A DNA stretch of 64,000 bases from Bdellovibrionales bacterium (GTDB lineage: Bacteria > Bdellovibrionota > Bdellovibrionia > Bdellovibrionales > JAUICD01). Both the position numbers and the translations under genes were made by a program. Under the pieces are notes generated by a model, which saw only the letters and a list, made by a program, of their open reading frames with translations, was not told the DNA's origin and made no database searches. The DNA lies in the NCBI GenBank assembly GCA_965262715.1, contig OZ253553.1, forward strand, positions 2,016,001-2,080,000, written 5' to 3'. The stretch's first letter is position 1, and each line of letters opens with the position of its first letter. Positions 1 through 64,000 of the stretch are shown piece after piece.

Positions 1-112
1 AAACTGCTTGTCATAAACTTAAGTTTAATGATAGAAAGTATCAATTGTTTTTGTGTATATCAAATTATAAAATATAAAATTTGGAATAGTTGTTGTAAGA
101 GTGTACTAAATC

Positions 113-1147
113 ATGAATCGAAATCAGGTATCAATTTATATTTTATCTTTTTTGACAATTTTTATTACTACAACATTTAGCACTTATAGTTTAGGCTTAT
201 ATCGTGCTAAACTTCCTGAGTCGCCAAAAGAAAAAAGACAAGCCACATTACTTCATATACAAATACTTCAAAATAACTTGGATAAATTTATGAGGATTTT
301 AGATAAATACCCACAATATATTAATGCTGTATACTATTATCCAAAATATGAGGATTATATAACACTTTTACAATCTGCTGCTATATTCGGGAGAGATGAG
401 TTTATAGATGAGTTATTGAAAAGAAAAATCGATCTATTTCCCACAACAACGAATAAAGGTAATTCTATTCTTCACCTCTCCAGCATACCTCGTATTACAG
501 AAAGATTCATAGACCTTGCTTTCAGGCTTGAAGCTCGTAATGATCAATTAATGACTCCTCTACTTGCACAGGCTTACAAAGACACCCTTAACAAAGAAGT
601 TATACATACCTTATTAGAAGCTGGTGCTGACCCAGATGCGAAAACAGATATTGCAGGATTGACAGCCTTACATATTTTATTTAAGCCACATCATGCAAGC
701 AGCCATCGGGAAGATCTATTAGCTATTTTAGAAGATCTTTTAGATCATGGCGCAACGGTATATGCTAAAACCAAACAAGGCGCAACTGCTTTACACTTTG
801 CCGCAAAGAACAATGATGTTGAAGCTATAAGGATTCTTGTCGATAGAGCCAATCAAAGAAGAATTAAACACCTCTTCATTAATATGAGGAACTCAGATGG
901 CGATACTCCACTTTCTATAGCTTATAAACATCAATCTAAAGAAGCCACCACCGAACTGCTAAAACTAGGAGCAAATCCTTTATTAAAAAATCATAGTGGT
1001 GTATCAGTCAATGGAGATGCCTACCTCCTCTTTCGAAGCAATCAAAGAAATAGCTTTGATTTTAGTAAATTTGTCTTAGATGAAATAGCAAAATATTTTA
1101 CACCCTCAGATCGTTGTGCCCAGCCACTAATGTCTGTTGGTTTATAA
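113..1147 (+). CDS. Secreted ankyrin-repeat protein (array copy 1)
   Basis: N-terminal hydrophobic signal; ANK motifs (GNSILHL, TPLLAQA, GATALHFAA, GDTPLSIAY, LLEAGADPD). Confidence 0.9.
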   Translation: MNRNQVSIYILSFLTIFITTTFSTYSLGLYRAKLPESPKEKRQATLLHIQILQNNLDKFMRILDKYPQYINAVYYYPKYEDYITLLQSAAIFGRDEFIDELLKRKIDLFPTTTNKGNSILHLSSIPRITERFIDLAFRLEARNDQLMTPLLAQAYKDTLNKEVIHTLLEAGADPDAKTDIAGLTALHILFKPHHASSHREDLLAILEDLLDHGATVYAKTKQGATALHFAAKNNDVEAIRILVDRANQRRIKHLFINMRNSDGDTPLSIAYKHQSKEATTELLKLGANPLLKNHSGVSVNGDAYLLFRSNQRNSFDFSKFVLDEIAKYFTPSDRCAQPLMSVGL

Positions 1148-1392
1148 TTAGAAAGTTGGATTCGATTTTTAAAAAGTATCTATAAATCCAAAAGTGTTGC
1201 ACTTGCTATTTGAGCCTATATCTTAAAAACAATTTAAAATAGGTTTTAAAGCATTTTTAAAGGACAACTCAATCTAATTTTATTAAAAATTGCTTGTCAT
1301 AAACTCAGTTTAATGATAAATGATATCAATTATTCTTGTGATATCACATCATAAAACTTATAGAGGGATTACTATTTGAGAGTGTAAGAGTT

Positions 1393-2439
1393 ATGAATCG
1401 AAATCAGGTACTAACTTATATTTTATCTTTTTTGATAATGTTTATTACTACAACATTTAGCATTTATAGCTTATCTCAATTTCCTCAGCTTCCTAGATCA
1501 ATGGAAGAAAGAAAGCTCGCCGAATTACTCCATAAACGAATATCTCAAAATAATCTTGATGAATTTGTAAGGATTTTAGATGCGTACCCAAAATATATCA
1601 ATATTATAATTATACAATTTCATCCAGAATACACACGCACTCTTACTCCATTACAACATTCCACTATGTTAGCGAGAAATGAATTTATAGATGAGTTGTT
1701 GAAAAGAGAAGCTGATCCAACTTTAACAACTTTATCCGAAGATAATTCTCTTCTTCATCTTGCTTCTTCACCTCGCACAGCAAAAAAACTCATAGATTTA
1801 GGCCTTGACCTTGAGGCTACTAATTTTCAAGGTATGACACCACTGCTTGTAAAAGTTTTCAAAAGAACATTAGATAGAGAAGTTATACACACTCTACTAG
1901 AAGCTGGTGCTAATCCAAATGTAAGAACCGATATTTCAAGGATGACACCTTTACATATCTTATTTAAGCCACATCATATATTTCATACAGCCAGCCACGA
2001 AGAAGATTTATTAGTTATTTTAAAAGACCTCTTAGATCATGGCGCAAGAGTGGATGCTACAACTAAACAAAAAGAAACTCCTCTACATTTTGCAGCAAAA
2101 GCTAATAATGTTGAAGCTATAAGGATTCTTGTCGATAGAGCCAATCAAAGAAGAATTAAACACCTCTTCATTAATATGAGGAACTCAGATGGCGATACTC
2201 CACTTTCTATAGCTTATAAACATAAATCTAGAGAAGCTATTACTGAGCTTTTAAAACTAGGATCAAATCCTTTTGTAAAAAATAACTTCCTAGTATCAGT
2301 TAATGGAGATGCCCACACTCAAGAATTTAGAGGTAGTGGAGAAACTTTAGATTTTAGTAAGTTTGTTTTAGATGAAATAACAAAATATTTTACACCCTCA
2401 GATCGTTGTGGCCGATCACTAACGTCTGTTAGGTCTTAA
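1393..2439 (+). CDS. Secreted ankyrin-repeat protein (array copy 2)
   Basis: Paralogue of copy 1; TPLH/TPLL ANK motifs; signal peptide. Confidence 0.9.
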   Translation: MNRNQVLTYILSFLIMFITTTFSIYSLSQFPQLPRSMEERKLAELLHKRISQNNLDEFVRILDAYPKYINIIIIQFHPEYTRTLTPLQHSTMLARNEFIDELLKREADPTLTTLSEDNSLLHLASSPRTAKKLIDLGLDLEATNFQGMTPLLVKVFKRTLDREVIHTLLEAGANPNVRTDISRMTPLHILFKPHHIFHTASHEEDLLVILKDLLDHGARVDATTKQKETPLHFAAKANNVEAIRILVDRANQRRIKHLFINMRNSDGDTPLSIAYKHKSREAITELLKLGSNPFVKNNFLVSVNGDAHTQEFRGSGETLDFSKFVLDEITKYFTPSDRCGRSLTSVRS

Positions 2440-2864
2440 TTAGAAAGACGGATTCGACTTCTAAAAAAGCATCTATAAATCTAAACTGTTGCACTTGCTA
2501 TTTGAACTTATAATATTTACGAAAGAGTTTTTCAAAAATTCTCAAAATTCTTTATTTTGTAAATGTATCTTGAAAAAGATCCATTTTGGAGATGTAGATT
2601 ATAGTTTACCAGTTTCTTATTTAATAGACCGCCAGATAAAATTTTTATTTTTAAGATAGTCTCCAGCCTCAAAATAACTATATTTTTATCTTAAAAACGA
2701 TTTAAACTTGGTCTTAAAGCATATTTTAAGGAATTATCCATGATGATATTTTATTAAAAAATTTGTTTGTCATAAACTCAGTTTAATGATAAATGATATC
2801 AATTATTTTCTGTATATATCAAATCATAAAGTTTGGAATAGTTATTGTAAGAGTGTACTAAATC

Positions 2865-3902
2865 ATGAATCGAAATCAGGTATCAATTTATATTTTATCT
2901 TTTTTAACAATATTTATTACTACAACATTCAGCACTTATAGTTTAGGCTTATATCGTGCTAAACTTCCTGAGTCGCCAAAAGAAAGAAACCAAGCCACAT
3001 TACTTCATAAACAAATACTTCAAAATAACCTCGATGCATTTATAGAGTTTGTAGAGATTTTAGATAATTATCCACAATATATTAATACTGCATACTATTA
3101 CCAAAAATATGATGATTATCTTACACCTTTACAATCTGCTGCTCTATTAGGGAGAGATGATTTTATAGATGAGTTATTGAGAAGAAAAGTCAATCTATTT
3201 CCCACAACAACGAATAAGGGTAATTCTATTCTTCACCTTTCCAACAAACCTCATATTACAAAAAGATTTATAGACCTTGCTTTCAATCTTGAAGCCCACA
3301 ATGATCAATTAATGACTCCTCTACTTGCACAGGCTTACAAAAGAACCCTTAACAAAGAAGTTATACATACCTTATTAGAAGCTGGTGCTGACCCAGATGC
3401 GAGAACCGATACTTCAGAATTGACAGCCTTACATATGTTATTTAAACTACATCATGCAAGCAGCCATCGGGAAGATCTATTAGCTATTTTAAAAGATCTT
3501 TTAGATCATGGTGCAAAAGCATATGCTACAACCAATAAAGGCGCAACTGCTTTACACTTTGCCGCAGGAAACAATGATGTTGAAGCTATAAGAATTCTTG
3601 TCGATAGAGCAAATCAAAGAAGAATTAAACACCTCTTCATTAATATGAGGAACTCAGATGGCGACACTCCACTTTCTATAGCTTATAAACATCAATCTAA
3701 AGAAGCCACCACCGAACTGCTAAAACTAGGAGCAAATCCTTTATTAAAAAATAATAGTGGTGTATCAGTCAATGGAGATGCCCACCTTCGAAGCAGTGAA
3801 AGAAAGATTTTTGATTTTAGTAAATTTGTCTTAGATGAAATAGCAAAATATTTTACACCCTCAGATCGTTGTGCCAAGCCACTAATGTCTGTTGGTTTAT
3901 AA
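2865..3902 (+). CDS. Secreted ankyrin-repeat protein (array copy 3)
   Basis: Close paralogue of copy 1. Confidence 0.9.
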   Translation: MNRNQVSIYILSFLTIFITTTFSTYSLGLYRAKLPESPKERNQATLLHKQILQNNLDAFIEFVEILDNYPQYINTAYYYQKYDDYLTPLQSAALLGRDDFIDELLRRKVNLFPTTTNKGNSILHLSNKPHITKRFIDLAFNLEAHNDQLMTPLLAQAYKRTLNKEVIHTLLEAGADPDARTDTSELTALHMLFKLHHASSHREDLLAILKDLLDHGAKAYATTNKGATALHFAAGNNDVEAIRILVDRANQRRIKHLFINMRNSDGDTPLSIAYKHQSKEATTELLKLGANPLLKNNSGVSVNGDAHLRSSERKIFDFSKFVLDEIAKYFTPSDRCAKPLMSVGL

Positions 3903-3980
3903 TGGCCTTGTTGCACAAAGATTTAAATAGTTTTTATTTTATTTATTTTTTAAGTAAGATTGTCATTTAATATTTTTTTA

Positions 3981-4898
3981 TCAAGCTGAAAGAGAAGAAG
4001 GCACAATCATCTGATTAAGGATTTTACATTTAATAAACACTTCATTTGCTTGACGATGAAATTCTCTAGAAGATAATTTATCACCTAATAAAGTTTTAAA
4101 TCTATACATAGCTGTTTCTGATATAGACCTCCTGTGATATTTATGTTTTTTTTTCCACTTCTTTCTACCCATCTTCTTGATTTCTCTAATATAAGTATCT
4201 CTAAGAAGCGGCGATCCTCGACAATTTCCATGCCTCTTAATCACAGCATTCTTTCTAGGTGGAGCAACCAATTTTATACTTCTATCACTTGTAAACTGAT
4301 AACAATTCTTACAGTCATAAGCCCCATCAACTGAAACTTGGCCTATCTCATCTTCATATCCTGTCAATAACTCTTCAAAAACCTCATTATCCTTTACAGA
4401 ATTATCACTCAAAACAGATGCCTTAATCTGGGAATTTGACTCATCTACCGCTAAATGTAGCTTCTTCCAGGTCCTTCTCTTAGAATACCCATGCTGACGG
4501 ACTTTCCACTCTCCCTCCCCATAAACTTTAAGACCTGTGGAATCAATGACAATATGAGGACTCTTGTGAGAAGATAGCTTTCTTTCTAGTTTTACTGATA
4601 ACTTCTGTAATCTTCTGCAAAGAGTTGTATAATTAGGTATTTCTATATCAAGACACATAAGTTCAACTAGGGATTTAGCAAAACCTTCTGTAGATCGCAA
4701 TTTTAAACCAAATATGAATCTTAATATATTAAGAGTTTCAATAGCTTTATCAGAGTAAACTTGTTGACCCCCTTGCTTTGAAGAACATTTTGCATACCAA
4801 GATTTGACGATATCTGCTGAAAACCAAAAAGTGATTTGACCTCTATTGACTAGAGACTTATTATAAAGACTCCAGTTTATTTTTTTATTTTTACCCAT
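3981..4898 (-). CDS. IS5-family transposase
   Basis: NWSLYNKSLVNRG, IDSTGLKVYGEGEW, RRTWKKLHLAVD, DGAYD, YHRRSISETAMYRFK motifs; ATG at 4898 follows AAGGAG RBS (ORF track starts at 4967). Confidence 0.92.
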   Translation of the reverse strand: MGKNKKINWSLYNKSLVNRGQITFWFSADIVKSWYAKCSSKQGGQQVYSDKAIETLNILRFIFGLKLRSTEGFAKSLVELMCLDIEIPNYTTLCRRLQKLSVKLERKLSSHKSPHIVIDSTGLKVYGEGEWKVRQHGYSKRRTWKKLHLAVDESNSQIKASVLSDNSVKDNEVFEELLTGYEDEIGQVSVDGAYDCKNCYQFTSDRSIKLVAPPRKNAVIKRHGNCRGSPLLRDTYIREIKKMGRKKWKKKHKYHRRSISETAMYRFKTLLGDKLSSREFHRQANEVFIKCKILNQMIVPSSLSA

Positions 4899-5052
4899 CT
4901 CTAGCTCCTTCTGATTTAGTGATTGTGAAAGTTGGGGATGGGTAAATTTTATAATCACTAAAAACAAAAAATCAAAGTAATAGATATCAAACTCAGAAAA
5001 AATAGAGCTTAGGCAAAAAACTTCATATATGGTGCATAATAAACATCTGTAG

Positions 5053-5207
5053 GAGAATTATGGCAGGCTTCTGAAATAGGACTAGGCCAGTGCCTTAGGA
5101 GAAAAATATCTATAAAGCATTCGATACTATAATAAAATCTTAAAATAATAGCAATAAAAGGTACAGAGGCCCTCTAAGGCCTATGGAAGATGCCTGACTT
5201 AATTCTC
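5053..5207. repeat. Structured ~155-nt element (family B, copy 1) in IS leader
   Basis: Homologous to 62639-62794; nested inverted repeats. Confidence 0.7.
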
Positions 5208-5525
5208 TAACTTGTATACACATATTCCATAAATCTTTGTGCAACAAGACCGATGTAGATTATAGTTTACCAGTTTCTTATTTAATAGACCGCCAGATAA
5301 AATTTTTATTTTTAAGATAGTCTCCAGCCTCAAAATAACTATATTTTTATCTTAAAAACGATTTAAACTTGGTCTTAAAGCATATTTTAAGGAATTATCC
5401 ATGATGATATTTTATTAAAAAATTTGTTTGTCATAAACTCAGTTTAATGATAAATGATATCAATTATTTTCTGTATATATCAAATCATAAAGTTTGGAAT
5501 AGTTATTGTAAGAGTGTACTAAATC

Positions 5526-6553
5526 ATGAATCGAAATCAGGTATCAATTTATATTTTATCTTTTTTAACAATATTTATTACTACAACATTCAGCACTTAT
5601 AGTTTAGGCTTATATCGTGCTAAACTTCCTGAGTCGCCAAAAGAAAAAAGGCTTGCCAAATTACTTTATGAACAAATACTTCAAGATAACTTAGATGTAT
5701 TTGTGAAGATTTTAGATAACTACCCACAATATATCAATATTGCATATTATCATCCAAATTATGATGACCATCTTACACCTTTACAATCTGCTGCTCTATT
5801 AGGCAAAGATAATTTTATAGATGAGTTATTGAGAAGAAAAGTCGATCTATTTCCCACAACAACGAATAAGGGTAATTCTATTCTTCACCTCTCCAACATA
5901 CCTCGTATTACAAAAAGATTTATAGACCTTACTTTCAAGCTTGAAGCTCGTAATGATCAATCTATGACTCCTCTACTTGCACAGACTCACAAAACAATCC
6001 CTAACAAAGAAGTTATACATACCTTACTAGAAGCTGGTGCTAACCCAGATGCGAAAACCAGTTTTTCAGAATTAACAGCCTTACATATTTTATTTAAGCT
6101 ACGTTATGCAAGTAGCCATCGGGAATACCTATTAGCTATTTTAGAAGATCTTCTAGATCATGGTGCAACAGTAGATGCTACAACCAAACGAGGTGCAACT
6201 GCTTTACACTTCGCCGCAGGAAACAATGATGTTAGAGCTATAAGAATTCTTGTCAATAGAGCAGATCAAATAGGAATTAAAGATTCTTTTATCAATACAC
6301 AAAACTTATTTGGCGATACTCCACTTTCTAAGGCTTATAACTATCAATCTAGAGAAGCTATTACTGAGCTTTTAAAACTAGGAGCAAATCCTTCTTAAAA
6401 AATAATCTAGGTGTCTCAGTCAATGGAGATGCCCACCTTCGAAGCAGTGAAGGAGAAGTTTTTGAGTTTAGTAAGTTTGTCTCAGATGAAATAATACGAC
6501 ATTTTAAACCATCAGATCGTTGTGGCCAATCACTAACGTCTGTTAGGTCTTAA
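5526..6553 (+). pseudogene. Ankyrin-repeat protein copy 4, frameshifted near 3' end (ORF stops at 6398)
   Basis: 1-nt deletion at ...AATCCTTCTTAA gives an early stop; homologous coding sequence continues (SVNGDAHL...SDRCGQSLTSVRS) to TAA at 6551-6553. Confidence 0.85.
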
Positions 6554-6807
6554 TTAGAAAGACGGATTCGACTTCTAAAAAAGCATCTATAAATCTAAAC
6601 TGTTGCACTTGCTATTTGAACCTATATCTTAAAAACAATTTAAAATAGGTTTTAAAGCATTTTAAGGGCTAAGGAATTATTCAGAGTGATATTTTATTAA
6701 AAAAATCCTTGTCATAAATTGATTTTAATTAATATTAATGGTGTTTTGTAGGGTGATAATAGGCCAAATTCACTTACCGATAGGCGATTACTTAAGAGTG
6801 CTGAATT

Positions 6808-7842
6808 ATGATTCGAAATCAGGTATCAATTTATATTTTGTCTTTTTTGACAATTTTTATCATTACAACATTTAGTAGCTTAGTCTTATCTCGCCGCGCT
6901 AAACCTCCTAAGTCGCCAGAAGAAGAAAGGCTTGCAGGCTTACTTCAGGAACACATACTTCAAGATAACTTAGATGGATTTGTGGATGTTTTAGATAATT
7001 ATCCAGAATATATTAATATTGCATCCTATTATCTACAATATGATGATTATCTTACACCTTTACAATCTGCTGCTCTATTAGAAAGAGATGAGTTTATAGA
7101 TGAGTTATTATTAAAAAGAAAAATCGATTTATTTTCCAAAACAACGAACAAAGGTAATACTATTCTTCACCTTTCCAGTATACCTCGTATTACAAAAAGA
7201 TTTATAGACATGGCTTTCAAACTTGAAGTTCGCAATGCTCAATTTATGACTCCTCTACTTGCACAAGCCGACACAGCAATCCTTAACAAAGAAGTTATAC
7301 ATGTCTTATTAGAAGCTGGTGCTGATCCAAATGCGAGAACCAATATCTCAGGATTAACACCTTTACATATTTTATTTAAGCCATCAGACCATGCAAGCAG
7401 TGATCAACAATCTTTATTAGCTATTTTAGAAGATCTTTTACATCATGGCGCAACAGTAAATGCTACAACCAATCGAAATGAAACTCCTCTACATTTTGCA
7501 GCAAGAGCTAATAATGGTGTGGCTATAAGAATTCTTGTCAATAGAGCAAGTCAACTGGAAATTAAAAATTTTATTAATATGAGAGACTCAGATGGTAATA
7601 CTCCACTTTCTATAGCTTATAAAAATCAATCTAGAGAGGCTGTCACTGAACTTCTAAAACTAGGCGCAAATCCTTTTTTGAAAAACAACCTCCGCATATC
7701 AGTTAATGGAGATGCCCACATTCAAAGTGGTAGAAGTAGTGGAGAAACTTTACATTTTAGTAAATTTGTCTTAGGTGAAATAGCAAAATATCTTAAGCCA
7801 TCAGCTCGTTGCGCTCAACCACTAATACCTGTTAGGCCTTAA
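6808..7842 (+). CDS. Secreted ankyrin-repeat protein (array copy 5)
   Basis: Paralogue of copies 1-4. Confidence 0.9.
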   Translation: MIRNQVSIYILSFLTIFIITTFSSLVLSRRAKPPKSPEEERLAGLLQEHILQDNLDGFVDVLDNYPEYINIASYYLQYDDYLTPLQSAALLERDEFIDELLLKRKIDLFSKTTNKGNTILHLSSIPRITKRFIDMAFKLEVRNAQFMTPLLAQADTAILNKEVIHVLLEAGADPNARTNISGLTPLHILFKPSDHASSDQQSLLAILEDLLHHGATVNATTNRNETPLHFAARANNGVAIRILVNRASQLEIKNFINMRDSDGNTPLSIAYKNQSREAVTELLKLGANPFLKNNLRISVNGDAHIQSGRSSGETLHFSKFVLGEIAKYLKPSARCAQPLIPVRP

Positions 7843-7947
7843 TTAGAAAGTTGGATTCGATTTTTAAAAAGCATCTATAAATCTAAACTGTTGCACTTGC
7901 TATTTGAACTTACGGATTAAAAAAAAGTATGAATGATATCTTTATCA

Positions 7948-8832
7948 TTATTGTTTGAGTTTTATGAGGTCTTCATTTAATTTTTGAAGCTGTGTATCTT
8001 CCGGTGGAAGAAGTGGACTTCTCATTTGGAGTGTTGAAATCATTTTTGATAAATAAAGAGCAGCTTTCATAGGTATAGGATTAGTATCAAAGTTTAATAT
8101 ATCAATATACCTTTTAATATCTTGAAACTTAGATCGGCCTTCATCAACATCTCCTTTCATATAAGCATTATAAACACTCACAGTCTGAGCAGGAAGTAGA
8201 TTAGAAATAACAGAAATAATTCCATCTCCCTTTATCTCCATAAAAGCATCAAATGTATTGTCATCTCCACTAAGCATTCTAAAGTCTTCATCTGATGAAA
8301 AGACTCTCATTAATTCTTTATCAAATTGAATATCTCCTGAGGCTTCTTTAACACCTATTATGTTTTTGCATTTTGAAAGACTCACAATAGTTTCTAAACT
8401 TAATGAAGTGATGGTTCTAGATGGAACATTGTAGAGTAAAATAGGAATATCTACAGATTTATCGATCCTTTGAAAGTGATGTAAAAGCCCTCTTTGTGGA
8501 GGTTTATTATAATAGGGTACAACACATAAAAGGGCATCCGCACCCCACTTCATAGCTTCTTGCGCTTTCTCAATAGTATCAACAGTGCTGTTAGAACCGA
8601 CACCTACAACCAACGGAACTTGACCAGAAACTTCTGATTGAACCACATCAAAAATTTGCTTTTTTTCTTTCCGAGTTAAAGTAGGGCTTTCTGCAGTTGT
8701 TCCTAAAACAATCAGGCCATGTATCCCTTCAGTTAATTGATGTTTTACAAGTTTTTGAAGAGATAATATATCTATTTGATTATCTTTAAATGGTGTGGCT
8801 AAAGCTGTTAAAACGCCTCTGAATGTGTGCAT
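7948..8832 (-). CDS. dapA: 4-hydroxy-tetrahydrodipicolinate synthase
   Basis: GTTAES, PYYNKP, LYNVPSRT, GVKEAS, SGDD, TNPIPMK motifs. Confidence 0.95.
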   Translation of the reverse strand: MHTFRGVLTALATPFKDNQIDILSLQKLVKHQLTEGIHGLIVLGTTAESPTLTRKEKKQIFDVVQSEVSGQVPLVVGVGSNSTVDTIEKAQEAMKWGADALLCVVPYYNKPPQRGLLHHFQRIDKSVDIPILLYNVPSRTITSLSLETIVSLSKCKNIIGVKEASGDIQFDKELMRVFSSDEDFRMLSGDDNTFDAFMEIKGDGIISVISNLLPAQTVSVYNAYMKGDVDEGRSKFQDIKRYIDILNFDTNPIPMKAALYLSKMISTLQMRSPLLPPEDTQLQKLNEDLIKLKQ

Positions 8833-8899
8833 AAATAACTCCTTTTTTAATACTCTCTATAAACAGTTTTAAAAGCTAAAAAGTCAAGAAATGAAATGA

Positions 8900-9075
8900 T
8901 TTTCTTAACATGATGTTAAGTAACGAGAACATCCTGCTACTAAAAATGAACATTTGAGATAGTCAGCTACTTATTGAAGGCGTGAGCCCTCAGGCTTATT
9001 ACCCGAAAATAGCCAGAGGCTCGCCTCGAGAGGCTTGCCTTGAGAGGCTTGCTTCGATATTTGATAAATATTTTT
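8900..9075 (+). repeat. Structured intergenic repeat, family A (with 14-nt expansions)
   Basis: TTAACAT head, CTAAAAATGAAC stem, GGC-GTGA-GCC hairpin. Confidence 0.75.
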
Positions 9076-9161
9076 TTACTCTTTTTAAATTTACTCAGTC
9101 TAAAAGAGCTAATATTTTAGATTTTATGGAAAATTGATGAGCTATTCGAATTGCTTCACAA

Positions 9162-9830
9162 TTATAGGGTTGCTCCAGCTGCGCGTAAAGATTTTGCTAC
9201 TTCAGTATGGTCTTTGTCTTCTGCCCACTTTAAAGCCGTCCTGCCACGATCATCTCTTTTATTTACATCTGCTCCCCTACCAATTAAGATCTTTACAACT
9301 TCAAGATGATCATGTTGAACACCAATTATTAAAGCTGTAGTGCCACTAATGAAAGTATTCACTTTTGCTCCGGCCTCCAGCAAAGTTTCTACAACTTCAA
9401 AATGGCCATATCTAACACCAAACCTTAAAGCTGTGTAATTATATTCATTTACATCATCCACATTGGCCCCTGCTTCAAGAAACGTATTTACAATATAAAT
9501 ATCTTCACACGCAGTACCCCGCATTAAAGCTGTATTACCATATTTATTTGCTGCATTCACATCCGCACCTGCTATAAGCAACGCATTTATTACATCCAGC
9601 CGACAGAGAATGGTTGCCTGTATCAAAGGTGTTTCACCATATTGATTTGCTGCATCCACATTTGCTCCATTTTCTACAGCTATTTCTACACATTCAACTG
9701 TTTCACAAGAAAAAAGAGCTTGGGTAGCTTCGGGAGCTTCGGTAGCTTCGGTAGCTTGGGTAAATTTTGTAAACCCTGTTAAATAAAAAGATAAAAGGCA
9801 AATGATTATATTTAAAAGTTTAAATTTCAT
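9162..9830 (-). CDS. Secreted ankyrin-repeat protein (canonical type, distinct from the array)
   Basis: GETPLIQA, GNTALMRG, GADVN repeats; signal peptide; 9-bp tandem repeat (ATE/APE) after the signal. Confidence 0.92.
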   Translation of the reverse strand: MKFKLLNIIICLLSFYLTGFTKFTQATEATEAPEATQALFSCETVECVEIAVENGANVDAANQYGETPLIQATILCRLDVINALLIAGADVNAANKYGNTALMRGTACEDIYIVNTFLEAGANVDDVNEYNYTALRFGVRYGHFEVVETLLEAGAKVNTFISGTTALIIGVQHDHLEVVKILIGRGADVNKRDDRGRTALKWAEDKDHTEVAKSLRAAGATL

Positions 9831-10337
9831 AACAATCCTATTTTGTTAAAAGTTTTTACGGAACATCAAAATTAGAACATGCAATAAATAAGCCAAACTA
9901 AAAAGCAATACATAGGGTACAGCCCCAATAAAAGTGACCTTTTTAGGCTTTCTAGTGACAATACGTGTTACCCCAGAATAAATTGTTACCGAGCGATTGA
10001 GTATAAGAGTTAAGTTATTCCTTTGTTTTCCTTTGTTTATTATATAAGTTGAGTAATCTAAAGAATTCATCTAACTTTTTTTCTCTTTCTTTAACCAGTT
10101 CAAATGGGTTGAGTTTTCTTCTTTGCTTTATAAGAGCTTCCTTTTGCTTTTCGGATATATGAGAGGATGTCATTAATCTTTCATAAGAGACGAATTAGCT
10201 TGGATTTGATTCATCAAGGATTGGATGTACAGCTTGTTTTGATGTTTATGGCAAAGCCAAGTAGCTCTCGAAAGGCTTATCTCGAGAGGTTTGCCTCGAG
10301 AAGTTGGTCTATCTTGAGGGATACAACATTTCCCTCC

Positions 10338-12068
10338 TCACAAAAAGAAATCTGTGATGACCCTAATACATTCTTTGATATAAAGAGATGATAGTCCACT
10401 GGCATACGGCAAATGAACTTCATATTCCATGGGCACTGATCGAATATAACCTCTTAGGTTTTCTGTCACCTCTACTCGTCTTAAGTCCTCTAATATCTCT
10501 AGAGTGTCAGCCTCTATATTTTGTACTTGTTGAAAGTTTGTATCTCTAGAGTTCTGGACAAAAACAGGTACTAAAGAAGACAATAAAGAGAGATTCCGAT
10601 TTAAAATATCTATTTGAAGTGTATCATTAAATAAAAAAGGAGGTTGTGTTAGAGAACTTGTCACCTCTGATGCAACAATTTGTGGAATGTTTTGATAGAA
10701 GTTCTCAAGGTCTTGAGTGTCTAATATACCTTCTCTTAAAACAAGATTAGTTATATCTTCTAATGTTCCAAAGTTTCTAATTAAGACATTTCTTGCTAGT
10801 AACCTTGCTTCTCTCATCCATTCATTTGCCTCCTCCATTAAGGAAGCTCTATAAACTTCCGGTAAATCATCTTTCCACTTGCTCCATTCTCGAGATGAAA
10901 AATAAAATATTTCAGTTATTATGTTTGGACAATATATTCCTATGATATCTCTTTGCCATCGACCTAACCCCAAGCAAATTCCTATATAAGCAGTCATTAA
11001 AATGCTGTCTCTTTCAGCCTCAGTTCGTATATATTCATAATAATTATTGTTACTGATAATTATCTCTTCAGCAACTTCACCTGCCAACAAAACCGCCATT
11101 TTATTGATTTGAATAGCTTTAGAGAAATAATAAGGAGTATATTCAACATTTGCTACACCTTTATAAGCTATCCATATTCCATCATGCAACTCTATTGAAG
11201 GGACTATAGAAAGGGAAGCTCTCATACTCATATCATCTACAAGTGCTCTTCTGACAAGCTCATGAGCAGGTTCATGAAAAGAAGTTATAACAAAACCTAT
11301 AATAGAACTAGCCGTATATACTAATTGAGGCTTAGTTTCTTCTACAATCCAATCAAGTTCTTTTATGTATCTTCCTTCTTCATCCTCTACAATAACTCCT
11401 ATATTGACTCTCTCTATATCTCTATAATTATCAACGAAAGTATTTGTTGGACTCAGATCTTTTAAATAAAGCGTAAGAGTATGATCTGGAGGAATATTCT
11501 CTCTTCTTAATAAATCCTCTAATGATCTTAAAAGGTTATGATGAATTTGATAAGATAAAACAGGTGGAGCGCCTAATATCCGCATATTAGATCCAAGTGT
11601 AAAATCAAAACTGCGACCTCCTCCTGTCCTTACTCCTAGATTTATCTCCCTGATTGCAGTGATATCTTCAGAAGTGCCTTTGATATTCTTGAGATACATC
11701 CAAATACTTGTATCTGCAATATTATTCCCTTCCAAAAAATCATTCAAAAATGGGTCAAAACGAACAGCTGAATTATCAATAGCAATGCTGTTTATAAACT
11801 GATCTCCATATCGCAGAAATTCACCTGTCCGTATCTCTAAGGCATGTACAATATTACCGTATTCAGTTTCATTAAGAAACTGTATTCTATAACCTCTTTG
11901 ACCTATACTTCTTGCTAAATCATAAAGATGAAATTTTGTGACTTCTTTAACAATGTGATAAGAAAAAGGGGAAGTTAAATAAATATGATTAACTTTTGCA
12001 TATACGTTATAATTTGCAAAAAGACCCATCATTAGAATAAAAAGTATGAGCTTTGTTTTTAGAATCAT
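10338..12068 (-). CDS. Secreted protein with peptidase M41 (FtsH protease)-like domain
   Basis: HEPAH (HExxH) and VLLAGEVAEEII motifs; signal peptide; no Walker A seen; start chosen at the ATG (ORF track starts at 12089). Confidence 0.65.
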   Translation of the reverse strand: MILKTKLILFILMMGLFANYNVYAKVNHIYLTSPFSYHIVKEVTKFHLYDLARSIGQRGYRIQFLNETEYGNIVHALEIRTGEFLRYGDQFINSIAIDNSAVRFDPFLNDFLEGNNIADTSIWMYLKNIKGTSEDITAIREINLGVRTGGGRSFDFTLGSNMRILGAPPVLSYQIHHNLLRSLEDLLRRENIPPDHTLTLYLKDLSPTNTFVDNYRDIERVNIGVIVEDEEGRYIKELDWIVEETKPQLVYTASSIIGFVITSFHEPAHELVRRALVDDMSMRASLSIVPSIELHDGIWIAYKGVANVEYTPYYFSKAIQINKMAVLLAGEVAEEIIISNNNYYEYIRTEAERDSILMTAYIGICLGLGRWQRDIIGIYCPNIITEIFYFSSREWSKWKDDLPEVYRASLMEEANEWMREARLLARNVLIRNFGTLEDITNLVLREGILDTQDLENFYQNIPQIVASEVTSSLTQPPFLFNDTLQIDILNRNLSLLSSLVPVFVQNSRDTNFQQVQNIEADTLEILEDLRRVEVTENLRGYIRSVPMEYEVHLPYASGLSSLYIKECIRVITDFFL

Positions 12069-12227
12069 AGTCTTGCAAGTTTTGTCCAATCAAGATGAAT
12101 AATTAATCTTTATAATTGATGGTAACATCTTTATCTGATAAAACAAGGTCAGTCTTTTTAATATTATACAACGCATAAGAAACATTTATTTTTTAATAGG
12201 TTACTTCATTTAGAAAAAAGTTAAGAA

Positions 12228-13205
12228 ATGGGATATACTGTAGAAAGTTTATTAGAAGAATTTACAAATTCTGATTTTCAAGGGACTATTCCTTATAGTC
12301 TTCAACATGATTATCAAAATAGTTCATGTCACCTATTGACTATTTGTGCGACACATGGTGATGAAGTAGGGTCTTTACCTTCTGCTTTAAGGACTTTTAA
12401 ATTATTTACAGAAGGAAAAACTGGCTTTAAAGGTAAATGGACTTTGATCTGGGGAAATCCAGAGGCCAGCAAACTCCGTCAAAGGTTTGTTGAGCAAGAT
12501 CTAAACCGTGTTTATGGTCAATTAAATAGCAAGTCCTTAGAATGCCAAAGAGCAAAACAAATAGCTCCTTTTATAAAAGAGGCAACTGTCTTTGTTGATT
12601 TTCATCAAACAATTATGCCCACCTTAATACCTTTTTATTGTTCTAATATGTATAAAAGTTCTTATGATCTAGCAAGGGCATTAGGAGGGCCTAATGTTTT
12701 ATTTTCAACAAAAGCTCCTTCTAATAATAATTCTAAAGACCATCAAAAGATAAAAACTCAAAATGGCTTTGCTACTTTTCACAATATTCCATCTGTAACA
12801 GTAGAAATTGGGGTAAAAGGCTTTAACAAATCATCAGAAGTTTTAGCAGATCATCTCTTAAACAGATTACTAGAAGTAGCTGTTCTTTGTTCTTCTGATA
12901 AATCTACTACTGACATTTTATCTAAGGAAGCTCTTAAATATCCATCTCTTTCTATCTTTGAATGTTGTTACAAAGAGCCTTTTACAAACCCAGAAATGAC
13001 GCTACTTACAGGCTGGAAAAACTTTTCCCCTGTCAGCAAAGGAGAAATTATAGGACATAAAGATAGCCGGCAAAAAGAACCACTTATAGCTCCATGTAAA
13101 GGAGTTATTATTTTTCCAAAATATCCTAAACGTAATGAAAAAGGTGAAGTCGAAGGACCACTTCCTGATTACATTTATCTCTTAGCAGACGTAACATCCC
13201 ATTAA
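12228..13205 (+). CDS. Succinylglutamate desuccinylase/aspartoacylase (M14) family protein
   Basis: THGDE, GNP, DLNR, DFHQT, VTVEIG motifs. Confidence 0.85.
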   Translation: MGYTVESLLEEFTNSDFQGTIPYSLQHDYQNSSCHLLTICATHGDEVGSLPSALRTFKLFTEGKTGFKGKWTLIWGNPEASKLRQRFVEQDLNRVYGQLNSKSLECQRAKQIAPFIKEATVFVDFHQTIMPTLIPFYCSNMYKSSYDLARALGGPNVLFSTKAPSNNNSKDHQKIKTQNGFATFHNIPSVTVEIGVKGFNKSSEVLADHLLNRLLEVAVLCSSDKSTTDILSKEALKYPSLSIFECCYKEPFTNPEMTLLTGWKNFSPVSKGEIIGHKDSRQKEPLIAPCKGVIIFPKYPKRNEKGEVEGPLPDYIYLLADVTSH

Positions 13206-13343
13206 ATTCAAGTGATTCACTCCGGACGCACGTGCGTGTGTTCGCGTGTTACCTCAGAATAAACTTGCTTTGATTTTGACATTAAAATATGATATATTAC
13301 AACACTTATTATATTACAGATATTATAGAGTCAAGAATCTTGA

Positions 13344-14243
13344 TTGAGGTCCATTTTGGCATTAATAAAAAATAATTATAACAATCATTTAGATATATTG
13401 TTTCAAAAAAATTTAGATCAACGGCTTCAAAATATTAAAGAATATTTACAATGTGAGGTATTTAGTATTTACGGCCCTATTTTTCCATGGCTTGATATAA
13501 AATTAAAGGATGTTATTGAAGATTTAACCACTAAAAACAATAAAAAGCATAATAAGTGTGTTATACTATTAGACACGCATGGTGGTAGTGTAGAATGTGT
13601 TGAAAAAATGGTTAATATTATTAGAAAACATTATAATGATGTGAGCTTCATAGTTCCATATCAAGCACTATCTGCCGGAACAATTTTGACAATGTCTGGT
13701 GACTCTATATATATGAGTTATCACTCTGTATTAGGTCCTATTGATCCTCAAGTTTATAAAAATAAAGAATTTATACCCGCTCTTTCATATCTTTATCAAT
13801 TTGAAGATCTTATTGAAAAATCTAAACAGAGAAACTTAACAACAGCTGAAATTGTTTTATTAGAAAAACTTGACCTTGGAGAACTATATACTTTCAAAGA
13901 AGCTAGAGACTTGTCCATAGAGCTTTTACAAAAATGGCTGTCTAATTACAAATTTAAAGATTGGCATGAAACTGAAAGTTTAAAGAAGAAAGTTACATAG
14001 CAAATGAAAATAAAAAGAGCTAGAGAAATTGCAGAGAACTTAAGTGATAATAAAAGATGGCACTCCCATTCTAGAGGCATCAACAGGGAAACATTACAAG
14101 ATGAATTAAACTTAAAGATTGATGACCTAGATGCCGATAATAAGCTAAGTTATTTAGTTTATTCTTATTCTGATTTGTTAATTGATGCATTAATTAAAGA
14201 AGCGGTAAAATTTTATATCCATTTTTACATTAAACAGGAATAA
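13344..14243 (+). pseudogene. ClpP-fold (SDH/S49-like) serine protease interrupted by in-frame TAG at 13998-14000
   Basis: LDTHGG, ALSAGT, LGPIDPQ in part 1; WHSHSRGI in part 2; both ORFs are in the same frame, one codon apart. Confidence 0.75.
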
Positions 14244-14255
14244 AGGAAGCAAGCT

Positions 14256-14492
14256 ATGAATGATGTTGTTTTTAAAAATAAGAATTTAAATATTCTTTCA
14301 GAAAACGAAGTTTATATCTCTGAGCAACAAAGAAAGCAATTAGATGCGTTTTATGAAATTCAAAAAAAACTAGGTTTGAAGAAAGAAAAAGGAGCAAGAT
14401 ATACTTTAAAGCACCCATTTGATAGAACAATACAAAGTGATTTTGAAAAAATAGCTATTCATAAGCCTCATCTTTATCTCAATCGTTCTTAA
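14256..14492 (+). CDS. Small hypothetical protein
   Basis: ATG with AAGGA RBS 12 nt after the protease gene. Confidence 0.55.
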   Translation: MNDVVFKNKNLNILSENEVYISEQQRKQLDAFYEIQKKLGLKKEKGARYTLKHPFDRTIQSDFEKIAIHKPHLYLNRS

Positions 14493-14552
14493 GTAATCTC
14501 AGTTGTACATATCTCATAGAAACATCTGGAAATAACTAAAGGGGAAATATTT

Positions 14553-17495
14553 TTAAGAGATGGGCATTGGGCAAGTACAGAAGAAGTTTTTATCTCCATA
14601 AGAACTATCAACCCTGCCCACAGCAGGCCAAAATTTATTTTCTTTAAGATAAGGTAAGGGAAAAGCTGCTACCTCACGGTTATAGGAATGAGACCAATGG
14701 TCTGATGTCACCTCTAATGCTGTATGAGGTGCTTGTTTTAAAGGGTTATCTTCTCTATCAAAATCTCCTGATTCAATTTGCAAAAATTCTTTATAAATAG
14801 CAATCATAGCCTCACAAAAACGGTCCATCTCTTTTTTAGATTCACTCTCTGTGGGTTCTAACATCAATGTCTCCATAACAGGCCAAGACATTGTGGGAGC
14901 ATGAAACCCATAATCTATTAACCGTTTTGCTACATCTTCTACATGAATGCCTGCTCTTTTTTTCCAATCCCTTAAATCTAAAATACATTCATGGGCCACA
15001 TAACCTTTATGACCTTTATAAAGTATATTGTAATATTTTTGCAGTCGCTTTGCCATGTAGTTGGCATTAAGAATAGCTATCTCCGAAGTTGCTTTTAAAC
15101 CCTTTGCGCCTAACATTTGGATATACATCCATGACACAGGTAAAACAGAAGCACTGCCATAAGGAGCTTGTGAAATAGCTCCTATAGAAAGACTTTGATC
15201 TTCTGGTATTTGCGCTTGTGATTCTTGATGTGACGTTTTTTCATAAATATGCTTTGGCAAAAAAGGCTTGAGATGCTCTTTAGCAATCACAGGGCCAACA
15301 CCTGGCCCCCCACCTCCATGTGGAATAGCAAATGTCTTATGTAAATTCAGATGACAAATATCAGGTCCATAATCTCCAGGAAAACACAGTCCCATTTGCG
15401 CATTCATATTCGCACCATCAAGGTAAACCTGTCCTCCTACACGATGTACTTCTTCACAAATCTCTTTAATTGATAACTCAAAAACTCCATGTGTCGAAGG
15501 ATACGTAATCATGATAGCAGCTATGTTAGCTTGATATGTCTGGACTTTCTCTTTAAGGTCTTCAAGATCAATATTACCATCCTTATCACATTTCACAACA
15601 ACCACCTTCAGACCAGCCATAATAGCACTGGCTGGATTGGTTCCATGAGCTGATTGAGGAATAAGACAAATATCGCGATGTTCTTCTCCTCTAGAAGAAT
15701 GATACTTTTTTATCATTAACAACCCTGTATACTCACCTTGAGACCCAGCATTGGGCTGTATAGATGTGGCACTTAACCCTACACACTCTGCCAACCAATT
15801 TTCCAAATCCAAAATCATTTTAAGATAGCCGCTTGTTTGCTCTCGAGGTGCAAAAGGATGGATATTAGAAACAAAAGGCCATGTTACAGGTATCATCTCT
15901 GTTGTTGCATTCAGCTTCATGGTACATGAACCCAGTGGAATCATAGAATGAGCTAAAGACAAATCACGAGATTGCAATTTGAAAATATAACGGAGCATCT
16001 CTGTTTCTGAATGATAAGAATTAAATACAGGATGAGTTAAAAAATCTGATGTTCTCACCAGTTCTTTTGGAATACCTATATTCTGATCAATCTTTTTTTC
16101 TTGAATATCTTGATGAGCAACATCACTGCTGCACTCAGTAAATCTTTGAAAAAGAGAGATAAGTTTTTCTACATCTTTTTGTGTTGTTGTTTCATCTAAA
16201 GATATCTGTACCTCTTCAGAGTTGATATATCTTAAATTTATTTGCTCTTTGTAGCCTCGTTTTAAAACTTCATCTGCATTAGCTACTTTGACTTTTAAAG
16301 TATCAAAGAATCGATGACTTACAGAAAGATCCATCCTTTTTAAACCTTTTTGCAAATATTTAGTCATGTCTAAGATGTTTTGTGCTATATTCTTTAGCCC
16401 CTTGGGACCATGATAACAAGCATACATACTGGCCATAATGGCTAAAAGCACTTGTGAAGTGCAAATATTGCTTGTGGCTCTTTCTCTGCGTATATGCTGC
16501 TCCCTCGTTTGAAGAGTTAATCGGTAAGCTGTCCGTCCAGTCTTATCTTTAGATATGCCCACTATACGCCCAGGAATATGCCTTTTATATTCTTCGCGAG
16601 ATGCAAAAAAGGCAGCATGAGGTCCTCCAAAACCCATAGGGACACCAAATCTCTGAGTGTTCCCTACCACTACATCCACACCCATTTCACCTGGAGGTTT
16701 TAATAGAGTTAAAGATAAAAGATCTGCAATAACAATACTCTTACACCCTTGTGCCTGAGCTTTTTCGATTAAATTTGTGTGATCAGTTATACCTCCATAA
16801 GTATCTGAATATTGCAAAAGCAAGCCAAAATAATCAGAAAAATCTTCAATATGATTTATATCTTCTAAAGAGATTTGAAAACCAAGTGGTGCTGCTCTTG
16901 TTGCACAAACCTCAATAGAGGCCGGATGACAATCTTTAGAAATTAAAAACTTTTTTCGAAAGACATGAGTTTTTTTATAAGCCTGACCTTGCAAATGAAA
17001 CACCATATTCATAGCCTCAGCAGCAGCCGTGGCCTCATCTAAAAGAGAGGCATTGGCTAAAGGCATCGCTGTTAGATCACAAATCATCGTTTGAAAGTTC
17101 AATAGTGCTTCCAGGCGACCTTGAGCGATCTCTGCCTGATAAGGTGTGTATTGAGTGTACCAACCAGGATTTTCTAAAACATTTCGCTTAATCACAGAAG
17201 GAGTAAGGGTTGGATGATAACCCATGCCTATATAAGATTTGTAAACTTGATTTTGTGATAATATATCAGACAGGCTCTTCAGTGCTTCTTCTTCTGTAAG
17301 AGCAGGTGGCAAATTCATTTTCCGATCAGTCAGTATACTTTGAGGTATCGTATTTTCTATCAACTCAGATAAAGACTTCACCCCTATTATTTTGAGCATT
17401 GAAGAAATATCTTTATCCATAATTCCAATATGTCTATCTCGAAACTCTCTATTTTCAGATAACCCCTCTGATTTTTTCATATTGCAACTCTCCAT
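14553..17495 (-). CDS. gcvP: Glycine dehydrogenase (glycine cleavage P protein)
   Basis: [36 protein letters not shown]. Confidence 0.97.
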
Positions 17496-17613
17496 GCATT
17501 TTGGACACTTCTTTGAAAATCCTATTAGTAATAAGAATAAGATGGGTTGTCAATAAGTGATTTATTAATGATAGAGCATAGATAACATACATAAAATAAC
17601 TGATTACAATCTA

Positions 17614-18903
17614 CTACTCTGGTTGATAATGATCCATAAACATTCTTAAATAAAAAAATATTGAATGAAAATAAGATTTATTTTGTATGGGAAGATTATA
17701 AGAAACAGATAGACTTGTTAATGCCATAAGACAAATACTATCATTCATTTGTTTAGTTTGTGTCAAAACATTTAAAGCTTGCTTTAACTCACTTGTAATA
17801 TTATCGTAAGCAGACGAGCCATAATGGTCAAAAAGAGATAAATCATAAAAAAGCTGTATTAACATTGTTCTTCCCATGCGATCTTCTAAAACCTCTGCTA
17901 GCTGCTTAAGTTCAGAAGCTATAATATTGTAAAAAAACATAAAATTTCCTGAAGCTATTTGATGAACACCTTCTCTTCCAATATAATCTTCTAAAAAGCG
18001 CATTACTTCTTTTAAATCAAAGAAATAAACAGCAAGCTTTCCATCACTGAGCTTAGCAAGATTTTTTGTCATAACATTTATGATAGTTTCTTTTTCTAAT
18101 CCAGCATCTTCTAAATACCTTGTTATTTCTTTCAATTCTTCTAAACTTATTTCATCAAGTTGTCCAGTTCCTAAAAGCCCCAAAATATTTGTTCTTGGAA
18201 ATCCATATTCTAATAAAAAACTTATTTTTTCTCTGAAACCAGTAAAAGCAATATTCAAACTTGATAGATTACTTTTCATAAGTTCTATAATATCTGTTTT
18301 TGTAAATCCTTGCTCTTCTAAATATTTTAATACTTGTTCTAATTTATCAACACTCACAAAATCTAGGTCATTGTTGATTATAATTTCGATAGCAGTATTT
18401 TCATCTCCAACATAATCCTCTATAAAAAGTATGATGTGTTCTATATTTTCTACACCCTCTTCAAGTACTCGTACTTCAGGATTTGGCATCATATCATTTC
18501 CAGATTCTAACCTTCTTAAGATTTTTATTGATAATCCTTCTTTTCCAATATGTTCAACAAAAATATCCACCATTCTTGTAAAATCAGTATAGCTTACCTC
18601 TTGAAAATCAAGAATATGAAACCCATTTTTAATACTCTTTATAGTTTCTTCCGGCCCGATATTTTCTAATAGAAATCTTAAAAAGTTTCTAGCCTCTTCC
18701 ACAGTCCAACCTTCAGTCCTTTTTATAATATCACTTTGTAGATAAGGAGTTATTATTTCTTCGGCTTTCTCTTGCTTGTCTTCTAAATAATCTCTTGCAA
18801 ATTCAATAAAAACATATCCTGATGTTTCTTCAATTTGAGAAAAAACAGTAACGTGGGAGAATAAAATAAATGTGAAAAAAATATAAGATAAAAACCTCAA
18901 CAT
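17614..18903 (-). CDS. Secreted helical-repeat hypothetical protein (possibly mTERF-like)
   Basis: Signal peptide; recurring ~35-aa units such as LEQVLKYLEEQGF, LKEITRYLEDAGL, LKEVMRFLEDYIG; start chosen at second ATG. Confidence 0.55.
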   Translation of the reverse strand: MLRFLSYIFFTFILFSHVTVFSQIEETSGYVFIEFARDYLEDKQEKAEEIITPYLQSDIIKRTEGWTVEEARNFLRFLLENIGPEETIKSIKNGFHILDFQEVSYTDFTRMVDIFVEHIGKEGLSIKILRRLESGNDMMPNPEVRVLEEGVENIEHIILFIEDYVGDENTAIEIIINNDLDFVSVDKLEQVLKYLEEQGFTKTDIIELMKSNLSSLNIAFTGFREKISFLLEYGFPRTNILGLLGTGQLDEISLEELKEITRYLEDAGLEKETIINVMTKNLAKLSDGKLAVYFFDLKEVMRFLEDYIGREGVHQIASGNFMFFYNIIASELKQLAEVLEDRMGRTMLIQLFYDLSLFDHYGSSAYDNITSELKQALNVLTQTKQMNDSICLMALTSLSVSYNLPIQNKSYFHSIFFYLRMFMDHYQPE

Positions 18904-19133
18904 AAACTCTCTCTCTATTACAAAGGAAGGACAATTTACCATAAAAGTATTGACTTTACAAGATCATACAGAAAAAAATATTGAACTTTTTGGGTATAAT
19001 GAATACTTTATATGATTTTTTGTCCAGTAAAGTGAATTTAGGAAAAGATGAGCTATTATTTGAATATTTCATTTGGAAATGCTAATAAGTGAAAAAGGCT
19101 ATCAATGATAAATAACAAAAGGAGTGAGTAGTT

Positions 19134-19703
19134 ATGTATGAAACCAATGACTTTAGAAAAGGCTTGAAAGTACTTATAGATAATGAGCCTTATATAGTTA
19201 TAGATTTTCAACACAATAAACAAGGTAGAGGCGGCCAGTTTACCCGAACCAAATTAAAAAACATGATCACAAACATGAACTTAGAAAGGACATTTAAATC
19301 AGGTGAAAAGTTTAGTGTCCCGGATATTGTTTCAAAGGATGTTACTTTTTTATATAAAGATGATAGTGGTTTTCACTTTATGGATAAGAGCAATTATGAA
19401 CAGCACTCTCTAACAGAGGATGAAGTTTCAGATGTTAAGCTTTATTTGGTAGATTCGTTAGATGTCACTATGTTATTTTTTAACGATACACCTATCGGTA
19501 TAGATGTGCCTAATAGTGTTAACCTTACAGTTGCTAAGACTGAACCTGGGATTAAGGGCAATACTGTATCAGGAGGCAGCAAGCCTGCAGTGTTAGAGAC
19601 GGGACTGACTGTTAATGTTCCACTTCACATTAATGTATCTGATGTTTTAAGAGTCAATACCAAAACAGGTGAATACTTGGAAAGAGTCAAGACAAATAAG
19701 TAA
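19134..19703 (+). CDS. efp: Translation elongation factor P
   Basis: TNDFRKGLK, RTKLKN, TEPGIKGNT, KPAVLETG, GEYLERV. Confidence 0.96.
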   Translation: MYETNDFRKGLKVLIDNEPYIVIDFQHNKQGRGGQFTRTKLKNMITNMNLERTFKSGEKFSVPDIVSKDVTFLYKDDSGFHFMDKSNYEQHSLTEDEVSDVKLYLVDSLDVTMLFFNDTPIGIDVPNSVNLTVAKTEPGIKGNTVSGGSKPAVLETGLTVNVPLHINVSDVLRVNTKTGEYLERVKTNK

Positions 19704-19714
19704 TAAGGAAAAAG

Positions 19715-21115
19715 ATGGCTATGTTGGATAATATCATTTTGATGACAGACTCTTACAAAGCCACGCATTGGAAAATGTATCCACCAAAAACATCTAAAGT
19801 GTATTCTTATCTTGAAGCAAGAAAAGGCGGTGAGTGTCCAGAAGTAGTTTTTTTTGGCTTGCAATATTTACTCCAACGTTATCTTGAAGGCAAGCGGGTC
19901 ACTCGTAAAAACATTGATGAGGCTAATACTTTCTTTTTATCTCACTTTGGTCAAAATCTTTTCAATAAGCACGGGTGGGAGTATATTGTTGATGTCCACA
20001 ATGGCAGGCTACCTGTCGAAATCCGCGCTGTACGCGAAGGAACTGTCATCCCTGAGGGGAATGTAGTGCTCACTATTGAAAATACGGATCCCAAATGCGC
20101 ATGGCTTACAAATCACCTAGAAACTCTTTTGGTTCAACTTTGGTATCCCTGCACAGTAGCAACAACTTCTAGACAGCAAAAAAAGATGATTGTTGCAGCA
20201 CTTGAAAAGTCTGGAACACCGAATCTAGCAGATCTTAAACTTCATGATTTTGGTTACCGAGGCTCCTCTTCAACAGAATCAGCTGCTATTGGTGGAGCTG
20301 CTCATTTAATTCACTTTCGAGGAACAGACACCTTAGCTGCTTGTGAATTTGCCATGAAATACTACAACGCTAGTATGCCTGGTATAAGTATTCCTGCTGC
20401 TGAACACAGCACTATCACTGCATGGGGGAAAAATGCAGAATACGATGCCTTTCGACATATACTTGAGGCATACCCCACTGGTTTAATATCCATTGTATCT
20501 GATTCTTGGGATATCCAGAAGGCTTGTAAATTATGGGGAACTGAGTTGAAGGATCATGTGATCCAACGAAATGGGATATTAGTGATTCGTCCAGACTCTG
20601 GTCAGCCAGAAAAGATTGTTCCTGATTGCCTTGATATACTTGGAGAAAAGTTTGGTTATAAAACTAACGATAAAGGCTATAAAGTACTTCCAGATTTTTT
20701 AAGATTGATTCAAGGTGATGGTATCTCCCGCCATACTCTAGGCAGAATTATCGATGCCATTATCCAGAGAGGTTGGTCACTTGACAACGTAGCATTTGGT
20801 TCTGGAGGAGGGCTGCTTCAACTTGTCAATCGTGATACACAGAGGTTTGCAATGAAGTGTTCTTATGTCGTTGTCGATGGTAAACAGCGAGATGTATGTA
20901 AAACACCAACTTCTGATTTAACAAAAAGCAGTAAAAAAGGGCGATTAAAGCTTATCAAAAAAGAAAACTCTAGTGATGGTGATGCCTTAATGAGTTATAA
21001 GACAGTTTCACAGCGCGCTCATGGTCAAGATGAATTGAAAGTTGTCTTTCGAGATGGTGAAATCAAATCTTACATTCATTTTGATCAAGTTCGAGAAACC
21101 GCTAAGGTCGATTAG
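19715..21115 (+). CDS. Nicotinamide phosphoribosyltransferase (NAMPT/NadV-type)
   Basis: TDSYKATH, LHDFGYRG, SIPAAEHS, IRPDSG, IQGDG, FGSGGGLLQ, RDTQRFAMKCS. Confidence 0.92.
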   Translation: MAMLDNIILMTDSYKATHWKMYPPKTSKVYSYLEARKGGECPEVVFFGLQYLLQRYLEGKRVTRKNIDEANTFFLSHFGQNLFNKHGWEYIVDVHNGRLPVEIRAVREGTVIPEGNVVLTIENTDPKCAWLTNHLETLLVQLWYPCTVATTSRQQKKMIVAALEKSGTPNLADLKLHDFGYRGSSSTESAAIGGAAHLIHFRGTDTLAACEFAMKYYNASMPGISIPAAEHSTITAWGKNAEYDAFRHILEAYPTGLISIVSDSWDIQKACKLWGTELKDHVIQRNGILVIRPDSGQPEKIVPDCLDILGEKFGYKTNDKGYKVLPDFLRLIQGDGISRHTLGRIIDAIIQRGWSLDNVAFGSGGGLLQLVNRDTQRFAMKCSYVVVDGKQRDVCKTPTSDLTKSSKKGRLKLIKKENSSDGDALMSYKTVSQRAHGQDELKVVFRDGEIKSYIHFDQVRETAKVD

Positions 21116-21500
21116 AATAACCTTATACCAATAAAATCACCTCAATAAAAAAGTGGTTTATTTTTATGTACCTCAGATACATAGGCAATATCTTTTCAAA
21201 GTCATAGATTCCTCCTTTATTAAAACCTGTCAGGGCTCGGGACAAAATTTTTTAGATGCAAAAATTCAGACCAGATTCAGTTGCCAGCCCCAGTTTACCA
21301 GCTTTGCCTGAAACCTGATGTCAGATACCAAAAAAAGCTCAATTTGACAAGAAATAACTTATAATTTCAGTGAGTTATATTGAAACAGCAACAACCTCTG
21401 GTTATGAACCAAAATAAAATATGTATAATATATATCTTGACTGATCTATGGCATGGAAAATACAACAAAACATCGATAGATTTGTTTATAGGGGTGTTAT

Positions 21501-21602
21501 ATGAAAAAACATTTATTCGTCTTTCTTTATATTTTCATTGTCTTTTCTTCTTTTGCAAACAGCCAACAAGAAGCGCCACTCTCAATTGAACAGATTTTTT
21601 GA
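21501..21602 (+). pseudogene. 5' remnant of a secreted-protein gene
   Basis: RBS, then MKKHLFVFLYIFIVFSSFANSQQEAPLSIEQIF and a stop at the edge of a repeat block. Confidence 0.45.
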
Positions 21603-21631
21603 TGCAATAAACTGATGATCTAAGGATAAAA

Positions 21632-21882
21632 TTTCCTAACATTGTATCAAAAAACGAGGGGTATCTGCTCTACTCAAAATAAACGGATTTTTGAGACAGT
21701 CAGCCTTTTATTAGGGGATACATCCCGTAGCGTGAGCCTTCATACTGACTGTCTAAAAACTGCCAGAGACTCGCTTCGAGAGACCAGATACATTTTAGTG
21801 CAGTTTCCTTAACATCATGTTAAAAAACGAAAAGTATCTCCCTCCTAAAAATGGTCAGAGACCAGTTTATTTTGAGTGAGAC
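21632..21882 (+). repeat. Family A repeats (one full, one internally deleted)
   Basis: TTTCC(T)TAACAT...TGGTCAGAGACCAGTTTATTTTGAGTGAGAC. Confidence 0.8.
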
Positions 21883-22083
21883 TGGTGGACACTGTCGCAA
21901 CCAATTCGAACCCTTTCAGAAATAGATTTTGAGTTTTGTTGTCAAAGCCGAGAACTCTTTAAATATCAAGAAATTGCCCCAGTAGTTAAAAAATTGATCC
22001 AACTTGGTATGAATGATCGTCAGATTGCCTTACAAGTTGGAGTTGATCCTAAAATGGTAAAGAAAGTAAAGTTATATTTATAG
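21883..22083 (+). pseudogene. Start-less ORF: putative C-terminal HTH segment of the island recombinase
   Basis: Open frame WWTLSQPIRTLSEIDFEF...LIQLGMNDRQIALQVGVDPKMVKKVKLYL* starting exactly at the att core. Confidence 0.65.
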
Positions 22084-22244
22084 CTTATGACACTATGTAT
22101 TATTGAGACGTTTAAACAAGGAGTTACACGATTTAAATTACAATCTCTTTTAAAGTATATCTTTAGACGAAGTCTTTTTACAAGATACCTGATATTTTGA
22201 AATTCAAATATCCAAGCTTAACTAAACACCTTTGGCAAGTCTTT

Positions 22245-24272
22245 TTAAGATGAAATATTGGACATGTTTTTTACTTCAGTAGATATTTTCTTGCATTCAT
22301 CTCCTGTTAGAGTCGTTCCGGATATAAAATCCTCTTTTAAGTGAGAAAGATATTGAGAAAGACTTTGAGTTTTTGTTTGCCCATGTATGCAACGTTTTGT
22401 TGAATAGCTTAAAATACAACAGACCTTAGCTCTTGTTATCCCTACAAAAAGCATCCTTGCACCTTCCCTCTGCAACTTATCATTTACTTTTTGTCTCTCA
22501 TCAGGCAATACTCCATTCTCCAACCCAGGTATAAAAACAATATCACTTGATAGGCCTTTACATCCATGTAAGCTCATAATTTTTACTGCTTCTCTTTCCT
22601 CCATTTTTTCTACTGGTATTTCAAGCCTCTTATAAATGGATTTAATCACTATTTCTCTATTTTTAAAGTTATCGGTTCTTATGTAGTCTTTTAATTCCTG
22701 AAGAGTTGCTTGCTCAGGGATGTCCTTTAGAAATTCACATAAGGATTTTTTATCTTCACTGTCAATAGGGTTTATTAATTTTATAATGTTATCTTTCCTT
22801 ACTTTAATCGTATCGGTATTTTGCCAATCAGCAATTCTTTTTAATTCTTGACGAATTTCTTGAATCACTTTTTTGGCTTTTTTATTGAAAATTTCAAGTG
22901 AACTATCTTCAAAAACTTTTCTAAAATTCAGTGGAGAAGAGATAATTTTATTAACTATATGGTTAATAGTTTGTGGGCCCACTCCATTTTTAATTTTAAG
23001 AATAGATCTAAGTGCAATATAATCATCTTGTCTTTCATAAGGTAGTCCAATTAATCTGATCCAAGCCAGAAGTGTTCGACCGATTTTTGTATCTCGAAAA
23101 TTTTCTTCTTTAAGTAATTCACATCTTATTCCCAGTATATCAAGAAATCCTTTAATCTTAGGAAACTGCACTGGTCTATTCTTTAACAATATAAAAATTG
23201 AATTATAAGACAAACCAGCTTCTTTGAGTTTTTTACATGACTTTGCTATAGCTTCAGCCTCTTTTGTATATCCTCTAAATTTCCAGTATTTGGTTACCCC
23301 ATCTATTTTTGGATTAGAATTTTTGCACATTGAAATATATTCTTTCTTTATTCGTTTTTCACCTCCATATCTTTCAATCAAATCAATAGCAAGTTCTAAA
23401 ATAAAAGGAGGGCACCTAAAGCAATGAGAAAGAAAATATGTTTTTGAAGAAGGGTACTTTTTATCAAAATCTTGTATACCTATAGGTGATGCATGCCGAA
23501 AGCTATAAATACTTTGATCATCATCCCCGGCAACAAAAATTTTAATACCTGACTGAATAATTAATTCAACAAATTTTAAATCCATCGGATTTAGATCTTG
23601 AAACTCGTCAATAATTAAATAAGTAATATTTGTAAAAGATAAAATATTTCTTGAAGAATCTTTTTCAATTTCTTTTACACATGATCTAATTATTTCACCT
23701 GGTAAAATTGCTGCATACAAATTTGTTCTGGATTTATAAAATCTGTCAAAATCTTCTATTTCTTCTTTAGATATAATATTTTCTTCAGGAACAAGCTCGC
23801 TATTTGTTGCCCATATAGACTCATGGTGCTTCCTCATTTCAGCAGCACGTTTTTTATTACAATTTTTTGATATAGAAAATTCCAAATCAAAAATATTTTC
23901 TATTTCCCATTCATCTAATACTAAAGGATCAACTGGAAATTTACTTAATTTCCCTGAAGATTTAAGAATTTTTAAAGCAAGTGAGTGAAGTGTTGAAACA
24001 TTAATATCATCTATATTCATTATACTATTACAATTTTTACAGTATTTATAGATACGTCTCTTTAAATCATTAGCAGATGCACGGGTATAAGATATTACAA
24101 AAATATTTTTAGGTTTAGCTCCCTGGTTTAGCAAATGTGAAACTCTTTGCTCTATAACTTTTGACTTTCCCGTTCCAGGTCCAGCAATCAAGCGAATTAA
24201 CGAAGAGCTATCCTGAGCAGCTTTAGCCTGGTTTTCTTCAGCTTCTTCGCATTCTTGAGGATCAAACCCCAC
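22245..24272 (-). CDS. UvrD/Rep-family SF1 helicase
   Basis: AGPGTGKS, STLHS, IDEFQD, AGDDDQSIYSFR, CFRCP, MSLHGCKGL, FVGITRAK. Confidence 0.93.
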   Translation of the reverse strand: MGFDPQECEEAEENQAKAAQDSSSLIRLIAGPGTGKSKVIEQRVSHLLNQGAKPKNIFVISYTRASANDLKRRIYKYCKNCNSIMNIDDINVSTLHSLALKILKSSGKLSKFPVDPLVLDEWEIENIFDLEFSISKNCNKKRAAEMRKHHESIWATNSELVPEENIISKEEIEDFDRFYKSRTNLYAAILPGEIIRSCVKEIEKDSSRNILSFTNITYLIIDEFQDLNPMDLKFVELIIQSGIKIFVAGDDDQSIYSFRHASPIGIQDFDKKYPSSKTYFLSHCFRCPPFILELAIDLIERYGGEKRIKKEYISMCKNSNPKIDGVTKYWKFRGYTKEAEAIAKSCKKLKEAGLSYNSIFILLKNRPVQFPKIKGFLDILGIRCELLKEENFRDTKIGRTLLAWIRLIGLPYERQDDYIALRSILKIKNGVGPQTINHIVNKIISSPLNFRKVFEDSSLEIFNKKAKKVIQEIRQELKRIADWQNTDTIKVRKDNIIKLINPIDSEDKKSLCEFLKDIPEQATLQELKDYIRTDNFKNREIVIKSIYKRLEIPVEKMEEREAVKIMSLHGCKGLSSDIVFIPGLENGVLPDERQKVNDKLQREGARMLFVGITRAKVCCILSYSTKRCIHGQTKTQSLSQYLSHLKEDFISGTTLTGDECKKISTEVKNMSNISS

Positions 24273-24376
24273 TTTTATTTCTCCTGTTAAATCAGAGTTA
24301 GAAGGTCTATTTTAAAAAAAATATTATTCAATTATAAGAAGTAATTTGTAAGTTACTTCAATATAACTTATAAAAC

Positions 24377-27300
24377 CTATTTTTCAAGTTCTTGTTGAAG
24401 TTTTTCAACTTCTGGGCACCCCATTTGAGCTAATAACTCAAACATTTCTTTAAAAGATTCTTTATTTTTTAAGTCGCCTTTTAGTCTTTTAATAAAGTAT
24501 TTAGCGATCTTTTCAAGTTCATAAAAATCATAAGTTGAGGATTCTCTTTTTCTATCTTTTAAAAGATGTTTAAAAAGTTTTAATGTGAGTTGAGGATATT
24601 TTTGGATTGGATTATATTCTTCGGTATCATGTGTTAGTCTATATGAAATAAGTGAGATATCTACTTCTGAACAATTTTTCCATTGAAGGATCAAATCGAT
24701 AGCCTCTTCATAATCCTGCTTATCAGTTAAAACTAGAGATAATCGTACTAAATTACTTTTTTCTTTGTTGTTTAAAGGTTTCGGTCTTCCGTATGTTCTT
24801 TCTTCCAAGTATTTTTTTATCCATCTTCTCCAAGATTTTGATCTCATTTCTGGTTTTGTATCTTTGAGTTGATTTGAGAGAATATAAGCAAAACTTTCAA
24901 GAGATTTTTCTGAAGCTTCTTGAATAAAATTGAAAAGCCATCCATTATCTAGAGGGGGTTTTTCTGCATATAGAGATAAAGCTGCTATGTAGTCAATAAA
25001 TCTTTCTTGTATTCTATCTTCAAAAACTTGAAGTCGATCAAATAATTTTTCAAATAATGGACGCATTTGAATAAAAAATTCATTAGACCATCTGCATGAA
25101 TAAAGATAACCTTCCCAAAAATGTTGAAATTTTTCATTTTTTTCTATATCAAAATATGGAATAATTTCTTTTTGTACCCACTCTTTTTCTATGGAATATA
25201 AAAAATAGATTTGCTCTGCTATAATGATTTGTCCTAATTCACCTTTATAAGAACTTTCTTTGAGTATAAGCTCTAAATTGTTTTTAATTCTTTGAGGTAT
25301 TTGTCTTTTATTTGATTTTTTTACAATTATAGCAAGTATATGATGCCAAAATTTAGATAATTTTCCTGCTTTACTATTTACAGAGGAAAACATCCAGTCA
25401 ATTTTTGCTTCTTTGTTTTCTTTAGAAAAAATAGATTCTTTTTTTATGATTTCTGCTTCATAACAATCAGTTTTGTCTTCCACTTTCCAAAGCTTTTCTG
25501 CTAAATCCATAGCATGATCTAACTCAGAAAATGGTATAAAATTCTTGTCTTTTTTAATTCCTTCCAAAAGTAGATCTGATGAATAATAAGCAGAATTTTT
25601 AAGAATAAAATGATGATCTGTAAGATAAGATAACACTGTTTGCCACTGTTTCTCATTTAAGTTAGAGTCTGCCCAGCCTTGTAAAATACTACTCCATAAG
25701 TCAGTTGTTTGATGAGATTTGTCAGTCAATAAATTGCAAAGCTTTAAACTCCAATCAAAATTACGAACTATGGCTTTTTGAATACTAGAAAGCAATGACC
25801 ATCTAGCATTAAAACGCTCGTCCCACTTTAGAAGTTTTTCTAAATGTTCTTCTAGATTCATTTGAAGTAAATCATCTACAGAATAAAGTGGCTTTCCAAA
25901 ACCCATCCTTATTGCAGAAGATCCTATTTTATGCCTAAAAGAAAAATCAACAGGCGGTACAAACTGATAATCTAATGATTCATCTTTTAATCTATCGATA
26001 GCATTATCAATTAAATTGCAGTCTGAAGATGATTCTTTTAAAAAGTACAGATATCTAAGGGCTTCAGGTTTGCTCTTAAAAGGCAATGATTTTATAAGAT
26101 TTATAAGTAAGACTTTATCATTCTTATCATTAGTGTTCAAATAAATCTCTTTCATTAATCTACAAAGCTCATGATATAAATAAATATCATTCATTAATTT
26201 ATTTTTTTCAAGCCAAGCAAGCTTTTGTGAAGGTGTATAACATTTTGTTTCTCCCATAGCAAAAACAGCAAATCGTTTAAGCCATATCACATCTAAATCA
26301 ATCCATTTTAAAGCCGTTTCAGTGAGATGTTTTGAATTTAATGATATCCATTCTATAACATCAGAGAAAACATCTAAGATAAAATGAAGTTCTTGATTAT
26401 CTGAAGTGTTTTTGTTATTTTTATGATGTCTTTCAATAGCAGGTCTTTTATTTGAAATTAAATCAGTTACTTTTGAATCTTTTTGGAAGAGATGATAAAA
26501 GTCATGTACTTCTCTGATATATTCTTGTAAAACATAAAACAACTCCTCTCCAAAAATATCTAGTTTATTTTTAAATAATTCATTCCAAATATTTATGATA
26601 TACATCTTATCTTGAATATTTAAAGAAAAAGCTATGTTTATTTTTTGACCTTGAAGAGTATGTATCATGTCTAACTCTTTTTTATCTTTTAATTTCTTTT
26701 TTATTTCTTCGAAATATTCATACATCTCAGATTTCATGATTTTTAACTTAGGTTTTAGCAAAAAAATAAATATCTTAAATGTTATTTTTTGAATATTTAG
26801 ATCTTGTGAGAATTTATATTCATCAAGAATATACAAAAGTAAATCGTTATTATTTCTGTCCGTAGCTTTATCTATCAAAAATGTGATCCAGAATTCTAGA
26901 ATATTGATATTTTCAGTTTTGGAGAAACTTTCATGTTTTTTTCGTATTGTACATGCAAGTTTATCCCAAAATATAGGCTGAATGTTTTGATTGTATTTTT
27001 CAATAATTTCAATTAGATATTTATGATGTTCAGTTATAAATTGATCTGTCAACCAGTCAGCAAGATATTGAGTTGATGAGAATTCCTTTATTTGGGAGTT
27101 TGAGTCAAATATATCCCTTAACAATCCTTTTTCATCTGTCCATTTTATCCACTCAGACTTATTTGCATATTTTATAAAATACTTTACACATTGTTGGTCT
27201 TGAATTCTATTTAAAATGTAGTCAGCTTCTTCTTTATCTATTGGAGGCATTGCAGATGCAATCTCTCTAATTTTTCTTTCATGCTCAAAAATTCCTCTAG

Positions 27301-28072
27301 ATAGATGGTCACTCCATTCTTTGACTCCTAAAATCAATTCTAAGTGATTTTTTTCTCCATTAGGATAAGTGATAGGAGTAAGTCCCAGTCGATTCCAATC
27401 TTTGTTTTTTTCATCTTCATTTTCAGGAATTAGGATAAACCTCGGACCTTTTGGAAGACCTCTTGATAAATAATCCATCAGCACATCATTATAACTATAA
27501 CCGATAAATAAGACTGTATTATGAAGCAGCATATCTTTGACAAACTTAGTAGCCCAGTCATCCAAAAAATAAGCTTGTGAGAAATCTTTATCTGTAAGAA
27601 CTAGACTCTTAAGATCCTTTTTGATCGATCCATGTAGATAAACCAATCCATTAAAACTTTTTCCTAAAGGCAATGCAGGGGCATAATAAGTTTCAGCCTT
27701 TAACTGATGTTTTTCTAAGGCAGATGAAAAATGAGTGTCAAAATTTGTTGTCACCAATCGTACTTTGTCTTTATGAAATAACTGTAAAAGGGAACTATGC
27801 AATCGATTAGATGTTTTTGAGGAAAATATGTCATAAGTAAGTTTTCTAATGTTTATTTCTAAAGCCTCCATTCTTCCCAGAACTTGTTCATAAGGTGGTT
27901 TGACTTGACTTTGAAATGGCGTGTTTTCTGCAAGTCTTTCGGTGAGTTCTTCCAAATCTGGAAGGTTAGAAGGATCTGCCTTTGACACACCTGCACCAGC
28001 AAAAATGACGAGAGAGCCGTCTTGTTGAGCATTTATAAGTTCTATTGGAATATCAATTTCTTTAAACAACAT
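24377..28072 (-). CDS. SIR2-like domain protein with long helical C-terminus (Dsr1/DUF4020-like anti-phage sirtuin)
   Basis: FAGAGVS, VTTNFD, YLHGS, LFIGYSYND; 1231 aa; downstream of R-M genes. Confidence 0.85.
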   Translation of the reverse strand: MLFKEIDIPIELINAQQDGSLVIFAGAGVSKADPSNLPDLEELTERLAENTPFQSQVKPPYEQVLGRMEALEINIRKLTYDIFSSKTSNRLHSSLLQLFHKDKVRLVTTNFDTHFSSALEKHQLKAETYYAPALPLGKSFNGLVYLHGSIKKDLKSLVLTDKDFSQAYFLDDWATKFVKDMLLHNTVLFIGYSYNDVLMDYLSRGLPKGPRFILIPENEDEKNKDWNRLGLTPITYPNGEKNHLELILGVKEWSDHLSRGIFEHERKIREIASAMPPIDKEEADYILNRIQDQQCVKYFIKYANKSEWIKWTDEKGLLRDIFDSNSQIKEFSSTQYLADWLTDQFITEHHKYLIEIIEKYNQNIQPIFWDKLACTIRKKHESFSKTENINILEFWITFLIDKATDRNNNDLLLYILDEYKFSQDLNIQKITFKIFIFLLKPKLKIMKSEMYEYFEEIKKKLKDKKELDMIHTLQGQKINIAFSLNIQDKMYIINIWNELFKNKLDIFGEELFYVLQEYIREVHDFYHLFQKDSKVTDLISNKRPAIERHHKNNKNTSDNQELHFILDVFSDVIEWISLNSKHLTETALKWIDLDVIWLKRFAVFAMGETKCYTPSQKLAWLEKNKLMNDIYLYHELCRLMKEIYLNTNDKNDKVLLINLIKSLPFKSKPEALRYLYFLKESSSDCNLIDNAIDRLKDESLDYQFVPPVDFSFRHKIGSSAIRMGFGKPLYSVDDLLQMNLEEHLEKLLKWDERFNARWSLLSSIQKAIVRNFDWSLKLCNLLTDKSHQTTDLWSSILQGWADSNLNEKQWQTVLSYLTDHHFILKNSAYYSSDLLLEGIKKDKNFIPFSELDHAMDLAEKLWKVEDKTDCYEAEIIKKESIFSKENKEAKIDWMFSSVNSKAGKLSKFWHHILAIIVKKSNKRQIPQRIKNNLELILKESSYKGELGQIIIAEQIYFLYSIEKEWVQKEIIPYFDIEKNEKFQHFWEGYLYSCRWSNEFFIQMRPLFEKLFDRLQVFEDRIQERFIDYIAALSLYAEKPPLDNGWLFNFIQEASEKSLESFAYILSNQLKDTKPEMRSKSWRRWIKKYLEERTYGRPKPLNNKEKSNLVRLSLVLTDKQDYEEAIDLILQWKNCSEVDISLISYRLTHDTEEYNPIQKYPQLTLKLFKHLLKDRKRESSTYDFYELEKIAKYFIKRLKGDLKNKESFKEMFELLAQMGCPEVEKLQQELEK

Positions 28073-28169
28073 ATTATTTTAGTAAATCCACTTGAACTTG
28101 AACTGTTAATAACGACTTTTTATATTAGGTTAATTAGAATTCTTTTAAATTTTTTCATTTTTTTAATCT

Positions 28170-31118
28170 TTAAAATTCAACTTCTTTAAGTGATGTCACA
28201 GTGTCAAAATCTACTCCAATCTCTCCGAAATGTTGGTGGCCACATTCAATTTTTTGCATTTCCTCTGGGCGAAGTTTGTCAAGATTGGTTGTGCTTTTTG
28301 TCTCTCGAACAAAATAAAGCTTTTCCTCTCTTTCAGTCACAAAAGCCCAATCAGGGTTATAAGGGCCTATAGGAGTATCTACTTTAAACCAATGTGGGAG
28401 TTTAACGAAAAGCTTGACATGTTCATTGTTATCAAGGTCTCTTGCAAAACGTTTTTCTATTTCCGATTCAAATTCTATAAAATCATAGAGAGATTTTTCT
28501 TGGTTTTTGATTTCATACAGATTTTTTATATAACCAGTAATTACTTTTTCAGCTTCTTTCTCAATCCTTTGCATTTCCCATAGTTCTTCCTTAATCTTTT
28601 TATACTGAATATTTTCTAACATAAGATATTTCATAGAAAAACTAATTTCATTGGCGACATTTTCCATAAATTGATATGGGTTTCTTAAGAAGTCCTCCAT
28701 TCTTTTAGATCTATGTAAAATTGTAACTAAGGCATGGCGGGTGAGCTGCGTTTTTTCTTGAAGATAGGAAATAATATCAGGTAACCGATCTGGCTTGATT
28801 TCATGATATTTTAATGGTGATGTCGTAGCTATTGTTTCAATACCTGCTAATGTTGGTTCCAAATTAGCCCGAGTTGAAGTGATTCTAATTGGACCAATTT
28901 CATTCATGTTTTTTATTCTGTCTATAGATTTTTTAATCAGTTCTTCTGTGTTGTAAAATACTGTGTAACGAGTTTTTTGACTAATTTTTTCCCAAAGTTG
29001 CTTAAAGTCTTCTCGTAGATAGACTTGTTTTTTAAATTTAACCTTCTCTCTTTTGTGTGCGTTAATAATTCTATCTCTAAAAATATATTTCTTCATTTCT
29101 TCAATTATTTTGTCAGTCAGATCTTCAAACTTTGAATCTATTTTTAAAATAAAATTTTCATTAGACGGGTCAAAAGAGTTTTGTATTTCTCCTGAAGAAC
29201 TTATGTACTTATTCTCTCTTAAGCTTTTCCAGATTTGATCAGACTTGTCTTGATCTATTTCTTTTTCTGTACCTTTTTCATCCCTACGAGTGATCTTAGC
29301 AAAAGTATGTTTTTCAATTATGCCAAATTTCACTCCAAGCTCTTCTTCATATTCACTTTGAAGTGCCCTAGCATATTCTTCATATCCTTCAGAGGCAATA
29401 ACTGTTAGACGATTTAAACTAGTATCATGAAGACGTTCACCTTTTTGGTTAACTGGCAAACGAAGTCCGCGACCAATTTGTTGGCGACGGTCTATTTCAG
29501 AACCAACTTCTCTAAGAGTGCAAACTTGAAAAACATTAGGATTATCCCAACCTTCTCTAAGTGCTGTATGGCTAAATATAAATCTAAGAGGCTGATTGAG
29601 GTCAAGTAAAAGTTCCTTATCTTTCATAATAAGAGAGTAAGTATCTTCATCATCTTTTGTATTTCCTTTCGTATCTTTCGTTCTTCCTTTTTTATCTTTA
29701 GAAAAATAACCATTGTGAATATCTTCTGTTTTAAAAGAAATAATATCTTTATATTCAGGTTTTTGAACAAATGCATTGTAATATTCTTCAAACCATTTTC
29801 CAATTTTTCCAAGACTTGTTGTTCCGTCTTGGTTATAAACCCTGTAATTTGAAACGTGGTCAATGAAGAATAAGGACAGGACTTTGACTCCTTGTCCTTT
29901 TACTGAAGCCTCTTTTTTAAGATGTTGCTCAATAGTCTCTTGCACCATTACTTTCATAACATCTTGATTGTTGCTTCCAATATTTTTTCCAATAGGGAGA
30001 CGTTGTCCTCTACTAAATTCTACATACCCATGTTGCTCTATAATATCAATATTTTTGACTATAAATCCTTGACGATAAGGTAAATGGTTTCCTGATTTAT
30101 GGTAGAGATCATCGTTTTGCTTAACTGCAATTTTATCAGTTTTAATGCCTGTAGCAGTTTTTTTATGGATTTCGAGTATAGCCCTAATACCACTATGTCC
30201 TCTTTTTTTATTTTCTCCATATAAATATTTAACATAAGCACTCGAATAATCTTCCTCTGCATGGATGGATGCAATTTCTATTCTCTTAACCAGTCGTTGG
30301 TCATAAGCCTCAATAGGACCTAGTTTGTAGAGAAGGTTGTAAGGGTTTCTATGAGTTGCACTATAACGTAAAATAACAGCAGGTTTAAGTTTTGTTATAG
30401 CAGCTTGAGATTTTGGAGTATTATCAACACTCTGAGGTTCATCTATGATCACAATTGGGCGAGTAGAGCTTATAAAATCAATAGGACGACCACCCATTCT
30501 ATCATTGTCTCGATAGATAACATTTGATTTCTGTTGATGATCAACTTGACTTTCAAGATCGATTTCTTCATCAGAAATATCCCTTTGAAAGGCTTGGATA
30601 TTCATCACCATAATTTGAATGTCATTGCTATCACGAAAGTTTCTAATATTATTTAAACATTTAGAATCATATAGATAATATTCGAAAGGAATTTTTTCAT
30701 ACTGGTCTTTAAAATGTTCTTTCATAAGACTAATGCTTTTCAAAACTCCTTCTCTAATGGCAATACTTGGAACAACCACAATAAACTTCTTAAAGCCATA
30801 ATGTTTGTTGAGTTCAAATAAAGTCCTAAGATAAACATAAGTTTTCCCAGTTCCTGTTTCCATCTCTATAGAAAAATTTCTTCCTTGCAATGAGTCAACT
30901 TTTGGAATATGATTTTGCTCTTGAATCTTATGTGTATTTGCAAGTAATTGTTCATCACTTAAAACAAAGTTATTGCTAACTCCTTGAAGAAAGCTTCTTT
31001 GCTGTCCTTCGATTTGAAAATTTGTTTGTCCAAAAGGTTGTCCATCAAATAAATTGACTACAGATTTGATAGCAGATTTTTGATATTTTAAGTTGGGATC
31101 AAATTTAAACTTCATCAT
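28170..31118 (-). CDS. res: Type III restriction endonuclease subunit
   Basis: METGTGKT, IDEPQ, RYSATH, LREGWDNPNVF, QQIGRGLRL, YNPDWA...ETK. Confidence 0.95.
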   Translation of the reverse strand: MMKFKFDPNLKYQKSAIKSVVNLFDGQPFGQTNFQIEGQQRSFLQGVSNNFVLSDEQLLANTHKIQEQNHIPKVDSLQGRNFSIEMETGTGKTYVYLRTLFELNKHYGFKKFIVVVPSIAIREGVLKSISLMKEHFKDQYEKIPFEYYLYDSKCLNNIRNFRDSNDIQIMVMNIQAFQRDISDEEIDLESQVDHQQKSNVIYRDNDRMGGRPIDFISSTRPIVIIDEPQSVDNTPKSQAAITKLKPAVILRYSATHRNPYNLLYKLGPIEAYDQRLVKRIEIASIHAEEDYSSAYVKYLYGENKKRGHSGIRAILEIHKKTATGIKTDKIAVKQNDDLYHKSGNHLPYRQGFIVKNIDIIEQHGYVEFSRGQRLPIGKNIGSNNQDVMKVMVQETIEQHLKKEASVKGQGVKVLSLFFIDHVSNYRVYNQDGTTSLGKIGKWFEEYYNAFVQKPEYKDIISFKTEDIHNGYFSKDKKGRTKDTKGNTKDDEDTYSLIMKDKELLLDLNQPLRFIFSHTALREGWDNPNVFQVCTLREVGSEIDRRQQIGRGLRLPVNQKGERLHDTSLNRLTVIASEGYEEYARALQSEYEEELGVKFGIIEKHTFAKITRRDEKGTEKEIDQDKSDQIWKSLRENKYISSSGEIQNSFDPSNENFILKIDSKFEDLTDKIIEEMKKYIFRDRIINAHKREKVKFKKQVYLREDFKQLWEKISQKTRYTVFYNTEELIKKSIDRIKNMNEIGPIRITSTRANLEPTLAGIETIATTSPLKYHEIKPDRLPDIISYLQEKTQLTRHALVTILHRSKRMEDFLRNPYQFMENVANEISFSMKYLMLENIQYKKIKEELWEMQRIEKEAEKVITGYIKNLYEIKNQEKSLYDFIEFESEIEKRFARDLDNNEHVKLFVKLPHWFKVDTPIGPYNPDWAFVTEREEKLYFVRETKSTTNLDKLRPEEMQKIECGHQHFGEIGVDFDTVTSLKEVEF

Positions 31119-31131
31119 AGTTATTAGTTCT

Positions 31132-33135
31132 TTAAACTGTAAAAAAATCTATTGTTGTTTCTTTGTGATGAGCTCTGGTTTTAAAGGTGTGGACAGCATT
31201 TGTTTTTAACTGGTCGTTATTTCTAAATCCTGCATCTAAACAGATTACTCTTTTTGGTGTTGGTTTAGTTTCTGCTAACTTAAGGATAAAATTTTCCGTT
31301 AACTCTCTGTCTAGACAAATAAGTAAAGCTCCTTTTTCTATTGAGTAACCTGTTTTTCCTAAGATGCTTAACTTTTTAATTGGAGTTGTTGGAGATAAAC
31401 CATCTTTAAGTATCAATTCATAAAGAATATCTTCATTTAAAGCTTTAGGATCAATATAATCTATTTGTTCTTCTATTTGTTTTAAGAGCATTTGTTGACT
31501 GATATTAGGATTGCCATCCCATTCTTTAAAACAGGATTTGTCTAATTTAAGTACTTTAAATCCTAAATCGAGATAATTTGAATTTGGACTTTTATCTTCA
31601 AATTTTCTTATAACCCTACGAATACGTTCTTTACCTATATCTGCTATAGTTTTATAGCCTGCTTTAAAGGCTTCTGATTCTTTAAGACAAGGCTCTGGAA
31701 GTTGAATCATTATAAATTTTCGATTAGTTTGATCTTTGTTATTAACTTCTAATACGGCTTGAGCTGTAGTTGCTGAACCTGCAAAAAAATCTAAAATGAT
31801 ATCTTCAGGTTTAATCACAATTGACGATATAAGTATTTTTAATAAGGAGACAGGCTTAGGATAAGAGAATATATTTTTTTTTTCAAATAAAGCTTCAACT
31901 TTAATTCCTCCATCACTTTTTAAGCTTAATATTGTTCTTAGTAAAAGATTTTCAACATCCTTTAAATATCCTATTGAACTGGGTTGAGTATTTTCATCTT
32001 TACCAAACCATATTCCACCGCATTTAAAATCACCATCATGAAGCTCTATACAATTATTATAGTCTAATTCTTCTTTAAACTTGGCCTCACGCCAGCGCCA
32101 TCCCCGATCAGGAACTTTCACTGGTTTTTTAGTTTTAGGGTGTATCACATCAAACTTAGGACCAAATGTATTTGCATTTGGCCAACTCATATTTATCTTT
32201 CCCCATAATTCATATTTGTCATCAAGATTATTATATAATGTTATTCCACGATCAAATTTTCTTTTTTCATATAGTTTTCTTATTTCCTTTTCAGATTCTT
32301 GAATAGATGTTTTGGCTCGCTTTAATTTTAATCTCAATTCATTTAACTCTTCCATCCCATCTTTATCCATTTTAAAAATATGATTTAATGAATAGTTTTT
32401 AACGTATAAGAAGACATACTCATGGATGTTTCCTATACCTTTATCATTTTTAGGAACCCGCTTATTCCAAACAATAGTATCTATAAAATTTTCTTCCCCA
32501 AAAATTTGATCGCACAATTTCTTTAAATTGGCCTGTTCACTATCATCAATACTTATAAAAATAACACCATCTTCACAAAGAAGGTTTTTAGCAAGATAAA
32601 GCCTTGGATACATCATATTGAGCCAACGAGAGTGAAATCTTCCGTTAGTATCGGTATTGGTAGAGAATTTATGTCCATTGCTATCTTTTTGGCCCGTATA
32701 GCGAAGGTAAGTATCCAAACCTTCAGAATATTTATCTGGGTAAATAAATTCTTTCCCCGTATTGTATGGAGGATCAATATAAATCATCTTAACCTTTCCG
32801 AAGTAGGCTTTTTGAAGAAGTTTAAGAACTTCTAGGTTATCTCCTTCAATAAAGAGATTTTCTGTAGTATCCCAGTTGATAGATTCTTCTTTACATGGCT
32901 TGAGAGTGCCTTTAGCAGGAGCTTGAATTATTTTCATGCATTCAGCCTTGCCTGGCCAGTTTAAACCAAATCTCTCTGGTCCAGATTCAACCCATTCTCC
33001 TAAAACCTTTTTAAACTGATCAAAGTCAATATGTTCTTCATTGAATACTTCTGGAAAAAGCTCTTTTAGTTTTTTTCTCTTTTCTTCGGATATATCCATT
33101 GAATTAAAGTTCATTTTTTTAGGTTTATCAGACAT
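31132..33135 (-). CDS. mod: Type III R-M adenine methyltransferase subunit
   Basis: EGDNLEVLK, IYIDPPYNTG, YPKPV, LDFFAGSATT. Confidence 0.95.
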   Translation of the reverse strand: MSDKPKKMNFNSMDISEEKRKKLKELFPEVFNEEHIDFDQFKKVLGEWVESGPERFGLNWPGKAECMKIIQAPAKGTLKPCKEESINWDTTENLFIEGDNLEVLKLLQKAYFGKVKMIYIDPPYNTGKEFIYPDKYSEGLDTYLRYTGQKDSNGHKFSTNTDTNGRFHSRWLNMMYPRLYLAKNLLCEDGVIFISIDDSEQANLKKLCDQIFGEENFIDTIVWNKRVPKNDKGIGNIHEYVFLYVKNYSLNHIFKMDKDGMEELNELRLKLKRAKTSIQESEKEIRKLYEKRKFDRGITLYNNLDDKYELWGKINMSWPNANTFGPKFDVIHPKTKKPVKVPDRGWRWREAKFKEELDYNNCIELHDGDFKCGGIWFGKDENTQPSSIGYLKDVENLLLRTILSLKSDGGIKVEALFEKKNIFSYPKPVSLLKILISSIVIKPEDIILDFFAGSATTAQAVLEVNNKDQTNRKFIMIQLPEPCLKESEAFKAGYKTIADIGKERIRRVIRKFEDKSPNSNYLDLGFKVLKLDKSCFKEWDGNPNISQQMLLKQIEEQIDYIDPKALNEDILYELILKDGLSPTTPIKKLSILGKTGYSIEKGALLICLDRELTENFILKLAETKPTPKRVICLDAGFRNNDQLKTNAVHTFKTRAHHKETTIDFFTV

Positions 33136-33223
33136 ATTATTTTCCTAAGAGATATTGTTTTTTTAAACTATAACATCTGTAAAAAAGTAGACATTGACTT
33201 TTATTCTATGACAATAATAGACA

Positions 33224-33772
33224 ATGGCTGTTATGACAATAAATAAACACGATAAACCACTTACTCTTGGCCAAATCCAAGATATTCTGAATATTCCCCA
33301 GCATGTCTTGATTCACTTGTGTGAAAAAAAGGTGATTATTCCTGGCTTTTCAGATACCCAGGGGAGAGGTCAATCTAGGTTATTTTCCAAAAGAAATCTC
33401 TTAGAATTTGCCATTGCCCTGCATATTAGACAATTTCAAATCCCGGTTATGGCTACACGAGTTATAATTTTAGTATTGAGAAAGTTTGAGGAAAAGGTAC
33501 AGAAGAAAATCAAAGACTTTACCTTAGGATATCTAGCTAAGACAAAGCTTTCTCCTAAATTAACCCTTTACATCGAAGAAGGAGAAAACTTGATTTTTTT
33601 TCTCAAAAGCAAAGGCAATACATTCATTTTAAAATGCTCTATGTCAAAATTTGAGGAGAAAAAACCTATCCATTTTGTTGCTCTTAATCAATTATCATCT
33701 AACTTCAATTCTCGCTTAGAAATAAATATTTCAAAAGTTATTGAAGATTTATCAAAAAAATCCTTGCTATAA
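33224..33772 (+). CDS. MerR-like HTH regulator
   Basis: TLGQIQDILNIPQHVLIHLCEKKVIIP...GRGQSRLFS N-terminal winged HTH pattern. Confidence 0.6.
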   Translation: MAVMTINKHDKPLTLGQIQDILNIPQHVLIHLCEKKVIIPGFSDTQGRGQSRLFSKRNLLEFAIALHIRQFQIPVMATRVIILVLRKFEEKVQKKIKDFTLGYLAKTKLSPKLTLYIEEGENLIFFLKSKGNTFILKCSMSKFEEKKPIHFVALNQLSSNFNSRLEINISKVIEDLSKKSLL

Positions 33773-33792
33773 TAGACACTGTCTATTATCTT
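33764..33792 (+). promoter_or_regulatory. sigma70-like promoter with palindromic operator in the spacer
   Basis: TTGCTA-17-TATCTT with ATAATAGACA-C-TGTCTATTAT (33769-33789). Confidence 0.55.
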
Positions 33793-33945
33793 TAAGTTAT
33801 GAGCAAATCTAATGTAGCAATGAATGTTTCATCTCATGAAGAATCAGAAGAACAGCTTAATCCTGCAACTTTGGATTTACTAGATCATGTTGCGAGATAT
33901 TGGCTGATGAATACGTTAGGACTGTTAAAGAGGAGGGAAAAGAAA

Positions 33946-34422
33946 ATGAAAGCAGCGATCTATGCTAGATATTCCAGTGATAACCAAAGAGAGCAAAGTA
34001 TTGAGGATCAAGTCAGGGTCTGCCGAATTTATGCACAAAAACAAGGTATTGAAGTTTTAAATGAGCATATTTATGCTGATGAAGCTCGCTCAGGATCTAT
34101 TAGAGATCGAAAAGGGCTTGATGCTCTTATGAAATCTTGTGAGGAAAAAAGATTTGATATAGTCCTTGTTGATGATTCTTCTCGTATCTCAAGAGATGTT
34201 TATTATTTTAATCAACTCTTATGTCGCTTCATCTATCTTCATGTAAGACTGATCTCCATCAGTGACGACCTAGATACTCAAGAAGAAAATGCTAAAGTTG
34301 GATATCAGTTTCGCAGCATCTTCAACGAACTTTATCTAACTGATCTTAAAAAGAAAACTCATCGAGGACAAATGGGCCAGGTGATGCGAGGATTTATGAA
34401 TAAAAGTGAGAATAGCTCTTAA
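33946..34422 (+). pseudogene. Serine recombinase, truncated after the catalytic domain
   Basis: AAIYARYSSDNQREQSIEDQ, DDSSRISRD; ATG 33946 with GAGGAGG RBS; ends after HRGQMGQVMRGF, before the recombinase/zinc-ribbon domains. Confidence 0.85.
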
Positions 34423-34562
34423 AACAATAAAAAGGCAAAGAATTGCAAGATTCCACTGATAATAAAGTGCAATACCACATAAGATTGTCATTAAAATAGA
34501 TAGTATCTCATTCACAATAAGAAGGCTTTTTGAGACAATAAACTGATGATCTAAGGATAAAA

Positions 34563-34835
34563 TTTCCTTAACATTGTGTCAAAAAACGAAGGGTATCTCC
34601 CTCCAAAAAATGGTCAGGCTTTCTAGGTAATGACCTATTTGCTGACGGTGTAAACCGTCAGGGTCATTGCCAGAAAGTCGCCAAAAGATTTTCCTTAACA
34701 TGTTGTAAGAAAATGAGGAGTATCTCCCCTACTCAAAATAAACGGATTTTTGAGACAGTCAGCATTTTCTGAAGACGTGAGTCTTCAGGCTGATTGTCCA
34801 AAAATGGTCAGAGACCAGTTTATTTTGAGTGAAAC
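34563..34835 (+). repeat. Two family A repeats abutting the tRNA 3' end
   Basis: Same head, stems and GNRA hairpins (GACGGT-GTAA-ACCGTC; GAAGAC-GTGA-GTCTTC). Confidence 0.85.
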
Positions 34836-34911
<76 letters not shown>

Positions 34912-35065
34912 AAAATATTTTTATAGTAGCTTAGCATATCTTTTCAAATAAAATCAAATGATCATAACACATCATGAATATTTAAACACAGCCTTTAACT
35001 TTCTAATAGTTAAAATCAGCAGATTGAAGATTTAATTATTACGTACACATTTTTTAAAATAGCTT

Positions 35066-36181
35066 CTAATGAACATCACCCACATACAATGCTCTAGGCC
35101 GGTAAATACGATTATTTGCATATTGTTCTAAAATATGTGCTAACCATCCACTTGTACGAGAAGATGCAAAAATGGGAGTGTATAAATCAAGGGGAATTCC
35201 CATAGAATAATAAACTGATGCAGAATAAAAATCTACATTAGGTAAAAGGCCTTTTTGTTCACGAACAATATTTTCAATAGTTTCAGACATTTCAAACCAA
35301 GAAGGTTCATTATTATCAGATACTTTTTTTGATAATGATTTACTCATTTGTTTTAAAATTTTCGCTCTAGGATCTCCATGTTTATAAACACGGTGACCAA
35401 ATCCCATAATTTTCTTTTTATGAGCTAAGGCATCTTCTATCCACTCTTTTGCTTTTTGAACAGATCCAATAGATTTTAACATTCTCATTACCTGCTCATT
35501 AGCTCCTCCATGTAAAGGACCTTTAAGAGTTCCAATAGCAGTCACTACAGCAGAATAAACATCGCTAAGAGATGATGTGGTGACCCTTGCTGCAAAACTC
35601 GAGCAATTTAACTCGTGATCTGCATGCAAAATTAAACAAGTATTAAGTATGCGCACAAATTCTTCATTAGGTTCTTCACCTTTTAAACAATAAAGAAAAT
35701 TCCAAGCAAGAGATTGATCTGGATGAGCAGATATAATATCTTGTCCATTTCGAATACGTTCAAAAGCAGCCACTAACAAGCCTACCTTAGCAACTAAAGC
35801 ATAAGACTTATCCAACAGTTGATCTTCATCTTTATCATCAGCATTTTGATCTGCTAAAGCCAACAAAGACACAGCACTTCTAAGCCATGCCATAGGATGC
35901 ACATTTTTATGGGGTAATTGTTTTAACAGTTTTATAAGATCAGCATCAATGTTTAAATGAGATGCTATTTTCTGTTTTAGTTGCTCATTTTCAGCTTGTG
36001 AAGGTAATTTATTAAACCATAAAAGATAAATAATTTCTTCAAAACAATATTTCTCAGCTAGATCCTCTATTTTATAACCTCTATAAGTGAGGGTAGCATC
36101 TATAATACAAGAAATACGAGTCTTGCAGGCAATAACACCCTCTAATCCTTTATCAATAGCCTTATCATAATAGTCTGTCAT
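35066..36181 (-). CDS. Citrate synthase / 2-methylcitrate synthase
   Basis: HADHELNCS, GPLHGGAN, MGFGHRVYK, PNVDFYS. Confidence 0.93.
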   Translation of the reverse strand: MTDYYDKAIDKGLEGVIACKTRISCIIDATLTYRGYKIEDLAEKYCFEEIIYLLWFNKLPSQAENEQLKQKIASHLNIDADLIKLLKQLPHKNVHPMAWLRSAVSLLALADQNADDKDEDQLLDKSYALVAKVGLLVAAFERIRNGQDIISAHPDQSLAWNFLYCLKGEEPNEEFVRILNTCLILHADHELNCSSFAARVTTSSLSDVYSAVVTAIGTLKGPLHGGANEQVMRMLKSIGSVQKAKEWIEDALAHKKKIMGFGHRVYKHGDPRAKILKQMSKSLSKKVSDNNEPSWFEMSETIENIVREQKGLLPNVDFYSASVYYSMGIPLDLYTPIFASSRTSGWLAHILEQYANNRIYRPRALYVGDVH

Positions 36182-36310
36182 CTTAAACCCTTTTCACCTG
36201 ATAATCTCCTATTTATTCAATATCTATTATAATATAAGCAACCTTAAGTTGTCATTTATTATTTTGCAAGGCAGCTATTTGATTTAGAGAAAAGCTTATA
36301 AGTCTTAAGT

Positions 36311-37948
36311 TTAAGAAATCGCAAAATGGTTAATTGGATATCTCCTTCCACTACCAAAAGCATGTGATGATATCCTTAAAATTGGAGGAGATTGCCATTT
36401 TTTAAATTCCGACTCTTTAAGTTTTTTCAACAACCACTGATCAACTCGACTGCGGGCCGGCTTACACCTAACAACTATACGGTCAATACTTTCATCTATT
36501 TTACTATATTCAAATAAAGTATCCGTATCTTTTTGATTCTTTCTTAACTCCGCTGTTGGCGATCTAGAGATAATCTTTGGAGGAATCCATGAACTATAAT
36601 ACCTTTTAGCAATTTCATAAACCTCTGTTTTTAAGACATCTCCTATAGGAGCTAAAGCTCCGCTTGTATCTCCATAAAGTGTTGCATATCCTACAGCCAA
36701 TTCACTTTTATTGCTTGCAGCAAGCAATAAGCTTTTATTTTGATTTGCAAATGCCATTAAATAAAGAGATCTAAGCCGGGCTTGTATATTTTCAGAAGTA
36801 ATACCAACACAAGATATATTGCGCTTCGTTTTTAAGTCCTGATTGATATATTTATAAATATCTTGAATAGGAAGATTTTTAAAATGACAACCTAAATTTT
36901 GAGCTAATTTTTCTGCTAATGAAAAACTCAATTTTGCGCTAAAAGGTCCTGGCATGGCTATGGCCGTGACAAAACGAGGGCCTAACGCTTCTACAGCTAG
37001 GCAGGCTACCAAAGCAGAATCGATACCTCCACTTAATCCCAAATGCACATGGGAATACCCAGCTTTTCTCAAAAAATCTTTGATACCTAAAATAAGCGCT
37101 TCTTTCGCAAATAAAATAGGATCATTTTTTTTCAAAACTGGTTTATTGATCTGTTTGTCTTGTATTTTATTTGCTGGTGCTTCTAAGTCATAATACTGTA
37201 CATCTTCTTTAAAATATTGGGCCTGCATCTGAATATTTCCTTTTTTATCAACATAGATACTTCCACCATCAAAAATGATTTCATCTTGCGCTCCAACTAA
37301 GTTGGTATACAACATAGGAGCAGATAATCTTTTTGTCACCCTTTGAATTGCTTTGAGTCTATACTCAGGTTTCCCTTTAGAAAAAGGAGAAGCACTTAAA
37401 TTAACAATAAAATCTACACTACCTTTTTTAATAGATTTTAAGGGATCATCATCTTCACGAATACCCTCCCAATAAGGAATACAAGCCAATATATCCGCAC
37501 AAATAGTCACTAAAATTTTATAGCCTTTAAGTTGAAATTGATTATCTTTTATACTTCCTGGTTCAAAGTACCTTAGCTCATCAAATACATCATAAGTAGG
37601 TAAAAATATTTTATGAAAATACTGAGGCTTTTTATTTTTCCTTAAAAGGACTGCTGAATTATGATAGTATTTTCCATATTTTTTTTTGTTTTTTGTCACA
37701 GCCCCTAATAAAACTGCAACATTGTCTGGCATTTTTTTATGGCATTTTTCTAAAGCCTTAAGTTGTTGTTCAACGATACTTTTTCTTTCTAATAAAGCTC
37801 CTGGCCAATAACCGAACAGAGACAGTTCCGGAAAGACAATAAGATCACAATGCTTAGCTTTTTTTATATGAGATAAAATAAGATCAGTATTATAATCAAA
37901 GTTTCCTAATAAAGGATTTATTTGAATGCTAGCAACTTTCATAACCAC
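36311..37948 (-). CDS. nadE: Glutamine-dependent NAD+ synthetase
   Basis: Nitrilase domain (VFPEL, LPTYDVFDE) plus GLSGGIDSA, ENIQARLR, SNKSE, GYATLYGD. Confidence 0.93.
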   Translation of the reverse strand: MVMKVASIQINPLLGNFDYNTDLILSHIKKAKHCDLIVFPELSLFGYWPGALLERKSIVEQQLKALEKCHKKMPDNVAVLLGAVTKNKKKYGKYYHNSAVLLRKNKKPQYFHKIFLPTYDVFDELRYFEPGSIKDNQFQLKGYKILVTICADILACIPYWEGIREDDDPLKSIKKGSVDFIVNLSASPFSKGKPEYRLKAIQRVTKRLSAPMLYTNLVGAQDEIIFDGGSIYVDKKGNIQMQAQYFKEDVQYYDLEAPANKIQDKQINKPVLKKNDPILFAKEALILGIKDFLRKAGYSHVHLGLSGGIDSALVACLAVEALGPRFVTAIAMPGPFSAKLSFSLAEKLAQNLGCHFKNLPIQDIYKYINQDLKTKRNISCVGITSENIQARLRSLYLMAFANQNKSLLLAASNKSELAVGYATLYGDTSGALAPIGDVLKTEVYEIAKRYYSSWIPPKIISRSPTAELRKNQKDTDTLFEYSKIDESIDRIVVRCKPARSRVDQWLLKKLKESEFKKWQSPPILRISSHAFGSGRRYPINHFAIS

Positions 37949-38093
37949 CTTCTTTTTATTTTCTGATTTGTATTATGCCCAATTTATATATAAAACAATA
38001 TATTTATTTTGAAAAAATTGGATATAATCTCTTTTCTTATTTTATCAGGCAATCCAGCAAGCAAGGTAATCTGGCAGTCGGGCAATCGAGGCA

Positions 38094-39397
38094 GGTCCAT
38101 TCTGGAGACATAGGTTACAGTTTATTCCGAAGACATAGGTTACACTTTTGCTCCAAAAGGATTTTCTAGAGCCATTAATTTTTTATTTTCTAAATCAAAA
38201 TAGCCTAAATCATAATCCATAAAACTAACTAACCATATACCATCTTCTACCTCCTTTACACCTACATATTGATCTGTTAAAACACTAGATATCTGTATTT
38301 TTGTGTTATTCATACAAATCCGACCACTGTGTGTCACTCTTAACACAAGATCATGGCAGGGATAACCCCATACCGGTGATTCACCTTTATACTCTCTCTC
38401 AGATCGACTATAAATCTCTGAAGGCATTTTCATACTTAAAGCTTCATGTGGTCTCTCATAATTGAATTCATGAATGAATTTATCAAACATCTCTTGTTGT
38501 TGTAGAAAATTACTTCCAGCAGGTCTTGTCGTTTCTCTCTTAAGTGTCAAATGCATCCTCTCATGTCTACCATTTTGCTCCGGATGTCCCGGCTTTATTC
38601 TCTCAACACTAATACCTAAACTTAGCCACCATACTGAAAGCTTCGATAAACCAAATAAACCACAAGGGGATGAAAATGGAACTCCGTTATCCGTCCGAAT
38701 AGCTTTAGGAAGACCATATCTCTTAAATACTCTCTTAAAAACTTCAACCGCATAACTCTCTCTTGTGCTGGGTAATCCCTCACAACATAAAATAAAACGA
38801 GTCTTATCATCTGTAATCGTTAGAGGATAACAATAATCACCATGAATCATAAATTCACCTTTATAATCTGTATACCACAAATCATTAGAATGGAAACCTA
38901 CAGACATCTTTGTCCCTTCTGCCTTATAACCTCGCTTCTTCCTCTTCTGTACTAAACCATGTCTAGCAAAAACAGCGTGAAATGTACTTATTGCTGGAAG
39001 CCTGAAATCTGAATACTTTCTCCTAAATATCTCTCTAATCTTAGCTGCTCCCCAATGAAGCTTCTTCTTCTTTAAAGTTAATATCAAAGCTTCTGTCTCT
39101 TCAGGAAGCTGATTTGCAAAACGAAAAGGCTTACTAGATTGCGACAATATACTACCACTCTCCTTATAACGATTCCAAAACTTGTAACCTGTCTTTCTTG
39201 ATATATTGAAATCACGACAAACTTTGGACATCGAATCTCCTTCTATAAGCTGATTAATAAATCGAACCTTGTCATCCATAACACTATTCCTCCATGGCAT
39301 AAATACATCCTTTTGTTCTAATTACTCACTAGAACAAAAGCGAAATGTGTTACCTAGGGGTCAAGAACATTCTGTAACCTATGTCTCAGAACGTACA
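38094..39397 (-). mobile_element. IS481-family insertion sequence
   Basis: Ends carry repeated GACATAGGTTACA boxes (38107-38154) and the inverse TGTAACCTATGTCTC...GTACA (39373-39397); left terminus approximate. Confidence 0.85.
38140..39300 (-). CDS. IS481-family transposase (rve integrase core)
   Basis: MPW start, HTH, DYKG, TDNGVPF, PEQNGRHERMH, RPHEAL. Confidence 0.93.
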   Translation of the reverse strand: MPWRNSVMDDKVRFINQLIEGDSMSKVCRDFNISRKTGYKFWNRYKESGSILSQSSKPFRFANQLPEETEALILTLKKKKLHWGAAKIREIFRRKYSDFRLPAISTFHAVFARHGLVQKRKKRGYKAEGTKMSVGFHSNDLWYTDYKGEFMIHGDYCYPLTITDDKTRFILCCEGLPSTRESYAVEVFKRVFKRYGLPKAIRTDNGVPFSSPCGLFGLSKLSVWWLSLGISVERIKPGHPEQNGRHERMHLTLKRETTRPAGSNFLQQQEMFDKFIHEFNYERPHEALSMKMPSEIYSRSEREYKGESPVWGYPCHDLVLRVTHSGRICMNNTKIQISSVLTDQYVGVKEVEDGIWLVSFMDYDLGYFDLENKKLMALENPFGAKV

Positions 39398-39508
39398 TTT
39401 TAGTTTATTAAGCTTTGGCGGTACTTTTATGATTTGGTCAATTTCTTTAAACTACCTTGACAATTAAGGCGAGTTAGATAAGAATAATATGTGAATATAA
39501 AAATACAC

Positions 39509-39569
39509 GGGTCTATGTTCCTTATTCTCTAATAAACTTTAGAGTTGGATGCTTAGGCCCATTTTTTTT
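39509..39569 (+). promoter_or_regulatory. Structured leader/attenuator upstream of NYN gene
   Basis: GGGTCT...AGGCCC outer stem, CTCTAA/TTAGAG inner stem, T8 tail; TTGACA at 39457. Confidence 0.55.
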
Positions 39570-39583
39570 AGGAGTTACTTTAA

Positions 39584-40261
39584 ATGGACAAAATAGCCTA
39601 TGTTGTCGATGGTGGCTTTTTTACTAAAAAATTCAAAACTATTACAAAAAATTTTCCAACAGCTAATCACGTTGAAAAGTATATTCATTCTATACAAAGT
39701 TATATTCAAGAAAAATATATTTCAGGACCTTCAGAAATTTATAGAGTTTTCTTTTATGACTGCCAGCCTCTTGAGAAAAAACTCATCAATCCTATAGATA
39801 AGTCTATTCTTGATCTTGCTCAAAGCCCTTCTTTTAAGGACAATAAGAACTTACAGAATTGTTTACCACAAAAAGCCTATTTTGCTCTTCGCTTTGGTCA
39901 ACTGAAGATACAAGGAAATAAAAAAGATGACTGGAGTCAATGGGATATAAAAAAATGGAAAATGTCTGATCTCGTTAATAAAAAGATAGAAGCTAAAGAT
40001 TTATATCCATCTCTACAACAAAAAGGAGTTGATATGAGAATAGGTCTTGATATTGCTAGCATTACTTCAAAAAAACTTTGTACAAAACTAGTATTGCTTT
40101 CTGGTGATACGGATATGATACCTGCTATGAAAATGGCTCGAAAAGAAGGAGTTCATGTTTTCCTACATACTTTCAATAAATCAATTTCAAATTTAATGTC
40201 TTCACACTCAGATGTTATTATAAAACATCATGATTTAAACTTTCAAATAAATTTAAGTTAG
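39584..40261 (+). CDS. NYN/LabA-DUF88 (PIN-fold) domain protein
   Basis: VDGGF, RVFFYDC, QKGVDMRIGLDIA, SGDTDMIPAMKMARKEG. Confidence 0.9.
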   Translation: MDKIAYVVDGGFFTKKFKTITKNFPTANHVEKYIHSIQSYIQEKYISGPSEIYRVFFYDCQPLEKKLINPIDKSILDLAQSPSFKDNKNLQNCLPQKAYFALRFGQLKIQGNKKDDWSQWDIKKWKMSDLVNKKIEAKDLYPSLQQKGVDMRIGLDIASITSKKLCTKLVLLSGDTDMIPAMKMARKEGVHVFLHTFNKSISNLMSSHSDVIIKHHDLNFQINLS

Positions 40262-40281
40262 ACAGTTTTTCAATTTGGAGC

Positions 40282-40605
40282 TGTTTCCCTAAAATGCATC
40301 TCGCCTCTGGCGACTTTCTGGCAGTTAGCCTGACGATTAGCATCGTCAGAAAATAGCTAACTGCCTAGAAAGCCTGATGCATTTTAGTAGAAAGGATCCT
40401 CTCGTTTCTTTACTACATGTTAAGGAAATATAAAAAAGGGTGGATGGGTACAATTGCTGTCTCACTAAAAATAAACTGGCCTCTGGCCACTTTCTGACAG
40501 TAAGCCTGACAGTTTGCACTGTCAGCAAATAGCTTACTGTCTAGAAAGCTTGACTATTTTTAGCAGGGAGATACTTCTTATCTTTTTACACAATGTTAAG
40601 GAAAT
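40282..40605 (-). repeat. Two family A repeats, reverse orientation
   Basis: GTTTCCCTAAAATGCATC...ATGTTAAGGAA and GTCTCACTAAAAATAAAC...ATGTTAAGGAAA. Confidence 0.85.
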
Positions 40606-40697
40606 CGGATCTTCGATTTTTTACTTAAAAGGAAAGGCGGATGGGTACAATCATCCGCCTTTCAAAGAGATAAAAAATGATCCTTTGGATCTTATGT

Positions 40698-41171
40698 TTA
40701 AGTTTTTGCAATCTTCAAGTTGCAAGAAGATTTAAAGGTCCTCCAACTAATAGCCTCACACTTCAACGGCTGGTCATTCTCTAATGTCACCCTTACACTA
40801 CACTGATATACCCTATACTCATTAAACTTATCATCACTGTATAAATCACTGCACAATTGCATAACACCACTCCCTTTAAGTAAAGTGCAGGATGCCTGGC
40901 AAACATTAATAAAAATTGCATTGCGACCTACAGCATTGACCTGCTCTATATAATTAGTATTAGGCCTATAATTAGCATAAAAATCATACTGTGCTGCCTT
41001 TGTATCTTGCTCTAGGTGAGTTGATAAAAACTTCTTTTCAGCAGTTCTGTAAGCTTTATAAAAAGCTATCCTCGCATTGCTACAAAGAAGTCCCAAACTA
41101 CAAATAACAACAATTGCTAGTAAGTAAAGCATTCTTCTACGACTTGTCTTTTTAAGCTTTAGCTTTTTCAT
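40698..41171 (-). CDS. Hypothetical membrane-anchored Cys-containing protein
   Basis: Basic N-terminus, TM helix, several Cys; downstream of pilin genes. Confidence 0.6.
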   Translation of the reverse strand: MKKLKLKKTSRRRMLYLLAIVVICSLGLLCSNARIAFYKAYRTAEKKFLSTHLEQDTKAAQYDFYANYRPNTNYIEQVNAVGRNAIFINVCQASCTLLKGSGVMQLCSDLYSDDKFNEYRVYQCSVRVTLENDQPLKCEAISWRTFKSSCNLKIAKT

Positions 41172-41258
41172 TTTTCTTTACCTTTCTATTTAAAATAGGA
41201 TCCTATGTCACATGCAAAAGATTTATCTTTAAAACATCATGGTAATAAAATAAAAAAC

Positions 41259-41498
41259 TTATAAACTTACTGGCTTTAAGGTTTCATGTTCATGTTGCCC
41301 GCAACCGTCTTTTACTTTTTGTTCTAAAAGATCAATCCTATTATGAGTTTGTATAAACATTTTGCTATGAGTGCCTGATAATCTGTGCAGCTGTGTAAGG
41401 TATTTAAAACCAAAGATGCCGACTATCGCTAAAACTATTGCAACTGAAGCAACAATCTGAAATAAATAAAATCCTTTAATATCTTTTAAGTTTTTCAT
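41259..41498 (-). CDS. Small pilin-like/TM protein
   Basis: MKNLKDIKG-FYLFQIVASVAIV resembles a class III signal (Q at +5); start chosen after AAGGTGA RBS. Confidence 0.45.
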   Translation of the reverse strand: MKNLKDIKGFYLFQIVASVAIVLAIVGIFGFKYLTQLHRLSGTHSKMFIQTHNRIDLLEQKVKDGCGQHEHETLKPVSL

Positions 41499-41522
41499 AA
41501 AATCACCTTTAGTTAACAAAAC

Positions 41523-41552
41523 AAAACCCATGCTGTTTACAACATGGGTTTT
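41523..41552 (-). terminator. Intrinsic terminator after pilin gene
   Basis: AAAACCCATG-N10-CATGGGTTTT. Confidence 0.7.
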
Positions 41553-41565
41553 ATTTAGATAGAGA

Positions 41566-42342
41566 TTAAATGCCTTGTACTGAATTTACTAACTGTTTTT
41601 CTTCGTTCATAGTCCATTCATCATTTTGAGAACCATCAATATCGCCTACACACCCTATTATAAAGGGAATACTTCCTGGTATAGAGTTATTTACCTTAAA
41701 AGAACCTTCTGTAGTAATAGCTGCAGGAGTCCAGTCTCCAGCAGCATATCCTGCACATACTTGACAAGCTGTCGATGTTGTAGCTGAACATGCTGAAGTT
41801 GCACAAGCACCTGGAGTTAAAATACCTTCTGATATTTCCATTGCAGTATCAGCATTAGCACCAGATTTTGTATGAAGTGTTCCATCTCCGACACTTGTAC
41901 TTATTGAACCTGGCAACAATCTAAATGTATTTGTGACGTCGTCATCATTTGCAATTGGCCCTCTATAACCAGTAGGTCTATCGGCAGAGGATTCTATGTT
42001 TACATTCTTTGTAGCTGGGTCTGCTTGTTTTTGACTATTGTTCCAACCGCAATTATAAAGCATATTACTGCCCTCGACAGAGTAACCTATTTGTTGTAAG
42101 TTAGCTGATCCATAGTTCCACTCAGCAATAAAGCTTCTTTCAGATGCATAGAGACCTGATAGCTGTGTTCTTGCTTCTGTTTGCTTTGATCTTGCTTGGA
42201 ACTTTTGATAGTTCGGTATTGCAATGGCTGCTAAAATACCAATAATAGCCACTACAACCATTAACTCTACTAACGAAAACCCTTTTTGATTTTTTAATTT
42301 ATTTCTTTTAATAAACTTAAACACTCTTGATAATGATTTCAT
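41566..42342 (-). CDS. pilA: Type IVa pilin
   Basis: [39 protein letters not shown]-terminal D-x-W-x-M-N; own terminator. Confidence 0.85.
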
Positions 42343-42383
42343 TTTTATTCTCCCCTTTTTAATTAATAACGTAAAAAAATATT

Positions 42384-42565
42384 TTCCTTAACATTGTGTA
42401 AAATAACTTGGGATATTTCCCTCTAGTAAAAATGCATCAGGCTTTCTAGGTAGCCAGCTACTCGCTAAAGACGTGAATGTCTTTCTTACTGACTGCTAAA
42501 AAGTCACCAGAGGCTTACCTCGACGAGGTTCGCCTTGAGAGGCGAAATACATTTTTAGCGAAACA
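42384..42565 (+). repeat. Family A repeat with expanded terminal hairpin
   Basis: TTTCCTTAACAT head...TTTTTAGCGAAACA tail. Confidence 0.8.
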
Positions 42566-42693
42566 AAACACAGCACTACTTTTTGTTTCTTATGTATTCT
42601 CAAGCTGACTGTGAAAGGTAAAAAAACGGCTAAAAATATCAAAAGTGTAAATCTTCAAAGCCACATCAAAAGACTAGATTTTAATTTAACTGG

Positions 42694-42856
42694 ACTGTAA
42701 CTTACGTACATAAGTTACAGTATCAAGTTATTAAAATGATTACCGATATAATAAATTGAAAGGTCTTAGACAGTGATGGTAGTTGGTCTGGAAATGGCCA
42801 AAAACATCAATGATTTTAAGGGAGCAGGACTGTAACTTATGTACGAAAGTTACAGT
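42694..42856. other. Pair of 28-bp 11-6-11 palindromic sites
   Basis: ACTGTAACTTA-CGTACA-TAAGTTACAGT (42694-42721) and ACTGTAACTTA-TGTACG-AAAGTTACAGT (42829-42856). Confidence 0.75.
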
Positions 42857-42943
42857 GCTAAGTAGTTGAAATCATTGAATTACTGGACTGTCTAGTCTAG
42901 CATTGAAACAACACTTAAGCTTAGAAAATTATAAAAACGTTGA

Positions 42944-43893
42944 ATATTGATAAAATGTTTGTATCTAAGCAAGACAACTCCGTATATTTTCACTTTAAGA
43001 GAGTGAAAACACAAGAAAAAATTTCCCTTAACATCGTGTAAAAAGATGAAGGGTATCTCCTTCCTAAAAATGAACAGGTTTTTGAGACAGTCAGCATTTT
43101 ATTGGCGGTGTTAACCGTCAAGCTGACTGTCCAAAAATGGCTAGAAGCCAGTTCATTTTTAGGGAAACAATACAAGAAAAGATTTCCTTAACATTTTATA
43201 AAAAAAATAAAAAGTACCTTCTTACTAAAAAATAAACATGCTTTTGAGGTAGTCAGCTTTTTTTTCTGAAGATATAAATCTTCAGGCTGACTACCCAAAA
43301 GTGGTCAGAGACCAGTTTATTTTTAGTGAGACAAAATATTGATAAAATGTTTGTATCTAAGCAGGACAACTCCTTATATTTTCACTTTAAGAGAGTGAAA
43401 ACACAAGAAAAAATTTCCCTTAACATCGTGTAAAAAGATGAAGGGTATCTCCTTCCTAAAAATGAACAGGTTTTTGAGACAGTCAGCATTTTATTGGCGG
43501 TGTTAACCGTCAAGCTGACTGTCCAAAAATGGCTAGAAGCCAGTTCATTTTTAGGGAAACAATACAAGAAAAGATTTCCTTAACATTGTGTAAAAAAATA
43601 AAAAGACCCTCATTACTAAAAAATAAACGGTTGAGGCAATGAGCATTTTATGAGGGCGTGAGCCGTCATGCTCATTGTCCAAAAATGGTCAGAGACCAGT
43701 TTATTTTTAGGGAAACAATGCAAGAAAAATTTCCCTTAACATTATGTTAAGAAACGAGGGGAGTCTCCCTACTAAAATGCCTCAAGCTTTTTAGGCATTG
43801 CCCTATTTGCCAAACGGCTTGGGGCCAGTTTGGGGGCAATGCCAAAAAGTCGCTAGAGGCGAGAGGCATTTTAGTGAGACAGCATTTTAGTGA
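42944..43893 (+). repeat. Tandem cluster of five family A repeats including a 392-bp-period duplication
   Basis: Units start near 43021, 43183, 43413, 43575, 43730; ~42944-43210 is repeated at ~43336-43600. Confidence 0.9.
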
Positions 43894-44771
43894 AACAGCA
43901 TTAATGATTTAGTTCGTTTGTGAGTTTTAGAGAATTTTATATCTTTTATTTTGCTTTCAAAAAAGTGTCTCCCCCAGATATCTAAAGACTCTTTCTTTTC
44001 CTGAGTTAGAAACTTTCTTACATCCATTACTAATTCATTCCATTTAATAAGGTGAACTTTTTTTAAAAGTTCCTTTTGAATAAAGTGAGGAGTTATTGAC
44101 AATGATTTATTTTTCCATGGACCCCATTGAGATAAAGCATTTTTAAAAAAAGGTAAATTTGGTTCTACTCCTTGAGAAATATACCATAAAAGATCATACC
44201 AGTCTCTCCCTTTACAAAAAGGACGACATAAAATAGCATGAAGTTTTCCAGACATCAGACTTGGCAGATCGTATACAGGAATAGGGAAATCTACAGGAAA
44301 GCTTAAATATTTAATTTGTTCATTTGCTCCTATGGGAGGATTGATATCTACTTCAATTTTTACTTTAACTTTTTTTCTAGTGTCTTGTTGATACTTAAAT
44401 AGGACTGTTTTTTTGATGGAATCGTCTTTTAGAAATCGACCTCTTACATTTTGATCAATAGAAATTTTTTGATTTATGGACAAGTTATATCCATAGGTAT
44501 TCATAAACTCCATAGCCTTTTCTAAATAAGTTATGATATTAAAATTAGGTTCTGGAGATCTTGTTGAAAAATCTAAGTCTTCAGAAAAACGATCTAGATT
44601 GTGAAGAATTCTCAAAGACGTACCACCTAAAAAACTAACTCTTTGAAAAAAACCAGCCTTGTAAAGAGAATATAAAGCTACTTCTTGAGTAATTTCTTTA
44701 AGAGCATTAAGTTCTTCTTCAGAGCTTTTAGGATTATATCTATCTAGCTTTTTCTGTATAATATCTTTCAT
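43887..44771 (-). CDS. AbiEii-family nucleotidyltransferase toxin (type IV TA)
   Basis: FLGGTSLRI, RFSEDLDF, KVKIEVD, GKLHAIL, KGRDWYDL. Confidence 0.92.
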   Translation of the reverse strand: MKDIIQKKLDRYNPKSSEEELNALKEITQEVALYSLYKAGFFQRVSFLGGTSLRILHNLDRFSEDLDFSTRSPEPNFNIITYLEKAMEFMNTYGYNLSINQKISIDQNVRGRFLKDDSIKKTVLFKYQQDTRKKVKVKIEVDINPPIGANEQIKYLSFPVDFPIPVYDLPSLMSGKLHAILCRPFCKGRDWYDLLWYISQGVEPNLPFFKNALSQWGPWKNKSLSITPHFIQKELLKKVHLIKWNELVMDVRKFLTQEKKESLDIWGRHFFESKIKDIKFSKTHKRTKSLMLFH

Positions 44772-45433
44772 TTCAACTTCTTAACTATAAAATGAGCTAA
44801 CCTTTGAGTACTTTTCTTTTTATAGAGGTTACCTAAGTTTAAAATGTCTTGTGCTCTCCATCCTTGACTCAACTTGTATAAATCATTTAAATCAATTCTT
44901 AGATCATCCTCTATATCTTTGAGCGTTTTGTAAATATATTTTTTTAAATAAATCAAATCAAATAAAGATCTCATAGCAGTCGCTACAAGAAATCCTCCTT
45001 TTTTATCTTGATTGACTTCAAGGAAAAAAGGCTTAACTGGGGAATATGTAAAACTAAAGTTCCCTATAGGACTTTTGTAAAATTTCTTCTTCTGACTATA
45101 ACAGGCTGAAGTGATTTCATAAACAGTTTCAGGAATAACGCCATGAAATGATAAAGCAGATTCAAATGAAATATAACTTGGTAAGTATAAATGGTTGGCT
45201 AATGTATATTTGGAAAATTGTGTGTTTGGAAGATAACTTGAAGCCACTTGATTATTTAAAGAATAAAGCCCTCTTCTATATTGAAGAATATTCTTTTTTT
45301 TGATATGGTATGAAATGAGATTATGGAGAGCTGATGATTTTTTTTCAGGAAAAATCATTTTTAAATCTTCGTCAGTAAAAATAAGTCCTCGACTCATTAT
45401 TGTAAATTTCAGTTTTATTAAAAAAGATTGCAT
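44768..45433 (-). CDS. AbiEi-family antitoxin
   Basis: RRGLY, PSYISFESALSFHGVIPE; 4-bp overlap with the toxin gene. Confidence 0.9.
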   Translation of the reverse strand: MQSFLIKLKFTIMSRGLIFTDEDLKMIFPEKKSSALHNLISYHIKKKNILQYRRGLYSLNNQVASSYLPNTQFSKYTLANHLYLPSYISFESALSFHGVIPETVYEITSACYSQKKKFYKSPIGNFSFTYSPVKPFFLEVNQDKKGGFLVATAMRSLFDLIYLKKYIYKTLKDIEDDLRIDLNDLYKLSQGWRAQDILNLGNLYKKKSTQRLAHFIVKKLK

Positions 45434-45516
45434 TTTTTAATTTCTCCAAATCACCTATACTTAAATAAAACTTCTATTTTAATAAATCATTATCTCTATA
45501 ATATACCATACTTTAG

Positions 45517-45547
45517 CCAAAAACTATGAAAATTTCATAGTTTTTGG
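45517..45547. promoter_or_regulatory. Perfect 15-bp inverted repeat upstream of abiE (probable AbiEi operator)
   Basis: CCAAAAACTATGAAA-A-TTTCATAGTTTTTGG. Confidence 0.7.
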
Positions 45548-45587
45548 TTATTTTTGTTAAAAAAGGATGAAATCAGATATCTTTTTG

Positions 45588-46010
45588 TATCACTTAAAAT
45601 AAACTGGCTTCTCGATGCAGGCCTCTAACGACTTTCTGGCAATCATAAAAAAAATAATAATTCTCAGAACTTATTCTTCTCTTGCTTTGTGGTCATCCAT
45701 ATGAGTGAAACAATACAAGAAAAAATTTCCTTAACATTTTGTAAAAAAATAATAAAGATCCACCTTACTAAAAATAAACGGATTTTTGAGACAGTCAGCA
45801 TTTTATTGAAAATGTAAATCTTCAAGCTGATTTGTAAATAACAACATTTTCCCTAACATGATATAAGAGAATAAAGACATTCTTCCTACTAAAATGCCTC
45901 AAGCTTTTTAGGCATTGTCCTATTTGCCAAACGGCTTGGGGCCAGTTTGGGGGCAATGCCAAAAAGTCGCCAGAGGCGAGAGGCATTTTAGTGAGACAGC
46001 ATTTTAGTGA
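45588..46010. repeat. Family A repeats (partial reverse, partial forward, full forward)
   Basis: Shared stems; last unit nearly identical to 43768-43893. Confidence 0.8.
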
Positions 46011-46606
46011 TACAAAAGTGGAACAACATATTGATAAATGGTTTGTATTTCAACAAAAAATGTTTTAATAATGCTAAGATGAAAAGTTATAACAGTGAAA
46101 TGATTCTTTACAATACTAATGATGGTCAAGTGAACATTGAAATCAAATTAGACCACAAGGCAAAAACAATCTGGCTTTCTCAAGCCCAAATGGCAAATCT
46201 ATTTAATATAAAATCTCATACAGTCAATGAACATATAAAAAAAATATATTCAGAAGGTGAATTAGACGAAACAGAAACTACTCGGAATTACCGAGTAGTT
46301 CGACTTGAAGGGTCAAGGCAGGTGGAAAGAAATGTTCTTCATTACAATCTCAAAATGATTTTAGCTTTGGGTTACAAAGTTCAATCGCAAAGAGGTACTC
46401 AATTTAGGGTTTGGGCTACAAAGCATTTAAATGAGTATTTGGTAAAAGATTTTGTAATGAATGACCAGAGGCTCAAGGACCCTGAAGGGTGGGATTATTT
46501 TGATGAAATACTCGAACGCATTAGAGATATTCGCGCTTCTGAAAAAAGATTCTATCAAAAAATAAAAGACATCTTTAGTGAAACAAGTGTAGATTATGTT
46601 ATTTAA
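46007..46606 (+). pseudogene. RhuM-family protein, 3'-truncated
   Basis: TIWLSQAQMANLF, HYNLKMILALGY, FRVWAT, ERIRDIRASEKRFYQK; stops next to an IS481-like end AAAAGTGTTACCTATGTCC; true start probably ~46079-46100. Confidence 0.85.
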
Positions 46607-46790
46607 AAAGTGTTACCTATGTCCCTGGGTTGGGATCCGGCAAACTGGTCCCGGAAACCGAGAACTGAATGCCCGTCTGCCGGATTCCCGGGACCCATAT
46701 CCCGGATAATTAAAAGTACGATAAGAAAAAATATCTAGTATAAAATGTAAAATAAAAAGTGCTATTTTTATCTTAAATTAAATATGTATA

Positions 46791-46958
46791 TTATTTGTTT
46801 TTAAGCTTATGGAGTTGCTCAATAGAAAGACCTGTCAACTGAGCAATAAGTTGTAGCTCCATACCTTGTTGTAACATGCGCAATGCAACTGCCTCTCTAC
46901 CTTCTTCCCGACCTTCTTCTTTACCTTCATTAAATAATTTAGAAGCTGTACTTATCAT
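46791..46958 (-). CDS. Rpn C-terminal small protein (putative intragenic antitoxin)
   Basis: AAGGAGG 8 nt before ATG; MISTASKLFNEGKEEGREEG...LIAQLTGLS. Confidence 0.65.
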   Translation of the reverse strand: MISTASKLFNEGKEEGREEGREAVALRMLQQGMELQLIAQLTGLSIEQLHKLKNK

Positions 46959-47138
46959 AACTTGATCCTCCTTATTGGTAATGACCTCTCCTTCAAGTGC
47001 ATCAAATACTGATTTTTCATAATCTGTGCCTTGTAGCATATATCTACTTAAAACACCAGCATATTCACGGTAGTCTGAGAGATTTTTACTATTTTACATA
47101 ACTCAAATACTGACTTGATATGACTCTTTGTCATATCT

Positions 47139-49058
47139 CCTGACTTCGACGGTTTATGTTCGGTATTGGTTTTGTAACATTGATGGTTATAGGATTTTGG
47201 AGTAAGTTTTCGATGTAGTGCCTAGTAACACACCAAGTCAGATTATTTTTATTTTTATTTTGACTTTTTTTTTAATAAGCATTAAATTATTTTTATGTTT
47301 GTAAGAATCAAAAGCACACCAAACAGTCCAAGGCAGTCAGTTCAGATCGTTGATTCTATCCGTTATGGCAATAAAGTTCGCCAAAAGATCATCCGTCATG
47401 TCGGAGTGGCTCAAGATGAGGATGAGCTATTTCGTCTTCAAGAGCTTGGAGAATTCATCAAAGCTAAACTAACAAATGAAAATCAATTATCTTTTTTTGC
47501 TCCGGAAGAGATTTCTAAACAAGTGATTGAGTCCAAGTTTCGTCATTGCAATAAACCCTTAAAAGTAGATCTTAAGAAACTAAGGGAAGATCAAAGAGTC
47601 ATTGTAGGTATTCATGAGGTTTATGGAGCTATGTACAAGGAATTAGGTTTAGATCGCATTTTACCAGTGAGTCGTTATCATTCATCACATTGGGTTTTAT
47701 TTCATACAGTGATGGCTCGGATAGCTAATCCTCAAAGTAAAAGAGAGAGCAGTCGATTTTTAGAAGAGGATTTTGGAGTTCATATTTCGTTAGAGAAGAT
47801 TTATCGCATGATGGATCGTTTAGATAGCAAAAGGATAGATAAGATAAAGAGACTGGCAGGTCAAGTGGCACAAAAGGTTTTTAAAGAGCCTTTGAAAGTT
47901 TTGTTTTTTGATTGTACGACACTGTATTTTGAATCAATTATTGAAGATGATTTAAGACAAAGAGGTTACAGTAAAGATGCTAAGTTTAAAGAATCTCAAG
48001 TGTGTTTAGCAGTCGTTGTGACCAAAGAAGGTTTTCCTGTCAGTTACGAGACTTTCCCGGGTGCTATCTTCGAGGGTCATACCTTAAATCCAGTGATAAA
48101 AGAGATGAAGTCTAAATATAACTTAGAACAAGCTATTTATGTCGCTGATAGAGGAATGTTAAGTGAAGATAATTTAAAAGCACTAGAAGATGAGAATCTT
48201 CATTATATTGTAGGAGCTAAGCTTAAGAAATTACCAAAAGTAAAACAAGAGCTTGTATTAGATAAGTCAAAGTACAAAATTGTCAGTAAACAAGAAGGTT
48301 TCAAGATTCAATCATTAGAAGATAAAGATAATAAGAGGAAAGTGATAGTTTGTTATTCTTATAAGAGAGCGGAGAAAGATCGACATGATCGTCAACAAAC
48401 TATAGATAGTTTAGTTAAGAAACTCTCAAAGGCTCAAGATGTGAAGACTTTATTAAACAATTACGGTTATAAGAAGTATTTAAAAGTCACAGGCAAGAAA
48501 CAAAAGCTTTCAGTCAATGAAAATCGAGTCAAAGAAGATCAAAAGTGGGATGGTTTGTTTGGAGTCATAACAAACCTCAAAGATATGGATGATTTAGACA
48601 TTATTAGCCAATATAAGGGGTTATGGCAAGTCGAAGAAACATTCCGGATAGCTAAGCATGATTTAAAAATACGTCCTATATTTCACTGGACATCAGATCG
48701 GATCAAAGCACACATAGCCATTGCTTTTATCTGTTTAGTCTGTATAAGACACTTAGCTTACAGAATTAAGATACAATACCAATCCTGTTCACCGGAAGTT
48801 ATACGAAATGCTTTAATCCATGTACAGCATAGTTTATTAGTAGATCAAACCAATAACAGAAAGTACTCTATACCTTCAAATATAAGTAAGGAAGCTCTGA
48901 AAATCTATCAGATTATGGGACTTAAGCACTCTACAACACCTTATCTTATTGAATAAAAATACACTTAATACATAACTAAAAATCAATTGTAGTGCCTATG
49001 ATGTAATGTATCATCCAATGATCCCAGTAACTTATAAGTTTAAACCGTCGAAGTCAGG
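47139..49058 (+). mobile_element. IS1634-family insertion sequence with 294-bp flanking direct repeats
   Basis: Perfect 18-bp TIR CCTGACTTCGACGGTTTA; 46845-47138 matches 49059-49352. Confidence 0.93.
47295..48956 (+). CDS. IS1634-family transposase
   Basis: FFDCTTLYFES, GYSKD, VADRGM, WQVEETFRIAKHDLKIRPIFHW. Confidence 0.93.
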   Translation: MFVRIKSTPNSPRQSVQIVDSIRYGNKVRQKIIRHVGVAQDEDELFRLQELGEFIKAKLTNENQLSFFAPEEISKQVIESKFRHCNKPLKVDLKKLREDQRVIVGIHEVYGAMYKELGLDRILPVSRYHSSHWVLFHTVMARIANPQSKRESSRFLEEDFGVHISLEKIYRMMDRLDSKRIDKIKRLAGQVAQKVFKEPLKVLFFDCTTLYFESIIEDDLRQRGYSKDAKFKESQVCLAVVVTKEGFPVSYETFPGAIFEGHTLNPVIKEMKSKYNLEQAIYVADRGMLSEDNLKALEDENLHYIVGAKLKKLPKVKQELVLDKSKYKIVSKQEGFKIQSLEDKDNKRKVIVCYSYKRAEKDRHDRQQTIDSLVKKLSKAQDVKTLLNNYGYKKYLKVTGKKQKLSVNENRVKEDQKWDGLFGVITNLKDMDDLDIISQYKGLWQVEETFRIAKHDLKIRPIFHWTSDRIKAHIAIAFICLVCIRHLAYRIKIQYQSCSPEVIRNALIHVQHSLLVDQTNNRKYSIPSNISKEALKIYQIMGLKHSTTPYLIE

Positions 49059-49912
49059 AATAAGTTGTAGCTCCATACCTTGTTGTAACATGCGCAATGC
49101 AACTGCCTCTCTACCTTCTTCCCGACCTTCTTCTTTACCTTCATTAAATAATTTAGAAGCTGTACTTATCATAACTTGATCCTCCTTATTGGTAATGACC
49201 TCTCCTTCAAGTGCATCAAATACTGATTTTTCATAATCTGTGCCTTGTAGCATATATCTACTTAAAACACCAGCATATTCACGGTAGTCTGAGAGATTTT
49301 TACTATTTTACATAACTCAAATACTGACTTGATATGACTCTTTGTCATATCTGAAGCTACTTTTAATGTGTAACAAAAAGCTGAGGCAGTGCCCGCCTTA
49401 CTTTTTATGTCCTCTTCAGACTCTTTCCTTAAATCTACCACATTCGGACTGAAATTGAAAGCTGAAGCTCCAAACACCTGTTTTACTTCTGATGTTAGAT
49501 GAAAAGCTGTTTGCAAATCTGAAGATATATGAATGGGAGCCTGCCTATGAAGTAATAAAACTGTCATAATAGGATAAATTCTCATTTCTAAAAGTGCTAA
49601 GCTATATCTTAAAGCTTGAAGAAAAAGATCCTCCTCAGATACCTTATGACTCTTATGCTCTACAATAATAGCTATTAAGGCATCAGTATCAAAACCTTTA
49701 AGACCTACTTTAGCTATCACATCTGCATGACGCATTCGAAATTTTCCGCTAATTTCTTTTTGTAATACCTCTGTATCAATAAATTCTAATTGATTAAAAT
49801 CAATAGATTTAAACTTCTCAGGACTTAATCCAAACTTTAAAAAACTCTCAAATCGTGCTTTGTTTTTAAGACCCCATTTAGCTATTTTGTCGTGTTCTAT
49901 TTGTAAAGACAT
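49059..49912 (-). pseudogene. Rpn/YhgA-like PD-(D/E)XK nuclease, frameshifted and IS-interrupted
   Basis: HDKIAK, HADVIAKV, IVEHKS, LQALRY; 1-nt deletion near 49305; EGREEG C-terminus in another frame. Confidence 0.85.
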
Positions 49913-50280
49913 TTTTAAACCCTTCTAACGGTTTTATACCTATAATATTTCTTCTTTAAACCTCATCTGATTTATAGGTATAAGCAAAATAGAGGCCAAA
50001 GTTTTTTTCGAACAAACTCAAATAAAAGAGGTCTAAGACTTTTTAACTTCAAATTTGTCCGGATATCCGGATTCGAATCCGGATTTCATACATTTTTGCT
50101 AAATGCGTTATCTATGTGTTAGACACTTAAAACAGACTACGCTTATATTCTTTAGAAAACGGCCCCAGAGTGCCTCGTTTGCCAAATTTATGGAAAAAGA
50201 AGAAGATATAGAATAGATAAGCGTATATTAGATGCTTATTTTACAAATAAAGATTTTAAGAATAATAAGGATTTTTAAAA

Positions 50281-50568
50281 TTACCTACCAGATTTGTTTT
50301 TAGTGGCATCCACTAAAACATAAGTGCTTCCCTTAGCTGAGGGAGGAGGAAGTGGTCGACCTTTTACTGCTGTAACCTCTCTTCTCGCACCACCACGAGG
50401 ACCCACTTCAAGGTATTGCCCAGATTTTGGAGCTACAATCCCTGGCTTGATACGTTTTGATTTATCAATTGAAGGACGTTTTTTTTCTTTCGGTTTTTGT
50501 TCATTTTTTATTTTTGTTTTAAAAAAGTTCAATATTTTCATATAAAAGTTCCTTTGAAAGTAAAACAA
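50281..50568 (-). CDS. YjzC-family protein
   Basis: KPG..APKSGQY.EVGPRGG...EVT.VKG.PLPP. Confidence 0.8.
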   Translation of the reverse strand: MFYFQRNFYMKILNFFKTKIKNEQKPKEKKRPSIDKSKRIKPGIVAPKSGQYLEVGPRGGARREVTAVKGRPLPPPSAKGSTYVLVDATKNKSGR

Positions 50569-50745
50569 AAATCAAAACCATAGTAAGGATTTTTATTATA
50601 TTAAATCATAACATAAAAGTATTAAATTATTGTCGCATAATTCTTATTTTTTGTCATTAAAAAAGGCTTATAACTAGATAAGAGTATAAATTTACTTTAG
50701 CTCATAAAGATTTGAAATGATTCATTAAGAGAAATTAATAGAAAA

Positions 50746-51033
50746 TTTTCCTTAACATCGTGTAAGAAAGTGAAGGGTATCTCCTTACTTAAAATGAAGC
50801 AATCAGCATTTTCTTTCCGGGAATCTGGCAAACCGGCAATTGGGCAGACAGTGTCCGGAAACTGATCTCCGGCGAAAATAGAAACGATTTCCTTAACATT
50901 TTGTCAAAAAACGAGGGGAGTCTCCCTCCTAAAAATAAACGGATTTTTGAGGCAATGAGCATTTTATGAGGGCGTGAGCCGTCATGCTCATTGTCCAAAA
51001 ATGGTCAGAGACCAGTTTATTTTTAGTGATACA
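50746..51033 (+). repeat. Family A repeats; first unit interrupted by GC-rich octamer sequence
   Basis: Heads at ~50746 and ~50888. Confidence 0.8.
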
Positions 51034-51038
51034 ACAAA

Positions 51039-54000
51039 CTAAGATGTGATCTGCATGGCAGTCCATATAACATCAGGTCTTTTGAAAAGGTCGTAAAGAT
51101 CATCCATCCATCTTTTTGTTGGCTCAATTTGATACGGTAGTGAAAAATTCACAATATATCCTTTAGAAAGGTAAACCTGTAGATTTAAATGGACATGACC
51201 TGGATATTTTTTAAAAATTGATTTTAATCTTTCTAATTTATTACATTCAGATTCTTTAAGAAAAAGACAAATTTCCTTTGTAGATTTCATTCTATTCTCT
51301 AATAATTCAACTTGATCTACTAATATCCTCGAAGACTCTCCTGTCTTCTCTAAAATTCCTGTCATAATATAGATTTCATCTTCTAAAACCTTCATCTTGG
51401 AATAGTTATCTGGAAAGATAATTAATTCCAGCTCATCCATTAAATCCTCTAAGGTAATAAAAGCCATCAAAGTTCCTTTTTTTGTCACACGCTCTCTCAC
51501 ATGAGTGACAAGACCTGCTACTGTAACCCTCTGTTTATTTACATGTTCAGATAACTGACCAATATTGCAGGTAGTGAACTTATCTAATAAATACTGAATG
51601 GAGTTAAGAGGATGATCACTTAAAAAAAAGCCTAAAACCTCTTTTTCTCTTTTTAAACATTCTTGCTGATTCCAAGGCTCTGTATCAGGTAATACAAAAT
51701 CTGATTGATCAGATGTTTTAAATAAGCTGATTTGTCCTATCTCTTGGTCTCTGCGGTCCTCTTCAGATAAACGGATAATCTTTTCATAAGAACGCCACAT
51801 CTGTGACCTTGAAGCCCCTAAGTTGTCTAAAGCCCCTGCCTGTATAAAACATTCAATAGTTTTTTTATTTAGAACTCTAGAGTCTACACGACTAAAAAAA
51901 TCTTTAATATCTTTAAATGGCTTTTTAGATCTAGCTGAAATAATATGTTCCACCACTCCTTTACCTACACCTTTAATAGCCCCTAAACCAAAAAAGATGC
52001 TCTCCTTTTTAATAGAAAATTCATACTCTGAAAAATTCACATGTGGTGGTTTTAAATCAAGAGCTTTTGATTTAACATCTCTCACATATTTAACTAACTT
52101 TTTAGGATAAGGCATCTCAACACTTAGTAGCGCTGTATAAAACTCATGAGGGTAATGAAACTTCAACCAGGCTGTCTGAGCCGCTATCACACAATAAGCT
52201 GCCGCATGGGATTTATTAAAACCATATTCTGCAAACTTGGCCATAAGTAAAAAAAGCTCTTCTGCTTTTTTAGAATTATATCCGTTCACCTCAACAGCAC
52301 CTTTTAAAAAACGAGCTTTTTGTTGAGCCATCTCTTCAGACTTCTTTTTTCCCATAGCTCGTCTTAAAATATCAGCCTCACCTAAAGAATAATTAGCCAT
52401 CCTAGCAGCAATCAATTGCACCTGTTCTTGATAAACAATAATACCGTATGTCTCTTTCAAAATAGGCTCTAATTCTTTAAAGAGGTAATTTATCTTTGAA
52501 CGTCCATGCTTTCTATTAATGAACTCATCCAACATCTGCATAGGACCTGGTCTATATAGAGCATTGATTGCTGTGATGTCTTCAAAAGATTTTGGATTAA
52601 ACTTACAGATCAAGTTTGTAATACCTGTACTCTCAAATTGAAATATTCCAGATGTATCTCCACCACTCATCAACTCATAAATACCTTTATCAGAAAGTGA
52701 AATCTCACTTATCGAAATATTTTTTTGCCTATTACTTGAAATGAGCTTTACTGTTTTATCAATATGAGTGAGAGTTCTTAAGCCTAAAAAGTCAAATTTG
52801 ATAAGCCCAATTTTTTCAGCAGATTTCATATCAAACTGTATGACGTTTTCCCCTTCTTTACCCCTGTAAAGAGGCGCTAATTGGACAAGAGGTTGATCCG
52901 AAATAACAACGCCAGCAGCATGAATACTAGCATGTCGATTAAGCCCTTCTATCTTTCTAGCAAGTTCCAAAACTTGCATAGCTTTAGGGTCATTTTCTAT
53001 AAGTTCTTGAAGTCTTGGCTCTTGTACTATCGCTGCACCCAGTGTGATGCCAAGAGTGTCAGGAATCAACTTAGCAATAACATCCACCTCTGCAAATGTC
53101 ATCCCTAAAACACGACCAACATCTCTTACAGCAGCTCTTGCTTGAAGTCTTCCAAAAGTGATAATCTGTGAAACAGAGGCTTTACCATATTTCTGAGTAA
53201 CATACTCTATGACTTCTTGTCTGCGATATTGACAAAAATCAATATCAAAATCAGGCATAGAGATACGCTCTGGATTTAAAAATCTTTCAAAAATCAAATT
53301 GTACTTCACAGGATTTAAATCTGTAATCATTAAGCTATAAGCTACAAGACTACCTGCTCCTGAACCTCTACCTGGACCTACAGGAATTTTCTTTGTTTTA
53401 GCCCATTTAATGAAATCTTGAACAATTAAAAAGTAACCCGAAAAACCCATAGAATGAATGATCTCTAATTCATGATTTAATCGAGCATAGTATTTATCTT
53501 TATTTGAAATAGTATCAGAGTTTTTTGAAAAACGAGCTTCCAACCCTTGCTTTGCTTGAAAAGTAATTTCTTCTAAAAGACTTCTTCCTTCCTTAGTCGG
53601 ATAACTAGGAAGATGATATATAGGTTGTCCCTTTTTATCTTCCAATTGAAATTCTATTTCACATCTATTTGCAACCTCTAATGTATTAGAAATAGCTTCA
53701 GGAATATCTGTAAATAATTTTTGCATTTCTTCTGAAGATTTAAAATAATACTCATTTGCAACCGCTTTATCATTTGAAACTTCATGAAGAATCGTATTAG
53801 TTCTGATACAATCTAAAACATCCCTGGCAATTGCATCTTCCTTATGTGTAAAGTGTATATCATTTGTAGCTACTACAGGCACTTCTAGCTCCTTAGATGC
53901 TTGTAATAAAAATTTATTAACTTTATCCCATTGAGAGTTTTGAGTTAAGTTTGGCCTTTGTATTTCTAAAAAAAGATTATCTTTATATATCTCTTTGAGA

Positions 54001-54482
54001 TTACGAATTTCTGCAAGCGCAATATCATTGCCTTGATCGATAAACTTAAGAGGAACAATACCTTTCAATCCTCCAGTCAAACAAATTAAATCTTCAGAAA
54101 ACTCTTTAAGAACTTCCATATCAATACGAGGACGGTAATAGAAACCTTCTTGTTGTCCCTTAGTGTTGATTTGACAAAGTTGTTGGTAACCTTTAAAGTT
54201 TTTTGCAAGAAGTACTATTTGTCTGTCAGATGTTTTATGGAATGTTTTTTCTCCTTTAACGAATCTATCCTCTGTAACAAAAACTTCTATCCCTAAAATG
54301 GGCTGAATACCTTTTTTCTTACAAGCAAGATAACTCTCTACTGCGCCAAACATATTGCCATAATCTGTAAAAGCAATGGCAGGCATCTTATACTTAACTG
54401 CAAGATCAACAAGTTCTTCGACCTTGCAAGTTGCCTCTAGAAGGGAATATTGGGTATGTGTATGAAGATGTACAAAACTCAT
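51039..54482 (-). CDS. dnaE: DNA polymerase III alpha subunit
   Basis: HLHTHTQYSLL PHP domain, GPGRGSGAGS, SMPDFDIDF, YGFNKSHAA; start chosen at MSFVHLH. Confidence 0.97.
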   Translation of the reverse strand: MSFVHLHTHTQYSLLEATCKVEELVDLAVKYKMPAIAFTDYGNMFGAVESYLACKKKGIQPILGIEVFVTEDRFVKGEKTFHKTSDRQIVLLAKNFKGYQQLCQINTKGQQEGFYYRPRIDMEVLKEFSEDLICLTGGLKGIVPLKFIDQGNDIALAEIRNLKEIYKDNLFLEIQRPNLTQNSQWDKVNKFLLQASKELEVPVVATNDIHFTHKEDAIARDVLDCIRTNTILHEVSNDKAVANEYYFKSSEEMQKLFTDIPEAISNTLEVANRCEIEFQLEDKKGQPIYHLPSYPTKEGRSLLEEITFQAKQGLEARFSKNSDTISNKDKYYARLNHELEIIHSMGFSGYFLIVQDFIKWAKTKKIPVGPGRGSGAGSLVAYSLMITDLNPVKYNLIFERFLNPERISMPDFDIDFCQYRRQEVIEYVTQKYGKASVSQIITFGRLQARAAVRDVGRVLGMTFAEVDVIAKLIPDTLGITLGAAIVQEPRLQELIENDPKAMQVLELARKIEGLNRHASIHAAGVVISDQPLVQLAPLYRGKEGENVIQFDMKSAEKIGLIKFDFLGLRTLTHIDKTVKLISSNRQKNISISEISLSDKGIYELMSGGDTSGIFQFESTGITNLICKFNPKSFEDITAINALYRPGPMQMLDEFINRKHGRSKINYLFKELEPILKETYGIIVYQEQVQLIAARMANYSLGEADILRRAMGKKKSEEMAQQKARFLKGAVEVNGYNSKKAEELFLLMAKFAEYGFNKSHAAAYCVIAAQTAWLKFHYPHEFYTALLSVEMPYPKKLVKYVRDVKSKALDLKPPHVNFSEYEFSIKKESIFFGLGAIKGVGKGVVEHIISARSKKPFKDIKDFFSRVDSRVLNKKTIECFIQAGALDNLGASRSQMWRSYEKIIRLSEEDRRDQEIGQISLFKTSDQSDFVLPDTEPWNQQECLKREKEVLGFFLSDHPLNSIQYLLDKFTTCNIGQLSEHVNKQRVTVAGLVTHVRERVTKKGTLMAFITLEDLMDELELIIFPDNYSKMKVLEDEIYIMTGILEKTGESSRILVDQVELLENRMKSTKEICLFLKESECNKLERLKSIFKKYPGHVHLNLQVYLSKGYIVNFSLPYQIEPTKRWMDDLYDLFKRPDVIWTAMQITS

Positions 54483-54879
54483 TTTAATAAGCCTTTGTTT
54501 ATTGCTTTTACTCAAAGCGTTAAAATCACGCCTACCTTAACACAAAATGGCTTTAAGACAAGTAGAGACCTATAATTTTTCTTGATTATCCAGGACATAG
54601 CCCATAGGAACCCGGGAGCCGTGACATGGAAAAACTATAAATTACAGTTCAAAATAAGATCCCAGCTCCCCGATACAGATTGCCGGAAAAACAAAGAGTT
54701 CGATTAAATAATCTATCTACTTTGAGTTTAAATACTATGTAAAATTTACAAAACATTCATTTTTCCTTTTATTTCTCTGCTGCTTTATGATACAACTACT
54801 TAAAAAATGGTCAGAGACTCGCATCGACTCGCATCGAGTAAGACCATGTGTATTTTTAATGAAACGAAAGGAGTTTGTT

Positions 54880-55192
54880 ATGAAAAAATATTTATTAAGT
54901 GGATTTTTTATTTTTATGTTTGCCTTTATATGTCAACTTGAAGTATCTCAAGCACAACCTATGTAATGTACCTATATTATCTATCGATGGAGACTGTGGT
55001 TATATTGATTTCGATAGTCCAAAGAAGGATATTATATTGGATTCCATAAGCATTTTATGTCAGTCTGGTTCATTTAGCCTCATAAAACTAGAAGGCAATG
55101 ATGCCATAATAATTTATGCATGCTCTGGTTCATTTGGGGGAAATCTGTACTCTGTTCTAGACGCAGGTAGAATCAGGAAACAAGATAAATAG
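54880..55192 (+). pseudogene. Frameshifted small secreted Cys-containing protein
   Basis: AAGGAG + MKKYLLSGFFIFMFAFICQLEVSQAQPM* and continuation CNVPILSIDGDCG... in another frame. Confidence 0.5.
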
Positions 55193-55253
55193 AAAATTGT
55201 GTGATTGATTTTTTTAAATTTTAATACAACCTTTTAAGCTGCCTTGTTCCTTA

Positions 55254-56831
55254 CTATTCCCACTCAATAGTTCCAGGTGGCTTACTGGTGATGTCATAAA
55301 CCACTCGATTGATCTGTCTAACGCTATTGGTGATCTTTGTAGACATTTTCTTCAAAAAATGAGTCTCAAAATCAAACCAGTCCGCTGTCATACCATCTAC
55401 TGAATGAACAGCTCTTAAAGCCAAACAGTATCCATAAGATCTGCTATCTCCTTGAACTCCTACCGTCTTTACCGGCAGCAGAACACAAAAAGATTGCCAA
55501 ATTTGATCATATAATCCTTCCTCTTTAAGAGCATTAATGAAAATAGCATCTGCTTCTTGTAAAATAGCAATTTTTTCTGCTGTGATTTCTCCTAAAATCC
55601 TAACAGCTAATCCTGGCCCAGGAAAAGGATGCCTCCATAAAGCCTCATCAGGAATTTGCAGGTGTTTTCCTATTTGTCTAACTTCATCTTTAAAAAACTC
55701 TCTAAGTGGTTCTAAAACCTTTAAGTGCATTTTTTCTGGCAATCCCCCTACATTGTGATGTGTTTTAATAGTGATCTTTTGATTTGAAAACTTAGAAGAA
55801 GAGCTTTCGATCACATCTGGATAAATTGTACCCTGAGCTAACCACTTTATATCTTTGTTTTGCTTTCTAAAATTATCAAAAACATCAATAAATGTTTTTC
55901 CTATTATCTTTCTTTTTGTTTCTGGACAAGTCACCCCTTTCAAAGCTGACAAAAACTTATCACTAGCATCTAAGCCCTCTACATTAAGACCTAAGTTTTT
56001 ATAAATATTCAGCACTTCTTTATATTCATCTTTTCTAAGCAGTCCATTATCAACAAAAACACATCGAACACACTGAGAATCAAGTGTGCGAGTTAAGAGT
56101 GTGGCCAAGACAGTAGAATCCACACCTCCACTTAAAGCGCAAAGGACCTTTTCCTTAGGTTTTACACGAGCCTTAACATATTCTATAGATCTTTCACAAA
56201 AATCCTCTGTTTTCCACTGCTTTGAAAGACCCACCATTTTAAATAAAAAATACTCTAAATATTTTTGGCCGTTATCTGTATGAATCACTTCTGGATGGAA
56301 CTGCAATCCAAGAGATCGGCCATCTGAAATAGCTGCTATTACACCCTGCTGACTTTCTGCTAGAATGATAAAGCTATCAGGCAGTTTGACCACATCGTCA
56401 CTATGACTCATCCACACATGACTTTCTGGAGAAAAATAAGAAGACATGGATGAAAGAGAAAGCTTTTTTTCAGATAGAGCAAAGGGTCCCCAAAGTATTT
56501 TTTGACGGCCGTATTCTCCCTGAGAGGAAGGACAAACACGGCCACCTAAAAAATGAGCCATTAATTGCATCCCATAGCAAATACCTAACAAAGGCGCGAC
56601 CTGATGAATCTCTTTTATATCTTCCCTGAGAGGTGCATTTTTCTGATGCACAGAGCTAGGACCTCCACTCAATATAATAGTAGATGGAGCATATTTTTTG
56701 ATATCAGATAGAGGTAGATCATAGGGATGAATCTCTGCATACACATTTAACTCTCGAATTCTACGGGTAATCAGCTGAGTGTATTGAGAACCAAAGTCTA
56801 AAACTAAAACCTTATTTTGAGTTGCTTCCAT
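55254..56831 (-). CDS. guaA: GMP synthase (glutamine-hydrolysing)
   Basis: LDFGSQYTQLI, GICYGMQ, SGGVDS, HPFPGPGL, KPPGTIEWE. Confidence 0.97.
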   Translation of the reverse strand: MEATQNKVLVLDFGSQYTQLITRRIRELNVYAEIHPYDLPLSDIKKYAPSTIILSGGPSSVHQKNAPLREDIKEIHQVAPLLGICYGMQLMAHFLGGRVCPSSQGEYGRQKILWGPFALSEKKLSLSSMSSYFSPESHVWMSHSDDVVKLPDSFIILAESQQGVIAAISDGRSLGLQFHPEVIHTDNGQKYLEYFLFKMVGLSKQWKTEDFCERSIEYVKARVKPKEKVLCALSGGVDSTVLATLLTRTLDSQCVRCVFVDNGLLRKDEYKEVLNIYKNLGLNVEGLDASDKFLSALKGVTCPETKRKIIGKTFIDVFDNFRKQNKDIKWLAQGTIYPDVIESSSSKFSNQKITIKTHHNVGGLPEKMHLKVLEPLREFFKDEVRQIGKHLQIPDEALWRHPFPGPGLAVRILGEITAEKIAILQEADAIFINALKEEGLYDQIWQSFCVLLPVKTVGVQGDSRSYGYCLALRAVHSVDGMTADWFDFETHFLKKMSTKITNSVRQINRVVYDITSKPPGTIEWE

Positions 56832-57011
56832 AGTGCTTATCTTTTTGCTTTTTAGAAAGTCAGTTAAAAACGACTTGCTATTGTTACAAGGATTTTACCT
56901 CATACCATTATAGATACTTTTAAGCTAATAAGCTTTTAAAGAACAAAAGTCTATGACATTTTTGATTTACTATTTTTAAAATAGTATTGACGAGAAATTC
57001 AAAGATAGTAT

Positions 57012-57539
57012 TTAAAAGGTATTTCTTTTTTTGACACCTATAATTTGACCATCTCTTATCACCATTTCAAAACCTGCTTTTTTAGCTCTCTTCTGATAAG
57101 ATTTGATCAATTCTCTTTTATGCGCTTCTTCTTCTTGCTGCATTAAGGCCAGTCTTCTTGCTTCTAACTCCATATTATTGATATGAGCATCAATTCGATT
57201 TGTAAGACTCTGGCGGTTTCTAGTTTTTAAATTTTCGTTGTTATCACCTTGTTGATCAGTATCTAATTGATCAGAATGAAGCCTAGGAGAAGAAATTTCA
57301 ATAAGCTCCATTTCCTTTGCAATAGACTTAGCTCTTAATTTTTGAAGTTGCACTTTTCGAGTGAGTTGATCAAGGTGATCATTAATTCTTTGATCAGCAT
57401 GATTTTCATGTAAATCATTTGAGTCTTTGGGTACAGAAACAATAGAGGTATCCTCATTGAACACCTCTATATAAAACATACTCATGGCTCCAATTAACAG
57501 AAAGAGTACACCTTTTTTTATTTTCTGCATAACTATCAC
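57012..57539 (-). CDS. Hypothetical membrane-anchored coiled-coil protein
   Basis: N-terminal TM, helical body. Confidence 0.6.
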   Translation of the reverse strand: MIVMQKIKKGVLFLLIGAMSMFYIEVFNEDTSIVSVPKDSNDLHENHADQRINDHLDQLTRKVQLQKLRAKSIAKEMELIEISSPRLHSDQLDTDQQGDNNENLKTRNRQSLTNRIDAHINNMELEARRLALMQQEEEAHKRELIKSYQKRAKKAGFEMVIRDGQIIGVKKRNTF

Positions 57540-57594
57540 AAACCTTTATAAATACTATTTACTTTAACCTAAAATCACTATGCCTTCACAAAAT

Positions 57595-58779
57595 TTATTC
57601 ATTCTCACTTACATAATATTCATACTCAACTGTTATTGTTGTTTCATTTGCTGGTTTTTCATCAAATATATAAGTATTTGAACTTGCATCAAATGTTCCT
57701 GATTGTTCATTCTCTGCAGGTGTAAAAGTCAATGTAATACTATCTTCAATCACGTTATTATACCTAAAAGGGATACTACTGAGAGTTAAACTTGCTTCTA
57801 AATGACTTCCAATATCTATCAGAATACCACTATAATCACCTTCACAGATATCATACGTCTTAGCTGAGAGCTCATCAATAAATTCTCCATAAATCGGAGA
57901 TGCTGTCTGAGATTGGTTTATCTCTTGATTAATACACTCTTGATCATCTTCTTGTACAATAATACCATAAGAAACAAATCGCTTATCAGTGCCAAAAGCG
58001 TCGCTTACAGCTTGAAGCACTTCCGATGGGGTAGTAGGATATACTTCATAAGGTTGTCCTTCTTCGTCATGTCCAGTTTTAGGCTGACCATCTGAAAGTT
58101 CATCTTCATTAGAAAGAATAATTGTCACCAAAGTAGCTGAGTCTCTAAAAAACCCACTGTTTTCACTATTACGTTTATCAATAGCATTTGCGATATTTCT
58201 TAGAGGTACTTCTACACCAGAATCTTCAGCCGGGTTTCCTTTTTCGTCTACTCTTGCACCCTTACCTCCACGGTTAATTGTATTTGAAAAGACCTCTTGC
58301 AAATAATCAGAGTCATCTGACAGATCTGCAGTTAAAATACTAACTTTCTCTCCATCAACCTCAATCTCTCCATCTTCATTTTCTAGATAATAAAAAGTGC
58401 CATGATACCCATCATCTGCCACTACAGGGAAGCTATCATCAGCATTTATAAAGACCATCTGCCAATCAATTAGCAGTTCACTCGTTGATAAACCAGCAAC
58501 TAAGTTACCAAAACTTTCTGCTAATTTTTGTTGATGATGATTCATCGAATTCGAAGTATCTAAAACTATTACTATATCCAATTGTGGCACAGCCAGAGAT
58601 TGTGTAACGTCAAAACTATCTTCTCCAACATTTTCTGTTACTACTATCTCACTTTTTTCGCTTGATAGATTAGAATTAGTAAGACTCACATTCTTACAAC
58701 CTTCTCCAATTGTTAAAAGAACTATAAAACAAACAAATGTAAAGAAATACCTAGTGATTTTTTTCATGACCCCTCCCAA
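57595..58779 (-). CDS. VWA-domain lipoprotein
   Basis: Lipobox-like GEG-C; MIDAS DTSNSM; FFRDSATL..ILSNEDE; DICEGDY. Confidence 0.75.
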   Translation of the reverse strand: MGGVMKKITRYFFTFVCFIVLLTIGEGCKNVSLTNSNLSSEKSEIVVTENVGEDSFDVTQSLAVPQLDIVIVLDTSNSMNHHQQKLAESFGNLVAGLSTSELLIDWQMVFINADDSFPVVADDGYHGTFYYLENEDGEIEVDGEKVSILTADLSDDSDYLQEVFSNTINRGGKGARVDEKGNPAEDSGVEVPLRNIANAIDKRNSENSGFFRDSATLVTIILSNEDELSDGQPKTGHDEEGQPYEVYPTTPSEVLQAVSDAFGTDKRFVSYGIIVQEDDQECINQEINQSQTASPIYGEFIDELSAKTYDICEGDYSGILIDIGSHLEASLTLSSIPFRYNNVIEDSITLTFTPAENEQSGTFDASSNTYIFDEKPANETTITVEYEYYVSENE

Positions 58780-58804
58780 TAATTATTCCCTAGAAATATA
58801 AAGC

Positions 58805-58821
58805 AGCAAATTAGACACCAA
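58805..58821 (-). promoter_or_regulatory. sigma54 (-24/-12) promoter
   Basis: Minus strand TTGGTGTCTAATTTGCT = GG-N10-GC upstream of the VWA gene. Confidence 0.55.
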
Positions 58822-58954
58822 CTTGAAAATTATCTTTTTAAACATTATTTATTTTTTTCTAAGCTTTATTTTTCTCAAAGTGAGAGAAAATGCTGATCTT
58901 TAAAGGCTTTCTTCGGTGTATAATTACTGATCAAATGTTGAAAATTGTTTCACT

Positions 58955-59555
58955 GTTTCACTAAAATGCATCTCGCCTCTGGCCACTTTCTGGCAATGAC
59001 CCTGATGGTCTTACGCCATCAGCAAATAGGTCATTGCCTAGAAAACTTGATGCATTTTAGTAAGGAGACTACCCGCGCTCTTTAACAAAATGTTAAGGGA
59101 ATCGTTTATACCTAAAAATGTATCTCGCCTCTGGCCACTTTCTGGCGATAACCCTGATGACTCCATCAGAAAATGCTTATCGCCTAGAAAACTTGATCCA
59201 TTTTAGTAAGGAGACTCCCTTCGTTCTTTAACAAAATGTTAAGGAAATCGTTTATTATCTCACCGTCTATATCTTCTCCCTCTTACAAATCACCCAAATC
59301 TTTATAGACTAGCAAGAGAGTTGATGTTTTAAGCTAAAGACGAGATCTTCCGCAGAGTCATCGCTCTTTAGCGATGACTCGAGGACTTCGAGGATTAGCT
59401 TAAAACATCAAGTCAAAGATTTTTTCCTTTGTTTTTCTAAAAAACAATATCTCCCTTCACTCTGGCCACTTTCTGGCAGTAAGCTCGACGACTCTCGTCG
59501 TCGTAAAAAGCTGACTGCCTAGAAAGCTTGGGACATTTTTAGTAAGGAGAATATC
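58955..59555 (-). repeat. Three family A repeats, reverse orientation
   Basis: GTTTCACTAAAATGCATC...ATGTTAAGGGAA units at ~58955, ~59106, ~59450. Confidence 0.85.
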
Positions 59556-59664
59556 CTTTATAATAAGCTAAGAGTTGATGTTTTAAGCCAAAGGCGAGAT
59601 CTTCCGCAGAAAAATTGCCATCAGCAATTTCTCGAGGACTTCGAGGCTTGGATTAAAATATCAA
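59321..59664. repeat. Two copies of a ~90-nt hairpin element (family C)
   Basis: 59321-59411 and 59575-59664: TTGATGTTTTAAGC outer stem, conserved internal loop, different apical hairpins. Confidence 0.8.
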
Positions 59665-59844
59665 ATCATTGCCTCAAAGATTTTTTCTTGTTTTTCTAAA
59701 ATTAATTTTTTGCTTGCTTAACAAACAGATTGATATTTTTTTTCAGAAATCCGACATACCAAAAATCAGCGGCCGGAAATAGTTGCCAGGCTGCCGGAAA
59801 AATATGAAGATCCTTTTCATTTCTTTATATCATATTAAGGTATT

Positions 59845-62373
59845 TTATCTTCTACGTCTTGAAGGAGCAGGAGGATAAGCACCACCACGGTTATTACCAC
59901 GGTAGTTGTTGCCACGGTAGTTGTTACCACGGTAAGAATTGACATTACCTCTTCTTCCGCCCCTAGGTACACCTGGCCGTCTACCACCAGTGCCATAGCC
60001 ACCACCGCCGTAGAGACCTCCACCATATTGAACTTGGTGCATTTTTTGTACAAGCTGTTGAATTTCCATTTGTAAGGAAAAGACTGTTTGTTGTCTAGCC
60101 ATTTGGGAAGACTGAAAATCTCTTTGCATATCCATCATACGTTGATAATGTTCCATACCCAAACCGCCACCGCCGCCGAATGGGCCGCCGAAGCCACCGC
60201 CTCCAAATGGGCCACCAAAACCGCCACCGCCGAAGCCACCGCCTCCAAATGGGCCGCCAAAACCGCCGCCACCGCCGAAGCCACCGCCTCCAAATGGGCC
60301 GCCAAAACCGCCGCCACCGCCGAAGCCGCCGCCTCCAAATGGGCCACCGAAACCTCCACCGCCGCCAAAACCGCCGCCACCGCCGAAGCCGCCGCCTCCA
60401 AATGGGCCGCCAAAACCGCCGCCACCGCCGAATGGACTACCCCCAAAAGGGCTAAAGCCACCATAACCTGGCATCATAATATTGCCATGAACGCCACCAT
60501 AGAGTGGGCTAAAGCCACCACCAAAAGGCATTCCAAAGGCTCCATGCATACCACCGCCACCACCATAGCCGTAAGGCATGCCGCCAACGCCATAAGGGTT
60601 CATCATACCCTGAGGGCCCATACCATACATGCCACCAAAGCCAGGACCACCTGCACCACAGCCAAAGCCTGCTCCTGAGAACATAGATCCATAAAGGACA
60701 CCAGCTGTCAGTGGAAAGCCATATCTAGGTGAAGGAGGAGGTGATTGACTGATCATTCGGGCAAATGCAGAGGCTTTCCTATGTGATCTATGGGTAAAGT
60801 ACATACCAAGGCCATCAAGAACACCAGAAATAGCCATTTTACCCCAGAAGCCTTTACCAAATTGTTGTTGATTGCAAGTAGCGCAATAACCATCTTCTCC
60901 TGGATTTTCTCTATATCCTCTCCCTCGTCTTCCTCTTCCTCTTCTTGCATCTCTTATTCTTTCTTCTTCATCTTCTTCTCTTTCTTCAGCTCTATTGAAA
61001 TCGTATTGACATTTGTTTAACTCTCTTTTTAATCTTTTATATCGCTTAAGCCTGTTTTCACATCTGCCTCTTCTAGCAAATCGGCTACCTCCTACTAAGA
61101 GACTGGCTCCGTTTCTAACTCCTTGTCTCAGTGCTCCGCATATTCTTTCTACAGTCATATTCACACATAGTTTTCCACCTACATCTATACCTACAACATT
61201 GATGCCACCTCCCTCACAAGATGGAGTACAGCAAAAGTTGTAGATATTATTAACATTCGTGGTATTGTTGGTAACACTGCTATTGTCAATAATCGCTGGT
61301 GTTGGTTCTGCTGGAGGTGTTGGTGGATCTGCTGGAGGAGGAGGAGGAGGAGGTGGTGGTGGAGGAGGAGGTGGTGGTGGAGGAGGAGGAGGAGGAGGAG
61401 GAGGAGGAGGTGGTGGTGGAGGAGGAGGTGGTGGTGGAGGAGGAGGAGGAGGAGGAGGAGGTGGTGGTGGAGGAGGAGGTGGTGGTGGTGGAGGAGGAGG
61501 AGGAGGAGGTGGTGGTGGAGGAGGAGGTGGTGGTGGTGGAGGAGGTGTACAATGATTATCCTGCAGACACCGCGTACACGGAGTTCCAGCCATCAAACAG
61601 TCATCGTGACATAGCTCCTGAGTACAAGCTGCATGAGGATGGGCGTGATTAGGTCCCCCACCTGTATCATCTGCTTGAGCGGATGAAGGAAATAACAGAG
61701 AAGCTAAGACAGGAAATATTCTATCAATACTACTACTCTCTTCTAACTTACAACATATCCGCTGATTATCACCTTCACTGTCGTTGTTACCACGATACTG
61801 ATTGAAGCTTCCTCTTCTTCCACCTCTAGACCCAGCTCCTCCATATCTTCTAGGCCGCCTATTACCGCTGCCACTATCTCCAACTTCGAGAAGATCCATA
61901 AGAGATTTAGGGTCTTCTGGCACCTGACCTTGTGGACAACCCACATCTTTTCCATTCACCATTGTCCCTGATTCTTGCATAGCAAATAATGAGTCGTCTA
62001 AACCATTTTCAAGCCCGTCATTGATCTCCTCTAGTACCTCTTCTAAATCTTCTTCTATCTCTTCACATTCTTCTCCTATATCATCTAAGGAAGGACGATC
62101 GCGATGACTAGGACACTGACTGGCCCCCATAGAAACACCACCAGCATGGTAGGGACGATATTGTCCCCATACTTTTTCAGATGGGATTGAAAATAAAAAT
62201 AAAAATAAAAGACTTAACAAGATTGTTTGAAATCGGGCAATCAGGCACGCTTGCAAACTGACATTTAAAGTTTGACTAAGTCCCTGTCTGCCAGATTGCC
62301 GGATTGCCGAATTACCTGCTTGCCAGAAGAAAACGTTAGAAAGTAAAACAGTTATTTTTGTAAAAAAATACAT
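59845..62373 (-). CDS. Secreted low-complexity protein: Cys motifs, 71-Pro tract, GGF/GGPF repeats, basic tail
   Basis: 842-aa ORF; CCT/CCA run 61333-61545; Gly-rich 60165-60660. Confidence 0.8.
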   Translation of the reverse strand: MYFFTKITVLLSNVFFWQAGNSAIRQSGRQGLSQTLNVSLQACLIARFQTILLSLLFLFLFSIPSEKVWGQYRPYHAGGVSMGASQCPSHRDRPSLDDIGEECEEIEEDLEEVLEEINDGLENGLDDSLFAMQESGTMVNGKDVGCPQGQVPEDPKSLMDLLEVGDSGSGNRRPRRYGGAGSRGGRRGSFNQYRGNNDSEGDNQRICCKLEESSSIDRIFPVLASLLFPSSAQADDTGGGPNHAHPHAACTQELCHDDCLMAGTPCTRCLQDNHCTPPPPPPPPPPPPPPPPPPPPPPPPPPPPPPPPPPPPPPPPPPPPPPPPPPPPPPPPPPPPPPPPPPPPPPPADPPTPPAEPTPAIIDNSSVTNNTTNVNNIYNFCCTPSCEGGGINVVGIDVGGKLCVNMTVERICGALRQGVRNGASLLVGGSRFARRGRCENRLKRYKRLKRELNKCQYDFNRAEEREEDEEERIRDARRGRGRRGRGYRENPGEDGYCATCNQQQFGKGFWGKMAISGVLDGLGMYFTHRSHRKASAFARMISQSPPPSPRYGFPLTAGVLYGSMFSGAGFGCGAGGPGFGGMYGMGPQGMMNPYGVGGMPYGYGGGGGMHGAFGMPFGGGFSPLYGGVHGNIMMPGYGGFSPFGGSPFGGGGGFGGPFGGGGFGGGGGFGGGGGFGGPFGGGGFGGGGGFGGPFGGGGFGGGGGFGGPFGGGGFGGGGFGGPFGGGGFGGPFGGGGGLGMEHYQRMMDMQRDFQSSQMARQQTVFSLQMEIQQLVQKMHQVQYGGGLYGGGGYGTGGRRPGVPRGGRRGNVNSYRGNNYRGNNYRGNNRGGAYPPAPSRRRR

Positions 62374-62638
62374 ATAAAACCTAGTATGATATATGTTTAC
62401 ATATCTTCAGATTCTCTATCGTCATTGAGATGTTATTTCTTAAGGTTTGAACCCTAGCACAAAGTCCATAAAACCCTTAAATTCTCAAAAGAATCCAATA
62501 TTATAATACCCCTACAAACCTATCTATTTTATTTGATGATCTTTTATATTTTGACGGATTGAGAGGATTTGATAATGTATGAAAATTTTTAAAACAAAGT
62601 GCACCTGTTATATGAATCTTGGTAGATATATAAAGGTT

Positions 62639-62794
62639 AGAAAACTATGGTAGGTATCTGATCTAGCTCAGGCCAGTGCCTCAGGAAATAAAATTTTTGT
62701 TAAAATACTTTATTCTATAATAAAATCACAAAATGAAAGCAGTAGAAGGCACGGAGGTTGCCTGCTGCTAGTGAAGATGCCTACCATAACTCTC
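62639..62794. repeat. Structured ~155-nt element (family B, copy 2)
   Basis: TATGGTAGGTATCT...AGATGCCTACCATA; homologous to 5053-5207. Confidence 0.7.
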
Positions 62795-62834
62795 TTATAC
62801 AATTTATGTAAATATGTAAAAAGGCCAATCAAAG

Positions 62835-63419
62835 TTATTTAAGGCATTCTTTTGTGATAAACTCTTTTTCCCAAGAGGAGTGCAACATCACACAACCAAA
62901 CAATTTAGCCTCCATCCCTTTAGGGAAAGCAAAAAGCACTTCTTGTGAAAAAGTGCTAGACTTGTTTTTTAGCTTTCCTGTAATTTGTATTTTCGCTCTG
63001 TAATCTGTAGAAAATTTATTTTCCCCAGCCTTTTTTAATTGTAAAAGCTGCCATTTATTTGCAAGTAGAGGCGTAATAGGATCCTGCACATCTGTTGGAG
63101 GCCCAGGAAGAGACAATCTATATTTAGTCTTTCTTTCCAAACAGCTTGGCTTAACAAGTGTGGATCTTGTCTGCCCCCACATTTCAGCTTGCATCCAATC
63201 AGCAACCAATCCCTTTGCAACCTTATCATTAACAGGATAGGGACAAGACATTCTAGATGGTTTTTGTTTTGTAGCTGTTGATTTTTTAACAGCCTTTGCC
63301 TTCTCCTGCACAGATGTCTTTGGATTGGTTTTAAGATCACCAATAACCACTTGAGATATTGATAAGCAAAAAACTAAGCTTAAGTTTAAAAAGATTATTC
63401 GACGCCGTATGTTGGACAT
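62835..63419 (-). CDS. Secreted hypothetical protein
   Basis: Signal peptide, paired Cys. Confidence 0.65.
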   Translation of the reverse strand: MSNIRRRIIFLNLSLVFCLSISQVVIGDLKTNPKTSVQEKAKAVKKSTATKQKPSRMSCPYPVNDKVAKGLVADWMQAEMWGQTRSTLVKPSCLERKTKYRLSLPGPPTDVQDPITPLLANKWQLLQLKKAGENKFSTDYRAKIQITGKLKNKSSTFSQEVLFAFPKGMEAKLFGCVMLHSSWEKEFITKECLK

Positions 63420-64000
63420 TGGTTTTCCTCTTGGTTAATACAATCACCTAAACACTCTTTATGTTTTAATTTTGGACGTTCACCTTCTGGAGTTGTACAA
63501 TCTGGTTCATCTTTTTCATCTTTATGCCGTATCACTTTTAAAAATTCATTATCTGGTCCTGCATTAGGTATAATATTTGTTGGATTATTTCGATTCCAAC
63601 GTTTTTTGCAGATATTACTTAAGTATGCTCTCATTTTTGGCCACATAGGATCTTCTATATATTTTCCATTCTCCACATCCCACTTGTCGCCAGTAGGCAC
63701 TTCTGCTAGCCCTATTTTTTTTGCAGAAAAAATATAATTGCTAAACTCATTTTTATCTTCTTCAGTCCAGCAATCAGCTTCTAAGCCTCCTGCTGCCTTG
63801 CATTCATCTATATATTTTCTCATACCATAAGTGATACTTTGACCATGATTGAGAGATAGATATTCACTAAACTGCAGACTAGCTGGTCCAGCAGTTGTTC
63901 GAGAAGAATGATTAACCCTAATTTGCAATTGATCAAACCTGATATTTTTTTCATCACAATCTTCTTTCTTGGTAGGTTCTCTAAAAACCGGCTGTTCTAC
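63395..64000 (-). CDS. Hypothetical protein, 5' end outside window
   Basis: ORF 63395-63928 starts at TTG and the frame appears open to the window edge. Confidence 0.55.
   Translation of the reverse strand, partial: VEQPVFREPTKKEDCDEKNIRFDQLQIRVNHSSRTTAGPASLQFSEYLSLNHGQSITYGMRKYIDECKAAGGLEADCWTEEDKNEFSNYIFSAKKIGLAEVPTGDKWDVENGKYIEDPMWPKMRAYLSNICKKRWNRNNPTNIIPNAGPDNEFLKVIRHKDEKDEPDCTTPEGERPKLKHKECLGDCINQEENQCPTYGVE

Follow-up and report, generated by a model that had tools for sequence, protein, structure and literature searches.

A window of 64,000 nucleotides from a Bdellovibrionales bacterium carries many copies of a folded repeat. How does such a repeat spread? The movement of small structured bacterial repeats lacking transposase-matched ends is an old open question. 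In two genomes this family offers well above a thousand junctions to study, along with empty sites and a fold that is sharply delimited. The answer we favour, with a probability of roughly 0.45, is that the repeat spreads by target-primed polymerase copying into DNA breaks from its folded plus strand, which is probably RNA, through a putative polymerase.

Copies in the window and their range

The repeat unit is ~145 nt long and is predicted to fold as a three-way junction. A profile HMM built from eight window copies matched 21 of the 22 copies given in an earlier note on this DNA; the remaining one, near 54800, lies below the threshold and is seen by eye as a degenerate P4 and tail. The copies, with two neighbouring genes, are as follows.

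8887..9050, plus strand: copy without P1' and tail; P4 enlarged by short hairpin units
21623..21800, plus strand: full copy; hairpin insertions in P3 and P4
21801..21887, plus strand: copy with internal deletion, retaining head, leader, P4 and tail
34553..34685, plus strand: 3'-truncated copy ending within P4, then short purine filler
34685..34835, plus strand: full copy; tail directly on the CCA end of antisense tRNA-Ala
34836..34911, minus strand: tRNA-Ala(GGC), adjoined by the element tail
40278..40429, minus strand: full copy, second in tandem pair
40455..40611, minus strand: full copy, first in tandem pair
42372..42569, plus strand: diverged full copy
43014..43171, plus strand: full copy, array of five
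43175..43336, plus strand: full copy, array of five
43406..43563, plus strand: full copy, array of five; duplicated along with ~80 nt of upstream flank
43567..43719, plus strand: full copy, array of five
43723..43888, plus strand: full copy, array of five, then extra tail fragments
45579..45645, minus strand: 3' fragment (P2', P4, tail)
45718..45832, plus strand: old copy cut in P2', then A-rich filler and new copy
45836..46004, plus strand: full copy nested in the 45718..45832 copy
49262..49912, minus strand: Rpn/YhgA-like (PF04754) ORF, 216 aa; candidate nickase family
50737..50820, plus strand: 5' fragment, then short heptamer-type array
50874..51038, plus strand: full canonical copy
54795..54870, plus strand: degenerate P4 and tail fragment adjoining a ribosome-binding site; below HMM threshold, seen by eye
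58946..59109, minus strand: full copy, second in tandem pair
59111..59260, minus strand: full copy after long purine-rich filler
59425..59557, minus strand: headless copy

The source genome of the window (G000) gives 483 matches to the HMM, covering 2.3% of the genome and including 308 near full length, and a second genome of the same genus (G001) gives 1,352, covering 6.4%; the reversed genome, serving as specificity control, gives 0. Copies are almost all intergenic, reach high numbers and form mosaic tandem arrays, and in G001 there are 28 groups whose members are identical yet sit at unlike sites. No internal sigma-70 promoter was found in the repeat. When the best 20 candidates per genome were scored with model R1, an order-level sample of 151 genomes yielded matches only in G000, G001 and one bin (G004), and a phylum-wide sample of 151 genomes only in G000. 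The G004 matches are confined to three probably mis-binned contigs whose identity to G000 is about 90%. Viral and metagenome contigs held no match to the exact repeat pattern; at least 157 stretches of genome contigs do, every one checked being G001, and plasmid and phage sequences gave no match to the repeat.

The earlier note had set the family apart from REP, attC and CRISPR repeats, which agrees with the absence of GTAG, of a RAYT and of a terminal GTT box. The Rfam covariance models, ribozymes included, gave no match at the gathering score and, by E-value, chance-level matches alone. Nor did the literature searched, mainly open-access, contain an account of the family or of a bacterial SINE such as we discuss below. 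The repeat is a mobile, structured, non-coding selfish element, and likely an undescribed one.

A covarying three-way junction

The head (TTTCCYTAACAT), P1, bulged P2, P3 and P4 are present as the earlier note described them, and the conserved tail, TTTTAGKGA(AAC), forms the 3' end. Stems were said to differ between subtypes with pairing kept, and they do: across 34 copies 97.1% of cells pair, against 82.0% in shuffles and 33-50% when partners are shifted 1-3 columns; 30 of the 42 pairs are altered on both sides in raw counts that include kinship among the copies. The arms of P1 match in 77 of 83 distinct copies in G000 and 426 of 479 in G001 (after shuffling, 24 and 106), whereas types of P1 and P2 are mixed among copies. 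The three-way junction is thus strongly covarying and its helices recombine as modules. The imperfect hairpins carry a conserved bulged A.

Many P3 stems do end in the GNRA loops reported previously (258 in G001), although 140 there are GNYA and the overall class is GNNA/RNNA rather than strictly GNRA; the P4 triloop, C(AGA)G, is nearly invariant in G001 (458/479). Because G-T pairs exceed A-C pairs (100 vs 38 in G001, 23 vs 6 in G000), the plus strand is taken to be the folded one, and it is favoured alike by RNA parameters (130/164) and DNA parameters (134/164). The fold z of one copy (50874..51038) is -6.7 as RNA and -7.0 as DNA. The claim that the element folds in one orientation therefore survives, whereas its action as RNA does not follow from loops and wobble pairs. 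Loops of the GNYA, ANNA and AGA kinds suit DNA hairpins, and since the P3 and P4 loops suit single-stranded DNA too, they and the wobble pairs cannot tell RNA from single-stranded DNA. A better, if indirect, case for RNA or a free single-strand template is made by the junctions.

Strand-biased A/G mutagenesis was not seen in near-identical G001 pairs (core A/G 22 vs C/T 21).

Junctions and the search for a mobiliser

Filled and empty sites establish presence and absence of the element, in keeping with the mobility proposed in the earlier note. Of the solo copies, 84 in G000 and 133 in G001, 14 and 33 respectively have empty paralogous sites, not all independent; the window copy at 42372..42569 has one at G000:C1:2625454. 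Orthologous empty sites were seen between the G004 contigs and G000; in four sequencing runs the contigs broke off at the repeats, and none showed a clean empty site.

Insertion alters the target by no fixed size, the change ranging from a loss of 59 nt to a duplication of 105 nt. Duplications of the upstream flank that restart at the tail were found in 49 of 225 cases in G000 (7/500 control pairs) and 53 of 696 in G001 (13/500). The tandem copies at 40278..40611 have a repeated ~26 nt of upstream flank between them, a different filler following each repeat, and at rpsQ-rplN different subtypes alternate with one duplicated flank. Heads are preceded by purine-rich filler. Fillers that follow a truncated old copy (52 distinct in G000, 213 in G001; median 16 nt) are 66% and 65% purine, and A makes up 49% of the last 10 nt before heads compared with 29-32% farther upstream. 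Since many fillers are found at several sites, part of the filler is inherited and not made anew. The 3' end is ragged, consisting of GTGA plus 0-10 nt with short microhomology, and tails often run into internal positions of other copies (74/293 in G000, 635/1,069 in G001), mostly at loops and bulges with a 2-4 nt overlap. In G001, 117 inverted junctions lie exactly after TTAACAT, several with flank and head duplicated, a class that is absent from G000. Pairs with the 5' flank alone in common outnumber those with the 3' flank alone about threefold, 183:56 and 2,439:864, the pairs not being independent. Matches truncated at the 3' end exceed those truncated at the 5' end (101:67 in G000, 314:247 in G001), which runs against typical retroposons, in a count that is confounded because of self-targeting. 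The element also interrupts four-helix-bundle and Rpn genes.

Such junctions are unlike the products of a transposase or recombinase; the scars point to polymerase copying and away from cut-and-paste or strand transfer. Because variable target change, filler, ragged 3' end, self-insertion and 5'-flank inheritance all fit it, we favour target-primed copying that starts at the element 3' end, in the way that SINEs retropose. The same junctions largely refute a MITE mobilised by a resident DDE transposase through a weak head/tail inverted repeat, TTTCCCTAA...TTAGGGAAA, a reading that is very improbable. Some subtypes do have an imperfect terminal inverted repeat of 9-10 nt, and several IS families occur in both genomes, but there is no target duplication of fixed length, the ends of the five readable IS families do not match, the tail is internally paired in P1, and no ORF-bearing long form of the repeat was found.

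High copy number, intergenic position, tandem amplification and imperfect hairpins with a bulged A would also suit a REPIN/BIME-like route in which a RAYT or another HUH enzyme cuts single-stranded DNA and transfers the strand, and rolling-circle amplification forms the arrays. A hairpin-loop nick after TTAACAT recalls an HUH origin, and the available part of PMC3333891 reports that cleavage by TnpA-REP can prime synthesis by the host and generate tandem BIMEs. Strand transfer, however, does not yield untemplated fillers or variable deletions, G001 has no Y1 match, and the sole Y1 of G000 is IS200-type, scores 17 bits with the RAYT model (cut-off 80) and has no copy within 1.7 kb; we give this route little chance. 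The REP/BIME/REPIN-RAYT systems do resemble the repeat: their copies too are folded, non-autonomous and intergenic, number in the hundreds, form mosaic arrays, show compensating changes in their stems and require a mismatch or bulge. They differ, as far as that part of the source goes, in being 30-40-nt hairpins or doublets with a 5' GTAG and a RAYT, where we find a 145-nt three-way junction with no conserved 5' GTAG, no RAYT match and imprecise, filler-bearing junctions (PMC3333891).

The earlier note saw no obvious mobiliser in the window. It does in fact contain a fragment of an Rpn nuclease, a resolvase and DDE transposases, putative partners at most, and scanning the genome and its relatives revealed copies genome-wide but no HUH/RAYT, RT or IS110 mobiliser common to G000 and G001. 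An intact group II intron RT and an St85-type retron are encoded in G000. The retron is absent from G001, where no RT was detected by Pfam RVT_1, the G000 intron RT query or a local three-sequence profile (best E 0.44), the assembly being rated 90% complete. No match was found for Y2, in a search run without a positive control, for an IS110 recombinase in G001, or for DinB, Pol X, LigD-Pol or AEP in G000 or G001. There was no TnpB partner, PF07282 matches sitting in Cas12-type effectors. Readings of the repeat as an IS200/IS605 PATE (no ends common to the resident IS200/605), as an integron attC (recombinases only Xer-like plus a 185-aa tyrosine recombinase) or, for the head palindrome, as Xer/dif (no dif geometry) found no match.

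Expanded Rpn nucleases offer a lead, though only a lead, to a candidate partner, and figure in a DNA-level version of copy-in. Here plus-strand DNA would fold in a flap or lagging-strand template, an Rpn PD-(D/E)XK or hairpin-cutting host nuclease would give 3'-OH primers, and host Pol I/III would switch templates by microhomology. RpnA is reported to leave 3'-OH ends that permit joining through primer-template switching (PMC5350276, in the part available). The apparent lack of an RT in G001, the abundance of GNYA, ANNA and AGA loops and the concentration of insertion targets at hairpin loops favour this account, as do the 19 and 16 Rpn matches of G000 and G001 and, in G001, a same-sense copy upstream of 50% of 60 Rpn family members vs 11% of all ORFs. 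Yet the element-free G003 has 16 Rpn matches, most G000 Rpn genes lack an adjacent copy, there is no replichore bias (172/326), none of the polymerases sought is at hand to account for long purine fillers, and the account does not readily explain a template that is discrete and whose 3' end is defined. We regard the DNA-level account as conceivable but doubtful; if correct, it would describe a hairpin parasite able to live on a nickase and host replication.

The four-helix-bundle genes (PF05635) have a copy downstream in 10 of 11 cases in G001. As partners they were rejected: the 8 read of 19 G004 matches carry heptamer arrays and no copy. They form a mobile family of their own that is often a target.

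A candidate copying route and its possible trace at gene ends

Under target-primed copying, the reading we prefer, a break in the DNA would expose a free 3' end, a few bases of which would anneal to the ragged 3' terminus of the folded plus strand, and a candidate polymerase would copy the template up to the head. The 5' side might then be closed by homology, using an old head or a co-copied upstream flank, which would give X-E-X-E arrays and mosaic copies; alternatively it may be end-joined with a purine-rich filler, made by snap-back synthesis or untemplated addition or derived from an RNA tail of the PNPase type. Helices would be shuffled when the template switches from one copy to another, the copies retaining the three-way junction would be those re-copied, and a nick right after TTAACAT in resident heads could be the source of many primers. 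Non-LTR RTs are documented to switch templates end to end with 2-4 bp and to add untemplated bases (PMC8363836, in the part available).

A more specific form, tentative and in our view rather unlikely, is a bacterial SINE whose three-way-junction RNA recruits a non-canonical or host polymerase that reverse-transcribes and jumps templates. It would prime on DNA nicks or RNA 3' ends (tRNA CCA, mRNA ends, its own head), target its own copies and have filled 2-6% of two genomes without a dedicated transposase. A close parallel is given by eukaryotic SINEs, spread by target-primed reverse transcription, together with the end-to-end template switching of group II intron RTs and R2 RTs: a non-coding structured unit, variable target duplication or loss, extra 5'-junction bases, ragged-3'-end microhomology, concatemers and co-copied 5' flank (from the available part of PMC8363836). 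Unlike SINEs, the element is bacterial, has no poly(A) or LINE-derived tail and no partner RT in G001, and is strongly self-targeting; its RNA is putative. The G2L4 group II RT combines microhomology-mediated end joining, snap-back synthesis and terminal transferase activity and could make such junctions, but in the available part of that work it is a repair activity and not a parasite, and no such RT is found in G001 (bioRxiv 10.1101/2022.03.14.484287). An RNA step lacking a canonical RT would, if true, point to a new retro-copying activity.

Similar short repeats, proposed to be retro-copied in a bacterium, are the msDNA-like repeats of Nannocystis exedens that Lampson and Rice reportedly described in 1997 (cited in PMC6868368); no retron link was found here, the St85-type retron being confined to G000 of our two genomes. 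The Rickettsia palindromic elements (RPEs, ~150 bp; PMC10969869, in the part available) and the orphan repeats ERIC, BOX and RUP resemble the family in size, copy number, predicted stable fold and lineage restriction; likeness in sequence is not expected, and the copies here are almost all intergenic and their junctions carry a readable copying signature. A bacterial SINE, if real, may be the missing copying route of orphan repeats such as RPEs.

Co-orientation with flanking genes is not significant (64:48, p 0.16 in G000; 120:109, p 0.51 in G001). Among 1,124 orthologues, 23 have a copy on the same side in both genomes; these are mostly housekeeping or membrane genes and include no recognisable mobiliser.

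Tails meet tRNA CCA ends in 5 of 35 cases in G000 (0.11 expected) and 4 of 36 in G001, and at 21801..21887 the tail adjoins a tmRNA/tRNA-like 3' end, with terminal CCA, that lies in reverse complement. Tails also adjoin stop codons (17/39 in G000, 24/61 in G001) and ribosome-binding sites (10/30 and 14/87), so the CCA junctions are no proof of RNA priming and tRNA priming was downgraded. These positions, together with a P4 and flanking T-runs that score as a two-way terminator-like site and convergent gaps that are somewhat oftener occupied, could instead reflect a host-useful mRNA stabiliser or terminator spread by nothing more than ordinary duplication and gene conversion, while generic deletion would have brought gene ends near. 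That is improbable: unrelated empty sites are filled with new junctions, four-helix-bundle and Rpn genes are disrupted, nested fragments pile up and only one genus is involved. A parasite is preferred because new-site insertion, gene disruption, nested fragments and one-genus range all fit it. For such a parasite, repeated re-insertion may push tails outward to an essential base, and the positions at stop codons, CCA ends and ribosome-binding sites are as predicted by this outward creep together with selection.

Distribution and mobility of the repeat

A profile HMM built from eight window copies recovered 21 of the 22 positions at which an earlier note had placed some 20 copies; the copy listed at 54800 has no match to the profile and is visible by eye as a degenerate remnant of P4 and tail. 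With a refined profile, the 2.94 Mb genome holding the window (G000) gave 483 non-redundant matches, covering 67,268 bases (2.29%), and its reversed sequence, used as a control, gave none. The copy-richer G001, of the same genus, has 1,352 matches (6.44% of the genome). Covariance-model surveys, with 20 candidates scored per genome, detected the family in 3/151 genomes of the order (G000, G001 and the comparison genome G004), and only in G000 among 151 genomes drawn from the phylum. The G004 copies lie on three contigs only. These contigs (C1, C4 and C11) share ~90% identity with G000, ribosomal protein genes included, yet G004 belongs by classification to a different genus; they are therefore probably mis-binned, and within the genomes searched the family is effectively restricted to a single genus. 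Plasmids, phages and contigs of viral or metagenomic origin contained no match. In line with the suggestion of an undescribed family, Rfam returned nothing at the gathering score and only chance-level matches by E-value, and the literature searched, with incomplete coverage and ISfinder not compared, contained no description of it.

The proposed mobility is borne out by two filled positions in G004 contig C1 whose aligned G000 counterparts are empty. Empty paralogous sites were found for 14/84 solo copies in G000 and 33/133 in G001, counts in which rows are partly non-independent and some of the duplications come from arrays. In G001, 28 groups of identical copies (88 copies) lie at unlike flanks, which argues for fairly recent activity.

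A three-way junction fold

The head, TTTCCYTAACAT, is followed by a variable purine-rich leader of ~35 nt carrying two weak hairpins. P1 (12–14 bp) closes the three-way junction and leads through a linker of 2–4 nt to P2, with an invariant bulged A, and then through a pyrimidine bulge of 5–6 nt to P3; P4 is stacked between P1 and P2, and the 3' end is a tail, TTTTAGKGA, plus a ragged overhang, mostly AACA. The covarying fold described earlier holds across 34 copies with kinship ignored: 97.1% of cells pair, both sides change in 30/42 pairs, and the covariation score is 0.464 versus 0.178 when shuffled and ≤0.086 with slid partners. The P1 arms are stronger evidence. Although ~100 nt apart, they match in 77/83 (G000) and 426/479 (G001) distinct, strictly parsed copies, compared with 24 and 106 after arm shuffling. 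Because the arms match while P1 and P2 types occur in many combinations, the copies are mosaics filtered for fold.

The folded strand is the plus strand, running from head to tail (G-T 100 versus A-C 38 in G001), so the single orientation claimed earlier stands. Its reading as RNA is not separated from DNA, since P3 loops include GNYA and ANNA (G001: GNRA 258, GNYA 140; G000: GNRA 37, GNYA 9, ANNA 9) and one copy has near-equal fold z values of −6.7 as RNA and −7.0 as DNA. The P4 loop is C(AGA)G in 458/479 G001 copies.

Junctions and a proposed copying mechanism

Target changes range from losses of up to 59 nt to duplications of up to 105 nt, without fixed size. The upstream flank is duplicated, restarting at the tail, in 49/225 G000 copies (control 7/500) and 53/696 G001 copies (control 13/500), with first-of-array lengths of 36–104 and 37–200 nt, respectively. 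The rpsQ-rplN site has four copies, of differing subtypes, interspersed with repeats of one 50-nt gene end, and the window contains:

Window 40278-40611: tandem pair, copies alternating with duplicated upstream flank, two different fillers

Filler, the purine-rich stretch before a new head, is 66% purine in G000 (52 cases) and 65% in G001 (213), with a median of 16 nt, each distinct filler that follows a truncated older copy being counted once. One shared anchor precedes 79 heads with 42 distinct fillers; some fillers recur, and are thus inherited, and many in G001 fold back on the head (604 versus 333 for shuffled flanks). Beyond the tail come 0–10 extra bases and a short target overlap. Tails enter internal points of other copies in 74/293 (G000) and 635/1,069 (G001) cases, most commonly the P4 loop, and 117 inverted copies in G001 have their joint directly behind a resident TTAACAT; flank and head are duplicated in several of these, and no such inverted junction occurs in G000. 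In both genomes, copy pairs with only the 5' flank in common are ~3 times as frequent as those with only the 3' flank, and four-helix-bundle paralogues with the same filler and differing 3' junctions provide a direct view of the asymmetry.

Transposases, HUH enzymes and recombinases leave precise joints; those of the element point to a polymerase. Copying would start at the 3' end of the template, making the 3' junction new and leaving the 5' junction inherited or filled, an asymmetry predicted for such copying, as in target-primed reverse transcription. In that process, according to PMC8363836, 2–4 bp suffice for end-to-end switching and untemplated addition occurs. A template ending a few bases beyond a strong stem would fit RNA trimmed by an exonuclease, and PNPase is capable of tailing RNA with A-rich heteropolymers (PMC10989914). 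We put spread by an RNA route at roughly 45%, and consider a DNA-only route less likely.

In G000 the RT matches are an intact group II intron enzyme, a truncated copy and the RT of an St85-type retron. G001 gave no RT match by three methods and no Y1 or IS110 match; its assembly is a single contig with a completeness rating of 90%, and a helper may therefore have been lost or be extrachromosomal. Neither genome has a DinB, Pol X, LigD-Pol or AEP match, and a Y2 search, run without a ringing control, gave none. No ORF-bearing form of the element was found, and none of the readable IS ends matches those of the element. Rpn nucleases are expanded (19 matches in G000; 16 in G001, near element copies), and the RpnA enzyme of E. 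coli produces 3'-OH ends that a polymerase can extend (PMC5350276), but the element-free G003 also has 16 matches.

Antisense tails join 5/35 G000 tRNA/tmRNA genes 2–6 nt from CCA (0.11 expected), including the tRNA-Ala of the window, with none 13–100 nt away; G001 has 4/36, or 2 by a stricter count. This raised the idea of tRNA priming, which we downgrade since tails also lie ≤11 nt from stop codons of convergent conserved genes (17/39 in G000, 24/61 in G001, the tail itself supplying the stop in nine) and abut ribosome-binding sites of co-oriented genes (10/30 and 14/87). Outward creep of renewed 3' junctions, halted by selection, accounts more simply for all three contacts; priming from RNA ends may also occur.

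The scars resemble those of SINEs, and the ecology that of REPINs and RPEs. REP/RAYT and MITE identities were rejected on their defining tests (for the former, PMC3333891). A retroposon assignment would need an RNA or an RT, and the element cannot be filed there; we class it as an orphan structured repeat whose copying mechanism is unusual and can be read in part.

Other loci and repeat families

Four-helix-bundle genes (PF05635) are multi-copy (19 matches in G000, 14 in G001, 19 in G004; e.g. stretches L318-L325) and have variable arrays of 7-bp tandem units on their flanks; inverted repeats and a transposase are lacking. Present in G000, they are missing at the aligned G004 site, and 90 of 194 heptamer arrays in G001 then run into an element head. 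These genes and arrays look like a separate mobile family and are a frequent element target. Their proteins resemble DGR Avd. On G004 main contigs (L320, L323, L324, L325), a different structured repeat, unrelated in sequence to the element, lies near such genes.

A Cas12-type locus is common to G000 and G001 and absent from G002-G004 by the same search; no link to the element was found. In G000, one spacer has a self-match at position 156832, and single repeat-like motifs are scattered in G001.

Loci in the window and the two genomes
G000:C1:2589509-2607900: Cas12-type CRISPR locus, two large effector ORFs, ~60 repeats
G001:C1:235349-245430: Cas12-type CRISPR locus, two large effector ORFs
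G000:C1:1355417: second CRISPR array type, 24 repeats
G000:C1:2650522-2652294: retron St85-type effector and RT fused in one 590-aa ORF
G000:C1:2198524-2198955: four tandem degenerate tRNA-Trp-like gene copies before intact tRNA-Trp
Window 113-7842: tandem ankyrin-repeat paralogues, broken by IS5-type transposase
Window 21560-34911: defence island (UvrD, SIR2-domain protein, type III restriction-modification, resolvase)
Window 43887-45433 and 46007-46606: AbiEii/AbiEi-type toxin-antitoxin pair and RhuM-family ORF, between element clusters
Window 59845-62373: 842-aa ORF, long low-complexity Gly/Pro-rich repeats, no Pfam match

The defence island is bounded by two element clusters with a common upstream flank, which end at a tmRNA-like 3' end and a tRNA 3' end. 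Further families occur genome-wide in G000 (L016:11337-11686), including a 350–450-bp element beside IS30-like ends, and an inverted-repeat MITE with CTAGAAGCC-type ends often carries the three-way-junction element. In G001, the loops of long hairpin families are insertion hot spots.
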